A stretch of DNA of 62,612 nucleotides, counting the filler, from Candidatus Rokuibacteriota bacterium (GTDB lineage: Bacteria > JAUVQV01 > DATDCY01): the NCBI GenBank assembly GCA_031406795.1. It is 4 parts of 4 records of this genome, joined end to end, with 100 filler letters (N's around TTAATTAATTAA, not from the genome) between each part and the next. Parts side by side here need not be neighbours in the genome. Positions count along the whole stretch, not along the records: positions 18,815 to 37,983 come from JANOHV010000055.1; 3 more parts are not named here. One strand, given 5' to 3'. The notes beneath the pieces are model-generated. The model did no database searches. It saw nothing but the letters and a program-made list of their open reading frames with translations, and was not told where the DNA came from. Shown piece by piece: positions 1 through 62,612 of this stretch (within the stretch, counting starts at the first letter, position 1; every line of letters starts with the position of its first letter). Position numbers and translations under genes: made by a program.

Positions 1-88
1 TTGCGCTCCTCGTGCCTGCCTGCGACGTACGCTCGTACGTCTCGGCATGCGCTCGTCGCGCGCCTTGCAGCTGAACCCTTCTGAGCAG
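1..88. repeat. Structured intergenic repeat, copy truncated by the window start
   Basis: CTGCGACGTAC-gctc-GTACGTCTC inner hairpin followed by GCCTTGCAGCTGAACCCTT; same motif order as copies at 13525, 39794 and 39930. Confidence 0.7.
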
Positions 89-97
89 TCTGCCGGG

Positions 98-979
98 GTG
101 AAGGTACGATCGGCCGCGCTAGGTGCCGTCGCCTTGACCGCAGTTGTGCTGGCGGGGACCGGATGCGCCCACGGCGGCCGTCCGATCGAGCGCGAGATCG
201 TCTGGCAAGGCCGGGTCCTGGTCCGGGAGGACGTCTTGATCGGCACCGGCGAGCGGCTCGTCATCCGGCCCGGGACCGAGGTGGTGTTCGCATTTCGGGA
301 TGACGATGGGGACGGCGCGGGCGACGCCCGGATCACGGTCAAGGGGGTCGTGCGCGCCATCGGCACGGCTGCCGCCCCGATCCTCTTCGCGGCAGAGCGT
401 GAAGGGGCAACCCCGGGCTGGAACGAGATCCTGATCGAGGACGCGGCACGGGCGGATTTCGCCTGGAGCCGCTTCGTCGACGCCCAGCAGGCGGTACACG
501 CGCATCGGACGCCGCTGTCGATAGAGGGCTGCCGCTTCGAGCGCAATGGCATCGCGGTCAGGTTTACCGGCGACCCGGTCGCGATTCGTCGCAATCGGTT
601 CGTCGGCAACGGAACCGCAATCCGCTACTTCGAGAGCAGCCCGGTGGTGGAGGCGAATGAATTCGAGGGTAACGCCACCGCGGTTTTCGTGCGCGAGGGC
701 TCGCCCCGAAGCGTCGTGACCGGAAACAACTTTTTCATGAGCATCGACTATCACCTCAAGCTCGGCGAGTCGCAGGCCGCCGATGTGGACGCACGCGACA
801 ACTGGTGGGGCACCGACCGGCGCGAAGCGATCGAGCGGCTGATCTTCGACCGCGAGGATGTCGAATACCTCGGCCGGGTGCGGTATGATCCGCCCGCGCC
901 CGCGCCGCGCGGCGGGGCGGAACTGAAGGCCGCCCCCCCAGGGACAGGAAAGGGCGATCGGGACCATGGAAATGAGTGA
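98..979 (+). CDS. Right-handed beta-helix (NosD/pectin-lyase-like) lipoprotein upstream of the GeoRSP genes
   Basis: GTG at 98 gives a signal peptide ending in lipobox-like LAGTGC; repeated N-x-F-x-x-N-x-x-A-I/V turns; DARDNWWG C-terminal motif. Confidence 0.75.
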   Translation: MKVRSAALGAVALTAVVLAGTGCAHGGRPIEREIVWQGRVLVREDVLIGTGERLVIRPGTEVVFAFRDDDGDGAGDARITVKGVVRAIGTAAAPILFAAEREGATPGWNEILIEDAARADFAWSRFVDAQQAVHAHRTPLSIEGCRFERNGIAVRFTGDPVAIRRNRFVGNGTAIRYFESSPVVEANEFEGNATAVFVREGSPRSVVTGNNFFMSIDYHLKLGESQAADVDARDNWWGTDRREAIERLIFDREDVEYLGRVRYDPPAPAPRGGAELKAAPPGTGKGDRDHGNE

Positions 980-1289
980 ACGCTACCGGCGACGTCCGGG
1001 ACTCCCCTGGCGGGAAGAGCCTGAGGCGGCACGCGACGCGCTTGCCGCGCTCGAGGAGGGCCGCGATGCGGGCGGGGACGGGACGCTGCTCGTTGTCGAA
1101 CGCGGACGGATCACCGAACTCAACATCCTCGGCGGCGAAATCTGGAAACTCTGCGACGGCACCCGCGACGTCGGCGCGATCGTCGAGGAGCTGCTCCCGC
1201 GTTTCGAGGTCGGACGGGAAGAACTCGAGAGCGACGTCGGCGAATTCCTCGCGGACCTCGTCGCCCGCGGCTGGGTGGTGCCGGCGTGA
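966..1289 (+). CDS. PqqD-family peptide chaperone (RRE), GeoRSP type
   Basis: ELNILGGEIWKLCDG...DVGEFLADL PqqD pattern; overlaps the radical SAM start; alternative start 972. Confidence 0.85.
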   Translation: MEMSERYRRRPGLPWREEPEAARDALAALEEGRDAGGDGTLLVVERGRITELNILGGEIWKLCDGTRDVGAIVEELLPRFEVGREELESDVGEFLADLVARGWVVPA

Positions 1290-2299
1290 GCGCGCCGGAC
1301 AAGATCTACTCGGCGCCGCTGCTGGTGAACTGGAGCTTGAACTACAGCTGCAACTTCAGCTGTGAGCACTGCTATTCGCGCTTCGAGAAGGCGGAAGAGC
1401 TGCCGGCCGACCAGGTGCTCGAGGCCGGCCGCCGCCTCGCCAGGGCCGGCGTGCTTTTCGCCAATTTCGGCGGCGGCGAACCGCTGCTGCGCCGCGACCT
1501 GCTGCCCGTTTCCCGGGAGCTGAGCGCGCAGGGTCTCTCGCTCTCGATGAACTCCAACGGCTGGCTGCTTGACGAGGCCGCCGCGGCGGGGTTGCGGGAC
1601 GCCGGCTTCGTGAGCGTCGGCCTCTCGCTCGACAGCCATCGCCCGGAGGTGCACGACCGCTTCCGCAACCGGCCGGGGAGCTTCGACCGGGTCGTCGCCG
1701 CCGCCGGGCACCTGGTGCGCGCCGGGGTCAAGCTGACGATCTCGACGGTTGTCTGCCGGATCAACCACCAGGAACTCACGCCGCTGCTCGAACTGGCCAA
1801 GCGCCTCGGCGCGGCCCAGGTCTACCTGCATAACTTCAAGTGCAGCGGCAAGGGGATGGAGCACCGCTTCGAGCTGGATCTGGAGCCGCTCGAATGGCGC
1901 GACTTCTACCGCGAGGCGCTCGCGTTCGCGGCGAACCCGTCCTACCCGGAGATCTCCTTCGACGACCCGATCCTCGCCTCGCTGGGCGCCCGCGACGCCG
2001 AACACGGCATCCCGGGGTCGACCTGCGGCAAGCTCTCGCTGCACCTGCGCCCGAACGGCGACATCACCCCCTGCGGGTTCATTCCGCTCGTGCTGGGCAA
2101 TATCCTGCGCGACGATCTGCCGACGCTCTGGCGCGAGTCGCCGGTGCTCGAGCAGATGCGCCACAAGACCGCGAAGGGCAAGTGCACCGCCTGCGGCCAC
2201 TATGCCGCGTGCCTGGGCGGCTGCACCGCGCGGGCTTTCGCCGTCAGTGGCGACCTCAACGCCCCCGACCCGCACTGCTGGGAGAACCCCTGCGGGTGA
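1286..2299 (+). CDS. Radical SAM/SPASM protein (GeoRSP type)
   Basis: CNFSCEHC (CxxxCxxC), GGGEP, SPASM cysteines C...PC...CxxC-x5-C-x3-C...DPHC. Confidence 0.9.
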   Translation: MSAPDKIYSAPLLVNWSLNYSCNFSCEHCYSRFEKAEELPADQVLEAGRRLARAGVLFANFGGGEPLLRRDLLPVSRELSAQGLSLSMNSNGWLLDEAAAAGLRDAGFVSVGLSLDSHRPEVHDRFRNRPGSFDRVVAAAGHLVRAGVKLTISTVVCRINHQELTPLLELAKRLGAAQVYLHNFKCSGKGMEHRFELDLEPLEWRDFYREALAFAANPSYPEISFDDPILASLGARDAEHGIPGSTCGKLSLHLRPNGDITPCGFIPLVLGNILRDDLPTLWRESPVLEQMRHKTAKGKCTACGHYAACLGGCTARAFAVSGDLNAPDPHCWENPCG

Positions 2300-3231
2300 A
2301 GAAGTTCGCCGCGCCGCTGCGGCTGACCTGGGATTGGGCCTGGCCGCCGATCGCGCACGCCGGCGCGCCGCCCGGCCGGCCGGAGCCGGAGTTGGTCCGG
2401 GCGATCGGCGCCGAGATCGTCGGCTCCCGCGTCCTGATGCTCGAAATCGGGTACCCGGACCCGCAGGACCTGCTCTCGGGCGAATTGGCTGCGGCTCTGG
2501 CGGGGTTCGAAGGGAGCCTCTCCCTCGTGTTGTCGCCGGCCGCCGCCGCGCTCCTCGCCGATGGAAGGCTGTGCGAGGCACTGGGGGCCGAGGAGGTCTG
2601 GTTGGATGCGACTCCGGGCGCCGGAGCGATTCCCCCGGGGCTCGAAGCGTGGCCGGCACAGCGATTCTATCTCACTGCCGGCAACTTCGAGGCGGTGGCC
2701 TCGGGAATCGAGCGCGCGGTGGCTGCCGGCGCCACGGCGATCTCGCTACCGAATCTGCCGCTTTTCGGGGAAGTGCTGCGCGACGCCGGGCAGGCGACCC
2801 CGGACATCGATCAGCTCACGAGGCTGGCCGGCCGGATCGTCGCCGCGCTCCAGGGCCGTCCCGCTATCGATCTGCGCGTGCATCACTATGGTCTGTGCCA
2901 GGCGCTGCGCGAGGCCGGCGTGCAACCGCACGGCGAAGGATCGCCGGGCGCCGGGTGCCAGGCCGGCGGCGCGCTGGCGTACATCGATCCCGCGGGGGTC
3001 CTTTACCCGTGCGCCTCGCTGCCCGTCCCGCTGGCACGCGTGGGCACCGGGGCCATCACGGAGGCCTGGGCGGGTCCGTTGCTCGCGGCGCTGCGCGAAG
3101 GGATCGCCCGCATGCCACCGAAGTGCGCCGCCTGCCCGGTCGAGCCGACCTGCCGGGGCGGCTGCCGCGGCTGGGCGCACTATCTGGCCGCAGACTGGAG
3201 CGCCATCGGACCCGACTGCACGAGACCGTAG
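2296..3231 (+). CDS. SPASM-domain protein with degenerate radical SAM barrel (GeoRSP type)
   Basis: GTGA overlap with the upstream stop; N-terminus KKFAAPLRLTWD parallels the rSAM gene but lacks CxxxCxxC; C-terminal CQAG..YPC..CAAC..CRGGC..PDC. Confidence 0.8.
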   Translation: MKKFAAPLRLTWDWAWPPIAHAGAPPGRPEPELVRAIGAEIVGSRVLMLEIGYPDPQDLLSGELAAALAGFEGSLSLVLSPAAAALLADGRLCEALGAEEVWLDATPGAGAIPPGLEAWPAQRFYLTAGNFEAVASGIERAVAAGATAISLPNLPLFGEVLRDAGQATPDIDQLTRLAGRIVAALQGRPAIDLRVHHYGLCQALREAGVQPHGEGSPGAGCQAGGALAYIDPAGVLYPCASLPVPLARVGTGAITEAWAGPLLAALREGIARMPPKCAACPVEPTCRGGCRGWAHYLAADWSAIGPDCTRP

Positions 3232-3267
3232 GCGCTTCGGGGCGAGGGGATGCTATACTGACGTCCC

Positions 3268-3723
3268 ATGTTGAAAACCCTGCTGGAAAAGAGCCGCTAT
3301 CTGGTGGTGATCGCCGTGCTCGCCTCCCTGGCGGCGGCGCTCGGCGCCTTCGGGTGGGGTGCCTTCAAGACCTGGCACGCGATCGGCTTTCTCTTCGAGA
3401 GCGGCGGCAAGGACCCGCTTGGGGCGATCAAGTTCATCGAGTTGATGGACGCCTTCCTGATCGCCACCGCGCTGCTGATTTTCGCCATCGGTCTCTACGA
3501 ACTCTTCATCGAGGACATCGCGATGCCCGCGTGGCTCGAGGTGCGCTCGCTCCACGATCTCAAGGCCAAACTGGCGAGCGTCATCGTGCTGGTGCTGGCC
3601 GTGAACTTTCTCTCGCACCTCGCCGAGTGGAAGGACGCCCGCGAAACCCTGGAGTTCGGTCTCGCGGTGACGGTCGTCTCGGCGGCGCTCATCGCCTTCG
3701 GGCACTTCGGCGGGAAGGATTGA
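3268..3723 (+). CDS. YqhA/UPF0114 family membrane protein
   Basis: Four hydrophobic helices; GLYELFI and WLEVRSLHDLKAKL motifs. Confidence 0.8.
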   Translation: MLKTLLEKSRYLVVIAVLASLAAALGAFGWGAFKTWHAIGFLFESGGKDPLGAIKFIELMDAFLIATALLIFAIGLYELFIEDIAMPAWLEVRSLHDLKAKLASVIVLVLAVNFLSHLAEWKDARETLEFGLAVTVVSAALIAFGHFGGKD

Positions 3724-3736
3724 GAGGGCGTCGCCG

Positions 3737-4669
3737 ATGATCGTGACTCGCGACGTGCGCGAAATCCCGGCGCAGTGCGCCCGCCCGGTCGTGGCGCTCG
3801 GCAAGTTCGACGGCGTCCACCGCGGGCACGCCAAGTTGCTTGCCGCCGTGCGCCGGTTGTCGCACCGCGACGGCGCGCCGTCGATGGCGGTGACGTTCGA
3901 CGTCCACCCCGACAGCCTGCTGCGGCCGCACCAGGTCCCGCCGGTGCTCACGACGATCGAGGAGAAGACGGCCGCCATCGAGGCGGCGGGGATCGACTGT
4001 CTGCTCTATCTGGAGTTCACGCCCGCGTTCGCCCGCCTTACGGCGCTGGAGTTCGCCCGCGACTTCCTCGGGGGACGCATCGGCGCGCGGATGGTCCTCG
4101 CGGGGGAGAATTTCCGCTTCGGCCGCAACCGCGGCGGCGACACGCAGATGCTCCGCCGCTGGGGGGGCAAGTTCGGCTTCGGCTTCCGCGCCGTGCCGCA
4201 GGCGACGGTTGCCGGCGAGCCGGTCTCCTCCACGCGCGTTCGCCGTGTCGTCGCCGCCGGCGAGATGCGGTTGGCCGCCGCGCTGCTCGGCCGGCCCTAC
4301 AGCATCGAGGGTGAGGTCGATCACGGGTTGAGTCGCGGCCGCGACCTCGGGGCGCCGACGGCGAACCTGCGCCTTCCGGGGAAGCTGCTCCCCCCGGACG
4401 GCGTCTATCTCGCGCGGGCCGCCATCGACGGCGGCGCAGCGCTGCCGACCATCGTCAATCTCGGGACGTCGCCGACCTTCGGCCCCGGCGAGCGCCGCCT
4501 CGAGGTCCACTTCCTCGACTTCTCCGGGGACCTCTACGGGCGTCGGGTGCGGGTCTTCTTCGAGCGCTACCTGCGGCAGGAAACCCGCTTTCCGAACGCT
4601 CAGGCTCTCGCCCGGCAGATCCGCCAGGACATCGCGCGCGCGGAGCGCCACTTCCGGTCCTCCCGGTGA
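3737..4669 (+). CDS. ribF: Bifunctional riboflavin kinase/FAD synthetase
   Basis: FDGVHRGH, SSTRVR, PTANL, EVHFLDF motifs. Confidence 0.95.
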   Translation: MIVTRDVREIPAQCARPVVALGKFDGVHRGHAKLLAAVRRLSHRDGAPSMAVTFDVHPDSLLRPHQVPPVLTTIEEKTAAIEAAGIDCLLYLEFTPAFARLTALEFARDFLGGRIGARMVLAGENFRFGRNRGGDTQMLRRWGGKFGFGFRAVPQATVAGEPVSSTRVRRVVAAGEMRLAAALLGRPYSIEGEVDHGLSRGRDLGAPTANLRLPGKLLPPDGVYLARAAIDGGAALPTIVNLGTSPTFGPGERRLEVHFLDFSGDLYGRRVRVFFERYLRQETRFPNAQALARQIRQDIARAERHFRSSR

Positions 4670-5661
4670 TCAAGCGCCTCGCGGCCGGGGTCGCGCTCGG
4701 CGCCTTCTTTCTCTGGCTGGCCCTGCGCAACGTGCACTTCAGCGAGATGACGGAGACCCTGCGTCGCGTGAGTCTGCCGGCGTTCGTGCTCTTCTGCCTG
4801 ATGCACATCGGCAGCCTCGGACTGCGGGCGCTGCGTTGGCGGCTCCTCGTGCGACCCCTGGCCGAGGTGCCGGTGAGCCGGATGCTGCCGCCCCTCGCGA
4901 TCGGCTTCATGGTCAACTTCCTGCTTCCCGGGCGCGCCGGCGAGTTCGTCCGCGCCTGGCTCTTCAGCCGCCGCGAGAACGTGAGCACGAGCGCGGTGTT
5001 TGCCACCGTGGTCGTCGAGCGGCTCTTCGACGGCCTGGCGATCATCTGTCTGCTCGCGCCCGCCCCCTTCCTGCTCGGCGCGGGGGATCCGGCGCTCCTG
5101 GCCAGGATTCGCTGGGCTGCCCTGCTGCTGCCCGTCGTCTATGTGGCGATTCTCACCGTGCTGATCCTGCTGAGCCACCACCGGCAAGCACTCGCCGTAT
5201 TCCTCTCCCGCCACCCGGTCGTCCTGCGCCGCCCGTTGCTCGCCCGCGTGGTGCACCTGGTCGAGCGTTTCTGCGAGGGACTCGGCGTGTTGCGTTCCTG
5301 GAGGGCGGTTGCCGGCACGGTCCTCTTCTCACTGCTGATCTGGGGCTGGGGGTCACTGGCCAACGCGCTGATGATGCGCGCCATCGGCCTTGACCTTCCC
5401 GGGTACGCGCCGATTTTCCTGATTGTTCTCCAGGGGTTCGGCGTACTGATCCCGACGCCCGGCTTCGTCGGGCCCTTCCAGTACGCGCACGTCGTGGCGC
5501 TCGGGGTTTACGGCGTCCCGGAGGCCGTCGCCATCTCGCTGGCACTGCTGATTCACGCGGGGCTCTTCATCGCGGTCCTTGCGCCCGGCTTCTGGTACGC
5601 CGCGCGCGAGCACCTCGGCCTCCGCGACCTCACCGTCGCCTCCCGCGGGGAAGACCGTTAG
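4666..5661 (+). CDS. Lysylphosphatidylglycerol synthase TM-domain (UPF0104 flippase-like) membrane protein
   Basis: RALRWRLL, NFLLPGRAGEFVR, ERLFD, PTPGFVG motifs; multiple TM segments. Confidence 0.85.
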   Translation: MIKRLAAGVALGAFFLWLALRNVHFSEMTETLRRVSLPAFVLFCLMHIGSLGLRALRWRLLVRPLAEVPVSRMLPPLAIGFMVNFLLPGRAGEFVRAWLFSRRENVSTSAVFATVVVERLFDGLAIICLLAPAPFLLGAGDPALLARIRWAALLLPVVYVAILTVLILLSHHRQALAVFLSRHPVVLRRPLLARVVHLVERFCEGLGVLRSWRAVAGTVLFSLLIWGWGSLANALMMRAIGLDLPGYAPIFLIVLQGFGVLIPTPGFVGPFQYAHVVALGVYGVPEAVAISLALLIHAGLFIAVLAPGFWYAAREHLGLRDLTVASRGEDR

Positions 5662-5804
5662 CCCGGGTCGGCAGGGAGGCCCTGACGCGCCCCGGCGGCG
5701 TTGCGGGTCGGGCTGCTTGTGCGGTGTGCACCAGCACACCTCCGCGCACCCTTCCCGCTGCCTTGCCGGAACGCATCAGGACGCTCCCTGCCGACTCGGG
5801 CAGC
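5653..5804. repeat. ~150-bp palindromic structured repeat
   Basis: Terminal arms GCCCGGGTCGGCAGGGAG / CTCCCTGCCGACTCGGGC; homologous in reverse orientation to 9611-9762. Confidence 0.8.
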
Positions 5805-5905
5805 ACGTTCCCGGCGTTGCGGTGCGCGCTGCACGGCTGCCTCGCCAGGACGAAAAATCCCGCGCGTGACTGCCCGTGGGCAGCACGGTCCCGTTTCACC
5901 GGGCC

Positions 5906-6024
5906 GGGCGGGAATGAATCCCGCCCCTACGAGCGTTCGGTTCCCGCCCCCGCGAACGTCTGGCTCCCGCCTCTACGAACGTCCGGTTCCCGGCCCGTGG
6001 TAGGGGAGGGGTTGATCCCCTCCC
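5906..6024. repeat. Inverted pair of GTAG-type REP palindromes with internal ~23-bp degenerate tandem units
   Basis: GGGCGGGAATGAATCCCGCCCCTAC ... GTAGGGGAGGGGTTGATCCCCTCCC; similar pairs at 16303 and 17376. Confidence 0.8.
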
Positions 6025-6115
6025 GCCGCCGGGTGACCGGCTGGAGGCCTGAAGGCGACTTGCAATGGTGATGCCGACCCGATAGGATTCACCCTGGCAG
6101 AGGAGGTGATGAACC

Positions 6116-6313
6116 ATGTTTGGTATCGGCATGACCGAATTGCTGGTCGTCCTGGCCATTGTCCTGGTCATCTTCGGGGCCAATAAACTCCCCGAGATCG
6201 GCAAGGGGATGGGGCAGGCGATCGGCAACTTCAAGAAATCGATGAAGGAAGCCAACGAGATCGACATCACGCCCGAGAAGAAGAAGCTCGAGGGCGAGGA
6301 GAAGAAGTCCTAG
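6116..6313 (+). CDS. tatA: Twin-arginine translocase TatA/TatE subunit
   Basis: [33 protein letters not shown]...FKKSM; GAGGAGG RBS. Confidence 0.95.
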
Positions 6314-6376
6314 CAACGCAATGACGGCCCGGTGCCGCGCCGCTGTCGGACGCGGCACCGGCGCCTCACCGGAATC

Positions 6377-7621
6377 ATGAGCGAACGCAGCGGAGCCACC
6401 GGTTTTTTCCAGGTCGCGGGGACCCGTGAGGTCCTCGACGCGTTCTCCTGGCTGCGTCCCGCGCTCCCCGAGACGGTTCCGATCCTCGATGCGCTCGGGC
6501 GGCCGCTCGCCGGCGATGTGCGCGCGGCAGTCGATGTGCCGCATTTCACCCGGGCCGTCATGGACGGCTACGCCGTCGCCGCCACCGACACCTTCGGCGC
6601 TTCGGAATCGCAACCGGCCTATCTGACCATTCGCGGCGGCGTGCTGATGGGCGCCGCGCCCGAGGTGCGGGTCGATCCGGGCGACGCGCTGCGGATCGCC
6701 ACGGGCGGGATGCTGCCGCACGGCGCCGACGCCGTCGTCATGTGGGAGCACACGCGCGAGAGCGGCGACGTTCTCGAGGTCAATCGGCCGGTCGCCCCGG
6801 GAGAGCACATCGTCACCGTCGGCGAGGACGTGCGCGAGGGCGAAACGGTGCTGACGGCCGGGCACGTATTGCGTCCCGCAGACATCGGTCTGCTCGCGGG
6901 CCTCGGGGTCACGCAGGTCGCCGTCGCCCGGCGGCCGCGAGTCGCCATCATTTCCACCGGCGATGAGCTGGTTGGAGCGGAAGAGGAACCCGGCCCCGGT
7001 CGCGTCCGCAACGTCAATCAGTATTCTCTCGGCGCCTGGGTGCGCCACCTCGGCGGCGACCCGCAGTTGCTCGGCCGTGTCCGCGACGACGCCGGCGAAA
7101 TTCTCGCGCTGGTGCGGCGCGGCGTGGCGGTGGCCGATCTGGTGCTGATCTCCGGCGGTAGTTCGGCGGGTGCGCGCGATCTGACCCGCGCGGTCGTCGA
7201 GAGCCTCGGGGAGCCGGGCCTGCTCTTCCACGGGGTCGCCGTTCGCCCGGGAAAGCCGACCGTCGTCGGCGCGCACCGGGGCGTGCCGGTCTTCGGGTTG
7301 CCCGGGCACCCGATCTCGGCGATGGTGATCTTCCTGGTGCTCGTGCGCCCCCTGCTCGAGCGGCTGCTCGGCATTCCGGCCGGCGAGGGGGGCGTGAAGG
7401 TGCTGGCGCGACTCACCGACAATCTGCCCTCGCAGGCCGGTCGCGAGGACTACTACCAGGTGGCTCTGCGCCCCGCGGCCGGGGGGATGGAAGCGGTCCC
7501 GGTCTTCCGCAAGTCCGGCCTGGTCAGCGCGATGGTGCGCGGCCGCGGCATGGTCCGGGTGGCGCCCGAGCGCGAGGGGCTCGAGGCGGGCGAACTTGTC
7601 GAAGTCGACCTGCTCGCATGA
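6377..7621 (+). CDS. moeA: Molybdopterin molybdotransferase MoeA
   Basis: MDGYAV, IATGGMLP, STGDEL, SGGSS, RPGKP, GLPGHP motifs. Confidence 0.92.
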   Translation: MSERSGATGFFQVAGTREVLDAFSWLRPALPETVPILDALGRPLAGDVRAAVDVPHFTRAVMDGYAVAATDTFGASESQPAYLTIRGGVLMGAAPEVRVDPGDALRIATGGMLPHGADAVVMWEHTRESGDVLEVNRPVAPGEHIVTVGEDVREGETVLTAGHVLRPADIGLLAGLGVTQVAVARRPRVAIISTGDELVGAEEEPGPGRVRNVNQYSLGAWVRHLGGDPQLLGRVRDDAGEILALVRRGVAVADLVLISGGSSAGARDLTRAVVESLGEPGLLFHGVAVRPGKPTVVGAHRGVPVFGLPGHPISAMVIFLVLVRPLLERLLGIPAGEGGVKVLARLTDNLPSQAGREDYYQVALRPAAGGMEAVPVFRKSGLVSAMVRGRGMVRVAPEREGLEAGELVEVDLLA

Positions 7622-7708
7622 GTGACGCACTCATAAAGACCCCACCTGCGCCTTGCATCCGGGGCTTTTCTGAGCGCGTCACTAATCGAGAGCCCAGTCC
7701 GAGTCGCC

Positions 7709-9607
7709 ATGGCTGACGGGGGCGGACGGGGCCGACGCTACCTGCGGCGCCTCGGGGCCGACGAGGCGCGGCGGCTGCTCTTCGAACGGATGTCCGTGCT
7801 GGCGCCGCAGCGCGCCGCCGAGACGGTGCCGACCCCGGAAGCACTCGGGCGGGTCACGGCGGCGGCAATCGGCGCGCACCACCCCGCGCCGTTCTATCAC
7901 TCCTCCGCAATGGACGGGATCGCGCTCGCCGCCGAGCGCACCTATGCCGCGAGCGAGACAGCCCCCGTGCGCCTCGCCGTCCCGGGCGATGCCGTCTGGG
8001 TCGACACCGGCGATCCGATCCCGCACGGGTGCACCGCGGTGGTCCCGTCGGAGGAGCTGCACTGGCGCGAGGACGGCAGCGTCGAGATCCACGGCCCGTC
8101 GGCCCCCTGGGAGCACGTGCGCGTCACCGGGCAGGAGATCGCCACGGGCGAGATGGTGCTGCCCTCGGGCTGGCTGATCGGGCCCGCCGACATCGGGTCG
8201 CTACTGGCCGCGGGCCTGACCGCGGTCGCCGTCGCGCGACGTCCGCGGGTGCTCGTGCTGCCGACCGGGACGGAGTTGATCCGCCCCGGTGCGGAGCTGG
8301 AGATCGGCAAGGTCGTCGAGTTCAACTCCGAAGTCGTCGCCGGCATGGTCCGGGAGGCGGGCGGGGCAGCCGTGATCGGGGAGGCGGTGCCGGACGACCT
8401 CGATCGCCTGCGTGCCGCAGTTCGCGAGGGTGCGGCGGCATGCGACGTCGTCGTGGTGCTCGCCGGCTCCTCGGCGGGCTCGGAGGACTTCACGCCGCGC
8501 GCGATCGAGCTCGAGGGCGAGTTGCTCGCGCACGGCGTCAACATCGCGCCTGGCAAGCCGACGGCTCTCGGCATCGTCGGCGGCAAGCCGGTCATCGGCC
8601 TGCCCGGCTTTCCGGTGGCGGCCATCGTCGCGGCGCGACTCTTTCTCGCGCCGCTGGTGCGCCTGCTCCTCGGTCTGCCGGAGCCGGTCGCCCCGCGCGT
8701 CCCGGCCCAGCTGCCACGGGCGGTGCCCTCGCGCCTGGATGTGCGGGAATTCGTCCGGGTGCGGTTCGGTCGCGTGGGAGAGCGCACGTTCGCCTACCCG
8801 CTCCCGCGCGGTTCGGCGGCGATCTTCTCCTGGACGAAGGCCCAGGGGCTCGTCGAGATCCCCGAAGGGGTGGAGGGGCTCGAAGCGGGGGCGGAGGTCT
8901 CGGTCGAAATCATCAGGAACATGCCGGATCTCCAGCGCACGCTGGTGCTCATCGGCAGCCACGACCTGCTGATCGACGTGCTCGAGGACGAACTGCGCGC
9001 CCGCGGCGTGACGCTGCTGGCTTCGGCGACCGGGAGCCTCGGGGGATTGCTCGCGCTGCGCGACGGCGTGGCCCACCTGGCGACCTCGCACCTGATCGAC
9101 CCGGCGAGCGGCACGTACAACCGCTCCTACGTCGCCAAGCACCTTGGCCAGCGGACGATCCGGCAGGTCGGGCTGGTCTGGCGACAGCAGGGGTTGATGG
9201 TCGCGCCGGGCAATCCGAAAGGTATCGCCGGCTGGGGGGATCTGGGGCGGGAGGACGTGAGCTTCGTGAACCGGCAGAAGGGGTCGGGCTCGCGGGTGCT
9301 CCTCGACTACCGGCTCGGGCAGGCGGGAATCGCGCCGGAGCGGGTGCGCGGCTACCGGCGCGAGGAGTACACGCACTGGGCGGTGGCCATGGCGGTGCAG
9401 AGCAGGCTGACGGATTGCGGGCTCGGCATCTACTCGGCGGCAGCGACGATGGGGCTGGACTTCATCCCGCTCGAGGAGGAGGAGTTCGACCTGCTGATAC
9501 CGGAAGAGCATGTTGCGCTGCCGGCGATGCACGCGCTGCTGGAGACGACGGCCTCGGAACGCTTCCGCAGCCGCGTGCTCGCCCTCGGCGGCTATCGATT
9601 CAGGTGA
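7709..9607 (+). CDS. moeA: MoeA fused to a C-terminal periplasmic-binding-protein-like (oxyanion-binding) domain
   Basis: MDGIA, PTGTEL, PGKP, GLPGFP followed by GSHD, GSLGGL, NRQKGSGSR. Confidence 0.88.
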   Translation: MADGGGRGRRYLRRLGADEARRLLFERMSVLAPQRAAETVPTPEALGRVTAAAIGAHHPAPFYHSSAMDGIALAAERTYAASETAPVRLAVPGDAVWVDTGDPIPHGCTAVVPSEELHWREDGSVEIHGPSAPWEHVRVTGQEIATGEMVLPSGWLIGPADIGSLLAAGLTAVAVARRPRVLVLPTGTELIRPGAELEIGKVVEFNSEVVAGMVREAGGAAVIGEAVPDDLDRLRAAVREGAAACDVVVVLAGSSAGSEDFTPRAIELEGELLAHGVNIAPGKPTALGIVGGKPVIGLPGFPVAAIVAARLFLAPLVRLLLGLPEPVAPRVPAQLPRAVPSRLDVREFVRVRFGRVGERTFAYPLPRGSAAIFSWTKAQGLVEIPEGVEGLEAGAEVSVEIIRNMPDLQRTLVLIGSHDLLIDVLEDELRARGVTLLASATGSLGGLLALRDGVAHLATSHLIDPASGTYNRSYVAKHLGQRTIRQVGLVWRQQGLMVAPGNPKGIAGWGDLGREDVSFVNRQKGSGSRVLLDYRLGQAGIAPERVRGYRREEYTHWAVAMAVQSRLTDCGLGIYSAAATMGLDFIPLEEEEFDLLIPEEHVALPAMHALLETTASERFRSRVLALGGYRFR

Positions 9608-9610
9608 CAG

Positions 9611-9762
9611 GCTGTCCGAGTCAATCCGGAGCGGATTTTTTCGTTCCGGCAAGGCAGGGCCAAGCGCGCGCGGAGGTGTGCTGCTGCACACCGCACAAGC
9701 AGCGCGAGGAACAACGCCGCCGGGGCGGAAAAAGCCCTCCGGAGTGACCCGGGCGAACGGTC
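9611..9762. repeat. ~150-bp palindromic structured repeat between convergent genes
   Basis: Reverse complement aligns with 5653-5804, including GCTGCTTGTGCGGTGTGCA-N-CAGCACACCTCCGCGC. Confidence 0.8.
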
Positions 9763-10258
9763 AGTGCTTGATGTAGCCGGTGGCGCGGACGAAGGTGACC
9801 TTCAGGTTCGCGACCGCTTCCTTGAGCAGCTTGGCTTCTTCCTCGCTCAGGTTGCCCTTCGTCTTCTCCTCGAGTACCCCGAGGACGTCGATGTGCCAGC
9901 TGGCGATCGGGAAGTTCGCCATCGACTGCCCGGTCTTCGGGTCGTCGAACAGCCCCATGAAGGCCAGCCCTTCCTGGTAGAGCTTGCCGATGAGTTGCAG
10001 GAAGTCCGCCGGCCCCGGAACCCCGGGAGCACCCCCGGCCTCGTTGAGCCCGTGATCGGCTCCCAGGTCCAGGTCCGCGTGCTCCGCAGGAGCTTCGGCG
10101 GGTGCCGGGGCCGCGGGGGGCGCCGGCTCGGGCGCCCGTTCGGGCGACGGCGCGGGAGCAGACGCCGCGGCCTCTACGGCTGGTTCCTCGTAGCGCTTGC
10201 GCCGGTCGGAGACCTTGAAGCCCTGCGGCTGCCCTTCCTTGTCGCGTTCGTCGCTCAT
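9761..10258 (-). CDS. DUF1844 domain protein
   Basis: FKVSDRR N-terminus, Pro/Ala linker, IDVLGVLEEKTKGNLSEEE. Confidence 0.8.
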   Translation of the reverse strand: MSDERDKEGQPQGFKVSDRRKRYEEPAVEAAASAPAPSPERAPEPAPPAAPAPAEAPAEHADLDLGADHGLNEAGGAPGVPGPADFLQLIGKLYQEGLAFMGLFDDPKTGQSMANFPIASWHIDVLGVLEEKTKGNLSEEEAKLLKEAVANLKVTFVRATGYIKH

Positions 10259-10352
10259 GCTATGATCCCCTCTGGTGTCGTTTCTGGTCAATGTCCCGGG
10301 CCGCTCCCCGGCGCGCCCGCACCGGGTGCAACACGAGGAGTATAGCCGAATC

Positions 10353-11144
10353 ATGGATGACGAGAACAGAGATTCCCCCGATCACGGTTTCGCGGGCTTC
10401 GTCGAACTCATGGCGCGGCTGCGCGCCCCGGACGGCTGCCCGTGGGACCGCAAACAGACCGCGGAATCGCTCAAACCCTACGTGATCGAAGAGGCCTACG
10501 AAGTCGTCGGGGCGATCGAGCAGGGCGACCAGCGCGAGATCTGCGAGGAACTCGGCGATCTGCTGCTGCAGGTGGTCTTCCAGGCCCGCGTTGCCGAGGA
10601 AGCCGGCCATTTCGCGATCAGGGACGTCGTGCGCGCCATCCACGAAAAACTCGTCCGGCGCCACCCGCACGTCTTCGGCGATGCCACGGCGGCCGATGCC
10701 GACGAAGTGGTGACGAACTGGGAGCGCATCAAGCAGGCCGAGAAGGCCGGCCGTTCGGTGGTCGAGGGCGTCGACCCCCGGCTGCCGGCGCTGCAGCGGG
10801 CCTGGCGCATGCAGAAAAAAGTCTCCAAGGTCGGATTCGACTGGGAGCGGCCCGAGGGCGCCCTCGAGAAGCTGCACGAGGAACTCGAGGAGTTCCGGGT
10901 CGCCCGCGAGACGGAGACGCCCGAGCGCGCGGAAGAAGAGATGGGGGACGCGCTCTTCGCGCTGGCGAACGTCGCGCGTCTGGCCGGAATCAACCCCGAA
11001 GAGGCGCTGAAGAAATCGTCGGCGAAGTTCGAGCGGCGCTTCCGCGCGGTCGAGGCGGGCCTGCGCGCAGCGAATGTCGACCCGGCGCAGGCCACCCTCG
11101 AGCAGATGGAGGCCATCTGGCAATCGGCAAAAAAGGACGAATAA
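10353..11144 (+). CDS. mazG: Nucleoside triphosphate pyrophosphohydrolase MazG
   Basis: GCPWDRKQT, EEAYE, EELGDLL, RRHPHVF, EEMGD. Confidence 0.95.
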   Translation: MDDENRDSPDHGFAGFVELMARLRAPDGCPWDRKQTAESLKPYVIEEAYEVVGAIEQGDQREICEELGDLLLQVVFQARVAEEAGHFAIRDVVRAIHEKLVRRHPHVFGDATAADADEVVTNWERIKQAEKAGRSVVEGVDPRLPALQRAWRMQKKVSKVGFDWERPEGALEKLHEELEEFRVARETETPERAEEEMGDALFALANVARLAGINPEEALKKSSAKFERRFRAVEAGLRAANVDPAQATLEQMEAIWQSAKKDE

Positions 11145-11158
11145 CTCTGCTGCTTGGG

Positions 11159-13471
11159 CTAACGGCCGGACTTCTGCAGCGCGTCCAGCGCCTCCTGGGC
11201 GGCTTTGCGCGACGTGAAGTCCGGGTCCTTCGCCAGCTGCATCTCGAGCTTCGCCACCGCCGAGCGGTCGCCGATACGCGCGAGGGCGTAGGCTGCGGTG
11301 GCCCGGACGTGCGCCGAGGGGTCTTCGAGGGCGGCCACGAGCGCCCCGGTCGCGTCGCGCGAGCCGATCTGTCCGAGGGCGTGCGCCGCGATGCCGCGCA
11401 CGCTGCTGCTCGTGTCGGCGAGGGTGCGCGTGAGCGCCGGCACCGCCCGCCGATCCTTGATCCCGCCCAGCGCGTAGGCCGCGTACAGGCGCACCTCCTC
11501 CGACTGGTTCCCGAGGAGTTCGATCAACGGTTCGACCGACGCCGGGTCGGCGATCTGGATCAGCGCCGTCGCCGAGTTCCGGCCCGTGTCCCCGGCGCTC
11601 TGAACCGCCTCCAGCAGCGGTGCCACCGCCCGCCGGTCGCGCACCTCGCCCATGACGCGGGCGACGCCCTCGCGGATCGCCTGGTCCGGCCCCTTGAGGC
11701 GCTCCTCGAGTTGCGGGAGAACATTGCCGTCGAGGCGCGTCAGCGCCTGCTCGGCGTACCAGCCCGTGCGCTCGTCCTTGAGGGCGGCGATCAGACTGTC
11801 GACGTCGCGGTTGCCGATCTTGTCGAGAATCCGCACGGCCAGCCAGCGGGTCTCCGGGTCGTTGAGCGAGGCGAGCAGCAGCCGGATTGAGATCCGGCCG
11901 CCGATGCTCATCAGGCCGACCGCGGCGTAGGTGCGCAGCGCCGGGTCTTTGTCGCGCAGCAGGGCCACGAGATACTCCTCCGCGCGCGGGTCGCCGATCT
12001 CGGTCAGCGCGATCGCCGCGAAGCGCCGCACCGCCGGGTTCGGGTCGTGCAGCCGCTGGATGATCGGCTCGACCGCGTCGGTCGCCTTGAGCTTGCCGAG
12101 CAGGTAGATCGCGCGGGTGAGCGGTTCCCCGCTCGCGCTGTCGAGCACCCCCGAGAGGCAGACCACTGCCGGCTGGCCCATGTTCAGAAACGCCAGTCGC
12201 AGGGAGTCCTGCAGGTCTTCGCCGGGCAGCGCGAGCAGCCTTCCGGCCAGCGCGCACGAGGTGACGGCCTGAATGTTGCCGAGAGCGGCGATCGCGCTCT
12301 TGACGACCTCGCGGTCGGGGTCGTTGATCATGGAGGTGACCGTTTCGCCGAGCGAGACGTCGCCGAGTCTCCCGAGCACGTCGAGCGCCCGCTGGCGCAC
12401 CCGGGGCCGAGGGTGGCGCAGCAACTGGGCGACGGCGGGGATCACCGAGCGCTCGCCGATGGCGATCAACGCTTCGGCGGCGGTGTCGAGCACGAGCGGG
12501 TCCGGGTCCTCCAGCAGCCGCAGCACACCGCGGGCGGCCTTCGGGTCGCGGATTTCGCCGAGCGCGTACGTGGCGTAGAGGCGCACGTTGCGATTTTCGG
12601 AGAACAGCGACTCGAGCAGCGGCTGCAGAGCGGGTTGACCGACGTTGACGAGCGCCTTTGCCGCGAGCCAGCCGATCTCCTCGCTCTCGAGAACCGCGAT
12701 CAGGGGGTGCACCATCGCGGGGTCGGAGATCTTGCCGAGCGCGTAGATGGCGTAGAGCCGGTTGTTCGGGTTCGGATCGCGCAGCTTGCCGATCAGGATC
12801 TCGACGACCTCGGGGCTGCCGAGGTTGTAGAGCGAGGTCGCCATGTTGACGACGGAGGCGTCCTCGATGCGCAGCGCCGCGAGCAGCGCCGCCTTGGCCC
12901 GCGGGTCGCCGATTTCTCCGAGCGCCGTCGCGGCGTACCCGCGGACGACCGGGTCGGGGTCCTTGAGCGCGCCGATGAGCGCGTCGGTGGCCGACTTATC
13001 GCGGATCATCCCGAGCGCGTAGGCGGCATGCTGCCGGATTTCCGCGTTCGGGTTGGCGAGCAGCGGCACGAGCGCGGGGACGGCCTCCGGCGCGCGGATC
13101 TCCCCGAGCGTGTAGGCGGCGAAACGCACCGTGTCGGCGTCGGGCGAGCGCAGCGCCTCGAGCAGGGCGGGGACCGCGGCCGCCTTGAGCTGGGAGACCT
13201 GGCGCACCGCCATCCAGCGCAGCTCTTCGTCGGGGAACAAGTCGACGAGGGCGCGGATGGCGTCCTGCGTCCCGAGGTCGCCGATCAGCTCGATGACCTT
13301 GTAGCGACCGAAGGGGCTCTCGGTCGTCAGGCGTTTCAAGAGCGAGTCGAGCTCCTCCCGGGCGTGGGCTGCCAACGGGCCCAGCAGCACGCAGCACAAC
13401 GCGGCCGCCAGTGCGGCGAATGCGCGGCGACGGCGTGGCGCCGGCTGCGGGGCTTTCTTGCGGGGGGGCAT
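11159..13471 (-). CDS. HEAT/PBS-lyase repeat protein with N-terminal export signal
   Basis: Roughly two dozen VR-x-x-AA-x-ALG-x-I-x-D repeats; RRRRAF plus hydrophobic stretch ending AHA; TTGACA-17-TACGAT promoter at 13510-13482. Confidence 0.85.
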   Translation of the reverse strand: MPPRKKAPQPAPRRRRAFAALAAALCCVLLGPLAAHAREELDSLLKRLTTESPFGRYKVIELIGDLGTQDAIRALVDLFPDEELRWMAVRQVSQLKAAAVPALLEALRSPDADTVRFAAYTLGEIRAPEAVPALVPLLANPNAEIRQHAAYALGMIRDKSATDALIGALKDPDPVVRGYAATALGEIGDPRAKAALLAALRIEDASVVNMATSLYNLGSPEVVEILIGKLRDPNPNNRLYAIYALGKISDPAMVHPLIAVLESEEIGWLAAKALVNVGQPALQPLLESLFSENRNVRLYATYALGEIRDPKAARGVLRLLEDPDPLVLDTAAEALIAIGERSVIPAVAQLLRHPRPRVRQRALDVLGRLGDVSLGETVTSMINDPDREVVKSAIAALGNIQAVTSCALAGRLLALPGEDLQDSLRLAFLNMGQPAVVCLSGVLDSASGEPLTRAIYLLGKLKATDAVEPIIQRLHDPNPAVRRFAAIALTEIGDPRAEEYLVALLRDKDPALRTYAAVGLMSIGGRISIRLLLASLNDPETRWLAVRILDKIGNRDVDSLIAALKDERTGWYAEQALTRLDGNVLPQLEERLKGPDQAIREGVARVMGEVRDRRAVAPLLEAVQSAGDTGRNSATALIQIADPASVEPLIELLGNQSEEVRLYAAYALGGIKDRRAVPALTRTLADTSSSVRGIAAHALGQIGSRDATGALVAALEDPSAHVRATAAYALARIGDRSAVAKLEMQLAKDPDFTSRKAAQEALDALQKSGR

Positions 13472-13524
13472 CGCGGGTGCTATCGTAGAAAGGAGACCAT
13501 GCCATGTCAAGAAATTCTGCCAGC

Positions 13525-13666
13525 GTCAGGCCGCTCAAAAAGGTCCAGGTGCAAGGCGCGCGAGGCCGAGGTGTGAGGCGCACTCCCTGTCCGCCGCAGC
13601 GCCTCCCCCCACTCGCAGGGGGCAAGGAGCGCACCGCCGCAGATGGGCCTTTTTCAGCGGCCTGAC
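13525..13666. repeat. 142-bp MITE-like structured repeat with terminal inverted repeats
   Basis: GTCAGGCCGCTCAAAAAGG ... CCTTTTTCAGCGGCCTGAC (19 bp, 1 mismatch); abuts the ATG at 13667. Confidence 0.85.
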
Positions 13667-16282
13667 ATGGAGATCATCACCTCCCATCTTGAGGCCGAGT
13701 TCGACTCGTTCGCCTCGATGGTCGCGGCGAAGAAGCTCTACCCGGGCGCGAAGCTCGTCTTTCCCGGCTCGCAGGAGCGGGCGCTGCGCGAGTTCCTCAA
13801 GGCCTCGCCGCGCCGCTTCGCGGTGACGCGGCTGCGGACGCTTGACCTCGCGCAGATCACCCGGATCATCCTCGTGGACACCCGCCGGCGCGACCGCATC
13901 GGCGCGCTTGCCGAGATCGCTTCCCGGCCCGGCGTGGAAGTGCACGTCTACGACCACCACCCCGCCAGCCCCGAGGATATCGCCGGGGCGGTCGAGGTGA
14001 TCGAGGAGGTTGGCGCCAACACCACCTTGATGGTCGAGCTGCTGCGCCGGCGAAGCCTCGCTCTTTCCCCCGAGGAGGCGACGCTGCTGGCGCTGGGCAT
14101 CTACGAGGACACCGGCTCGCTGACGTTCGACTCGACGACGCCCCGCGATCTTCAGGCCGCGGCCTGGCTCCTCGAACAGGGGGCGAATCTCCACGTCGTG
14201 GCGGACAACATCTCCCACGACCTGACGCCCGAACAGGTGCTGCTGCTCAACGACCTGCTGCGCTCGCTGCGGCGGCACACCATCAAAGGCGTGGAGGTCG
14301 GCGTGGCGTCGGCCTCGCGTCCGGGCTACATCGCCGACCTGTCGATTCTCACCGGCAAGCTCCGCGAGATGGAGAACATCGGCGCGGTCTTCACCGTGGT
14401 GCGCATGGGCGCGCGGGTCTTCGTGGTCGGGCGCAGTCGCGTCGGCGCGGTCGACGCCGGGGCGGTCGTCTCGCTGCTGGGCGGCGGCGGGCATCCGACG
14501 GCAGCCTCGGCCGCCGTGCGGGAGTCGCGGCTCGCGCCGGTCAGGAGCCGGTTGCTGGCGGCCCTGCGCGAGTCGGTCGTGCCGCCGCGCCTGGCCCGCG
14601 AGATCATGACCAGCCCGGTGACGAGCGTCGAGCGCGCCACGACGCTGGCGGCTGCGCGCAAGGTGCAGGCGCGCGCCGGGCTGAACGTGCTTCCCGTCGT
14701 CGAACGCGGGAGGTTCCTCGGGATCCTCGGGCGCCAGGCCGCCGAGAAAGCCGTGCGGCACGGGTTCGGCGAACACCCGGTTTCGGACTACATGAGCACC
14801 GACGTCGAGACGCTTCCCCCGACGGCACCGTTCGCCCGGATCGAGGAGGTCATGCTTGGTCGCGGCCAGCGCTTCCTCCCGGTGACCCGTGCGGGGCGCC
14901 TGGTCGGGGTGATCACCCGCACCGATTACCTGCGCGCGCTGCGGCTGGAGGCGGCGCGCGCGGCGCCGGCCGGCTCCAGCCGGCGCGCGCTGCCTCGGGA
15001 GATGCACCGGCGCGACGTGCGGGCGCTGATCCGCGAGCGGGTCGCCCCGGACGTGCAGCGACTGCTGACAACCATCGGCGAGGAGGCGGAGGCGGCCGGG
15101 TTGCGCTGCTATCTCGTGGGGGGCTGGGTGCGCGATCTGCTGCTGCACGAGGAGAATCTCGACCTCGACGTGATGGTCGAGGGCGACGGCGTCGCGTTCG
15201 CGCGTCGGCTCGGCGAGCGGCTCGGGGCGCGCGTGCACTCGCACCTGCGCTTCGAAACCGCGGTCGTCGCGCTGCCGGACGGGACGAAGATCGACGTCGC
15301 CACCGCTCGCGCCGAATATTACGAGGCGCCCGGGGCGCTGCCGACGGTCGTCCACGGCAACGTCAAGATGGACCTGCTGCGGCGCGACTTCACGATCAAC
15401 GCGCTGGCCGTGGCGCTGAACCCCGGGCGCTTTGGCACGCTGCTGGACTTCTTCGACGGCCTGCGGGATCTGCACGACCGGGTCGTCCAGGTGCTGCACA
15501 GCCTGAGCTTCGTCGAGGACCCGACCCGGGTCTTCCGGGCGATCCGCTTCGAACAGCGGCTGCACTTCAAGCTCGGGGAGACCACCCATCGGCTGATCCG
15601 GGACGCCGTCGCCAAGGGCCTCTTCGAGACGCTCGGCGGGCCGAGGATCTTCGGGGAACTCGCGCTGATTCTCAAGGAGCGCAACCCGCTGCCGGCGCTC
15701 GCGCGCATGGAGGAACTCGGCGTGCTGCGCTTCGTCCACCCGCGGGCGCGGGTCACGCGCGCGGGTCTGCGGCTGTTCGGTTCGCTGCGCCGGAAATTCG
15801 CGGCCCTCGGCGAGCAGGGCGCGGAGTGCTGCTGGCTGCTCTATCTCGCGGCGCTGTGCGAAGGGCTGGGGCCGCGCGGCGCGGCCGAACTGTGCGAGCG
15901 CCTCGCGATCCCGCCGCGCACGGCCGCGCGGCTCAAGACCCTGGTCACCGACGGCCGGCGCCTTCAGAAAGCGCTGGAAGCGGCGCGGCCGTGGGGGGCG
16001 TCGGTCGTGCACGCCCTGTTCGCCCCATGGCCGCGCGAGGTCGCGATCTACGTCTGGGCGCGCACGACCAGCCGGGGGGCGGGTGCGGCGGCGCGGGACT
16101 ACCTTGCCGCGGGCGCGGCGGTCGTCACCGAGCTTAAGGGGCGCGACCTGCTCGCCCTCGGGTATCGCCCGGGGCCGCAGTACCGGGAGATCCTCGACGC
16201 ATTGCTTGTCGAAAGGCTGGAGGGGCGCGTGAAAACGCGGGAGGAGGAACTGGCCTGGGTCACGGCACATTACGGCCGATGA
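13667..16282 (+). CDS. tRNA nucleotidyltransferase (likely A-adding) with DHH, DHHA1 and CBS domains
   Basis: YDHH, GIYEDTG, GGGGH, two CBS domains, VGGWVRD..DLDV, RRDFTINA, EDPTRVFRAIRF. Confidence 0.88.
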   Translation: MEIITSHLEAEFDSFASMVAAKKLYPGAKLVFPGSQERALREFLKASPRRFAVTRLRTLDLAQITRIILVDTRRRDRIGALAEIASRPGVEVHVYDHHPASPEDIAGAVEVIEEVGANTTLMVELLRRRSLALSPEEATLLALGIYEDTGSLTFDSTTPRDLQAAAWLLEQGANLHVVADNISHDLTPEQVLLLNDLLRSLRRHTIKGVEVGVASASRPGYIADLSILTGKLREMENIGAVFTVVRMGARVFVVGRSRVGAVDAGAVVSLLGGGGHPTAASAAVRESRLAPVRSRLLAALRESVVPPRLAREIMTSPVTSVERATTLAAARKVQARAGLNVLPVVERGRFLGILGRQAAEKAVRHGFGEHPVSDYMSTDVETLPPTAPFARIEEVMLGRGQRFLPVTRAGRLVGVITRTDYLRALRLEAARAAPAGSSRRALPREMHRRDVRALIRERVAPDVQRLLTTIGEEAEAAGLRCYLVGGWVRDLLLHEENLDLDVMVEGDGVAFARRLGERLGARVHSHLRFETAVVALPDGTKIDVATARAEYYEAPGALPTVVHGNVKMDLLRRDFTINALAVALNPGRFGTLLDFFDGLRDLHDRVVQVLHSLSFVEDPTRVFRAIRFEQRLHFKLGETTHRLIRDAVAKGLFETLGGPRIFGELALILKERNPLPALARMEELGVLRFVHPRARVTRAGLRLFGSLRRKFAALGEQGAECCWLLYLAALCEGLGPRGAAELCERLAIPPRTAARLKTLVTDGRRLQKALEAARPWGASVVHALFAPWPREVAIYVWARTTSRGAGAAARDYLAAGAAVVTELKGRDLLALGYRPGPQYREILDALLVERLEGRVKTREEELAWVTAHYGR

Positions 16283-16302
16283 TAAAGGCCCGTTTTTGGC
16301 CT

Positions 16303-16572
16303 GGGAGGGGGTGAACCCCTCCCCTACGCTTGCGCGGTTTCGGACTTTCTTCCCGCTGGGCTTCGGTGCGGCTGGTTGCTTGCCCACCGTACGCTCGCAC
16401 GGTTTCGTCGTAGGGGCGGAACCGGACGTTCTTCCCTGGTCAATGCAGTCTTATCGTCGGGGTGGAACCGGACGTTCTTCCCTGGTCAATGCAGTCTTAT
16501 CGTAGGGGCGGAACCGGACGTTCTTCCCTGGTCCATCCTGTCTTATCGTAGGGGCGGGGTTGATCCCCGCCC
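16303..16572. repeat. REP pair enclosing 3 x 46-bp tandem repeat
   Basis: Unit CGTAGGGGCGGAACCGGACGTTCTTCCCTGGTCAATGCAGTCTTAT at 16409, 16455 and 16501; flanking GTAG-type palindromes. Confidence 0.9.
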
Positions 16573-16665
16573 GGCTTGACGGATCGTCATTACCTCCGCG
16601 GTTTGGTGATTCCCCTGGTGTTTGTTAGGATGGCCCGCTATGCATGAGAGCTGGGGGGTCTTCTG

Positions 16666-17346
16666 ATGGGCGGCGGGCAGGGCATCGTCATCCAGATTTT
16701 CGCCCTCGTGCTGGCCGTCTGCTTCCACGAGGCGGCCCACGGTTGGGTGGCCTGGCGCAACGGCGATCCGACGGCCAAGCTCGCCGGGCGCATCACGCTC
16801 AACCCGATCCCGCACATCGACCTGTTCGGGACGATCCTCTTCCCGGCGATCCTGATGATCACCCAGGCGCCGATTCTCATCGGCTGGGCCAAGCCGGTGC
16901 CGGTGAACCCGCGCAACTTCACCAACCCCAAACGCGGCTTCACGCAGGTTTCGATCGCGGGGCCGGGAAGCAACATGCTGCTGGCGGTGATCGCCGCGAT
17001 CGCGCTGAAGATCTGGACCACGCTCGACCCCGGCCTGCATGAGTACCTGTACGGCTACCTGCTCGGTGACGGCGGTCTGCGCGGGGTCAGCGTCGCGCTG
17101 CCGTTGGCCCTCTTTCTGCTGCAGTCGGTCTACATCAACGTCGTGCTCGGGGTCTTCAATCTCTTCCCGATCCCGCCGCTCGACGGCGGTCACTTCCTGA
17201 TGGGTGTGCTGCCGCCGCGCCAGGCGATGACGCTCGCGAAGATCGAGCCTTACGGGATGTTCATCATCCTCGGGCTGGCCTACCTCGGGGTGATCAACCT
17301 CTTCGTGCGCCCGATCACCTCGCTGCTGTTGAAGGTCCTTCTGTAG
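16666..17346 (+). CDS. Site-2 protease family (M50) membrane metalloprotease
   Basis: HEAAH, AGPGSN, FNLFPIPPLDG. Confidence 0.92.
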   Translation: MGGGQGIVIQIFALVLAVCFHEAAHGWVAWRNGDPTAKLAGRITLNPIPHIDLFGTILFPAILMITQAPILIGWAKPVPVNPRNFTNPKRGFTQVSIAGPGSNMLLAVIAAIALKIWTTLDPGLHEYLYGYLLGDGGLRGVSVALPLALFLLQSVYINVVLGVFNLFPIPPLDGGHFLMGVLPPRQAMTLAKIEPYGMFIILGLAYLGVINLFVRPITSLLLKVLL

Positions 17347-17375
17347 CAGGCTGTTGAAAACGACCCGTCCGAGGC

Positions 17376-17525
17376 GGGAGGGGATGAACCCCTCCCCTAC
17401 GAACCGGGGATGGTACCCGTGGATGTCGGGTCGCGGGCCCTCTTCGCGGCCTCGTTGGCGATGCGACTCCCCTACGAACCGGGGATGGTACCCGTGGTCG
17501 TAGGGGCGGGATTCACTCCCGCCCA
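17376..17525. repeat. REP pair with a 31-bp direct repeat
   Basis: CTCCCCTACGAACCGGGGATGGTACCCGTGG at 17392 and 17467; terminal GTAGGGGCGGGATTCACTCCCGCCC. Confidence 0.85.
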
Positions 17526-17591
17526 AGTTTGTCACCCTTGCGCCTGGAGTGTGTCAAGCAGCTTGCCCGCAGCACCTGAGCAGGATACGAA

Positions 17592-18209
17592 ATGACGCTC
17601 TTGAAAGGCACGATCAAGACGCCCGGGCTGGTTGCCGTGGTGCTGTCGGCGGTTGCAGCGATGTGCGCTTCTGCTGTGTTCGCCGCGGCGGGACGGAGCC
17701 ACCCGACCGTCCCGGCGGGTGCCTCCTGTGTGACGGCGCAGTGCCATGTGCGGTTGCTCGAAGCCCCCGCCGGGAGCAAGGACGGCTCGGTCCACCAACC
17801 CGCGTCCGGGGGCGACTGCGTCTCCTGCCACGATATCGCGCTTCCCTCGGAGACGCGCTTCGTTATCGGCGCCCCAGCCGGCACTGCCGTCGGCCCGGAG
17901 AGCGCGCGCGCCTGGGATCTGACTCTCTGCACGGGGTGTCACGACGAAGGTCTACTCGCGCCGGATGCCCCACCGGGGACGACCGGGTTTGCCGATGCCA
18001 AGCGAAATCTGCACGCGCTGCACGTCCAGGCCGGCCGCGGCCGCCGCTGCCTGACCTGCCACGAGCCGCACGCCGCGCGCCAGCCGAAGCTGCTGCGCGA
18101 GCGGATACCGGCGCGTGGAAATGCGAAGATCGCCCAGCAATTCCGCGACGAGCCGAAGGGCGGCTGGTGCAGGACGGGGTGCCACGCCCCAAAGCACTAC
18201 GCCCGCTAG
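17592..18209 (+). CDS. Periplasmic multiheme (about 5 hemes) c-type cytochrome
   Basis: Signal peptide; CVTAQCH, CVSCH, CTGCH, CLTCH, CRTGCH. Confidence 0.85.
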   Translation: MTLLKGTIKTPGLVAVVLSAVAAMCASAVFAAAGRSHPTVPAGASCVTAQCHVRLLEAPAGSKDGSVHQPASGGDCVSCHDIALPSETRFVIGAPAGTAVGPESARAWDLTLCTGCHDEGLLAPDAPPGTTGFADAKRNLHALHVQAGRGRRCLTCHEPHAARQPKLLRERIPARGNAKIAQQFRDEPKGGWCRTGCHAPKHYAR

Positions 18210-18220
18210 GCCAAGACCGC

Positions 18221-18714
18221 CTACTCCTCGTCGTAATTGCGCCGCGCGAGGATCTTGCGCGGCCTGGCGCCGTCCGCCGGGCCGATCAGGCCGGCCTTCT
18301 CCATCGCCTCGATCATCCGCGCGGCCCGGTTGTAGCCGACCTTGAGCCGCCGCTGCACGTACGAGATCGAGGCCTGGCCGCTCTCGGAGACGACGGCGAC
18401 GGCCTGGTCGTACATCTCGTCCTGCTCGCCGTCCCCGCACTCGGCTGCGCCTGCCCCTTGAGGTGTTCGACGAGCCGCTTGACCTCGTCTTCCGAGACGA
18501 AGGCGCCATGGATGCGCTCGAGCTTGTTGGCGCCCGGCGGCAGGTAGAGCATGTCGCCCTTGCCGAGCAGCAACTCCGCGCCGTTGGCGTCGAGCACGAC
18601 GCGCGAGTCGATCTTGGACGAGACGTTGAAGGACATACGCACCGGCAGGTTCGCCTTGATGATGCCGGTGATGACGTTCGTCGAGGGGCGCTGCGTGGCT
18701 ATGACCAGGTGCAT
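18221..18714 (-). CDS. ftsK: DNA translocase FtsK, 3' part (5' cut by contig end; frameshift near 18440)
   Basis: [22 protein letters not shown] motor C-terminus; gamma domain [18 protein letters not shown] in another frame. Confidence 0.9.
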
Positions 18715-18814
18715 NNNNNNNNNNNNNNNNNNNNNNNNNNNNNNNNNNNNNNNNNNNNTTAATTAATTAANNNNNNNNNNNNNNNNNNNNNNNNNNNNNN
18801 NNNNNNNNNNNNNN
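18715..18814. other. Artificial contig linker
   Basis: N run with TTAATTAATTAA (stops in six frames). Confidence 0.99.
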
Positions 18815-18978
18815 CCTCAGGGTAACGACGTCTCGTGGGCTTGCGACTTTGAATCTCGGATACTCGTCGTCGTAGCTCTTCCCGCTGCTTCTCGATCATC
18901 CCGGCTCCTCCTTGTTTGGAGGCACCAGAATCACCCCTCAGCGCGTTGCCGACAAGACGGGGTAGGGCGAGGAGTTAC
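18815..18978 (-). mobile_element. Probable IS66-family left end with start of a TnpA-like ORF, cut by contig end
   Basis: Minus strand begins GTAACTCCTCGCCCTACCCCGTCTTG (IS66-like terminal repeat); GGAGG RBS then ATG at 18899, MIEKQREELRRRVSEIQSRKPTRRRYPE; interrupts the HTH remnant. Confidence 0.6.
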
Positions 18979-19096
18979 ACAGCAACGCAACCTCTCGCTG
19001 GAGGAGGCCGAGGTCCAGGCGCCTTTTCCGGAGGTGGTCGCCGATGGTCACAAGTGACGTAGGATATGGAATTGACAACGGCTTCTTTGCTTTCAA
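18979..19096 (-). pseudogene. XRE-HTH gene remnant (junction A)
   Basis: Translates LKAKKPLSIPYPTSLVTIGDHLRKRRLDLGLLQREVA, homologous to 36498-36944. Confidence 0.85.
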
Positions 19097-19098
19097 TG

Positions 19099-19194
19099 CG
19101 CACGATCGCGGACCTTGCGGGCGAGTCGAAGATTGGACTCGCTCACATCGCAGAGGCGATCCAGTATCGGGGGCGATCGCAGATCATCGATTAG
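19099..19194 (+). pseudogene. comM: comM/yifB extreme 3' fragment (junction A)
   Basis: RTIADLAGESKIGLAHIAEAIQYR. Confidence 0.85.
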
Positions 19195-19381
19195 CCCGCG
19201 CACGCCACGAGTCCTGACAATTCCTGTGACCTGGGGGGGGGGTCCAGGGACCCATCAGTGCACCGAGGCCCGCCGCTGACCGCGGTCAGGGAGGAGATCC
19301 CGCAGCTTGCTCGCCTCGGCGACGGCGAACGGCCGCGATAGCTCGGGTACAGAGGGAATCATCGTGTGCTATAGTCTGGGC

Positions 19382-19678
19382 ATGGCTGCGTTCAGCGTGT
19401 CGCAGGAAGAAGTCGGTGATTTTTGTCGCAGGAACCACATCAAGAGGCTCGCCTTTTTCGGTTCCGTGCTGCGGGACGATTTCAGGCCTGACAGCGACCT
19501 CGATGTGATCGTTGAATTCGAGCCGGGGCACGTCCCCGGACTCCGCTATTTCGCCATGGAGCGGGAGCTGTCCGAGATCCTCGGCCGCAAGGTCGACCTG
19601 AACACTCCTGGAACCCTGAGCAAGTACTTCCGCGACCGGGTACTCGCCGAGGCCGAGCCGCAGTATGTCGCACCGTGA
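19382..19678 (+). CDS. Minimal nucleotidyltransferase (MntA-type antitoxin)
   Basis: [22 protein letters not shown]; overlaps the HEPN gene. Confidence 0.9.
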
Positions 19679-20012
19679 CCCCGGCGTTTCCCTTCGCCAC
19701 ATGCTCGACCATGCGCGGGAGGCGGTCGAGATGGCCCGGGGGAAATCCCGTGCCGACCTGGACACCGACCGGAAGCTCAATCTGTCGCTGGTAAGGCTCC
19801 TCGAGGTTGTCGGCGAAGCCGCCGGCAGGGTGCCGAAGCCTGAGCAGGACAGGTACCCGGCAATCCCATGGACGGAGATCATCAGCCTCCGGAACCGTCT
19901 CATACACGGATACGATCAGGTCGATTTCGACATCCTGTGGACGATCGTCACCGAGGATCTGCCACCGCTCATCGGCATTCTGGGAACGATCCTGCCCACC
20001 ACCGAGGTGTGA
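19665..20012 (+). CDS. HEPN/DUF86 (HepT-type) RNase toxin
   Basis: [16 protein letters not shown] (Rx4H). Confidence 0.9.
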
Positions 20013-20029
20013 CCACGCCGCAACCCCGC

Positions 20030-20425
20030 GAAGATCCTCGCGGGCTTGATGTTCCCTTTCTCCCTTTCCCCACATCCCCAACGTCCCCGGATCCACCCTC
20101 AGGCGCTGGGTCATGGCCTCTTGGCTTAGCCCGAGGTACCTCCGAATCCAAGTCAGGCGCTCCCCGGGCGTCCAGTCCGGGTCATAGGGGCAGTAGCCGA
20201 GAAATCCGACGATCTTCGGCAGAAAAGGGAAGGCCGGGCGACACGATTTGCCTCCCAGAGGTATACGGAATCCTTCATAGCGCCGATCCTATCCGCAACC
20301 TCGCGCTGGAGTAAGCCTAGGTCAAGCCGCTTCTTTCGCAGATGGTCGCCAATGGTCTTCAGTTCCGTAGGATATCGAATTGGCAAGGATTTCTTTGCTT
20401 TCAGAGTGAAATGGCAAAAAGGCAG
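20030..20425 (-). pseudogene. Tandem XRE-HTH gene, frameshifted (junction B); boundaries approximate
   Basis: [32 protein letters not shown], then a frame change to PGERLTWIRRYLGLSQEAM..VDPGTL. Confidence 0.8.
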
Positions 20426-20433
20426 CGCGACGG

Positions 20434-20903
20434 TGCAAGTGTGGATTCCGAGGGGATCGCCTGCGCGCCTGCCGCTGCAGTCCGCACGACGTGGACGCGT
20501 ACCGTTCGCGGATTTCCGGACCGCTGCTCGACCGCATCGACCTGCACGTGGAGGTGCCGGCGCTGGCATAGGAAGAAATCGCATCGGCGCCATGGGAGAG
20601 GGGACATCTGCGGTAAGAGCGCGGGTCGAGAGCGCGCGGGCCGTGCAGCGCGAGCGCCTCAAGGGAGCGGCAATCTACTGCAACGCGCAGATGGGGGCGC
20701 GCGGAGTCCGGGAGCACTGCCGCCACGACGAAGGCGGCGCACGCTTGCTGGAAGGGGCGATGCGCGCGCTCGGGCTCTCGACGCGCGGTTATGCGCGGGT
20801 GCTGAAGGTGGCGCGGACGATCGCGGATCTGGCGGGTGAGCCAAAGATCGGCATCACCCACGTCGCCGAGTCGATACAGTACCGGATGCTCGATCGGCAG
20901 TAG
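20434..20903 (+). pseudogene. comM: comM/yifB 3' part (junction B) with nonsense and frameshift
   Basis: [29 protein letters not shown] at 20569, 1-bp shift, then KVARTIADL..IQYRMLDRQ. Confidence 0.9.
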
Positions 20904-20998
20904 CTTGAGAATTTCTTGAACCGACAGCAGCTGGCAGCTCTTGACCGATGACCAGTTTACGGACTATATTCGGACGTATCTCAAAGGGAGAGCAATCC

Positions 20999-21274
20999 AT
21001 GAAAATGTCCACTCAGATCAAGCCGATCAGCTACCTCAAGGCGCACGCAGCCGAAATCGTGAGGAATTTTGGCGAGCGGCAGGAGCACCTGGTCATTACC
21101 CAGAACGGCGAAGCCAAAGTTGTGCTGCAGGATATTCATAGCTTCGAGCAGGCACAGGAGACGATGGCGCTTCTGAAGATACTTGCCCTCGGGAACCGCC
21201 AGATTGAGGAGGGCAAGGTCGAGCCCGCCGCGGATGCGATCAGACGCCTACGGAAGCTGCGGGAAGCTCGCTGA
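20999..21274 (+). CDS. Phd/YefM family antitoxin
   Basis: IKPISYLKAHAAEI..VITQNGEAKVV. Confidence 0.9.
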   Translation: MKMSTQIKPISYLKAHAAEIVRNFGERQEHLVITQNGEAKVVLQDIHSFEQAQETMALLKILALGNRQIEEGKVEPAADAIRRLRKLREAR

Positions 21275-21600
21275 TGCAGTTCGCGGTCCTGATAACGCGT
21301 CACGCGGCGCGGGATCTCGACGAGCTGTACGACTACATCGCTCTGCACGATGCACCGGGGAAAGCCGAGCATGTCCTCACACGGATAGAGAAAGCCTTCG
21401 GCAGCTTGTCCGAGTCACCGCAACGCGGGGCCTATCCCCGAGAGCTGCTGGCATTGGGTATTCGGGAGTATCGCGAACTGTTCTTCAAGCCATATCGAAT
21501 CATCTACAGGGTCGTGGGCAGGAACGTCTCCCTTCTCCTGATCGCTGACGGCCGTCGCGATTTCCAGACGCACCTGCAGCGGCGATTGCTCGAGGGATAG
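21274..21600 (+). CDS. RelE/ParE family toxin
   Basis: AARDLDELYDYI..PQRG..YRIIYRV..DGRRD; TGATG coupling. Confidence 0.88.
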   Translation: MQFAVLITRHAARDLDELYDYIALHDAPGKAEHVLTRIEKAFGSLSESPQRGAYPRELLALGIREYRELFFKPYRIIYRVVGRNVSLLLIADGRRDFQTHLQRRLLEG

Positions 21601-21865
21601 GTGTCCCAGTGCGTCGCTTCGCCAGCGGCGCTGAGAAGATGCTTGACTGTCAATGCATTCGCGAATGAGCGGGTGGAATACTCCTTCACGGCGGCATCAG
21701 ATGATGCCTCGTAGGGCCGGAGAGGACGAATCTGACGTCCGGCAGTTCATCCAGGGGCGCTTCGATGCGCTCGAGCTTGTAGCGCTCTAGGTGGAGGGGG
21801 ATCTTCGGGATGATGTTGAAAGTCTGCGTCGAGAAGCGTCGATCATGCACCCGCGCTGTGCGGTC

Positions 21866-23158
21866 TCAATCGTTCCTCGGTGCGTGGGCGACAATCAGCT
21901 TGTCTATCCGGTTGCGGTCCATGTCGACGACCTCGAAGCGCAGCCCCGCAACCTCGAAGCGATCCGCCTCGGCAGGGATGCGCCCGAGGTGGTGCAGCAC
22001 GAAGCCGGCAAGCGTATGAAAGTCCCCTTCCTCTTCGCCGGGGAGCTGTTCGACCCCGACGAGGTCCCTGAAGCGGTCGAGGCTGATTTCTCCATCGACG
22101 AGCCATGATCCGTCACCCCGCGCGACGGCATCGGATGGCGCAGCAACTCCTTCCTCCGGGATTTCGCCAACGATTGCGGAAAGGATGTCGGTGAGGGTGA
22201 CAATCCCCTGGAGACTCCCATACTCGTCGACGACGAGGGCGAACTGCGTTCTCGCGCGTCGAAAGTGCTCCATGATCTGGGTCGTCGTGACGGACTCGGG
22301 CACGACGAGCGGCTGGCGCAGGAACTGCTCGATTGGCAGTGGCTGGCCCGTGAGACCAGGCTTGAGCAAGTCCGTCACGTGCACGACTCCGAGTACGGTC
22401 TCAAGCCCCCCACGGCAGACGATCACCCGGTGGTGCGGCGCTTCCGAGAGTTGCATACGGACCGCCGCCTCCCCGTCCTGGAGGTCTATGAAAAACAGGT
22501 CCTTGCGCGGCGTCATGATCGCTTCGATACGTTGCTCGTCGAGGCGCAGTACGTTCGCGACGAGTTCCTGCTCGCTCTCATGGAATACCCCAGCCTCGGC
22601 GCCTTGCTCCATGAGGACGTCGATTTCTTCGTCTGTGACGGACGATTCGGTGGCGTACCGCACGCGAAAGAGGCGCAGGACCAGGTCGCTGGAAGTCGAG
22701 AAGAGCCATGCCAGTGGGCGCGCGAGCGTCGCGAGGCCGTGCATCGGCGGCGCGACCACGAGCGCGAGTTCCTCGGGGCGCAGCAGACCAAGACGTTTCG
22801 GTACGAGTTCGCCGAGGACCACGGTGATGTAGGTCAACGCCACGACCACAACGGCGAGTGCGATTCCCTCAGCGTAGGGTGCGGCGGCCGGGATGCGCCC
22901 GATACGTTCCGCGAGCGGCCCGACAAATGCCGACTCCCCGACGACACCGCTGAGAATCCCAACGCTCGTGATGCCGACCTGGATGGTCGACAGAAACGTC
23001 GAGGGGGCCTTGTGGAGTGCGAGTGCCCTCCCGGCCCCATGGCGGCCCTCGTCGGAGAGTCGCTGTAGCCGTGCCGCTCGGGAGGACACTACGGCGATCT
23101 CCGACATCGAGAACAGCCCGTTGAGGATGATCAACCCAATCAGGATCGTAAATTCCAC
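21866..23158 (-). CDS. Hemolysin/CNNM (TlyC, CorC-HlyC) family CBS-domain transporter
   Basis: NGLFSMSEIA, GELVPK, IMTPR, VVDEYG, TLAGF. Confidence 0.92.
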   Translation of the reverse strand: MEFTILIGLIILNGLFSMSEIAVVSSRAARLQRLSDEGRHGAGRALALHKAPSTFLSTIQVGITSVGILSGVVGESAFVGPLAERIGRIPAAAPYAEGIALAVVVVALTYITVVLGELVPKRLGLLRPEELALVVAPPMHGLATLARPLAWLFSTSSDLVLRLFRVRYATESSVTDEEIDVLMEQGAEAGVFHESEQELVANVLRLDEQRIEAIMTPRKDLFFIDLQDGEAAVRMQLSEAPHHRVIVCRGGLETVLGVVHVTDLLKPGLTGQPLPIEQFLRQPLVVPESVTTTQIMEHFRRARTQFALVVDEYGSLQGIVTLTDILSAIVGEIPEEGVAAPSDAVARGDGSWLVDGEISLDRFRDLVGVEQLPGEEEGDFHTLAGFVLHHLGRIPAEADRFEVAGLRFEVVDMDRNRIDKLIVAHAPRND

Positions 23159-23246
23159 TCTTCTTCCTCTCGTGTCATGTCGACTCCGGCCTTGTATCGG
23201 CGGGGTTTGCTTCAGGATGGCGTTACGAAGTCGGATTCAAGTGATG

Positions 23247-23307
23247 ATTGTCGTTTCGTGCAGGTTTCTTGTCAATGGCGCGGGAATACACTGTCGCGGG
23301 AATACAC
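23247..23307 (-). promoter_or_regulatory. Sigma70-like promoter with upstream 13-bp direct repeat
   Basis: TTGACA (23275-23270), 17 bp, GACAAT; GTGTATTCCCGCG twice (23279-23291, 23295-23307). Confidence 0.55.
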
Positions 23308-23408
23308 GGGATAGCTTGAGCTTCCTGGGAGTTCGGAAGTCGACCTGCCACCTTTGAGAGTGACCGCCCGCGGCGGCTGAGGAACGGTGCAAATTCAGAG
23401 AGTCGCGC

Positions 23409-24398
23409 TCAACCGAGGAAGAATTGGGCAGTGAAAGCGACGATCAGCGTCCCCGAAAGGCAGATCCCGAGATAGAGCCAGAAGACCCGCGGACGGAAGA
23501 GCGACAGGAAGACCCCCATCGCCGGCAGCGCCGTCACGGGGCCACCGATGAGGAATGCCATCCCGGCGCTCCACGAGTCGTCCTGGCCGAGTCGCTCCAA
23601 CACATTGACCGGGCCGAACAGGATACCGGCGGCGGTGAACTGGTTCACGTGGAGGGGAACGGATGCCAGCGCAATGAGCACGGTCGTGTACCACTTGGTG
23701 CTGCTGAAAACCGCAGCGATCCAATCCGCGGGAATGTAGCGCGCAGCGAGCACCTCAATTACGAGTCCGACGAGGGTGTACTTGCCGACCGCCCAGAGCA
23801 GTTCAACCGCCTTCGCCCAGAAAACAACGAACTTGCTTGGGTACTTACGCCCAATCCGGTTCGACCAGCGGTCCGGGCAGTTGCAGGCGATCCGGTGGTC
23901 GCAGCCTGGGTCGTGGATGTCCCCCTCAGGTATCTTCCCTCGGAAGAGTTCCTCGACGGCGAAACCACGCCGTGCGACAAGATGAGTGACCAGGCCGGCC
24001 CACAATCCCATGAACACTGCCGCGACCAGCTTGGCGTTTGCCCACGTCGGCCCGAGCAGCCCAGCAGTGACCGCGTAACCTTCGATGCTCATCAACGGCG
24101 AAGCCACCAGCAGCGCCATCGCCGGCGCAAGCGGCACGCCGGAGGTGACCAGTGAGACCATGATCGGTAGCACGCCGCAGGCACACAGCGGGCTGATCAC
24201 TGCGATGCCGGTGGCCGCGAGAACTGCCCAGGAGCCGAAATTCGGCAGGCTTTTGCGCAAGCGCACATGAAACTTGAAAGTGCGGATAAAAGCGCCGATC
24301 AGCAAGCCGATGGCCAGGAAGGGTAGGATATGCAGAATCCAGTCCCAGAAGTCCTTGCCGAGGGCGGCAAGTTCGAGCGCCAGAGCCTGTTTGTCCAG
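23409..24398 (-). CDS. DUF318/ArsP-like permease; start uncertain
   Basis: SPLCACGVLP, ASPLM, central Cys/His loop, FLIGGP; frame open upstream of TTG 24305 until TGA at 24419-24417. Confidence 0.8.
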   Translation of the reverse strand: MDKQALALELAALGKDFWDWILHILPFLAIGLLIGAFIRTFKFHVRLRKSLPNFGSWAVLAATGIAVISPLCACGVLPIMVSLVTSGVPLAPAMALLVASPLMSIEGYAVTAGLLGPTWANAKLVAAVFMGLWAGLVTHLVARRGFAVEELFRGKIPEGDIHDPGCDHRIACNCPDRWSNRIGRKYPSKFVVFWAKAVELLWAVGKYTLVGLVIEVLAARYIPADWIAAVFSSTKWYTTVLIALASVPLHVNQFTAAGILFGPVNVLERLGQDDSWSAGMAFLIGGPVTALPAMGVFLSLFRPRVFWLYLGICLSGTLIVAFTAQFFLG

Positions 24399-24566
24399 GC
24401 AGTCAGAAGTACCGAGTCACCGTGAAGATGTTACGCGGCAGTCCACCGGTGTTCCGCGCCGGCTTGGCGGGTCTGGTTCAATCCAGTGGGTGAGCGACGG
24501 GTACATTCATGAAGTATACTGCTGTTTGGTATGAACATTGTACGAGATCTTATTGAGAGAGCCAGA

Positions 24567-24686
24567 ATGAAATCTGCTGCCTATGGCCTGCTTTTGGCCG
24601 TGGCGCTGTTGAGTGCCGATCTTTCAGCTGCCGCAGATATGGAGTCCAGTTCCTTAGTGTGGACGGGCACTGTCCACGTCAGGTAA
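24567..24686 (+). pseudogene. Short ORF, probable N-terminal remnant of a secreted beta-helix protein
   Basis: MKSAAYGLLLAVALLSADLSAAADMESSSLVWTGTVHVR*; VWTGTVHV resembles VWQGRVLV of 98-979. Confidence 0.4.
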
Positions 24687-24693
24687 GAATTCC

Positions 24694-25149
24694 ATGGCAA
24701 TTGACCAGATATCGAATTGTGCGGTGTATGCCGGCTTGTTTGCCGCGGCATTTCTCGCCGCCACGGTGGTGCCTGCCCAATCCGAGGCGATATTGACGGG
24801 GCTGGTGCTCCGGGGCGACCATGCCCTGTGGGCATTGATTGCGGTTGCGAGCCTCGGCAATGTGCTGGGTGCTACCGTGAATTGGGGATTGGGCCGAGGC
24901 TTCGAGCGTTTCCGTGACAAGAAATGGTTTCCGCTGAAGGGGCCCGCGCTCGATCGCACCAGAGGTTGGTACAGCCGCTACGGGCGCTGGTCGTTGCTGC
25001 TCAGCTGGGTACCGTTCATTGGCGATCCGTTGACCGTCGTTGCGGGTATCATGCGCGAAAGCCTTGCTGTATTTCTGGTGTTTGTCACGATCGGGAAGGT
25101 TGGCCGATACCTTGCTCTCGCCGTGACGGTCACGAATATCGCAGGATAG
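24694..25149 (+). CDS. YqaA/DedA (VTT) family membrane protein
   Basis: FLAATVVPAQSE, GNVLG, SWVPFIGDPLT, GKVGRY. Confidence 0.88.
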   Translation: MAIDQISNCAVYAGLFAAAFLAATVVPAQSEAILTGLVLRGDHALWALIAVASLGNVLGATVNWGLGRGFERFRDKKWFPLKGPALDRTRGWYSRYGRWSLLLSWVPFIGDPLTVVAGIMRESLAVFLVFVTIGKVGRYLALAVTVTNIAG

Positions 25150-25183
25150 CTTTCTGAAATGGTAGCGAAAAGGAGAGAACCGC

Positions 25184-26209
25184 ATGCTCGGGCATGACGA
25201 GCCACACGGCCACGAACATCACGACGATCGCACGGACCAACGTGAGCACCACGGTCACACGCACGGCACGGTCGACCCGTCGATGCTCTCGACGGAGCGG
25301 GGGATCTGGGCGGTGAAGTGGTCGTTCGCTGGGCTCTTCGCAACCGCGCTGTTCCAGGCCGTGATCGTCCTCTACACCGGGAGCATCGCGCTTCTCGCCG
25401 ACACGATCCACAATGTCGGCGACGCGGCCACCGCAATCCCCCTCTGGATCGCCTTCCGGCTGGCGCAGAGAAAGCCGAGTCAGAGATTCACCTATGGCTA
25501 CGGCCGTGTGGAAGACCTGGCGGGCGTTTCGATCGTGCTCATCATTCTGTTCTCCGCTGCTGTTGCCGCATACGAGTCCATCGATCGCTTCCTGCACCCG
25601 CAGCCGGTGACACATCTAGCCTGGGTGATCGCCGCGGCGGTGATCGGCTGTCTGGGCAACGAGGCGGTGGCGCAATTCCGCATCAAAATCGGAACTGAGA
25701 TCGGCAGCGCCGCTTTGGTTGCCGACGGCCATCATGCCCGGGTCGACGGTCTGACGAGCTTGGCCGTGCTTTTCGGCGCTGTCGGCGTGTGGCTCGGGTA
25801 TCCTTTGGCGGACCCCATCGTCGGCCTGAGCATCACGCTGGCGATCCTCCGGATCGTCTGGGATTCCGGCAAGTCAGTTTTCACCAGGCTGCTCGACGGT
25901 GTTGACCCGGATGTGGTCGACGAGATCAGGCACGCGGTGAACCATGCTCGAGGCGTGCGCAGCGTGTCGGAGGTGCGGGTACGGTGGTCTGGACACCGGA
26001 TGCAGGCAGTGCTCAATATCGCCGTGGAGCCGGAAATCACGGTCGCGGAGGGGCATACGATTGCCGCGGAAGTGCGCCATCAACTGCTGCACCACCTGCG
26101 GTATCTCGCCGATGCCACGATCCACATCGATCCGGCGAATGCCTCGGGGGAGAGTCATCACAGCATCAACGATCACGAGCATGACGATCTTCCCGCTCAT
26201 TCGCATTGA
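25184..26209 (+). CDS. Cation diffusion facilitator, His-rich termini
   Basis: ADTIHNVGD, FTYGYGRVE, ADGHHARVD, ADPIVG. Confidence 0.92.
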   Translation: MLGHDEPHGHEHHDDRTDQREHHGHTHGTVDPSMLSTERGIWAVKWSFAGLFATALFQAVIVLYTGSIALLADTIHNVGDAATAIPLWIAFRLAQRKPSQRFTYGYGRVEDLAGVSIVLIILFSAAVAAYESIDRFLHPQPVTHLAWVIAAAVIGCLGNEAVAQFRIKIGTEIGSAALVADGHHARVDGLTSLAVLFGAVGVWLGYPLADPIVGLSITLAILRIVWDSGKSVFTRLLDGVDPDVVDEIRHAVNHARGVRSVSEVRVRWSGHRMQAVLNIAVEPEITVAEGHTIAAEVRHQLLHHLRYLADATIHIDPANASGESHHSINDHEHDDLPAHSH

Positions 26210-26263
26210 GCGGGATCTGCCGTCCTGACCGCACGCTGTCGATCTGTCGCGGAGGTCCTGCGC

Positions 26264-27109
26264 TCAGGCTTTGGCTTTCAGGACCAGCACTGCGCAACCG
26301 GCGGTTCCGATGACTTTCTCTGTGGTGCTTCCCAGAAAAGCCTTGCTGAGTCCGCTTTTCCCATACGTTCCCATGACAATCAGGTCCACGCCCCGTCCTC
26401 GAGCGGCTTCCACGATGGCACTGAATGAGCGACCGGTCGGCGTTATTCCTTCAGCCGGCACCCCTTCCTCCTGTGCAATTACAGTGGCAAGTCGGACGAG
26501 AGCTTCCGCTTCTGCCCGCTCGCTTGCATTGCGCATGGCGGAGAGAAAAAGCAAAGAGCTGCCGCAGTGCTTGGCGATGGCGATGGCCTCGCGCAGGGCC
26601 ACGTCGCTGTGTTTCGATCCGTCAACGGCGACCAGGACATGCTTGTACTCGATCCGGGCAGCCTGGGGAACGATGAGGATCTTGCAGGTCGCCTTGCCGA
26701 TGACCTCTGCCGCAACCTCTCCGATGAATGCTTTTGCGATTCCTTTCCAACCCCGTCGGCCGATGACGATCATGTCGGCATTCCTCGCGACAGCCTCAGC
26801 GACAACTGCCGCAGCAGGGGAGGAATCGGCGTGCAGAACGGTTTCGCAGGGCACGCCTGCTTTATCAGACAGCTCCTTGATCCCCATCAAATGTGTCTGG
26901 GCCTCTGCAACCTGAGCGTCGTAGGCGGAACCGCCAACGGTCTCGTATTCCGGTTTCGACTTGAAGGCCATGACCGCGATGATCTTGCTCGAACAGGGTC
27001 CGGCGAGACGGATCGCCTCCCGGACTGCACCCTCGCTGTACTGAGTGCCATCCGTTGCCAGAATAATCGTTTTGGTCTTTGAGATCGGGCAAGAAGTCGA
27101 GCATGCCAT
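26264..27109 (-). CDS. Tandem universal stress protein
   Basis: Two USP domains: LATDG..IVIGRRG and VAVDGS..IVMGTYG..LGSTT. Confidence 0.9.
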   Translation of the reverse strand: MACSTSCPISKTKTIILATDGTQYSEGAVREAIRLAGPCSSKIIAVMAFKSKPEYETVGGSAYDAQVAEAQTHLMGIKELSDKAGVPCETVLHADSSPAAAVVAEAVARNADMIVIGRRGWKGIAKAFIGEVAAEVIGKATCKILIVPQAARIEYKHVLVAVDGSKHSDVALREAIAIAKHCGSSLLFLSAMRNASERAEAEALVRLATVIAQEEGVPAEGITPTGRSFSAIVEAARGRGVDLIVMGTYGKSGLSKAFLGSTTEKVIGTAGCAVLVLKAKA

Positions 27110-27263
27110 GGCTCCACCCTCCTCGTTTTTCATGCGTGGCCATTCCTTGCTCTCACGCGCGCTTGCTGCGGCTCATTGGGGCTACTCCCAAGTCAAGCCT
27201 ACCCCCGGCGCCCTTCGCCACGGATTCCATGTCGAAGAGCACCGGGCGGTATTCTTCTTGCTG

Positions 27264-27854
27264 TTACTTCATTCGGGCAAATTTCTCGTAAGACCCGCTC
27301 ACTTTAACGTTGATCGCCACGGCATTGGTGCCGCGGTTGCGCCAAAACCAGCCGTGCGTTCCGTCGAAAGGCGCGATAAAGGTCCCTTGATCATCGGTCT
27401 TCTTCGAGCCCTTCTTGTGACTGATGAACTCGTCGCCCGCATTGAACTTCTCCCCGTGCATGTCGAAGTTCACGGGACCACCTTCGGTCTTCCACTGGAA
27501 GACGAATTGCTCCCCCTTGCGCATAGTGGCTTTGATTTCTGCTCCCTCGCCCGGTTGAAGCGTTACGGACATTTCATCGCTACGGAGCGGGTTGTCGCGC
27601 TTGGCCAGGATTGCAGGTGCCGCCGGGGAAGAATAGGCAGGTTGGGTGGGGACGACGGGCGTGGTTGTCGCCTCCGCACTGGCGGATTTCATCTTCAGCA
27701 GGCCCAACGTGGATCCCACGCCGGTGGGGTCGATACCGAACTCGGCCGGCAGCACGACGGTGATCAATACCGCACTTGCGGCGACCATGGCGATGCCGGT
27801 GGCCTTGACCAACTGGCGTAGCGTCGGCGGCGGATGGATATGATGTTTCGTCAA
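27264..27854 (-). CDS. Membrane-anchored protein associated with HupE/UreJ
   Basis: TTG start after AAGGAG; VLPAEFGIDPTG, FDMHGE, FDGTHGWFWRN. Confidence 0.7.
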   Translation of the reverse strand: MTKHHIHPPPTLRQLVKATGIAMVAASAVLITVVLPAEFGIDPTGVGSTLGLLKMKSASAEATTTPVVPTQPAYSSPAAPAILAKRDNPLRSDEMSVTLQPGEGAEIKATMRKGEQFVFQWKTEGGPVNFDMHGEKFNAGDEFISHKKGSKKTDDQGTFIAPFDGTHGWFWRNRGTNAVAINVKVSGSYEKFARMK

Positions 27855-27868
27855 GTCTGTCTCCTTGG

Positions 27869-28597
27869 TCACTTGGTGAAATAACCGGTGAGTTGATAAC
27901 CTATCAGGATCATGCCGGAGGTCATCAAAACGACATTTGCCGCGAAAGCCTGACGGCCAAACGACGCGGCACGCCGCCAGAAGCCCATGGCGATCAGGAT
28001 GGCGCTCAGTGCGAGCAACTGTCCGATTTCGACCCCGACGTTGAACGCGAGTATGTTTGGGATCAACCCGTCCTTGGAAAGCGAGAATTCCTGAAGTTTC
28101 GTTGCCAAACCGAAGCCGTGGAAGAACCCGAACACGAGTACCGCGGCCTTGGTGTTCGGCTGGAAGCCGAGGACAAGCCGGAATGCGCCGAGGTTGTCGA
28201 GAGCCTTGTAGACGACGGAGAGCCCGATAATGGCGTCCACGAGATAGGCGTTGACGTGGGTGCCGCTGAGCACCCCATAGATCAAAGTGACACTGTGGCC
28301 GACGGCGAACAGAGTCACGTAAGCCCCGACATCCCGCATCCGATACAGGAAGAAAATCACCCCGAACAGGAAAAGGAGATGGTCGTAGCCGGTCACCATG
28401 TGCTTGGCGCCGAGATAGATGAACGGCAGGAGCCGCATTCCCGCATTTTGCACGATGAAGGATTTGTCGTCTTCCGCAACCCCGTGGGCGAAGGCATCCG
28501 ACGCCCCCATCAGGGTCAGAAGCAAAAGGACGACAAACCCCGGATAGCATTGGAACAAGTCGAGCCAGCGTGATCGCCGGCAAAGAAAATTCTGCAT
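27869..28597 (-). CDS. HupE/UreJ family Ni/Co transporter
   Basis: AFAHG, GAKHMVTGYDHLLF, GHSVTL, FHGFG, FNVGVEIGQ. Confidence 0.9.
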   Translation of the reverse strand: MQNFLCRRSRWLDLFQCYPGFVVLLLLTLMGASDAFAHGVAEDDKSFIVQNAGMRLLPFIYLGAKHMVTGYDHLLFLFGVIFFLYRMRDVGAYVTLFAVGHSVTLIYGVLSGTHVNAYLVDAIIGLSVVYKALDNLGAFRLVLGFQPNTKAAVLVFGFFHGFGLATKLQEFSLSKDGLIPNILAFNVGVEIGQLLALSAILIAMGFWRRAASFGRQAFAANVVLMTSGMILIGYQLTGYFTK

Positions 28598-28776
28598 TCC
28601 TGTCCTTTCTCATTTATGGATCAAACCGTCGACGTCGGACGGCAACGCGAATGCCCAGTTCATCATGAACCGCATTCGCGCTGAAGCGCCGCCCGGGGAT
28701 GGAGTGGTTCCCGGCGCGGAGACGGCGAGATGAGATGAATCGCAATGATTCACCCCAGACGCCGGCCGTCGTTCGA

Positions 28777-29163
28777 TCAGGCGATGTTCGGTGGGGGAGT
28801 CGGAGGTGTGAGAAAGACTTCGGGAAGGAATGTGGGGTGTTCGACCATTTCCTGCAGTGCGGGCCCCGGCGCTTCGGGAAGATTCACGGTAGATCCGCAC
28901 ATCGATGCATGGGAATGTGCCGGCGTGCAACACCCGTCGCCATGGCTGTCTGCGGAATCATCGCCATGGCCATGGTGATCGGCTGCGTCTTTGTCCATCC
29001 CCGACGAAGACGAACAGCCATTGCCGGAGAAGGCATATGGCTGCAGCACGTGACCGAGTTCTCCCGCAAGATGGGCGCCACGGGAAAACACGATTTCCGA
29101 AAAGAAAAACGTAACAAGCATGAGGAACGTGAACGAAACGTTACGGAAGGCGGAGGGACGCAT
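28777..29163 (-). CDS. His/Cys-rich putative metal-binding exported protein
   Basis: Hydrophobic N-terminus, DHHGHGDD..GCC..HSH, C-terminal PEVFLTPPTPP. Confidence 0.5.
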   Translation of the reverse strand: MRPSAFRNVSFTFLMLVTFFFSEIVFSRGAHLAGELGHVLQPYAFSGNGCSSSSGMDKDAADHHGHGDDSADSHGDGCCTPAHSHASMCGSTVNLPEAPGPALQEMVEHPTFLPEVFLTPPTPPPNIA

Positions 29164-29241
29164 GCGTCTTCAGTACGTTTCGGTCGTCATGTTGCGGCGA
29201 GGATATCTGATCGAAGTGCTCCTGTCTACCGTCACACCCGG

Positions 29242-29304
29242 TCAGGTCGCGTTCTTGTGTGTCTTTGGCACGCCGACAAGGAAGACCGGCACAGCCAGGA
29301 CAAC
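29242..29304 (-). pseudogene. 3'-end remnant of an MFS transporter paralog
   Basis: VVLAVPVFLVGVPKT matches IVLAVPVFLAGVPRT at the end of 31150-32352. Confidence 0.7.
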
Positions 29305-29491
29305 ATCCCTGCTTCGCTCATTCTCGTCTGGAAGAGCGGCGTTGCCAACAGGTCGTCGGCAGACTGAAGGACCGGGAGTTCGACATCGCGAAGCTCAGAC
29401 AAGGTCTTGATATAGGTCAAGGCCTCCCACGGAGGAAAGAAATATAATTTCATCATTGTCTCTGGGCACGGAGGACGGAGGGAGGCGGATC

Positions 29492-29902
29492 ATGAGCGTT
29501 AGAACCATGCAGCGTTTCACCGCGGGATTGATGGTGTGCTTGCTGATCCACGCCGCGGGTGTAGCTCAGGCGACCGGCGAGCCAGGCAAGGGCGGGTGGG
29601 GCACACCGGGACCGACGGTTCTTGTATTCGGGCTCGGGGAGCGCTGTCGCTACTGCATGCAGCTCAAGCAGGAGATCGCGAAGGTGGTCGAAGTCACCGG
29701 GGACGCGGTGCGGTTCGTGGACTATCGCGTGGACCAGGAGCGGGACCGGGAGATGATCGCGCGGCACCGGGTGGTGCTCAGCCCGACCCTGGTATTCCTC
29801 GACGCGTCGGGCGCCGAGGTGTTCCGGCACCAGGGCCTCATGGACGCGGCCCAGATCCAGGAGAAGCTCGCAGCCTTCAAACTCTGGGTCAGGAGGGGGT
29901 GA
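29492..29902 (+). CDS. Exported thioredoxin-family protein
   Basis: Signal peptide, CRYC, SPTLVFLD. Confidence 0.85.
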   Translation: MSVRTMQRFTAGLMVCLLIHAAGVAQATGEPGKGGWGTPGPTVLVFGLGERCRYCMQLKQEIAKVVEVTGDAVRFVDYRVDQERDREMIARHRVVLSPTLVFLDASGAEVFRHQGLMDAAQIQEKLAAFKLWVRRG

Positions 29903-29909
29903 GCCGCTC

Positions 29910-30620
29910 GTGATCGACGCCCTGACCGATGTGGTGCGCGAATCCCTCGAGGGCAGGCCCTGGCTGGCCGGGGCGGCGGTGTTTCTTGGCGGAGTCACCA
30001 CGGCAGCGAACCCTTGCAGCCTGGCCAGCGTGCCCGTGATCATCGGCCTCGTGGGCGGGCAGGGCGCGGTGGCGAACTGGCGGCGCGGGCTCGGCTACTC
30101 GCTCACCTTCGTCGCCGGGTTGGCGGTCTCCTTCTCGCTGATGGCACTGGCGGCGGTGACCGCCGGCACGTACTTCGGCGGCACGAGCCCGTTGTGGCCC
30201 TGGGCGCTCGCGGCCGTCTGCTTCCTTACGGCGGCGCTGTTCTGGGACGTGTGGCACCTGAGCCTGCCGGAGTGGCTCGGGCGCTGGCGCCCGGCCAGGA
30301 GCGGTCTCCTCGGGGCGCTGGGGATGGGGCTCCTCTTCGGCGTGATTTCCGCACCGTGCGCGGCCCCGGTGCTCGTCCTCGTGCTGACCTACGTCGCGTC
30401 CAAGGCGAGCCTGGCGTACGGCTTCCTGCTCCTGTGGCTCTACGCCCTGGGTCACTGCGCGCTTGTCCTCCTGGCGGGAACATCCGTGGGTCTCGTCAAG
30501 TGGGTCCTGGCCTCCGAGCGCTATGCGCGCGCCAACCTGCTCATCCGCCGGTCGGCCGGCGTGGTCATTGCCCTGGCCGGGCTCTACTTGATCGTGAAGC
30601 AGATTCAGGCGGGATCCTAG
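29910..30620 (+). CDS. ccdA: CcdA/DsbD-family transmembrane electron transporter
   Basis: NPCSLASVP and APCAAP motifs, six TM segments. Confidence 0.85.
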   Translation: MIDALTDVVRESLEGRPWLAGAAVFLGGVTTAANPCSLASVPVIIGLVGGQGAVANWRRGLGYSLTFVAGLAVSFSLMALAAVTAGTYFGGTSPLWPWALAAVCFLTAALFWDVWHLSLPEWLGRWRPARSGLLGALGMGLLFGVISAPCAAPVLVLVLTYVASKASLAYGFLLLWLYALGHCALVLLAGTSVGLVKWVLASERYARANLLIRRSAGVVIALAGLYLIVKQIQAGS

Positions 30621-30685
30621 CCGGGGAGACGAGGAAGCCAACGTCGATGCTTCAACCGGAACCTGCGAGCGAGAGGAGTGAAGAG

Positions 30686-30937
30686 ATGGAGATCGAAGTT
30701 CTGGGCGTCGGCTGCCCGAAGTGCGCGCGGATGTATGAGGCGGTGGTGAACGCCGTGGAACTCGCCGGCCTCGAGGCGCAGGTCCGCAAGGTCTACGACC
30801 TCGATGAGATCATGCGCCGCGGGGTGGTCGCTTTCCCGGCCCTCGTGGTGGACGGCGAGATCCGATCGGTTGGGAAGCTGCTCGAACCGGAAGCCATAGC
30901 GCGCCTGCTGAAGCCACGGGCAGTCTCTGGAGGGTGA
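30686..30937 (+). CDS. Small redox-active disulfide protein (thioredoxin fold)
   Basis: MEIEVLGVGCPKC..FPALVVDG; AGGAG RBS. Confidence 0.88.
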   Translation: MEIEVLGVGCPKCARMYEAVVNAVELAGLEAQVRKVYDLDEIMRRGVVAFPALVVDGEIRSVGKLLEPEAIARLLKPRAVSGG

Positions 30938-31149
30938 GGCACCGGCGCGCATCCTCTTCAGGACTCGCCTCGTCACCCCCGAGGGCGAACGGTCCGCAGC
31001 GTGGCCGCTGCTGCCGCTCCGCGGCGAGGAAGTGGTGCAGTATCTCCGAGAAGCCGGCGTGGACGACATCCGCGAATTCGGTGACTACAACCGTATCGCC
31101 TATGCGCCGGACTCCCCTGCGCTGATCCTCCTGGGCCAGCGAAGATAAA
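30929..31149 (+). pseudogene. C-terminal remnant of a class I SAM methyltransferase-like protein
   Basis: Startless frame ..LREAGVDDIREFGDYNRIAYAPDSPALILLGQRR*. Confidence 0.5.
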
Positions 31150-32352
31150 TCAGGGAGGTGTTCTCGGCACTCCGGCAAGGAAGACCGGCACCGCCAGAAC
31201 GATGAGCCCGGCGAGCGCCAGGAACGCCGTCAGGTAGTCGAATCTCGCGATCAACACCCCTGCCAGGATCGGGCCGGAGGCGTGGCCGACGTCGAAGATC
31301 GTCCCGAAGGTGCCCATCGCGGTACCGAAGTGCCTTTCCTTGCAGAGATCCGCGACAAGAGCCGCGCCGGAGGAGGTGACGAGGGCCTCCCCGAAGCCAA
31401 AGACGGCCGCGGCCAGCAGCAGCGGCCAGAAGCCGCGGACCATCGGGATCGCCGCGAGCGCGAGGGCGCTGACGACGAGCCCGCCGGCGATCAGCGTCCT
31501 GCGCCCATAGCGGTCCGAGCTTCTGCCGATGACCGGCTTGGAGAGGATGGTGGTCACCACCTGCGCGCCCCAGAGCAGCCCGGCCTGGAACTCGTTGAGG
31601 CCGGCGACCATCACGGCGTAGATCGGCAGGAACGCCTCGAGGGCGCCGACCGCCAGATTCGCCATCCCCTCCATGATAGAGGTGATCACCACGCGGCGGT
31701 CGCTCGCGACCTCCCGGATGCCCGAGAAGAAGCGCTGCGAAGCCGCCGCCAGCCCGCCGCTCTCCGTCCGACCCTGACCGTCCTTGAGGAGCCTGAGGAA
31801 GAGCAACAGGGCCACCATACCCGTGACGCCGCTCAGAAGATACGCGAGGTGGAAATCCTGCAGCGCCGGCGCTGTCGATCCCTGGCCGTGGTGCAGGATC
31901 AGACCTCCGAGCGGCGCGCCGAGGAGATTGCCGATGATCGTCACCGACGAGAACCAGGAGAGCATCTCCCCCTTCCGCGCTCCGGCGACATCGGCGACGA
32001 CGGCCATCGAGACCGGGCCATAGACTGCCGTGGCCATGCCGTGCAGGAAGCGGATCAGGACCAGCGGACCGTAGGACGAGACGCCGAGGTAGGCGAACGG
32101 CATGAAAGCAAAGAAGAGCAGGCCGATGAGCATCGTCCGCCGGCGCCCGATGACATCCGAGAGCGCGCCCGCCGGGAGTTTGAAGAAGATCCCGGTGACC
32201 GTCGAGATGCCGACCGCGAATCCGATCGCCTCGGGGCCCGCGCCAAGCGAGAGCGCGAAGAGGGGCAACACGGGGCTGCGAGCGAGAGCGTACGAGAGGC
32301 GCGCGAAGAAGCCGACACAGCAGAGGGCGGCGAACGGGCTCAAAGCGCGCAT
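31150..32352 (-). CDS. MFS transporter
   Basis: GALSDVIGRR and GRSSDRYGRR motif A, about 12 TM segments. Confidence 0.92.
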   Translation of the reverse strand: MRALSPFAALCCVGFFARLSYALARSPVLPLFALSLGAGPEAIGFAVGISTVTGIFFKLPAGALSDVIGRRRTMLIGLLFFAFMPFAYLGVSSYGPLVLIRFLHGMATAVYGPVSMAVVADVAGARKGEMLSWFSSVTIIGNLLGAPLGGLILHHGQGSTAPALQDFHLAYLLSGVTGMVALLLFLRLLKDGQGRTESGGLAAASQRFFSGIREVASDRRVVITSIMEGMANLAVGALEAFLPIYAVMVAGLNEFQAGLLWGAQVVTTILSKPVIGRSSDRYGRRTLIAGGLVVSALALAAIPMVRGFWPLLLAAAVFGFGEALVTSSGAALVADLCKERHFGTAMGTFGTIFDVGHASGPILAGVLIARFDYLTAFLALAGLIVLAVPVFLAGVPRTPP

Positions 32353-32362
32353 AGCGGCTATC

Positions 32363-32917
32363 CTAGTGTTTTGCCGGGGCCTGCCGGTCGAAGTAGATAC
32401 TCTTGCCCGTGATGCTCACCGGGATGCCGAGCACCACTTCGCCCTTGATGAGCCCTAGCGCCCGAGCGGCCGCGCCGACGCGCTGCTGCACGCGGTTATC
32501 GACCGAGAGCAGGCTCGCGGCCTTCGCCGCCGACGCGAGTGCGACGCCGATGTCGATCATGCGCATCACGCAGTGCGGGCCGGTGTAGCCCATCTCCTTC
32601 GCGATCAGAGTGCGGGTCTTCGCGAACTCGGCGCAGGTGGCCGCGCCGCAGGCGCCGCAGTCATAGCCGGCGGTCACCGGCTTCGCGAGGCCGACGAGCA
32701 ACAGTGCTTGCGAGCCTTCGATGTTTCCGGCGTCACGCATCCAGAAGGCCTCGTTGGTGCTGCGCGGGGCGTGATCGCGCATCGAAGCCGCGATTCGCTT
32801 CAGATCCTCCTCCGCCGTCACGACGACGATCTCGAGGAAGTCCTTGCCGCCGGCCTTGGGCGCCGTACGCGCCGCAGCCGCCATGAGTTTTGCCGCCATC
32901 TCCGCAACTTCCTTCAT
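32363..32917 (-). CDS. DUF2148 ferredoxin-like domain protein
   Basis: AARTAPK, CGACGAATC, DIGVALASA, DNRV. Confidence 0.8.
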   Translation of the reverse strand: MKEVAEMAAKLMAAAARTAPKAGGKDFLEIVVVTAEEDLKRIAASMRDHAPRSTNEAFWMRDAGNIEGSQALLLVGLAKPVTAGYDCGACGAATCAEFAKTRTLIAKEMGYTGPHCVMRMIDIGVALASAAKAASLLSVDNRVQQRVGAAARALGLIKGEVVLGIPVSITGKSIYFDRQAPAKH

Positions 32918-32989
32918 GCCGATTCTCCTTGTGTCATCACGGCCATAACCGTTGTCCAGACCCGTCCGCCGCTGCCGGAGCGGCGAGCG

Positions 32990-33544
32990 TCATGAGTTGG
33001 CATTTATCAATCCCTGGATCTCGCGATGGTAGCCGAGATACCGCTCCATCGTTCGCGTGTTCTTTCCGTAATGCGGGTGCCCTCTGAGGATCTCCTCGAA
33101 GTTGCTCTCCGCGTCTTGTTCGTCCTCGAGGGCCACGAGACCCTCCGTGATGATGTCCACCAGTCTGTCCGCGTAGATGACGATCCGCTCCTCCAGACGC
33201 CTGGGCCTGTAGTCAATCTCGGGAAGGCCGAGCTCGCGGGCTTCCTCCAGCGAAAGCCCTCCGTGGAAGTGCTTTTCCATGAGGCCGGTGATTGCCGGGG
33301 GCAGCCCCATCTTCCGGCCGATCTCGGCGCCGAGTTCGCCGTGCTGGAATGAGTGCGTCAGCGCCTTGCCGAGATCGTGGAGGAGCGCACCCCGGCCGAC
33401 CAGTTCGAGGTCCATCTCGCGGCCCGTTCGCCGGGCGATCTGGAGAGCTTTCTCGGCCACCCAGACACAGTGGCGCATATCGTCCTCACTGACCCCGGCC
33501 TTCCAGAGGAGCGCCAGGTCCGTCTGCTGTATCCGATAGTCCAT
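32990..33544 (-). CDS. HD (HDIG) domain metal-dependent phosphohydrolase
   Basis: RHC, LLHDLGK, HGELG, KH, YADR. Confidence 0.85.
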   Translation of the reverse strand: MDYRIQQTDLALLWKAGVSEDDMRHCVWVAEKALQIARRTGREMDLELVGRGALLHDLGKALTHSFQHGELGAEIGRKMGLPPAITGLMEKHFHGGLSLEEARELGLPEIDYRPRRLEERIVIYADRLVDIITEGLVALEDEQDAESNFEEILRGHPHYGKNTRTMERYLGYHREIQGLINANS

Positions 33545-33613
33545 GGTCTTCTTGCTCCTTGTGTCAGGAACCATCTATTGAGGAGGGCTTCTCCGCCATG
33601 CGCGTTCGTCCTC

Positions 33614-34594
33614 TCAGCGGCTTTTTGCGGCGTACAGCATTTCGAAGACCGCCATGCCGCGATCGAGGGCGTCCGCGTCGTCACGGGCGATACGGAGAAT
33701 GCCGGCGAGGATCTCCTCAACTCCGGCCGCTTCGGTAGAATGGTAGCGATCATCCTTGATGTCGAGGTCGTGGACGATCTCGGCCACTTTCGTGAGAGCG
33801 GCATTCTTGATTTCAAATGAGCGCACGAGAACCTCGAAGGTGCACAAGTCCCCGGCGTGGGTGAACTCCGCTCCCGTGACGTCGAACACCACGGTGTCTT
33901 TCCCGGCGGCTGGCGCCTCAGCCTCGTCGATGAACTCGAACATGGCCTCCGGATCGATGAACCTCCGAATCAGCCAGGCCGAGGCCATCCGATCGACGAA
34001 GGGGTTCCTTCTGGTCAGCCAACGCTTCCCTCGATAGGCTTCGACAGATCGTCGTGCGATCCCGGTGTATGCAGCAGAGCCCTTCTCGATTCCTTTCAGT
34101 GCTTGGAGTGCGGAGGAATTCTGAGTGAGGCGTGTCTCAAGCGCCAATCCGGACGCCGCAGAGAAGAAGTCCGTCCGCCGCGCTTCGTCGAAGTCCTTTT
34201 GAATTTTCGCGAGTTGAGATGTGAGTCTCCGGATGCTCGGCATTGCTCCACCCGGGCGCATGCTTTCGATCCGGCGTTCTGCGACGTCGAGCGCTTTCGC
34301 TATCTGCTGGTAGTCGCTTTCCTTTCGACGTCGGAAAAGAGCGACGATTTCGGCGCCCGGGACGGTGTCAATCCGTTCCGCCCGCACGAAGGCGGCCTCC
34401 CCGCCCATGCCGATAATCTCCTGGACGAGCCACTGGAAGAATTCGATATGTTCCTCGTTCATCGGGAGGATGTATGCAGACCCCTTGATTTGCACCGCAC
34501 CCGACTTCACGAGTTTCCTCCAGACCTTGACCCGGTTTCCTACGGGCTTCGTAGGGAGGGAAGAAAAAAAGAGAAGCCATCCCTTGTAACTCAT
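33614..34594 (-). CDS. chrB: ChrB-family chromate resistance protein/regulator
   Basis: RVKVWRKL, WLTRRNPFVDRMASAWLIRRFIDP, FTHAGDLCTFE. Confidence 0.88.
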   Translation of the reverse strand: MSYKGWLLFFSSLPTKPVGNRVKVWRKLVKSGAVQIKGSAYILPMNEEHIEFFQWLVQEIIGMGGEAAFVRAERIDTVPGAEIVALFRRRKESDYQQIAKALDVAERRIESMRPGGAMPSIRRLTSQLAKIQKDFDEARRTDFFSAASGLALETRLTQNSSALQALKGIEKGSAAYTGIARRSVEAYRGKRWLTRRNPFVDRMASAWLIRRFIDPEAMFEFIDEAEAPAAGKDTVVFDVTGAEFTHAGDLCTFEVLVRSFEIKNAALTKVAEIVHDLDIKDDRYHSTEAAGVEEILAGILRIARDDADALDRGMAVFEMLYAAKSR

Positions 34595-34601
34595 GGATGC
34601 A

Positions 34602-34619
34602 ATGTAATAGTAGTTACAT
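34602..34619. promoter_or_regulatory. Palindromic putative operator upstream of chrB
   Basis: ATGTAA-N6-TTACAT, 7 bp before the start codon. Confidence 0.55.
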
Positions 34620-34718
34620 AGATTAGCAATGGAAGAATGAGAAGTGGCGGAATAGAGCGGCATGGTGGATGTTCTTTATCCTCGCGCGACTGGCCCCCCA
34701 CTCAAGCCGCGCCTCAAA

Positions 34719-34922
34719 TCAACTGGAGTTTGAAAAGTCTTGCCAATCGAACCAGGAATTTTCCCTTGGGCTCCCTCGTGCCCCGCTCCCATCTCGCCAG
34801 CGTCCCAGGGTCCACTGGAGGCGCCGGGCCATGGCCTCCTGGCTCAGTCCGATGTACCTCCGAATCCAGGTCAGCCGTTCCCCGGGAGTCCAGTCCGGGT
34901 CGAAAGGGGTTTCTTTGCTTTG
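34719..34922 (-). pseudogene. XRE-HTH remnant with internal deletion (junction C)
   Basis: KAKKP joined directly to PFDPDWTPGERLTWIRRYIGLSQEAM. Confidence 0.8.
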
Positions 34923-34924
34923 AG

Positions 34925-35116
34925 TGCCGCCACGACGAAGGCGGCGCTTGTCTCCTCGAGGGGGCGATGCGCGCGCTCGGCCTCTCAGCGCGTGGCTACG
35001 CCCGAGTGCTCAAAGTCGCCCGTATCATTGCGGATCTGGGGGTGAGCCGAAGATCGGCCTCACTCACATCGCCGAGTCGATCCAGTGTCGGGGAGCAGCC
35101 GCGTCATCTGAACTGA
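34925..35116 (+). pseudogene. comM: comM/yifB 3' fragment (junction C), frameshifted
   Basis: CRHDEGGACLLEGAMRALGLSARGYARVLKVARIIADL..EPKIGLTHIAESIQ. Confidence 0.88.
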
Positions 35117-35126
35117 ACGCAATCGG

Positions 35127-35366
35127 TTACACAGGTGGCTCGTATTTGTCTCCAGGTTCAACCCGCACAGAGATCCTTTTCGGCGAATAGCGACTGGTGG
35201 TGGGGCCGTAATGGTCGGCGAGGTGGCGCAGGAAGTCGGCGAACGCCTCGATCTCATCGTCTTCTTGCTCCTGGTAGACGATTTCCTCGCCCGAGTCCTC
35301 GCCGTCCGACTCGACCCGCAGCACGGCTCCGTTCTGCACCCGACGAATCTCGAATTTCATTGCCAT
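35127..35366 (-). CDS. Small acidic hypothetical protein
   Basis: Compact 79-aa ORF with GGGGGA RBS and natural composition. Confidence 0.6.
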   Translation of the reverse strand: MAMKFEIRRVQNGAVLRVESDGEDSGEEIVYQEQEDDEIEAFADFLRHLADHYGPTTSRYSPKRISVRVEPGDKYEPPV

Positions 35367-35477
35367 GATCCCCCATTGTCAGACGGAGAGGCATACAGCC
35401 ATCAACAAACGGAATTACGTCTGCGGGGAAGAAATGCTACCTCAGCCCTCTTGTGGTTGACAGGCAGCTGAGTCAGT

Positions 35478-35804
35478 TTAATGCATGCGGCGGCGGCCAC
35501 TGGCGCGTGCGGTTCTGCGTTTGAGCCACTTGCCGAACGACTCCTGGCTCTCTCCCGATGGCTTGCCTGACAACAAGCCTTCGATACTGATGTCTTCGTC
35601 GAGGTCTTCCCAGTGGATGCCGAGCCCGCGGCCGATCAGTCGCCATTTGCGGCGCTCCGCCGGAGTGGCGTGGACGAGCCTCGGGAACCACTCGAGGGGT
35701 ACGGTGATCGATCTCCCGTCGCTCAGGTCGACAGTTAGACTTTCACCCGTCGCCTTCACGGAGAGAGCCTTGGGGATCTCGATTTCAATGACCGAAGTAG
35801 CCAT
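35478..35804 (-). CDS. DUF2442 protein (putative antitoxin)
   Basis: LSDGRSITVPLEWFPRL, GIHWEDLDEDISIEGLL. Confidence 0.88.
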   Translation of the reverse strand: MATSVIEIEIPKALSVKATGESLTVDLSDGRSITVPLEWFPRLVHATPAERRKWRLIGRGLGIHWEDLDEDISIEGLLSGKPSGESQESFGKWLKRRTARASGRRRMH

Positions 35805-36021
35805 GCCATGCCTCCAGAAGTTGCGCTTGATTCTCGTCGATCAACCGGTGAATTCTGCCTATTTCGCTGCGGGAAAAGCCTGCGCTGCCCTGCAGACGTA
35901 TCGGATCGAGCCAGAATTTCGCGACCTTGTCGCCGTTCTCGACATGAACGTGCGGCGGTTCGTCTTTATCTCCGGCATAGCAGTAAAATCGAAACGGCCC
36001 CCTCCGCAAGAGTGTCGGCAT
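35785..36021 (-). CDS. DUF4160 protein (putative HicA-like toxin)
   Basis: MPT..FRFY..EPPHVHV..AKFWL. Confidence 0.88.
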   Translation of the reverse strand: MPTLLRRGPFRFYCYAGDKDEPPHVHVENGDKVAKFWLDPIRLQGSAGFSRSEIGRIHRLIDENQAQLLEAWHGYFGH

Positions 36022-36081
36022 TGGGGCAGTCTAACATAAGCAGTCAGGCAGCTCGCTGCCTGAGGTCTGCCGCCTCCGGGT

Positions 36082-36408
36082 TCACAGGAGGACGCCTTCC
36101 TTGCGGGCGTTCCGGTAGAGCGAGAACTCGCCCTCGGCATAAACCGTCGCTTCCACCGGAAGAGCGTGAATCGGGCGCTCGACTTCCAACTGCAGGGGAT
36201 AGAGGGCGTCGATGATGGTTTTCAGGTCTTTCCCTAGCGCCATCGGGCCGCGAAGCAGTACGAGGAGGTCCGCGTCGCTGTCCGAATCGGCTGTGCCGCG
36301 GGCTTCGGATCCGTAGAGAACCACACCCTGCAGGCGGTCGCCGAATGCATCGGCCAAGAGCGCGTGGATGCGTGCTCGGATAGCGGCGTCGACCTTTTGT
36401 ACGGACAT
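36082..36408 (-). CDS. Minimal nucleotidyltransferase; HEPN partner reduced to a 13-codon stub (36044-36085)
   Basis: LYGSEARG..DSDADL, NARKEGV; GTGA overlap into VNPEAADLRQRAA*. Confidence 0.82.
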   Translation of the reverse strand: MSVQKVDAAIRARIHALLADAFGDRLQGVVLYGSEARGTADSDSDADLLVLLRGPMALGKDLKTIIDALYPLQLEVERPIHALPVEATVYAEGEFSLYRNARKEGVLL

Positions 36409-36497
36409 GCGACCACCTCCCAGACGGAACTGGTGAAAGTATAGCAGAACATTTCCTGTGCATTCCTGAATGATCGGACGCATTATGTCCTGTTTTG

Positions 36498-36944
36498 TCA
36501 TGCCGGTGTATTTGAACAGGCGCATTCATCCAAGAATTTAGCCAGCCTCATGAGTAGTCTGCCTTTGGGCTCCCTCTCCCCCCGCTCCCACTTCGCCAGT
36601 GTGCCTGGATCCACCCTGAGCCGCTGAGCCATGGCCTCCTGGCTCAGCCCGAGGTGCCGCCGGATCCAGGTCAGACGTTCCCCGGGCGTCCAGCCCGGGT
36701 CGAAAGGACAGGAGCCAAGAAATTCGATGATCTTCGGCCAGTAGGGGAAAGTCGGATTGGCCTTCCCTCGCTCCCAGATGTAAACGCAACACTCCGTCGC
36801 TCCGATTCGTTGCCCCACCTCCTGTTGGAGGAGTCCCAGCTCAAACCGTCTTTTCCTGAGGTGGTACGCGGTCGACCATAGGCGAGCATGTTGTGGATAT
36901 GGAAGGGGTTTCTTTGCTTTCAGGCTGAAACAGCAGAAAGGCAA
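36498..36944 (-). CDS. Tandem XRE-HTH protein (junction D)
   Basis: Two HTH units: LRKRRFELGLLQQEVG..WERG and RRHLGLSQEAMA..WERGEREP; TTG start. Confidence 0.75.
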   Translation of the reverse strand: MPFCCFSLKAKKPLPYPQHARLWSTAYHLRKRRFELGLLQQEVGQRIGATECCVYIWERGKANPTFPYWPKIIEFLGSCPFDPGWTPGERLTWIRRHLGLSQEAMAQRLRVDPGTLAKWERGEREPKGRLLMRLAKFLDECACSNTPA

Positions 36945-36952
36945 CGCAACGG

Positions 36953-37429
36953 TGCAAGTGCGGATTTAGGGGGGATCGCCTGCGCGCCTGCCGCTGCACG
37001 CCGCACGACGTGGACGAGTACCGTTCGCGAATTTCCGGTCCGCTGCTGGACCGCATCGATCTGCGTGTGGAGGTGCCGGCGCTGGCGTACGAGGAGCTCG
37101 TGACGGCGCCGCTGGGGGAGGGGACGGCGCCCGTGAGAGCGCGGGTCGAAAGTGCGCGTGCCCGGCAGCGAGAGCGCCTGAGGGGAGCGGCGATCTACTG
37201 CAATGCCCAGATGGGGGCGCGCGAGGTCCGCGAGCACTGCCGCCACGACGAAGGCGGCGCCCGCCTGCTCGAGGGGGCGATGCGTGCGCTGGGCCTCTCG
37301 GCGCGCGGATATGCGCGGGTGCTCAAGGTGGCGCGCACCATCGCGGATCTGGCGGGCGAGCCGAAGATCGGCATCACCCACATCGCCGAGTCGATTCAGT
37401 ACCGGGAGCAGCCGCGTCATCTGGGTTGA
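36953..37429 (+). pseudogene. comM: comM/yifB 3' part (junction D), frame intact but lacking the 5' portion
   Basis: [38 protein letters not shown]. Confidence 0.92.
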
Positions 37430-37432
37430 GGG

Positions 37433-37612
37433 GAGACCTTTAAGGGCGAGGCGGGACCAACAGCGTTCCTCGTGAGCCTCAAGGCTGGCGGCCTGGGGCT
37501 GAAACTAAAGCGGCGCAAGCTCGCCCTCTACCGCGCGGTGCTCGCCTGGGAGGCCGCCGGGCGTCGCGGCGCCGCGAGCTCGCGCGAGGACTTCGGCTTC
37601 CTGCTCGAGTGA
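37433..37612 (+). pseudogene. SNF2-type helicase C-terminal remnant
   Basis: AFLVSLKAGGLGLKL joined to RKLALYRAVL..REDFGFLLE*. Confidence 0.6.
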
Positions 37613-37671
37613 GACTGCCCGGACGAGGCCGCCCGGATACATCACAAATCGTCGTGTGCTATAGTTCGGCC

Positions 37672-37968
37672 ATGGCTGCGCTCAGCGTGTCGCAGGAAAA
37701 AGTCAGTGATTTCTGCCGCAGGAACCACATCAGGAAGCTCTCCTTTTTCGGTTCCGTGCTGCGGGACGATTTTGGGCCCGACAGCGACCTAGATGTGATC
37801 GTGGAATTCGAACCGGGGCACGTCCCCGGACTCCGCTACTTCGCCATGGAGCGGGAGCTGTCCGAGATCCTCGGCCGCAAGGTTGACCTGAACACTCCTG
37901 GAACCCTGAGCAAGTACTTCCGCGACCGGGTACTCGCCGAGGCCGAGCCGCAGTATGTCGCACCGTGA
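37672..37968 (+). CDS. Minimal nucleotidyltransferase (second MntA-type copy)
   Basis: Near-identical to 19382-19678. Confidence 0.9.
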   Translation: MAALSVSQEKVSDFCRRNHIRKLSFFGSVLRDDFGPDSDLDVIVEFEPGHVPGLRYFAMERELSEILGRKVDLNTPGTLSKYFRDRVLAEAEPQYVAP

Positions 37969-37983
37969 CCCCGGCGTTTCCCT
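37955..37983 (+). CDS. HEPN/DUF86 toxin, 5' end only (contig break)
   Basis: ATGTCGCACCGTGACCCCGGCGTTTCCCT identical to 19665-19693. Confidence 0.75.
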
Positions 37984-38083
37984 NNNNNNNNNNNNNNNNN
38001 NNNNNNNNNNNNNNNNNNNNNNNNNNNTTAATTAATTAANNNNNNNNNNNNNNNNNNNNNNNNNNNNNNNNNNNNNNNNNNNN
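37984..38083. other. Artificial contig linker
   Basis: N run with TTAATTAATTAA. Confidence 0.99.
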
Positions 38084-39523
38084 CTGCGCGTCGCGATCGC
38101 GCAGGCGCTCGGCCGGGCGCCGGCGCGCGAGACCACGGGTCTCGCCCGGCTGCCGATCGACCGCATCTTCACGATGAAGGGCTTCGGCACCGTGGTCACC
38201 GGCACGCTCATCGCCGGGCGACTCGCGGTCGGTGAAAGCGTCGAGGTGCTCCCCAACCGCCTCGAGAGCCGGATCCGCGGCATCCAGGTCTACGGCCGGG
38301 CGGTGGAGTCCGCACGCGCCGGCCAGCGAACGGCCATCAACCTCCAGGGGGTTGAGAAGAGCGCCATCGAGCGGGGTGCGGTCCTCTCCCACCCCGGGAT
38401 GCTCGAGCCCTCGTTTCTGATGGATGCCCGGCTCGCCTGCCTCGCCACCGCCGCCAAGCCGCTGGCCAATCGGACGCGGGTGCGGCTGCATCTCGGCACC
38501 AGCGAAATCCTCGCGCGCGTGATCCTGCTCGGTCGCGCGGAGCTCGCCCCGGGCGAGGAGGCCATGGTGCAATTCCGCCTCGAGTCGCCCGGCGTGGCGC
38601 TGCCGCGCGACCGCTTCGTGATCCGGGGCTACTCCCCCGTCGTGACGCTCGGCGGCGGCGAGCTCGTGGACACCCGGCCCGCGAAGCACCGGCAGTTCTC
38701 GCAGGCCGCGCTCGATCATGTGGCGATCATGGCCGAGTTGGACCCCGCCCAGTCGGTGCCGCTGCTCGTGGGCGAAGCCGGGCTGGGCGGGGCCGCGCGC
38801 GACGAGCTCTCGCGGCGACTCAACATCGAGAGCGGCACCCTGCACAACCACCTCGCCGCCCTCGTCAAGAAAGGCACGCTGGTCGAAATCCCGGGAACGC
38901 CCCCCCTTTGGGTGCATCGGGAGGAGGCCAATGGCTTCGAGGAGCGCTCGCTGCGCCTGCTCGCGGATTTCCATGCCGCCGAGCCGCTGAAGGCCGGGCT
39001 TTCCAAGGAGGAGCTCAAGTCGAAATTCCCCTCCGCCGCGCCGCGGGTCCTCGCCACGCTGCTCGAGCTGCTGGCCAAGCGCGGCAAGATCGTCCTCGAA
39101 CACGATCTGGTCCGGCTGCGGACCCACCGGATCGAGCTGCGGGTGGACCAGGAGCTGGTCAAGGGAAAGGTCGAGGAACTCTTCATCCGGGCCGGGCTGC
39201 AGACTCCGGGACTCGAGGCCGTGGCGCAGGAGCTTCGCCTCGATGCGAAAGCGATCCGCGAGTCGATCGGCCTGCTGCTGGCGGCGAAGAAACTCGTCAA
39301 GGTCACCGAGGAGATTCTGATGCACGAGCAGAATCTCGCGCCGCTGCGCGCCCGTGTCGGCGAATTTCTCAAGGGCGGCGCGAAGATGGGCATGCCGGAG
39401 TTCAAGGAGATCAGCGGGGTCTCGCGCAAGTACTCCGTTCCCCTTCTGGAGTACTTCGACCGCTCCGGGATGACCATCCGCGTCGGGGATCAGCGGGTCC
39501 TGCGCAAGTCTTCCGGCGCGTGA
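38084..39523 (+). CDS. selB: Selenocysteine-specific elongation factor SelB (5' partial)
   Basis: LPIDRIFTMKGFGTVVTGT, GQRTAINL, winged-helix end SRKYSVPLLEYFD..RVGDQR. Confidence 0.95.
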   Translation: MRVAIAQALGRAPARETTGLARLPIDRIFTMKGFGTVVTGTLIAGRLAVGESVEVLPNRLESRIRGIQVYGRAVESARAGQRTAINLQGVEKSAIERGAVLSHPGMLEPSFLMDARLACLATAAKPLANRTRVRLHLGTSEILARVILLGRAELAPGEEAMVQFRLESPGVALPRDRFVIRGYSPVVTLGGGELVDTRPAKHRQFSQAALDHVAIMAELDPAQSVPLLVGEAGLGGAARDELSRRLNIESGTLHNHLAALVKKGTLVEIPGTPPLWVHREEANGFEERSLRLLADFHAAEPLKAGLSKEELKSKFPSAAPRVLATLLELLAKRGKIVLEHDLVRLRTHRIELRVDQELVKGKVEELFIRAGLQTPGLEAVAQELRLDAKAIRESIGLLLAAKKLVKVTEEILMHEQNLAPLRARVGEFLKGGAKMGMPEFKEISGVSRKYSVPLLEYFDRSGMTIRVGDQRVLRKSSGA

Positions 39524-39570
39524 GCCCATCAACCAGCACACTAATAGATGAATCGCAAGGAGGAATGACC

Positions 39571-39792
39571 ATGGAGTTGGATACCCGCAGCCTCAAGTGC
39601 CCGGTACCGATCATCAAACTCAGCGCCTCGCTGAAGACGCTCCCGGTCGGCGACGAACTGATTGTCTACGCCGACGATCGCGGCTTCCCTCCCGACGTTC
39701 GGGCCTGGTGCGCCAAAGTCGGCCACGAACTGGTGTCGCTCGACGAAACCAACCCCGCCCGCCTGGTCGCCGTCATCCGCCGCACGAAATAG
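39571..39792 (+). CDS. tusA: TusA/SirA-family sulfurtransferase
   Basis: LDTRSLKCPVP, DDRGF..DVRAWC; AGGAGG RBS. Confidence 0.85.
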   Translation: MELDTRSLKCPVPIIKLSASLKTLPVGDELIVYADDRGFPPDVRAWCAKVGHELVSLDETNPARLVAVIRRTK

Positions 39793-39793
39793 T

Positions 39794-40073
39794 CCGTTAC
39801 GGCCGCTGAAAAGGGTCCATCTGCGGCGTTGTCCTCCTCGCGGCTCCCTGCGGCGGGCACGAGCCCGCCTCAGTCGCAGCTTCGGGGGACTGCCTTGCAC
39901 CTGGACCCTTTTGATCGACCTCTCCGCTACCGTTACGGCCGCTGAAAAGGGCCCATCTGCGGCGTCAGGCTCCGCCCATCTGCCTGCGACGCACACCAGT
40001 GCGTCTCAGCATCCGCTTGTCGCCTTCCTTGCACCTGGACCCTTTTGATCGACCTCTCCGCTACCGTTACGGC
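39794..40073. repeat. Two tandem copies (136 and 134 bp) of the structured repeat family
   Basis: CCGTTACGGC at 39794, 39930 and 40064; conserved ends, different centres. Confidence 0.88.
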
Positions 40074-40161
40074 TGTTGTGATTCGGGGTCCTACCGTCGA
40101 GCACCGCCCAATATGGGCAATACAGCCACGTATTCATGCGCATCGCTTGTCGCAGACAACA

Positions 40162-40355
40162 GCGAGGCGGCTGGGGCGTCACTGAGGGAAGATGCGCGGA
40201 GCCGCCGTGAAGCCCGACGCGGTGACCGGGGCGGTCCCGCAGGGACGAAGGCTCGTTGTTTGAGCCGCAGGCGAGTTACGAGCCTTCGAGCCCTGGGCAC
40301 CGTGACGGGCAGGCGGCGCAGACGCACGACCGAAGGGACGCCCCCGTCGCCTCGC
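40162..40355. repeat. 194-bp nested palindromic element
   Basis: Terminal arms GCGAGGCGGCTGGGGCGTC / GACGCCCCCGTCGCCTCGC; central GAAGGCTCGT...ACGAGCCTTC stem. Confidence 0.6.
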
Positions 40356-40385
40356 GCACGCGGACGAGTCCCTTACGGCGGGCTG

Positions 40386-40649
40386 TTACCAGATATTTGA
40401 TTCGGTGTTGCCGTACTGCTTGATCAGGATGTCGACGATCGCCTGATTGTAGAAGTTCTTCTGTTTCTGAATCTCGGGGGAGACCCGGGAGAGGTACAGC
40501 TTCTTGCCCCGCTCGATCTCGACGGCGAGCAACTCGAAGACATTGTCGTTCTTGATGCCCTTGCGGATCTCCTCGCGATTGTACAACGCGATATCGGACA
40601 CGATGGTCCGGGCGAGACGGCGGGCCTTGTCGGCGTCTTCTATTTGCAT
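40386..40649 (-). CDS. Small conserved protein resembling Myxococcus RomX
   Basis: ARRLARTIVSDIALYN..IERGKKLYLSRV..NFY..SNIW; resemblance from memory. Confidence 0.65.
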   Translation of the reverse strand: MQIEDADKARRLARTIVSDIALYNREEIRKGIKNDNVFELLAVEIERGKKLYLSRVSPEIQKQKNFYNQAIVDILIKQYGNTESNIW

Positions 40650-40691
40650 GATTGCTCCTACCTGCCGCGTATGGTAACACCGGGTCCGTGA

Positions 40692-44257
<3,566 letters not shown>

Positions 44258-44309
44258 GCACACCCCTGCCGGGCGCGACGCCGCGTCGCGCCGCGGGAAA
44301 GGAGCCGTT

Positions 44310-45560
44310 ATGGGAACCAAGGTCCTGGGCTTGATCATGGCCGGGGGCAAGGGCGAACGCCTCTACCCCCTGACCCGCGATCGCGCAAAGCCCGCCGTGC
44401 CCTTCGGCGGGAAGTACCGGATTGTCGACTTCGTGCTCTCGAACTTCGTCAACTCGGGCATCCGCTCGCTCTACGTGCTCACGCAGTTCAAGTCGCAGTC
44501 GCTGATCGAGCACATCCGTGAAACCTGGCGGCTCGGTTCGGTGCTTCGCGACCAGTTCGTCAGCGCCGTCCCCGCGCAGATGCAGCAGGGGGAGAGCTGG
44601 TACCGCGGAACCGCCGACGCGGTGCGTCAGAACCTCAACCTGGTGCACCAGTCCGACCCGGACATCGTCGCGGTGTTCGGCGCCGACCACATTTATCGGA
44701 TGGACATCGGCCAGATGGTCGATTTCCACGTGGAGAACAAAGCCGACATCACGATCGCCGCGCTCCCGGTGCCCCGGGCCGAGGCGCGCGGGTTCGGCAT
44801 CATCAAGGTCGACAAGAGCTGGCGGGTGCAAGGTTTTCAGGAAAAGCCGCCGCGCCCGAGCCCGATGCCCGGCAATCCCGGGTTCGCGCTGGTCTCGATG
44901 GGCAACTACCTGTTCTCGACCGCCGTCCTCGACAGCATCCTCGAGGGCTCGGCCCACCGCCGCGGTCGGATGGATTTCGGCAAGGACATCCTGCCGCAGA
45001 TCTTCAAGAAACTCCGGGTCTTCGTCTACGACTTCAACCGCAACACGATCCCGGGGATGAAAAAGGGCGAACAGAACTCCTACTGGCGCGACGTGGGGAC
45101 CATCGAAGCCTACTTCCAGGCGAACATGGAGCTCAAGAGCGTTACGCCGCCGCTCAACCTCTACAACCACCACTGGCCGATCATGACCTCCGACCCCAAC
45201 GCGCCGCCCGTGAAGTTCGTCTTCAACGACGAGGACCGGCGCGGTTTCGCGGTGGACTCGATCATCTCCTCCGGATCCATCGTCTCCGGGGGACGCGTCT
45301 TCGACAGCGTCCTGGGGCGCAACGTCTTCATCCACTCCTGGTCCGAAGTCCGCGACTCGATCATCATGGACGGCGTCGACATCGGCCGGCGCTGCCGCAT
45401 CCGGCGCGCCATCATCGACAAGAACGTGCGCCTGCCGCCGGACACCGTCATCGGCTACGACCAGGAGCAAGACCGCAAACGCTATGTGGTGAGCGATACC
45501 GGCATCGTGATCATCCCCAAGACGCCGCGCCAGCTGCGTCTGTGCGAAATGAACCGCTAG
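44310..45560 (+). CDS. glgC: Glucose-1-phosphate adenylyltransferase
   Basis: AGGKGERL..RAKPAVPFGG, WYRGTADA, FQEKP, YWRDVGT. Confidence 0.96.
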   Translation: MGTKVLGLIMAGGKGERLYPLTRDRAKPAVPFGGKYRIVDFVLSNFVNSGIRSLYVLTQFKSQSLIEHIRETWRLGSVLRDQFVSAVPAQMQQGESWYRGTADAVRQNLNLVHQSDPDIVAVFGADHIYRMDIGQMVDFHVENKADITIAALPVPRAEARGFGIIKVDKSWRVQGFQEKPPRPSPMPGNPGFALVSMGNYLFSTAVLDSILEGSAHRRGRMDFGKDILPQIFKKLRVFVYDFNRNTIPGMKKGEQNSYWRDVGTIEAYFQANMELKSVTPPLNLYNHHWPIMTSDPNAPPVKFVFNDEDRRGFAVDSIISSGSIVSGGRVFDSVLGRNVFIHSWSEVRDSIIMDGVDIGRRCRIRRAIIDKNVRLPPDTVIGYDQEQDRKRYVVSDTGIVIIPKTPRQLRLCEMNR

Positions 45561-45568
45561 GAGGCACC

Positions 45569-46792
45569 ATGAACCCCGTGCGTACGATCTACTTCGACCA
45601 TGCCTCGACCACGCGTCCCGATCCGCGCGTGCGCGAGACGATGCTCCCATTCCTCGGCGAGGAGTACGGCAACCCGTCCTCGCACTACTACCCGCTCGGC
45701 CAGCGCTCGGCGAAGGCGGTGGACCAGGCGCGCCAGCAGGTGGCGACGCTCATCGGGGCGAAACCGGAGGAGATCATCTTCACGTCCGGGGGAACCGAGG
45801 CCAATAATCTGGCGATCAAGGGACTGCTCGCCGAGGCGCCCCGGGGCAAGGATCACGTCGTCACCTCGAACATCGAGCACTACTCGGTGCTCAACGCGCT
45901 GCGCGCGCTCTCCGGGCGCGGGTTCTCGACGACCTTTCTTCCGGTCGACGACGGGGGGCTGCTCGACCCGGCGCGCGTGGCGGCGGCGATCACCGAGCGC
46001 ACCGCCCTCGTGACGGTGATGCAGGCCAACGGCGAAATCGGCGTCATCCAGGACATCCCGGCGCTCGCCGCGGCGGCCGCCCACCGGGGGGTCCCGTTCT
46101 TCAGCGACGGGGTGGCCGCGGTCGGCACCATCCCGGTCGACGTCGGCGCCCTCGGCGTGAGCGCGCTCAGCCTCGCCGCGCACCAGTTCTACGGCCCCAA
46201 GGGCGTCGGCGCGCTGTATCTGCGCGAGGGCACCAGGCTCGGACGGCTCTTCGACGGCGGCCTGCAGGAGCGGGGCTATCGCTGCGGGACCGAGAACGTC
46301 CCGGGCATCGTCGGCCTCGGGAGCGCCGCCGCGATCGCCCGCGAGGAACTCCCCGCGTGGAACGCCCGGCTCGTGCCGCTGCGCGAGCGCCTGCGCCGCG
46401 GCCTCGGCGAGAGGATCGACTACATGAACTTCACCGGCATCGCCGACCGGCGGCTTCCGGGCCATGTCTCGTTCTGGATCGAGTACGTCGAGGGCGAGTC
46501 GCTGCTGCTCTGGCTCTCGATGAACGGGGTCTGCGCGGCCTCCGGCTCCGCCTGCTCCTCGAACATCAAGGGGGAGGACGAGGAGGACCTCGCCTCGTCG
46601 CACGTCCTCACCGCGATCGGGGTCCCGCCGGAGATCTGCCATGGCTCGATCTGCTTCTCGCTCGGCAAGGAGAGCACGCAGGAGGAGGTGGACTTCGTGA
46701 TCGACATCATGCCGGGGATCGTCAAGCGCCTCTGGGCGATGTCCCCGCTCTATGCCGAACGCATCGCCGGGGCGCCGCCGGCGGGGTCCTAG
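45569..46792 (+). CDS. iscS: IscS/NifS-like protein with PLP lysine replaced by Gln
   Basis: GNPSS, FTSGGTEANN, AAHQFYGPKG, SGSACSS. Confidence 0.85.
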   Translation: MNPVRTIYFDHASTTRPDPRVRETMLPFLGEEYGNPSSHYYPLGQRSAKAVDQARQQVATLIGAKPEEIIFTSGGTEANNLAIKGLLAEAPRGKDHVVTSNIEHYSVLNALRALSGRGFSTTFLPVDDGGLLDPARVAAAITERTALVTVMQANGEIGVIQDIPALAAAAAHRGVPFFSDGVAAVGTIPVDVGALGVSALSLAAHQFYGPKGVGALYLREGTRLGRLFDGGLQERGYRCGTENVPGIVGLGSAAAIAREELPAWNARLVPLRERLRRGLGERIDYMNFTGIADRRLPGHVSFWIEYVEGESLLLWLSMNGVCAASGSACSSNIKGEDEEDLASSHVLTAIGVPPEICHGSICFSLGKESTQEEVDFVIDIMPGIVKRLWAMSPLYAERIAGAPPAGS

Positions 46793-47298
46793 AGGGCGAG
46801 GGTGACGACGAACTCCACTTTTTCGCTGCGGCTGCCGTGGCTGTCCTCGGCCCAGAGCTCCAGCCGGTGAGTCCCGCTCACGCCCGTGATTTCGATGCCC
46901 TCCGTGGGGACGGTCCCGGCGCCGGAAGTGCCGGCAAAGTAGGTCTGGTCGACCGGGACGATATCCACCTGCGTCGCCCCGTCACGGTCGCGGAGGTGGA
47001 ACTTCACGATGTCGCCGCCGGCGTCGCTGTAGGCTATCGTGATCTGGAAGCGCTTCCCGCGCTGCAGCGTGAAGCCGCCCGAGTCGAAGAAGATGGCCCT
47101 CTCGCGGGCCAACGCGTCGGCTGCAGCCCCTGTCGGGACCGGCTCCGGGGCCGCCGCCGGCACGAAGTGCACGAGCGCGAAGACCCCGATGGTGGGGATG
47201 TGCGGGTCGGTGCCGATGTCCTCGAAGATCTTGAAGGAGCAGGCGCTCGACAGCGCCGCAACGGCAAGGAGCGCGCAGAGACACAGCGTCTTTCTCAT
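46789..47298 (-). CDS. Hypothetical lipoprotein
   Basis: MRKT..ALSSAC lipobox-like; TTGACA-18-TACATT promoter directly upstream. Confidence 0.7.
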   Translation of the reverse strand: MRKTLCLCALLAVAALSSACSFKIFEDIGTDPHIPTIGVFALVHFVPAAAPEPVPTGAAADALARERAIFFDSGGFTLQRGKRFQITIAYSDAGGDIVKFHLRDRDGATQVDIVPVDQTYFAGTSGAGTVPTEGIEITGVSGTHRLELWAEDSHGSRSEKVEFVVTLAL

Positions 47299-47378
47299 GG
47301 CGGCACAATGTACCCGTCGTGGCGCGGGATTGTCAACATTCGCGCTCCGCGCCTGAAGACGGCGGCGGGGACGGCCGC

Positions 47379-47648
47379 ATGACCATACCCGGGAATCCGA
47401 AACAGTTCGCCCGCGACATCGCGGACGGCTTTTTCGTATTCAATCAGGCGACCTGCCGCCAGTTCACCCCCGCCGAACTGCGGAGCATCTACCGCCTTCT
47501 CGAACAGGTGGCCCGCGAAATCAGGGCCGAGCAGATCCCGCTGGAGGAGGTCGTCGAGATCCAGAAGAAGAACATGCGGCTTTCTCGCGCCAACAACTCG
47601 CTGCTTTTCATCCGCAATCACGCGAAGCGCTACGGGATAATCCTCTGA
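47379..47648 (+). CDS. Small conserved hypothetical protein
   Basis: Helical, natural-looking 89-aa ORF. Confidence 0.65.
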   Translation: MTIPGNPKQFARDIADGFFVFNQATCRQFTPAELRSIYRLLEQVAREIRAEQIPLEEVVEIQKKNMRLSRANNSLLFIRNHAKRYGIIL

Positions 47649-47663
47649 GCCCTGGCGTGCTTG

Positions 47664-48143
47664 TCAGCGGTCAGCCAGCGTGCCGGGACCGTAGCGCTTG
47701 GCGAGGGACTCCATCTTTCCGATGCGCCGCCGGTAACGCTCTTCGGGCAGAAACCGGGCGCCGAGGAAGGCCCGCACGACGTCGCGCGCCAGCTCCCCGC
47801 CGATCACCCGCGCCCCGAGGGCGAGCACGTTCATGTCGTCGTGCTCCACCCCCTGCCGTGCAGAATAGGTGTCGTGGCCGACTCCGGCGCGGATGCCCTC
47901 CATGCGATTCGCGGCCATCACCGCGCCGACGCCGCTGCCGCACAAGACAACCCCGCGATCGGCGTTGCCGCTGCGGATCGCCACCCCGACCCGCTCGGCC
48001 GCGTCGGGGTAGTCCGCGGGTTCCAGGGAGTGTACCCCCAGGTCCTCGACTTCGTGACCCAGGGAGCGGATGAACGGCACCAGTTCGTCCTTCAACGGGA
48101 ACCCGCCATGATCCGAAGCAATCACGATCCGCATCGTTGCCAA
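47664..48143 (-). CDS. rpiB: Ribose-5-phosphate isomerase B
   Basis: ASDHGG, DYPD, CGSGVG, NVLALG; start may be 48134. Confidence 0.93.
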   Translation of the reverse strand: MATMRIVIASDHGGFPLKDELVPFIRSLGHEVEDLGVHSLEPADYPDAAERVGVAIRSGNADRGVVLCGSGVGAVMAANRMEGIRAGVGHDTYSARQGVEHDDMNVLALGARVIGGELARDVVRAFLGARFLPEERYRRRIGKMESLAKRYGPGTLADR

Positions 48144-48283
48144 CCCTCCTGTGCCGTGTATCTAGCCAGCCGCCGCAGCCATTGTCAAACCCGGTTCATC
48201 GAACGCGCCGGTCCCCGCGCCCGCGCGGATCGTGGTCCGGCGGGTCGCTTGACACCGGGGCCGCGATCACTTCAGATGGGCGC

Positions 48284-49087
48284 ATGAGCGGATCGATCAT
48301 CGACTTCCACACCCACGCCTTTCCGGACAGGCTCGCCGTGCGTGCGCTGGCCAACCTCGAGCGCCAGGGCGGGGTCCGCGCGGTCCTCGACGGTACCGTG
48401 GCCGCCCTGCTGGCTTCGATGGATCGCGCCGGCGTCGCCGCCGCGGTGGTGTGCTCCATCGCCACGGAACCCGGGCAGTTCGGCTCGATCCTGCGCTGGT
48501 CGAGCCAGATTGCGGGACCGCGCCTGCACCCCTTCCCGTCGGTCCACCCGGCGGCCCCCGACCCGGCGGACGAAGTGCGCCAGATCGCCGCCGCGGGCTT
48601 TCTCGGCGTCAAGCTGCACCCCGAGTACCAGTGTTTTCACGTCGACGACCCCGCGCTGGAGGCGCTCTACCGCGCTCTGGAACGGTCGGGGTTGATTGCG
48701 CTGTTCCACGCCGGGCACGACATCGGCTTCCCGGACTCCGACCGCGCCGCGCCGCACCGGTTCCTGGCGATCCATCGCGCGTTCCCGGGACTGAAGATCG
48801 TCGCCTCGCACCTCGGCGGCTACCGGCGCTGGGAGGAGGTCGCCGCGCTGCTGCTCGGCAGCGGCATCTGGCTCGACACCAGCTTCACGCTGGGTCACGT
48901 TCCCGCGGGATTGCTGCGCGAGATACTCCTCGGCCACCGCCCCGACCGGCTCCTGTTCGGGACGGATTCCCCGTGGGTCGGCCAGGCCGAAGAAATCGCC
49001 CGGCTGCGCTGCCTCGGTCTGCCCGAAGGACTCACCGACCGCATCCTCGGCGGCGCCGCCCGGGCGCTTCTCGGCGTCGCGGGCTGA
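48284..49087 (+). CDS. Amidohydrolase_2 family protein
   Basis: DFHTH, GVKLHP, FHAG, SHLGG, FGTDSPW. Confidence 0.88.
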   Translation: MSGSIIDFHTHAFPDRLAVRALANLERQGGVRAVLDGTVAALLASMDRAGVAAAVVCSIATEPGQFGSILRWSSQIAGPRLHPFPSVHPAAPDPADEVRQIAAAGFLGVKLHPEYQCFHVDDPALEALYRALERSGLIALFHAGHDIGFPDSDRAAPHRFLAIHRAFPGLKIVASHLGGYRRWEEVAALLLGSGIWLDTSFTLGHVPAGLLREILLGHRPDRLLFGTDSPWVGQAEEIARLRCLGLPEGLTDRILGGAARALLGVAG

Positions 49088-49116
49088 TCGGCCCCGCCGG
49101 GGCGCCGCCTGTCGGA

Positions 49117-49347
49117 CTACTCCTTCTTGGCCTTCTTCCCCTTGGGCGCGGCGGTGCTCCGCAGCGCGTGCGTCGCCGTGCGGTATTTCTTGCGCACGCT
49201 CGCGAGCTTCTTGCCGTCCTTGGCGGCCTTGGCCTCCTCGCGCTCATTCTTGAGCGGCTTGAGCATCGCCTTGACCGCGGCGCGGTCCTTCTTGACCGCG
49301 GGCTTCTTCTCGCCGGACTTCTTGACCGCTTCTTCTGCCATCGACAT
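49117..49347 (-). CDS. Small Lys/Ala-rich basic protein
   Basis: 76 aa, very lysine-rich; GAGGAG RBS. Confidence 0.65.
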   Translation of the reverse strand: MSMAEEAVKKSGEKKPAVKKDRAAVKAMLKPLKNEREEAKAAKDGKKLASVRKKYRTATHALRSTAAPKGKKAKKE

Positions 49348-49372
49348 CTCCTCTGCGTCCGTGGTGCTGTTT

Positions 49373-50719
49373 TCAGCCGCACCGCGCGGCGACCAGGTCG
49401 CCGGCCGCGGTCCGGCCCTCGAGGGACAGGAAGCCCGCCCCGGTGATGTGAACCTGCACGAAGTCCCGGGGGGGTATCGCCCCCGCGGCCGGGAAATTCA
49501 CGATGCGGTTGGCGCGGGTGCGTCCCTTCCAGGCCGCGGCGTCGCGGCGGCTCGGGCCTTCGACGAGCACCTCGACCGTCCGACCGATCTGGCCGGCGTT
49601 GCGGGCCTCGGTGATCTCGCGCTGCAGGGCCTGCACGGCGATCAGACGCCGGGTCTTCTCGTCGGCCGCGACGCCATCGCTCATGGTGCTGGCCGCCGTG
49701 CCCTCGCGCGGCGAGTACTGGAACGAGAAGATGCCGTCGAACCGGAACTCCGCCAGCGCCTGCATGGTGCCGTCGAAATCCGCGGCGCTCTCGCCCGGAA
49801 AGCCGACGATGATGTCGGTCGTCACCGCGACCTCCGGGACGGTCTCGCGCAGCTCGCCGAGGATCCGGCGGTAGCGCTCCAGGGTGTAGCCCCGGTTCAT
49901 GCGCCCGAGAACGGCGTCGGCGCCGGCTTGCAGCGGCAGGTGCACGGCCTCGCAGACCGAGGGCAGATCGCGCACCGCGCGCATCAGACCGGTCGAGAAG
50001 TCCTTCGGGTGCGACGTGGTGAACCGGACCCGCGGGACGCCGCAGCTGCCGTCGATCGCGCGCAGCAGCCCGGCGAAATCGGCGGGCGGGGCCAGCCCGC
50101 GGCCGTACGAGTTGACGTTCTGACCGAGCAGGGTCACCTCGCGGTAGCCGTCGCGCCCGAGCGCCGCAACCTCGGCGAGAACCTCCGCCGGCCTGCGGCT
50201 GCGCTCGCGCCCGCGGACCAGCGGGACGACGCAATAGGCGCAGTGATTGTTGCAGCCGAACATGACATTGGTCCAGGCCTTGATCCGACTCGCGCGAAGC
50301 GGCGCGGCGGGGTGCTCGCCGGCGCTGGTCTCCTCGGTGTCGACCTCCGGCCGTCCCGTGGCCCGCACCCGCTCGAGCAGCGCCGGCAGCCCGGCCAGGC
50401 GCGCCGTGCCGACGACGGCATCGATCGCCGGCGCGCGCGCCAGCACCCCGGCGCCGAGTTTCTGTGCGACGCAGCCGGTGAGCACCAGCAGCGTTCCCGG
50501 GCGTCGACGCTTGAGCTGCCCGAAGCGGCCGGCCAGGCTGAAGGCTTTCTGCTCGGCCTTGTCACGGATGCTGCAAGTGTTGACCACGATGACGTCCGCC
50601 TCTTCGGGCGAAACGGCAAGCCGGTACCCCTCGGCGCACAGCATGCCGGCCATCTTCTCGGAGTCGGCCTCGTTCATCTGGCAGCCGAGCGTCTCGAGCC
50701 ACACGGATCTCGATTGCAT
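49373..50719 (-). CDS. miaB: tRNA-i6A37 methylthiotransferase
   Basis: GCQMN, NTCSIR, CNNHCAYC, TDIIVGFPGE, TRAM domain. Confidence 0.95.
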   Translation of the reverse strand: MQSRSVWLETLGCQMNEADSEKMAGMLCAEGYRLAVSPEEADVIVVNTCSIRDKAEQKAFSLAGRFGQLKRRRPGTLLVLTGCVAQKLGAGVLARAPAIDAVVGTARLAGLPALLERVRATGRPEVDTEETSAGEHPAAPLRASRIKAWTNVMFGCNNHCAYCVVPLVRGRERSRRPAEVLAEVAALGRDGYREVTLLGQNVNSYGRGLAPPADFAGLLRAIDGSCGVPRVRFTTSHPKDFSTGLMRAVRDLPSVCEAVHLPLQAGADAVLGRMNRGYTLERYRRILGELRETVPEVAVTTDIIVGFPGESAADFDGTMQALAEFRFDGIFSFQYSPREGTAASTMSDGVAADEKTRRLIAVQALQREITEARNAGQIGRTVEVLVEGPSRRDAAAWKGRTRANRIVNFPAAGAIPPRDFVQVHITGAGFLSLEGRTAAGDLVAARCG

Positions 50720-50876
50720 AAGTTGGTCATGATACCTCAAGGCCGGAAGCTGCGTAAAGCTCCGATTCGATGGCTAAAGGCCGGCGAGGCGCCCGGCCGG
50801 CGCTGACCCGGCGCCGTTGGCGTTGGCGCCGTTGCTTGACGCCCTCCCCACACGCTGGTAGGTTCATGGCAAGCAC

Positions 50877-52634
50877 ATGCTGGTAAACGCGAACAGTCGG
50901 TGGAATCTTCTCAAGCCCCCGCAGGACGCCGTCGACCGACTCGCGGCCGAACTGGGCCTGTCCGCGACGCTGGCCACGGTCCTTGCCAACCGTGGCGTCA
51001 CCGAACCGGCCGCGGCCAGCGACTTTCTCGAACCCGCGCTCTCGCGTCTGCACGATCCGCTCGCAATGCGCGGCATGGCGGACGCCGTCTACACCGTCGC
51101 CCGCGCCGTGCGCGATGGACGGCGGATCCTCGTCTGGGGCGATTACGATGTGGACGGCGTCACCGGCGCCGCGCTCCTGGTCGATTTCCTGCGCCGGCAC
51201 ACACCCGCGGTCGGTTACCACATCCCGCACCGCATCGACGACGGCTACGGGCTCGACGGGACGGCCGTTCGCCGGCACGCGGCCGCCGGCGTCACGCTGA
51301 TCATCACCGTGGACTGCGGCATCTCGAGCTGCGCCGAAGTCCGCGAGGCGCGCGCGCTGGGGGTCGACGTCGTCATCACCGACCACCACGAACCCCCCGC
51401 CGAACTGCCCCCGGCCAACGCGGTCCTCAACCCCCGGCGCCAGGGGTGCGGCTATCCCTTCAAGAGCCTGGCCGGCGTCGGCATCGCCTTCAAGCTCGCG
51501 CAGACCCTGGCACGGCTGATCGGGCCCGGGGCGCACCCGCGCGACGACGAGCGGCTGCTCTCCTACCTCGACCTCGTCGCCCTCGGCACCGTGGCGGACA
51601 TCGCCCCGCTGCTCGGCGAGAACCGGGTGCTGGTGCACCACGGGCTCGAGACCCTCGGCAACAGCCCGCGCCCGGGGGTGCGGGCGCTCCTGGAGACGGC
51701 CAGGATCGAAAAGCGCCCCCTGCGCGCATCCCAGATCGGCTTCGGGATGGGGCCGCGGATCAACGCCGCAGGGCGACTCGACCGCGCCGACACGGCCGTC
51801 GAACTCTTTCTCACCGGCGATTTGCGGCAGGCGCGCCAGCTCGCCGACCTGCTCGAGCGGCTGAACCACAGACGCCGGGAGATCGAGGCGCAGATCCGCG
51901 AGGAGGCGGTGCGGCTCGTCGAGACGGCGCCGGGGATGCTCGGCGACAGCACGCTGGTACTCGCCGATCCGGGGTGGCACCCCGGCGTCATCGGGATCGT
52001 CGCGGCGAAGATCGCCGAACGCTTTTCCCGCCCCGCGCTGCTGATTTCCACCGGGCGCGAACCCGGCAAGGGCTCGGCGCGCAGCGTCCCGGAGATCGAT
52101 CTTTATCCGCGTCTCGACGCGAGCCGGCGCCTGTTCACGTCGCTCGGCGGCCACTCGCACGCCGCGGGTTTTTCAATCCCCGAGGCGAACATTGCCGCCC
52201 TGCGTCGCGAGCTCAACCGCGACGCCGCCGGCGGGGTCCAGCTGCCGCCGGCCAGGCAGGGCATCCAGATCGACGCCGTGGTGAACTTCAAGGACCTCGC
52301 CCCCGGCCTGGGCCTCGAATTGCGGCGGCTGGCGCCTTTCGGCCAGCACAACCCCGAACCGACGTTCGCCACCCGCGACGTGCGCCTGGTGCAGCCCCCG
52401 CGCACCGTGGGCAACAACCACCTCCGTCTGACCCTGGTGCAGCGCTCCCGGGGGGCGGAGCGCACCGCCCTGCACCGGCACTCCTTCATCGGCTTCAATC
52501 TCGGCGCCCGGGCCAACGACCTCGCCGGCGGCATGAGCGTCGACGTCGCCTACGACCTGGATCTCGAGGGCGGCTCCTACGGTTCCTGGGAGCGATTTCG
52601 CCTCCGCGACATCGCCGCCGCTTCGGCGCCGTGA
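50877..52634 (+). CDS. recJ: ssDNA exonuclease RecJ
   Basis: GDYDVDG, VDCG, TDHH, PRINAAGR, GGHSHAAG. Confidence 0.95.
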   Translation: MLVNANSRWNLLKPPQDAVDRLAAELGLSATLATVLANRGVTEPAAASDFLEPALSRLHDPLAMRGMADAVYTVARAVRDGRRILVWGDYDVDGVTGAALLVDFLRRHTPAVGYHIPHRIDDGYGLDGTAVRRHAAAGVTLIITVDCGISSCAEVREARALGVDVVITDHHEPPAELPPANAVLNPRRQGCGYPFKSLAGVGIAFKLAQTLARLIGPGAHPRDDERLLSYLDLVALGTVADIAPLLGENRVLVHHGLETLGNSPRPGVRALLETARIEKRPLRASQIGFGMGPRINAAGRLDRADTAVELFLTGDLRQARQLADLLERLNHRRREIEAQIREEAVRLVETAPGMLGDSTLVLADPGWHPGVIGIVAAKIAERFSRPALLISTGREPGKGSARSVPEIDLYPRLDASRRLFTSLGGHSHAAGFSIPEANIAALRRELNRDAAGGVQLPPARQGIQIDAVVNFKDLAPGLGLELRRLAPFGQHNPEPTFATRDVRLVQPPRTVGNNHLRLTLVQRSRGAERTALHRHSFIGFNLGARANDLAGGMSVDVAYDLDLEGGSYGSWERFRLRDIAAASAP

Positions 52635-54409
52635 ACCGCGTGCAGCCGAGCAGCCGCATCAGGATCCTCCCCGAGGAGACGATCAACCGCGTTGCGGCCG
52701 GCGAGGTGGTCGAGCGCCCCGCCGCCGCGCTCAAGGAGCTGCTCGAGAACAGCGTCGACGCCGGCGCCGCGCAGATCAGCGTCGAACTGGCGCGCGCCGG
52801 CGTCAGCCTGATCCGGGTCGCCGACGACGGCGGCGGGATGTCCCGGGACGATCTGCTGCTCGCGATCGAGCGGCACGCCACCAGCAAGATCGCCGCGGTC
52901 GAAGACCTCGCGGCCGTGGCGACCTTCGGTTTCCGCGGCGAGGCGCTGCCGAGCATCGCCGCGGTCGCGCGCCTGCGGATCGAGTCCCGCGCGCGCGGCG
53001 CCGCGGAGGGGACGCGCCTGGAAGCCGACGGCGGCCGCATCCTGCGCGTCGTCCCCTGCGGCTGCCCCGAGGGGACGCTGATCGAGGTGCGCGATCTCTT
53101 CCACTCGGTGCCGGCCCGCCTGAAATTCCTGCGCTCGGAGGCGACGGAGCTCGGGCACTGCCTCCAGGTCGCCTCCCGGCTCGCCCTCGCCTGCCCCGGC
53201 GTCGGCCTGACCCTGCGCCATGGCGGCCGGGAGCTGCTGCGCCTGGCCCACACCGGGGACCCCGCCGCCCGGCTGCGCGCGTATCTCGACCGGGAGTTCT
53301 TCGCGGGCCTCCTCCCGGTGCGGGGCGCCGGCGAGGCCTGCTCCGTTTCGGGTTTCGTCTCGCGCCCCGGAGCCGGTCGGCCGGGTGCCGAGAACCAGCA
53401 GCTCTTCGTCAACGGCCGCCCCGTCCGCGACCCCTCGCTGGCGCAGGCGTTGCGCGAGACCTGCCGCGACCACTTCCTCCAGGAGCGCTGCGGCGTCTCG
53501 TACTTCCTCTGGCTGCAGCTGCCCCCGCAACTCGTAGATGTGAACGTGCACCCGACCAAGCGCGAAGTCCGTTTCCGCGATCCCCTGGCCGTTCGCGCCG
53601 TCGTCGGCATGGCGCTGCGCGAGGCGCTGCGCGCGGACGGTTCGCTGCGTCTTCCCGCCTTCCCTGCGCGATCCGGCGCCGCTGCCTCCCCGCCCTCTTC
53701 GCCCTCCCCGCCCGACTGCGAGGCGCCGCCACCGCCCGCGCTGGCCGCCGAACCGGGCGTCGCCAGCGACTACACCGTGACGCCACCCCGGCAGCCGCAG
53801 CTGCCTCTCGGACCGGATCGCCCCGCCGCGGCGCCGGCGGCTCCCTCGCCCGAGACGCTGCAGCTCTTCGGAACCTATCTCGTCTGCCCCACCGCCGAGG
53901 GACTGATTCTGGTGGATCAGCACGCAGCGCACGAGCGCGTCCTGTACGAGCGATTCCTCGCGCGCCGGGCAGACGCCGCCTGCCAGCACCTGCTCGTGCC
54001 CGTGCTCTTCGACACCGCCCCCGGTGAAGAGGAGACGCTCGAGACGCTGCGCTCCGCACTCGACGCGCTCGGCGTGGTTGTCGAACCGATCGGACCGCGC
54101 GCCTGGCGGTTGCTCGCGCTGCCGCCGGAACTCGACGAGGCCGGTGCCCTGACGTTCATGCGCGAGCTGCTGGCGCTCGCGCTCGCCGGAGAAGCGCCCG
54201 CGCGGGTCGAGGACTTCCGCCACCGCGCCGCCGCCGTGCTGGCCTGCCACACGGCGATCAGGGCCAACCAACGCCTCGGGCCCGGCGCAATCGACGCGCT
54301 ACTTTCCGACCTCGCCGGCACCGGCACGCCCGCGGCCTGCCCGCACGGGCGGCCCACGAGCATCACGATCGACCGTGACGAAATCGAGCGGCGCTTCAAG
54401 CGCACCTGA
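52631..54409 (+). CDS. mutL: Mismatch repair endonuclease MutL
   Basis: AAGEVVERP, RHATSK, FGFRGEAL, DQHAAHER, CPHGRP. Confidence 0.96.
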   Translation: MNRVQPSSRIRILPEETINRVAAGEVVERPAAALKELLENSVDAGAAQISVELARAGVSLIRVADDGGGMSRDDLLLAIERHATSKIAAVEDLAAVATFGFRGEALPSIAAVARLRIESRARGAAEGTRLEADGGRILRVVPCGCPEGTLIEVRDLFHSVPARLKFLRSEATELGHCLQVASRLALACPGVGLTLRHGGRELLRLAHTGDPAARLRAYLDREFFAGLLPVRGAGEACSVSGFVSRPGAGRPGAENQQLFVNGRPVRDPSLAQALRETCRDHFLQERCGVSYFLWLQLPPQLVDVNVHPTKREVRFRDPLAVRAVVGMALREALRADGSLRLPAFPARSGAAASPPSSPSPPDCEAPPPPALAAEPGVASDYTVTPPRQPQLPLGPDRPAAAPAAPSPETLQLFGTYLVCPTAEGLILVDQHAAHERVLYERFLARRADAACQHLLVPVLFDTAPGEEETLETLRSALDALGVVVEPIGPRAWRLLALPPELDEAGALTFMRELLALALAGEAPARVEDFRHRAAAVLACHTAIRANQRLGPGAIDALLSDLAGTGTPAACPHGRPTSITIDRDEIERRFKRT

Positions 54410-55352
54410 GCCGGGCGCGCCGGCACCGGTCGCGCTCGTCGGCGCGACGGCCACCGGAAAGACCGCCGTCGGGATACTCGTCGCCGAGGCGCTCGGCACC
54501 GAGATCATCGGCTGCGACTCCCGTCAGGTCTACCGGCGTCTCGACATCGGCTCCGCGAAGCCGACACCAGCCGAGCGACGGCGCGTCCGTCACCACCTGG
54601 TCGACGTCGCGGACCCCGACGAGCGCTACAGCGCCGCCAGCTACCAGGCGGCGGTGGCGGCGCTGCTGCCGTCGTTCGCCGCCCGCGGTTGCGCTCCGCT
54701 TTTCGTCGGGGGCACCGGACTGTATCTGCGGGCGGCCCTCGAGGGGCTCTGCCCGGCGCCGGCGGCAGACCCGGGCCTGCGCCGCTGGATCACCGCGATC
54801 GGCCAGTCGCTCCCCGGTGGACTGCACGCGCTCCTCGCGCACGTCGACGCGGCGGCGGCCGCACGCCTCCACCCCAACGACGGCTTCCGGCTCAACCGCG
54901 CGCTCGAGGTCTATTTCCTCTCGGGCCGGACGCTCACCGAACACCACCGGCGGCACCGCCAGCAGAGCCCGGCGCCGGCGGTCCGCGTCTTCGCGATCGA
55001 CCTGCCGGGCGCGGAGATCCGGCGGCGGATCAATCTGCGGTTGGACGTGATGATGGCGGCCGGTTTCCTCGAGGAGGCCCGCACGCTCCTCGAAGAAGGC
55101 GTCGATCCCGGTCTGCCCGCGCTGCGGGCCGTCGGTTACCCCGAACTCTTCGCGCATCTGCTCGGGGAGACGACGCTCGGCGCGGCCCTCGAGGCGATCC
55201 GCCGGGCCTCCTGGCAGTACGCCCGGCGGCAGCTGACCTGGTTCCGCGCTCAGCGTCGGCTGACCTGGATCCCGGCCGCGGCCGACATGGCCGCAGCGGA
55301 CGTCGCCGGCGTCATACTTCAACACCTGAGCGAAAAGAGGTGGGCACCATGA
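54375..55352 (+). CDS. miaA: tRNA dimethylallyltransferase
   Basis: GATATGKT, DSRQVY, GGTGLY, YARRQLTW; exact start uncertain. Confidence 0.93.
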   Translation: MTKSSGASSAPEPGAPAPVALVGATATGKTAVGILVAEALGTEIIGCDSRQVYRRLDIGSAKPTPAERRRVRHHLVDVADPDERYSAASYQAAVAALLPSFAARGCAPLFVGGTGLYLRAALEGLCPAPAADPGLRRWITAIGQSLPGGLHALLAHVDAAAAARLHPNDGFRLNRALEVYFLSGRTLTEHHRRHRQQSPAPAVRVFAIDLPGAEIRRRINLRLDVMMAAGFLEEARTLLEEGVDPGLPALRAVGYPELFAHLLGETTLGAALEAIRRASWQYARRQLTWFRAQRRLTWIPAAADMAAADVAGVILQHLSEKRWAP

Positions 55353-56647
55353 GCACCAACCATCCGGGAACACTGTACGAGAAGGCGGTGCTCGTCGGTT
55401 TGCAGCTGCGCGGGCGCGCCGCGTGGGACCTGGAGGAGTCGCTCGCCGAACTCGGGCGGCTCGCCGTTTCGGCCGGCGCGGAAGTCGTCGGCACGTTTTA
55501 CCAGCGCCGGGACCGTCCCGACCCCGCTCTGCTGATCGGCAGCGGCAAGGCCGCCGAACTCGCGGAGTTGCTCAGGGAGAGCGGCGCGAACCTCGCGCTG
55601 TTCGAGCACGAATTGACCCCGGGGCAGGAGCGCAATCTGGGCAAGGTCCTCGCCACCAAGGTGCTCGACCGCACGGATCTGATCCTCGACATCTTCGCTC
55701 AGCGCGCCCGCTCCCGCGAAGGACGGCTCCAGGTCGAGGTCGCGCAACTGGCGCGGCTGCTCCCGCGCCTCGTCGGCAAAGGCCTGGAACTCTCCCGCCT
55801 CGGCGGGGGAATCGGCACCCGCGGCCCTGGCGAGACCAAACTCGAGGCCGACCGGCGCCGCGTGCGCGACCGTCTCACCGCCCTTCGCCAGCGCATCGCC
55901 GCGCTCGGGCGGCACCGGGCGCTCTACCAGCGCCGGCGGCGCAAGGCGCCGATCCCCGTCGTCGCGCTCGTGGGCTACACCAACGCCGGCAAGTCGACGC
56001 TGCTCAACGCCCTCTCCGGCAGCAGCGTCGTCGTCGAGGACCGGCTCTTCTCGACGCTCGACCCGACCACCCGACGCATCGCGCTGCCGGGCGGCGGCGC
56101 CTTCGTGCTGACCGACACGGTCGGTTTCATCAGACATATCCCCCCGCAGCTGACCGCCGCCTTCACCGCCACGCTCGGCGAACTGCACGAGGCCGACCTG
56201 CTCCTGCACGTGACCGACATCAGCCACCCCGCGCACGAGGAACAACGGGAAACCGTGCTCGCCTACCTGCGTGAACTCGACCTGGCGCACCTTCCGCGTC
56301 TGGAGATCTACACCAAGATCGACCGTCTGCCACCGGAAGATCCGCTGCGCGCCGGCACGGCGGCGAGCGCGGCGGTCGCCGTCTCCGCCGCGACCGGCGA
56401 GCGGCTCGACGTTCTGCTGGCGCGGATCGAGGCGCTGCTCTCGTTCGGCGGCGAGCGGGAATTTCTCGTCCCTTACGAACACCTCGGGGTTCTGACCCGC
56501 CTGCGGGCCGAGGGGCGGGTTCTCGGCGAGGCGGCACAGCCCGAAGGGTTGCGCGTGCGGGTGCGCTGCGACGACGCCGCGGCGGCGCGCCTGGCGCGCG
56601 CACTGGCACTGCCTCGCGGCGCGCGCCAGGGCCCTGTCATCCACTGA
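55349..56647 (+). CDS. hflX: GTPase HflX
   Basis: ILDIFAQRA, RGPGETKLE, GYTNAGKS, DTVGF. Confidence 0.96.
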   Translation: MSTNHPGTLYEKAVLVGLQLRGRAAWDLEESLAELGRLAVSAGAEVVGTFYQRRDRPDPALLIGSGKAAELAELLRESGANLALFEHELTPGQERNLGKVLATKVLDRTDLILDIFAQRARSREGRLQVEVAQLARLLPRLVGKGLELSRLGGGIGTRGPGETKLEADRRRVRDRLTALRQRIAALGRHRALYQRRRRKAPIPVVALVGYTNAGKSTLLNALSGSSVVVEDRLFSTLDPTTRRIALPGGGAFVLTDTVGFIRHIPPQLTAAFTATLGELHEADLLLHVTDISHPAHEEQRETVLAYLRELDLAHLPRLEIYTKIDRLPPEDPLRAGTAASAAVAVSAATGERLDVLLARIEALLSFGGEREFLVPYEHLGVLTRLRAEGRVLGEAAQPEGLRVRVRCDDAAAARLARALALPRGARQGPVIH

Positions 56648-56766
56648 TCTAAGGAATTACTAAAGCTCAGCATTATTTGTCTCTGGACACCCGCTTGGTG
56701 TTTGTGTACGGTAATCGGCATGTTGAACCGTGAGCGGGAAATTGTCCGCACGGTAGTGGTTCGACT

Positions 56767-56866
56767 NNNNNNNNNNNNNNNNNNNNNNNNNNNNNNNNNN
56801 NNNNNNNNNNTTAATTAATTAANNNNNNNNNNNNNNNNNNNNNNNNNNNNNNNNNNNNNNNNNNNN
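56767..56866. other. Artificial contig linker
   Basis: N run with TTAATTAATTAA. Confidence 0.99.
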
Positions 56867-56972
56867 TGACGCCCGCAAACGATTCCGCCGGGTTGTTGAC
56901 AACCCCGCTATGCCATGATACCTATACCGGCGATTTGACGAGCCCTTGCCAGGTTGAGGAGTTGAAGCGACG

Positions 56973-58250
56973 ATGAAGAAATCAGCAGCTTTGTTCCGCC
57001 GGGCTCAGCAAGTGATGCCCGGCGGCGTCAACAGCCCGGTCCGGGCCTTCCGTTCGGTCGGCGGGCATCCGCTGTTCATCGAGAAGGCCAAGGGGTCGAC
57101 GGTCACCGACGTGGACGGCAAGACGTATATCGACTACGTCTGCTCATGGGGCCCGATGATCGCCGGACACGCCCATCCCCGGGTGGTCGCGGCCGTCATC
57201 CGGGCCGCCAGGCTCGGTACCTCGTATGGCGCCGTCACCGAGGCCGAAATCACCCTCGCCACCATGGTGCGGGAGGCCTTCCCCTCGGTGGAGATGGTGC
57301 GCATGGTCAGCTCCGGAACCGAGGCGGTCATGAGCGCCGTGCGCCTCGCTCGCGCCGCAACCGGTCGCGACGACATCGTCAAATTCGAAGGCTGCTACCA
57401 CGGCCACTCCGACCAGATGCTGGTCAAAGCCGGCTCGGGCGCGCTGACTCTCGGCATGCCCGACAGCCCGGGTGTCCCCGCCGACCTCGCGAAGCACACG
57501 ATCAACCTGCCCTACAACGATCTTGCAGCGGTTGCTCGGCTGCTGCGTGCGCGCAAGGGGAAGATCGCCGCGGTCATCGTCGAGCCGGTGGCCGCCAACG
57601 CCGGCGTGATACTGCCGAAGGAAGGCTTCCTCCAGGGCCTGCGGCAATTGACCGCAGAGTACGGCGCCCTGCTGATCTTCGACGAGGTGATCACCGGTTT
57701 CCGGCTCGCACTCGGCGGCGCCCAGGAGTACTACGGCGTTTGTCCCGACCTGACCTGCCTCGGCAAGATTATCGGCGGGGGCCTGCCCGTCGGCGCCTAC
57801 GGCGGCCGGCGCGAGCTGATGTCCCTGGTCGCCCCTTCCGGACCCGTCTACCAGGCGGGCACGCTCTCCGGCAATCCCCTGGCGATGGCCGCGGGAATCG
57901 CCACGCTGACCCTGCTGCGCAAGAAAGGCGTCTACGAGAGCCTCGAACGCAAAGGCGCCTACCTCGAGGCCGGCACCGCCGCCAACCTGGCGAAGACGGG
58001 CGTCAAAGCGACCCAGAACCGCGTCGGCTCGCTCTCGTGCCTCTTCTTCGCCGGAGCGCCCGTCGTCGACTTCTGTTCGGCCAAGAACGCCGATGCGAAA
58101 AAATACGCCCGCTATTTCACAGGCATGCTCAAAGGCGGCGTTTACCTCGCACCCTCCCAGTTCGAGGCGTCGTTCATCTCGCTGGCACACCGCGAGGCCG
58201 ACCTGGACCGCACCCTCTTCGTGCAGCACCGGGTGTTGAAGGGCCTGTGA
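56973..58250 (+). CDS. hemL: Glutamate-1-semialdehyde 2,1-aminomutase
   Basis: PGGVNSPVR, SGTEA, GCYHGH, DEVITGFR, GKIIGGG. Confidence 0.97.
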   Translation: MKKSAALFRRAQQVMPGGVNSPVRAFRSVGGHPLFIEKAKGSTVTDVDGKTYIDYVCSWGPMIAGHAHPRVVAAVIRAARLGTSYGAVTEAEITLATMVREAFPSVEMVRMVSSGTEAVMSAVRLARAATGRDDIVKFEGCYHGHSDQMLVKAGSGALTLGMPDSPGVPADLAKHTINLPYNDLAAVARLLRARKGKIAAVIVEPVAANAGVILPKEGFLQGLRQLTAEYGALLIFDEVITGFRLALGGAQEYYGVCPDLTCLGKIIGGGLPVGAYGGRRELMSLVAPSGPVYQAGTLSGNPLAMAAGIATLTLLRKKGVYESLERKGAYLEAGTAANLAKTGVKATQNRVGSLSCLFFAGAPVVDFCSAKNADAKKYARYFTGMLKGGVYLAPSQFEASFISLAHREADLDRTLFVQHRVLKGL

Positions 58251-58495
58251 TGTCCGCACTCAAGGCGCGTGACGAAAAGCCCGTCCCCTTCGCGAAATAT
58301 CTCTCGAGCGCCTCCATCGGCATCGAGATGGGCGCGGCCCTGGTGGTGGGCATGGCGATCGGCTGGTTCATCGACCGGACTTTCAAGACCGGGCCCTGGT
58401 TCCTGGTGATCTTCACGGCGTTCGGCATCGTCGCCGGGTTCCGCAACATGATCGTGGCCGCGCGCAAGGCGGCCGCGGAGAGCAACCGGGAGTGA
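58250..58495 (+). CDS. atpZ: AtpZ/ATPase gene 1 family protein
   Basis: GWFIDR..PWFLVIF..G..AGF; coupled to hemL stop. Confidence 0.8.
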   Translation: MSALKARDEKPVPFAKYLSSASIGIEMGAALVVGMAIGWFIDRTFKTGPWFLVIFTAFGIVAGFRNMIVAARKAAAESNRE

Positions 58496-58869
58496 ACGCC
58501 GATCCCGTCGCGCGCATCGAGCGCACCGCCTGGGCGCTCGGCGCGCTCCTCGTCGCCGCGAGCGTGCTGCTGCGCTCGCCCAGCAGCACCGCCGGCGTCG
58601 CTCTCGGGGTTCTCGTCGCGGTGCTCAACTACCGCTACCTCGTGCGCTTCGCCCGCGCGCTTCTGGCCTCCGGCGCCCGCACGCTTCCGCGCGCCCGCTA
58701 CGCCCTGTATTTCCTCAAGTACGCCGTCAGCGGGGTGGCCATCGTGGCCGCCCTCAAGTATAGAGTCGCCGACCCCATTGCCCTGCTCGTCGGCGCCAGC
58801 GTCCTGCTCCCGGCGATTCTGCGGGAGTCGGCCGGCGGCGCCGTTGAACCCAGCAGCAAGGAGGCCTGA
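58492..58869 (+). CDS. atpI: ATP synthase subunit I-like protein
   Basis: Four hydrophobic helices directly upstream of atpB. Confidence 0.75.
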   Translation: MNADPVARIERTAWALGALLVAASVLLRSPSSTAGVALGVLVAVLNYRYLVRFARALLASGARTLPRARYALYFLKYAVSGVAIVAALKYRVADPIALLVGASVLLPAILRESAGGAVEPSSKEA

Positions 58870-58876
58870 GAGAGCC

Positions 58877-59626
58877 ATGCAGAGTTTCGAGTGGGTTGCC
58901 ATCATCCCCGGTATCAGCGCCATCCCGGCGCACGTCGTTCACGCGGCCATGGTGTTCCTCATCCTGACCGGGATGATCATGGTCGCCGGCCGCCGGCTGG
59001 CGAATCCCGGACTGGACATCGTGCCCGAACCCCGCCTGACGCTCGTCACCTTCTTCGAGGCGGCGTACGGCACGATCGAGAAACTCTGCGAAGAGAGCCT
59101 CGGCCACCACGGGCACCGGTACGTCTACCTCGTCGGGACGCTCGGGCTCTGGATCCTCTTCTCCAACCTGCTCGGCGTGATCCCCGGCTTCGTGCCGCCG
59201 ACGGACAACGTCAACACCAACTTCGCCTGTGCGGCAGTCGTCTTTCTCGCGACCCACTACTACGGTTTCAAATCTCACGGCGTGAAGTACCTCAAGCACT
59301 TCGTCGGCCCGACTCCCTGGCTGGCGCCGCTGATGATCCCGATCGAGCTCATCGGGCACCTGGCGCGGCCGCTCTCGCTCACCCTGCGTCTGTTCGGCAA
59401 CATGTTCGGCGATCACATGAACCTCATGGTCTTCGTCGGCATGATGATCGGGCTCACCAAGTTCATCCTCGCCGGTCCGGTGCCGTTGTGGATTCTTGCG
59501 CCGATCGCCCCGCTGGTCCCCATTGTGATCATCCTGCTGGGCATCTTCGTCTCGGTGGTTCAGGCCTACGTTTTCGTGCTGTTGACCATGAGTTACCTCT
59601 CCGGCTCCCTGGCGGAAAGCCACTAG
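58877..59626 (+). CDS. atpB: F0 ATP synthase subunit a
   Basis: SNLLGVIP, RPLSLTLRLFGN, QAYVF. Confidence 0.96.
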   Translation: MQSFEWVAIIPGISAIPAHVVHAAMVFLILTGMIMVAGRRLANPGLDIVPEPRLTLVTFFEAAYGTIEKLCEESLGHHGHRYVYLVGTLGLWILFSNLLGVIPGFVPPTDNVNTNFACAAVVFLATHYYGFKSHGVKYLKHFVGPTPWLAPLMIPIELIGHLARPLSLTLRLFGNMFGDHMNLMVFVGMMIGLTKFILAGPVPLWILAPIAPLVPIVIILLGIFVSVVQAYVFVLLTMSYLSGSLAESH

Positions 59627-59678
59627 GGAACCGGTGCCGCTGACGCGCAAAAGACCCTCGGGAAAGGAGGAATAAGAC

Positions 59679-60014
59679 ATGAACAAGAAACTCTTGATGA
59701 GCCTGGTCGGCTTGTCGCTGGCGCTTGCGCCCGCGATCGCATCGGCTTCCGAAGGCGCCGCCGCCGGCGGCGGCGAAGGCTTCATGAAGTTCTTCGCCAT
59801 CGCCATCGGCGCCGGTCTCGCGATCGGCCTCTCCGCGATCGGCGGCGGCCTCGGTCAGGGCAAAGCCGTGGCCGCGGCGCTTGAAGGCATCGCCCGCAAC
59901 CCGGGCGCCGCCGGCAAGATCACGACGCCGATGATCATCGGCCTCGCCATGATCGAGTCGCTGGTCATCTACGGCCTCGTCGTGGCGCTGATCCTGGTTT
60001 TCAAGATCGTCTAG
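59679..60014 (+). CDS. atpE: F0 ATP synthase subunit c with N-terminal leader
   Basis: [19 protein letters not shown]. Confidence 0.96.
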
Positions 60015-60029
60015 GGTCGGTTGAAAGGC

Positions 60030-60063
60030 ACCCCGCCCGCGGGTCACCCCGGGCGGGGTTTTT
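60030..60063 (+). terminator. Intrinsic terminator after atpE
   Basis: ACCCCGCCCG...CGGGCGGGGT stem plus T run. Confidence 0.8.
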
Positions 60064-60082
60064 CATTCCGGGCGGGCGCCGC

Positions 60083-61195
60083 TCAGCGGGCGGCCAGGGC
60101 GGCTTCGAGGGCGCGGCGGTACAATTCGGCGGCGAGAGCCTCGTCCTTCTGCGACTCGGCGATCCCGCCCATCTCGAAGACATACCGCGCCTCCGCCGGG
60201 GAGAGTTTCGCGGCCGCCTCGCGGCTCTTGCGGTACTCGGCGTCCTTCCCCTGATACTTCGCGGCCAGAGCGCCGCCAAGGGCGAACTCCTCGCGCTCCG
60301 GGAATTCGGCCAGCAGCTCCTCGAAGAGCTTGCCGGCCCCGGGAAAATCGCCGGTCTGCAGGCTCACGACCGCGAGCTGGTAGAGCGCCTCGTGGCTCTT
60401 CGGGTCGATCTCCTTGGCCCGCTGGAACTCGGCCAGCGCCGACTCCTTGCGGCCGGTACGCTTGTAGACGAGCCCGAGTTCGAGGCGTGATTTCTTGAAA
60501 TCGGGGTCCTTCTCGACGGAAATCTTCAACTGCGCCTCCGCCTTCTCATCCTGGCCCTTGGAGGCGAGCTGGCGGCCCAGATTGTAATACATCAGCGCGT
60601 GGTTCTTCGGGACGTACTCCTGCACCGGCCGCAACTCGGCCTCCCCCGGCAAACCGGCCGCCTTGCGCACGGCGTCTGCAAGGTCTTCGCGCAGGGTGCT
60701 CGGGTAACCGGCCAGCAGGAACGCAACCTTGGCGTCGGCGCCGACGACCAGTGTCGAGGGCAGCGCCATCGCGCCGTACTCGTTGTACGCGATCAGACCG
60801 TCGTCGATGAGCGCCGGCCCGGAAAAACCGGCCTTCTTCGCCGCCGCGGCGATCGCCTCGCGATCGGCGGCCGAAATCGACGGATGTTCGCAGTTCACGG
60901 TCACGATCTGCACCTTCTCCGGGCCGATCTTCACGCGCAGCGCCTCGAGATCGACGATGATCTCGGTCGAGCGCGGACTCCACGTCGCCCAGAAGACGAC
61001 CACGGTGGCGCCCCGGCCGTAGATCTCGGAGCTCTTCCACTCCTTGCCGGTGGTGTCCTTGAGCGCGAAGGCCGGCGGCGCCTGGGAGAGCTGAACGTTC
61101 TTGAATGCGGCCGAAATCGAAGGCTTGGTGCACAGGAGCACCGCCAGCAGGGTTGCGACTGTCATCACGGCGCGGGAGTGAGTTTTCTTTATCAT
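60083..61195 (-). CDS. Exported redoxin (TlpA-like, SxxS) plus TPR protein
   Basis: Signal peptide, PPAFALKD, FWATWSPRS, LPST, then TPR helices. Confidence 0.8.
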   Translation of the reverse strand: MIKKTHSRAVMTVATLLAVLLCTKPSISAAFKNVQLSQAPPAFALKDTTGKEWKSSEIYGRGATVVVFWATWSPRSTEIIVDLEALRVKIGPEKVQIVTVNCEHPSISAADREAIAAAAKKAGFSGPALIDDGLIAYNEYGAMALPSTLVVGADAKVAFLLAGYPSTLREDLADAVRKAAGLPGEAELRPVQEYVPKNHALMYYNLGRQLASKGQDEKAEAQLKISVEKDPDFKKSRLELGLVYKRTGRKESALAEFQRAKEIDPKSHEALYQLAVVSLQTGDFPGAGKLFEELLAEFPEREEFALGGALAAKYQGKDAEYRKSREAAAKLSPAEARYVFEMGGIAESQKDEALAAELYRRALEAALAAR

Positions 61196-61321
61196 GTCGC
61201 TGGGTAACTTAGGCATCCCTAGCGAAAAAGTCAAAGAAAAAATCCCGACCCCACTTGACAGCCGTGCGCCCGTCTGTGAACAATGCCAACTTGCCCGGTT
61301 GGCACGAAAGGCGTGATCGCA

Positions 61322-62612
61322 ATGGAATCCTGGAGGCAGCAGCTCTTCCGCGAACTTCCCAAGGTCGACGAGATGCTGGACTGGCCCGAGGTGCAGGCCG
61401 GCGCGCAAGGCTATCCGCGGTGGGCGCTGCTGGATGCGATCCGAGAGACCCTCGATCGCCGCCGCGAGCTGCTGGGAGATCTCAGCGCTCCGGCGGCCGA
61501 CGCCGGCGGGGACCGGCCGGAGCTGGCGGCCAGGGCGATCGCCCTGCTGCTCAAGCGGGGTGGGGCCAATCTGCGGGCCGTCATCAACGCCTCAGGCATC
61601 ATCGTGCACACGAACCTCGGCCGCTCGCCGCTTGCGCGCGAAGCCCTGCAGCAGATCGAACGGGTTGCACGCGGCTACTCCAACCTCGAGTACTGCCTGG
61701 ACCGCGGGGAACGCGGCTCGCGCCAGGACCACTGCGAGGAACTCCTGCGTCGCCTGACCGGCGCAGAGGCGGCCCTGGCGGTGAACAACAACGCGGCGGC
61801 GGTCTTCCTCTGCCTCAACTCCCTGGCGGAAGGGCGCGAGGTGATCGTCTCCCGCGGCCAACTCGTCGAGATCGGCGGCTCCTTCCGGATCCCGGACGTC
61901 ATGCGCAAGAGCGGCGCAGTGCTGCGCGAGGTCGGGACCACCAACAAGACGAAAGCGGCCGATTACCGCGAGGCCATCGGTCCGCAGACCGCGCTGCTGA
62001 TGCGCGTCCACACCAGTAACTTCCGCGTAGTCGGCTTCACCGCGTCCGTCGAACTGCCGGAGCTCGTGGCGGTGGGGCAAGCCGCCGCGGTCCCGGTCAT
62101 GGACGACCTTGGCAGCGGCTGCCTGGTCGATCTGGCGCCCTACGGGCTGCCGGGGGAGCCGACGGTCCAGGACGCGGTCGCAGCTGGTGCCGCGCTGGTC
62201 ACGTTCAGCGGCGACAAACTCCTCGGCGCGCCGCAGGCCGGGCTGATCGTCGGCCGCGGCGACCTGATCGAACGCATCCGGAAGAACCCGCTGCATCGCG
62301 CGATGCGCATCGACAAGCTCACGCTCGCCGGGCTGGAGGCGACCCTGCGGCTCTACCTGGACGGCGAACGCGGGTTGGCGCGAATACCGGCGCTGCGCAT
62401 GATCGCCGCGCCCGTCGACGCCGTCCGGCGGCGCGCCCGCGGCGCCCTGCGCCGGCTCTCCCCCGAAACCCGACCCGCCTGGCGGGCGGCGGTCGTCCCG
62501 ACGACCTGCCAGGTCGGGGGCGGCGCGCTGCCGCTGGAGCCCCTCTTGTCCGCGGCGCTGGCTCTCGGCGGCCCCGATCGGCCCGCCCACCGCCTCGAGG
62601 AGGCGCTGCGCC
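61322..62612 (+). CDS. selA: Selenocysteine synthase SelA (runs off window end)
   Basis: VINASGIIVHTNLGR, VNNNAAA, SRGQLVEIGGSFRIP, FSGDKLLG. Confidence 0.95.
   Translation, partial: MESWRQQLFRELPKVDEMLDWPEVQAGAQGYPRWALLDAIRETLDRRRELLGDLSAPAADAGGDRPELAARAIALLLKRGGANLRAVINASGIIVHTNLGRSPLAREALQQIERVARGYSNLEYCLDRGERGSRQDHCEELLRRLTGAEAALAVNNNAAAVFLCLNSLAEGREVIVSRGQLVEIGGSFRIPDVMRKSGAVLREVGTTNKTKAADYREAIGPQTALLMRVHTSNFRVVGFTASVELPELVAVGQAAAVPVMDDLGSGCLVDLAPYGLPGEPTVQDAVAAGAALVTFSGDKLLGAPQAGLIVGRGDLIERIRKNPLHRAMRIDKLTLAGLEATLRLYLDGERGLARIPALRMIAAPVDAVRRRARGALRRLSPETRPAWRAAVVPTTCQVGGGALPLEPLLSAALALGGPDRPAHRLEEALR

Follow-up and report, generated by a model that had tools for sequence, protein, structure and literature searches.

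How did one contig come to hold four copies of the same joint, an XRE-type HTH piece on the minus strand set against the 3' part of comM on the plus strand? The copies lie in a window of 62,612 nucleotides, by which we mean the whole stretch of DNA analysed, and the repeated region is one entire contig of 19,169 nt (18815-37983), delimited by N-run linkers and GC profile. Artificial linkers of the form N44-TTAATTAATTAA-N44 flank it on both sides (18715-18814 and 37984-38083), showing that the window is several contigs strung together and that the stack therefore occupies one complete contig. A tblastn search with copy D as query located all four joints where they had been predicted, in the same orientation. 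The HTH remnants span 18986-19111 (A), 20028-20425 (B), 34732-34910 (C) and 36498-36944 (D) on the minus strand, and the comM 3' parts 19099-19170, 20428-20885, 34925-35110 and 36947-37426, respectively, on the plus strand. DNA identity between the copies is 66-88% (repeat families D3-D10); thus, they are diverged paralogues and not a collapsed duplicate, as the original prediction had held.

Only joint D is intact. Its HTH ORF (36498-36944, minus strand; 148 aa, TTG start, N-terminus LPFC) matches HTH_3 in two stretches (Pfam) and is homologous to the C-terminal part of fusion proteins joining a large serine recombinase (LSR) to an HTH region; its reading frame is the one that would fuse to the LSR body. 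The attR core (36937-36954, plus strand) consists of the exact AAAGGCAACGCA, 4 nt and a central TG at 36953-36954. The comM 3' part (36947-37429, plus strand) runs uninterrupted for 160 codons from the CKCG motif to the stop, covering positions 159-206 of the 207 of Mg_chelatase plus Mg_chelatase_C (Pfam). At joint B, the double-HTH piece (20028-20425, minus strand; tblastn) is a frameshifted pseudogene, the attR core (20418-20435, plus strand) reads AAAGGCAGCGCG, 4 nt and TG at 20434-20435, with two mismatches to the consensus in the P half-site AAAGGCAGCGCG, and the comM 3' part (20428-20903, plus strand), from the CKCG codons to the stop, contains one in-frame stop and one frameshift. Joint A (18986-19194, HTH minus, comM plus), truncated by the contig start, has lost about 410 nt including the P half-site, and HTH residues 2-44 are fused to the last ~30 comM codons. 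At joint C (34732-35116, HTH minus, comM plus) a deletion of about 530 nt across the joint has again removed the P half-site, leaving a second-HTH remnant (34732-34910) and the last ~62 comM codons (34925-35116), frameshifted. Lacking the P half-site, neither A nor C can recombine now. The predicted recurring unit is therefore present four times but sound in one copy only, and with three of four copies decayed the contig is mostly a fossil stack.

Modules on the contig are laid out as a comM 3' end, cargo that usually includes a toxin-antitoxin pair, and an HTH piece with the P half-site. Module A-B carries a toxin-antitoxin pair of MNT (19307-19678) and HepT/HEPN (19665-20012) genes on the plus strand (Pfam NTP_transf_2 and HepT-like). 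Directly 3' of comM copy B lie genes for a Phd/YefM antitoxin (20948-21274) and a ParE toxin (21274-21600), both on the plus strand (Pfam), and then a metal/redox block (21866-34663, no strand assigned; Pfam) comprising CNNM-CorC, ArsP permease, VTT, CDF efflux, tandem Usp and HupE/UreJ genes, a thioredoxin-DsbD-thioredoxin set, and MFS, DUF2148, HD and ChrB genes. Whole genes of this block are missing in relatives from other samples (joints 21681>24494 and 21621>24723). The C-D module encodes DUF2442 (35478-35804), DUF4160 (35785-36021) and an MNT-type nucleotidyltransferase (36082-36525) on the minus strand (Pfam). Behind copy D an MNT gene (37609-37968, plus strand), within or just past which the contig terminates, is 87-89% identical to the one behind A. 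These assignments agree with the cargo foreseen for each module (MNT-HEPN, Phd-RelE with metal/redox genes, DUF4160-DUF2442 with MNT, and MNT). Pfam placed 24 of the 26 contig ORFs scanned in a family and detected no Resolvase, Recombinase, Phage_integrase or transposase among the 26, in line with the claim that the modules are recombinase-free. Searches of the window, tblastn included, found no LSR, attL or comM 5' part, so the anchoring of the stack to comM is not visible here.

The nature of the joints emerged from a comparison set of 79 related loci, 54 of which, from many phyla, contain a total of 59 joints in which the HTH start is no more than 15 nt from comM residue ~355 and on the other strand; at 48 of the 59 the comM piece spans at least 150 aa in a single HSP. 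The insertion point lies directly 5' of the comM codons for the conserved C-x-C-G motif. On the element side of the joint there is a near-invariant half-site followed by TG, and at the opposite element end (attL) an inverted half-site with an LSR gene adjoining. Among 71 comM sites, the strict P arm GGCAAcGCA occurs in 54 and a degenerate one in about six, while nine are intact comM with ATGAAYCCN; TG stands at the exchange point in 69. The HTH N-terminus ALPFC is encoded by the invariant P-arm DNA. Judged from these sequences, the joints are the attR sites of an LSR element family targeting the competence gene comM, bearing out the idea that recombination joints at comM bound the modules, each of which lies between a comM 3' end and an HTH. 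Strand exchange by these elements at the TG dinucleotide of comM is the best explanation of the pattern and one that we hold to be probable. Some P arms have comM-like inner bases (GGCAATGAACCC), which points to gene conversion between sites.

In loci L082, L040, L085 and L081 the gene adjoining attL has Resolvase and Recombinase domains; in L081 it is interrupted by IS21. A single frame running through attP encodes both LSR and HTH in L035 (639 codons) and L008. Recombinase occurs together with HTH_3 in 23 of 25 long database proteins matching the HTH part, and the linker GQ(R/H)N..ALPFC in 18 of 20 fetched proteins. Hence LSR and HTH make up one frame spanning attP when unintegrated, and integration splits the recombinase gene: the LSR body would stay at the comM 5' part (attL) and the HTH piece, with one attP half-site, beside the comM 3' part (attR). 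The small "HTH gene" at each joint is no regulator gene in its own right but the detached C-terminal tail of the recombinase gene. The same observations largely refute a dedicated integron-like platform whose cassette recombinase is the small HTH protein or an unknown host enzyme. Recombinase-free modules, the many genomes without an LSR and purifying selection on the HTH pieces (dN/dS 0.09-0.20) would suit such a platform; however, the HTH piece has two HTH_3 domains only and no catalytic domain (Pfam), it forms part of the LSR frame in every case with an intact attP, the half-sites show the two-fold arrangement of att sites used by LSRs, and the contig has no IntI-type integrase, attI or attC. 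What stands of the integron comparison is the similar stacking outcome; the parts are ordinary LSR att sites.

Stacks with differing cargo also occur in relatives, as anticipated: at least two comM 3' copies are present in 15 of the 79 loci, comM-joint stacks are found in many bacterial phyla, and the sequences behind the comM copies are mostly unrelated to one another. In L006, L011, L043, L068 and L002 the end opposite the HTH start is occupied by full-length comM. No recombinase was detected among the 35 ORFs scanned in five stack loci. Pfam covered 127 of the 301 ORFs right of the HTH in the relatives, the selection excluding ORFs upstream of the HTH, and the remaining ORFs were checked by tblastn with two LSRs. 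In three of the genomes with stacks, Recombinase domains are entirely absent, a finding that fits a departed core and LSR-independent stacking equally well.

Since linkage between modules of the contig rests on short-read metagenome assembly, the four joints might be real yet come from different molecules, single-module loci of several strains having been chained via k-mers of conserved comM 3' sequence. The contig comes from a metagenome and ends in repeats at both termini; its GC content is about 0.60 as against about 0.70 in the neighbouring contigs of the bin. In the best-matching sequencing run, junction B, the C-D interval and D are not bridged by any Logan contig, and the comM pieces have a depth many-fold above that of the cargo. 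Against such a chimera, the unique pieces in that run all have a depth of 8.9-9.8, apart from one at 6.1; a k-mer switch would not produce deletions such as those in A and C; and other assemblies have stacks of two or three joints on whole chromosomes and on contigs of megabase size, such as the 1.46-Mb Rokubacteria contig that carries L002. We consider both chaining across strains and an origin of the joints in different molecules improbable.

For the stacking we favour accretion by an LSR acting in trans, with a probability of about 0.6. The contig would be a stack of right-hand joints (attR) left by the mobile elements of one family, whose free form would carry LSR and C-terminal double-HTH domain in one frame with attP inside it. 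An LSR core would land in intact comM ahead of a module and then excise using the distal attR rather than its own, taking the module and the comM 3' end preceding it; the module's HTH piece would restore a complete LSR-HTH frame to the excised core. The composite would integrate in a new host, and the core would afterwards excise with the proximal attR, leaving behind a chimeric but intact comM together with the module and the comM 3' end displaced in the host. Repeated cycles would make the stack grow, and the present contig would be a stage without the LSR, with D as the one complete joint and with A, B and C as scars in decay. Two genomes have arrangements that would be the intermediates predicted by this model: G004 with the order comM5'-attL-LSR-39 kb-HTH-attR-comM3'-module-HTH-comM3', and G009 with attL and LSR plus four joints on other contigs. 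The large serine recombinase present in relatives would supply the cognate enzyme originally postulated. Several points weigh against accretion. Attachment sites of the attR type are non-canonical partners for a second integration; a pre-existing module is required, and the model gives no first origin of modules; the most intact copy, D, lies furthest from the expected comM 5' position, an order that is not predicted. Also counted against it are the three genomes without Recombinase, decay in G005 (see below), the comM-like P arms, the missing P half-sites of A and C, and the absence of LSR, attL and comM 5' part from the window. Overall, the original observation is confirmed, and its interpretation partly supported.

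Could the stacks be nothing more than successive complete LSR elements, each of which lost its recombinase end by deletion in place, so that the modules were never mobile without an LSR of their own? Plain decay does occur: in G005 the LSR end and attL are deleted with comM unrepaired, in G002 the LSR is interrupted by IS21, and A, B and C of the contig are clearly decaying. However, one integration leaves no attB for another, deletion can neither make extra comM 3' copies nor rebuild an intact comM before the stack, and the exact two ends are kept even in modules of 1.3 kb. This makes decay in place very improbable as the source of the stacks.

Homologous recombination could also stack modules, the LSR having made only the first joint and spread having followed through flanking comM homology, with complete comM to the left of the modules and the displaced 3' piece to their right. 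Possible routes are transformation-type double crossovers, Campbell-type insertion of looped-out circles and unequal crossing-over. A direct comM repeat of about 480 bp flanks each module, three stack genomes are devoid of any Recombinase domain, and the comM-like inner bases of some P arms suggest conversion tracts. Modules with similar cargo lie side by side in L068, the MNT genes behind A and D of the window are 87-89% identical, and salvage of comM by recombination is raised as an idea in the available part of PMC11472951. On the other hand, copies within a stack are often just 79-88% identical in DNA, hence unhomogenised; across phyla, 69 of 71 sites are broken at one and the same dinucleotide; and homologous recombination cannot move modules between phyla, comM ends being just ~50% identical in protein. 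At neighbouring joints of L068, identity is 97% between the two displaced comM ends and 64% between the adjacent HTH pieces, so unequal a divergence that the two parts appear to have had independent histories. We regard stacking by homology as possible but rather unlikely. In favour of LSR accretion, differences between comM 3' copies within stacks are mostly silent (dN/dS 0.01-0.06 in L038, L043, L061, L068 and L073; 0.15 for B versus D of the window). Thus, comM ends in stacks diverged under purifying selection, which implies derivation from different functional alleles.

The closest analogues of the comM stacks are the SCC/pseudo-SCC composites and the ssrA islands. In staphylococci, SCC/SCCmec composites at rlmH (orfX) use large-family serine recombinases and one fixed intragenic site; tandem elements are bounded by site repeats of a few rlmH codons, the target gene stays intact, and ccr-less pseudo-SCC members can be moved by a neighbour's recombinase. 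The large-family serine recombinase, the fixed site in a conserved gene, the tandem elements between site repeats, the recombinase-less members and the preserved target gene are common to the comM stacks. In contrast, comM modules each carry ~160 comM codons, comM is disrupted by complete LSR elements, no small CcrA-like partner recombinase is seen at the stacks, and integration divides a recombinase frame that extends across attP. Accretion of CIME and ICE at the 3' end of fda in Streptococcus thermophilus reportedly gives tandem arrays, the CIME being integrase-less, att-flanked and mobilised in cis by a neighbour's recombinase, in work attributed to Pavlovic et al. 2004. That system differs in its tyrosine integrase, short att repeats and lack of gene-end replacement on the comM-stack scale. 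The SCC-CcrAB analogy has been drawn for the Dehalococcoides ssrA islands too (McMurdie et al. 2011, PMC3146451). According to the available sections of that paper, several islands stand in tandem behind one single-copy gene, a serine recombinase of ~540 aa adjoins attL on the reverse strand, and 15 islands without an integration module are read as cis-mobilisable and moved by accretion. Their repeat is 20 bp of ssrA where the comM modules have a long coding 3' end; they also have a second small recombinase, DsiA, and those sections of PMC3146451 do not describe a split recombinase gene.

Targeting of comM by LSRs is published; stacks and split gene were not found in the literature. Of the predicted site-specific LSRs, 12.4% target homologues of the magnesium chelatase/ComM gene (Durrant et al. 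2022, PMC10083194), and insertions at the orthologous comM position are known in several species (Croucher et al. 2016, PMC4774983). As far as the available portions of these two papers go, the elements share the target gene but are single disrupting insertions, and neither recombinase-free stacks behind a rebuilt comM nor an attP inside the LSR frame is described. Integrons, like comM stacks, show promoter-proximal stacking of recombinase-free cassettes at one site with the enzyme encoded elsewhere, and many toxin-antitoxin cassettes; the comM stacks differ in being without tyrosine IntI, attC hairpin sites and Pc/attI platform, and in that their cassettes have a gene end at one boundary and a fragment of a recombinase gene at the other. 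For the split gene there are parallels in the SSV1-type integrase gene of archaeal viruses, which is split by integration, and in the integration-dependent immunity of mycobacteriophages, where the recombination site lies inside an element gene; both involve a tyrosine integrase. In these two systems and the comM elements alike, attP within a coding frame means that free and integrated forms encode different proteins; at comM, unlike the other two, the enzyme is a serine recombinase that loses its C-terminal double-HTH domain.

Each of the three artificial linkers in the window consists of 44 N, TTAATTAATTAA and another 44 N (18715-18814, 37984-38083 and 56767-56866). The finding is thus confined to exactly one contig, 18815-37983 (19,169 nt), and since the window is made of at least four contigs of a bin, gene order across contigs carries no meaning. 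The left-hand contig ends inside a gene with an FtsK gamma domain (18221-18415, minus strand). The right-hand contig begins inside a gene for SelB, lacking the GTPase start of the protein (38174-39523, plus strand), followed by TusA (39580-39792) and an ORF for a putative NAD-type DNA ligase (40737-42776). The contig of interest has a GC content of about 0.60; that of its neighbours is about 0.70. A GC dip at 56001-57000 marks the place of the third linker.

Searching the window by tblastn with the best preserved unit located the four HTH/comM 3′ units of the original prediction, here called copies A to D in contig order, and no others. Every HTH remnant is on the minus strand and every comM 3′ part on the plus strand, as had been proposed. 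Copy D has a complete HTH gene (36498-36944, minus strand), encoding 148 aa with two HTH_3 stretches, next to a comM 3′ part of 160 codons extending from the C-K-C-G motif to the stop codon (36947-37429, plus strand) and covering Mg_chelatase positions 159-206 of 207 plus Mg_chelatase_C. At the joint, an exact P arm (the element half of an attR site), 4 nt and a TG (36953-36954) make up the attR layout of a large serine recombinase (LSR). Copy B shares this layout, with 2 mismatches; its comM part contains a stop codon and a frameshift, and its HTH is frameshifted too. The layout is gone from the remaining copies: about 530 nt are missing across the joint of copy C and about 410 nt from copy A, which is also cut by the contig start. 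The P half-site and the beginning of the comM piece are lost in both deletions. Their left breaks (A, 19080-19100; C, 34905-34925) are nearly identical, falling just after ..TTTCTTTGCTTT(C/G)A(A/G), which hints at a non-random process.

Pfam analysis of the 26 ORFs of the contig identified no recombinase, integrase or transposase, as anticipated for the modules between the joints. The families recognized in 24 of these ORFs were the toxin-antitoxin pairs and metal/redox genes already listed. Within the window, tblastn detected neither a comM 5′ part nor, with two LSRs as queries, an LSR gene (none was found by Pfam in the 26 ORFs either), and a search for the inverted P′ arm of attL was negative. 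The units have independent origins, with cargo differing from one to the next and flanks unrelated except between A and D, and they are bounded by four direct repeats, in one orientation, of a single att-derived sequence. From its sequence, the contig is best read as a mostly fossil stack of attR joints from a comM-targeting LSR family.

The contig sequence, whole or in parts, is present among the assembled contigs of 20 public runs from 13 studies of sediment and groundwater. None of these contigs, those of the best-holding run included, bridges the junction repeats, as would be expected if the contig were an assembly chimera. Against this explanation, which we consider unlikely, the unique pieces of the contig have an even depth in the best-holding run, 8.9-9.8 with one piece at 6.1. 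Joints between comM copies seen in such contigs (e.g. 20544>37322) were dropped as candidate excision products, since they have short sides and reflect the likeness between copies. Relatives of the cargo block at 21600-28400 found in other samples lack whole genes (CNNM and ArsP are skipped in relatives X4 and X7, the tandem-Usp gene in X7), showing that cargo varies gene by gene.

The HTH protein has 82 database relatives, many of which retain the N-terminus LPFC..LKAKKPL. A scan covering one genome per species gave 391 relatives, of which 79 loci were retained, from Rokubacteria, Planctomycetota, Acidobacteriota, Chloroflexota, Bacteroidota, Verrucomicrobiota, Nitrospirota and other phyla. 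The HTH start lies at most 15 nt from an opposite-strand comM 3′ part in 54 of these loci (59 joints); the comM part always starts at one fixed codon, around residue 355 of a 517-aa ComM, and is unbroken over at least 150 aa in 48 joints. On the element side, nearly all joints read ..GGCAAAAAGGCAACGCA, four bases and TG, followed by the comM codons TGYCCNTGYGG, while intact comM has GCNATGAAYCCN ahead of the same TG. Among 71 sites compared, the P arm was strict in 54 and degenerate in about 6, and 9 were intact comM; the TG was present in 69. As the motif is kept at every codon position and in phyla of 40-70% GC, it must be a DNA site, and the ALPFC peptide exists because invariant joint DNA is translated. 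In a number of loci (L014, L016, L024, L034, L052, L055, L057-L059, L063 and L011:10001), a good P arm and a CA/TG dinucleotide are joined to non-comM sequence. These HTH ends may lie at pseudo-sites in other genes or face comM ends decayed beyond recognition.

A comM 5′ part was found in four loci (L082, L040, L081 and L085), where it is followed by TG and by the inverted motif (TGCGTTGCC.TTTTG.C), forming attL. Beside attL, and pointing towards comM, lies a gene encoding Resolvase and Recombinase domains (505 aa in L082, 563 aa in L040; disrupted by IS21 in L081). This arrangement defines a complete element, comM5′ / attL / LSR ... cargo ... HTH / attR / comM3′. With a further gene of this type in L035, the cognate recombinase that the original prediction called for does occur in relatives. 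As judged from their sequence, the two arms form an imperfect palindrome of the kind typical of an LSR attP, with TG as the likely central dinucleotide. A reading of the inverted terminal motif as a Tn7-type or other transposon end was dropped, the neighbouring gene being an LSR and attP-form loci showing the palindrome. Searching all loci by tblastn with two LSRs detected the family in 12. Of 301 ORFs selected to the right of the HTH, 127, from 27 further loci, were surveyed by Pfam and yielded only IS transposases; because the selection did not extend upstream of the HTH, LSRs of the attP form first came to light in the tblastn search. The target itself is a familiar one: comM is reported as the commonest gene target of site-specific LSRs (Durrant 2022, PMC10083194), insertions at the orthologous comM position are described in several species (Croucher et al. 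2016, PMC4774983), and comM disruption is reported to reduce natural transformation (PMC11472951, PMC4774983).

The identity of the HTH gene became apparent from two loci, L035 and L008, that have no comM joint. In both, the LSR gene lies directly upstream of the HTH with an intact attP between them (GGCAACGCAACCT CA TACC TGCGTTGCC, HTH sense), and LSR and HTH form a single reading frame. The L035 frame has 639 codons; Resolvase occupies 9-151 and Recombinase 175-277, and two HTH_3 stretches are also present. When its HTH part was compared with long proteins, 23 of the 25 matches combined Recombinase and HTH_3. In 18 of 20 fetched proteins, attP is translated into the linker GQ(R/H)N..ALPFC; the remaining two are members of a distant LSR-HTH family typified by locus L012. 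Because one frame runs across attP, integration cuts the recombinase frame, leaving the LSR body at attL, with a few additional codons read from comM antisense, and the double-HTH tail at attR. The HTH of copy D is in the frame that matches an LSR fusion. No published description of such a split LSR-HTH arrangement, or of an attP within an LSR frame, was found in article text (supplements excluded).

These parts are not those of integrons or of Tn7-like islands. The integron-like platform originally proposed does not fit them: there is no IntI, attI or attC, the 26 ORFs offer no Phage_integrase match to the IntI tyrosine integrase, and boundaries consist of a gene end and an LSR half-site rather than of attC. 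The same misfit with the parts found makes an HTH-only recombinase, or any integron-type platform, the least probable of the explanations considered. The Tn7-like AbaR-type island also resides in comM, but its TnsA/B/C-TniQ genes are absent from the 26 ORFs, and an LSR attP palindrome without target duplication contrasts with Tn7-type ends and a 5-bp target duplication.

The relatives bore out the suggestion that junction arrays with differing cargo would be found, since 15 of the 79 loci contain at least two comM 3′ copies with varying cargo. Where the contig reaches far enough (L006, L011, L043 and L068), a full-length comM closes the stack on the side opposite to the HTH start. L002 is arranged likewise, on a 1.46-Mb contig of the Rokubacteria genome with the nearest relative of the window's HTH. 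In the sense of comM, the order is intact comM - cargo - HTH - attR - comM 3′ piece - cargo - HTH - attR - comM 3′ piece. Complete elements break comM, whereas stacks sit behind an intact comM. Scanning 35 ORFs from five stack loci revealed PIN toxins, histidine kinases, secreted beta-helix proteins and an RHS protein with its neighbour, and no recombinase. The Recombinase domain was not detected anywhere in the draft assemblies of three stack-bearing genomes (G006-G008). Querying stack genomes with a single LSR gave one close match, in G009 (71% identity), and a distant one in G010. In G009, four joints are on contigs other than the one that holds attL and the LSR. In G004 the order is comM5′ - attL - LSR - 39 kb with a coupling protein and a relaxase - HTH - attR - complete comM 3′ piece - 4.6 kb - partial HTH - partial comM piece; excision here would restore the LSR-HTH frame. 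Both genomes show an LSR element in front of older joints, and would fit as intermediates if a neighbour's recombinase mobilised the modules, although neither circles nor module swaps were seen. Complete elements do undergo plain decay (G005 and G002); as it is unable to create extra comM ends, it is a very improbable source of the stacks. We found no published description of recombinase-less stacks behind comM; in article text (supplements excluded), comM figured only as a target of LSRs and mobile elements.

Sequence comparisons within stacks bear on where the copies came from. The comM 3′ copies share 79-97% DNA identity, and the sequences behind them are mostly unrelated. For the stack copies of L038, L043, L061, L068 and L073, dN/dS is 0.01-0.06 with dS of 0.8-3.6; between window copies B and D, dN/dS is 0.15 and dS 0.49, even though B is now broken. 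The mostly silent differences indicate that the copies diverged as working gene ends, in different lineages, before being set aside. The HTH pieces are likewise under purifying selection (dN/dS 0.09-0.20). In L068, identity is 97% between two displaced comM ends and 64% between the adjacent HTH pieces; in L001, a comM end 96% identical in protein to that of copy D lies beside an HTH that is only 49% identical. Such unequal divergence implies separate histories for the two halves of the joint, as in a recombination joint. In-place tandem duplication was dropped as the source of copies in most stacks on account of the dN/dS values and the unrelated flanks, and is kept as a contributor in L068 and for window copies A and D. 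The like neighbours in these same two cases, and P arms with comM-like inner bases, also hint at homologous recombination through the 480-bp comM repeats, which could spread or amplify modules among close relatives but cannot yield an exact break point across phyla.

The best-supported mechanism is stacking by an LSR acting in trans, to which we assign a probability of about 0.6. Ordinary LSR reactions would suffice if excision sometimes paired attL with a distal attR. The resulting circle would comprise the LSR core with the proximal attR, then the comM end that follows this attR, and finally the module with its HTH piece, which would complete the LSR frame across the new attP. In a new host, this composite would integrate at comM. 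If the core later left via the proximal attR, comM would be rebuilt from the host 5′ part and the imported 3′ end, and the module would stay behind together with the host's own comM 3′ end. The model accounts for a break point that is fixed, comM ends that are imported, the selection acting on HTH pieces, the stack genomes without LSR and the two intermediates. The origin of the first module, the better preservation of copy D and odd loci such as L025 and those of genome G001 are left unexplained.

More tentatively, and with somewhat less than even odds, the system might perform cassette exchange by serine chemistry. The LSR gene spans its own attP, and LSR-free cassettes keep the tail and a half-site; a core excising with the distal joint would regain the full enzyme, move the cassette along with a functional comM end into a new host, and then leave, so that comM there would be repaired and followed by the cassette. 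The HTH tail and one attP half-site would serve as the docking end of the cassette, and any LSR core landing in comM could pick it up. Whether the DNA is free or integrated would determine which form the enzyme takes and hence the direction of the reaction. The split frame, the most novel and most testable point of this work, suggests a built-in switch between integrating and excising enzyme forms.

The stacks show a second outcome of LSR hits on comM, in which cargo is retained and comM rebuilt. Through this outcome, bacteria of at least a dozen phyla would be able to assemble genes for toxin-antitoxin systems, defence, signalling and metal resistance at a single site, with no recombinase resident there. 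A similar logic of accretion and cis-mobilisation applies to SCC and pseudo-SCC composites and to CIMEs, and several features of SCC/CIME-type arrays are found here: tandem units with att-derived direct repeats, no recombinase and independent origins. The logic is also that of the Dehalococcoides ssrA islands, 15 of which are described as lacking an integration module in an article that itself draws the SCC analogy (PMC3146451).

Some loci depart from the common layout. In L025 (4250-4450), the comM 5′ part overruns the usual exchange point by ten bases, taking in the CPC codons, before it meets the HTH sense strand, with TGCG common to both; the polarity of this joint is wrong for a TG-directed LSR exchange. 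On the chromosome of G001 (L021, L080) an HTH/comM3′ joint lies 112 kb from the comM 5′ part, and on that of G002 (L054, L081) about 2 Mb from it, which indicates large rearrangements between sites or secondary target sites. The HTH end of L080 adjoins non-comM sequence. In G005, a 3.7-kb LSR-less element (L083, 3108-6847) separates a truncated comM 5′ part from a comM 3′ part; its cargo consists of DUF4145, a DprA-like protein and an AbiV-type HEPN protein, so that a second transformation-related gene, of the DprA family, is carried within a comM insert. Finally, the distant LSR family (about 25% identity) of L012 (8405-10441 and 11300-11757), also present in L077, L050, L031, L019 and L060, likewise has a fused double HTH but lacks the LPFC linker. 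In L012, a second copy of the tail begins with ..PMPLVLPQS.., and several loci of this type include comM parts. This family may split its frame at another point.
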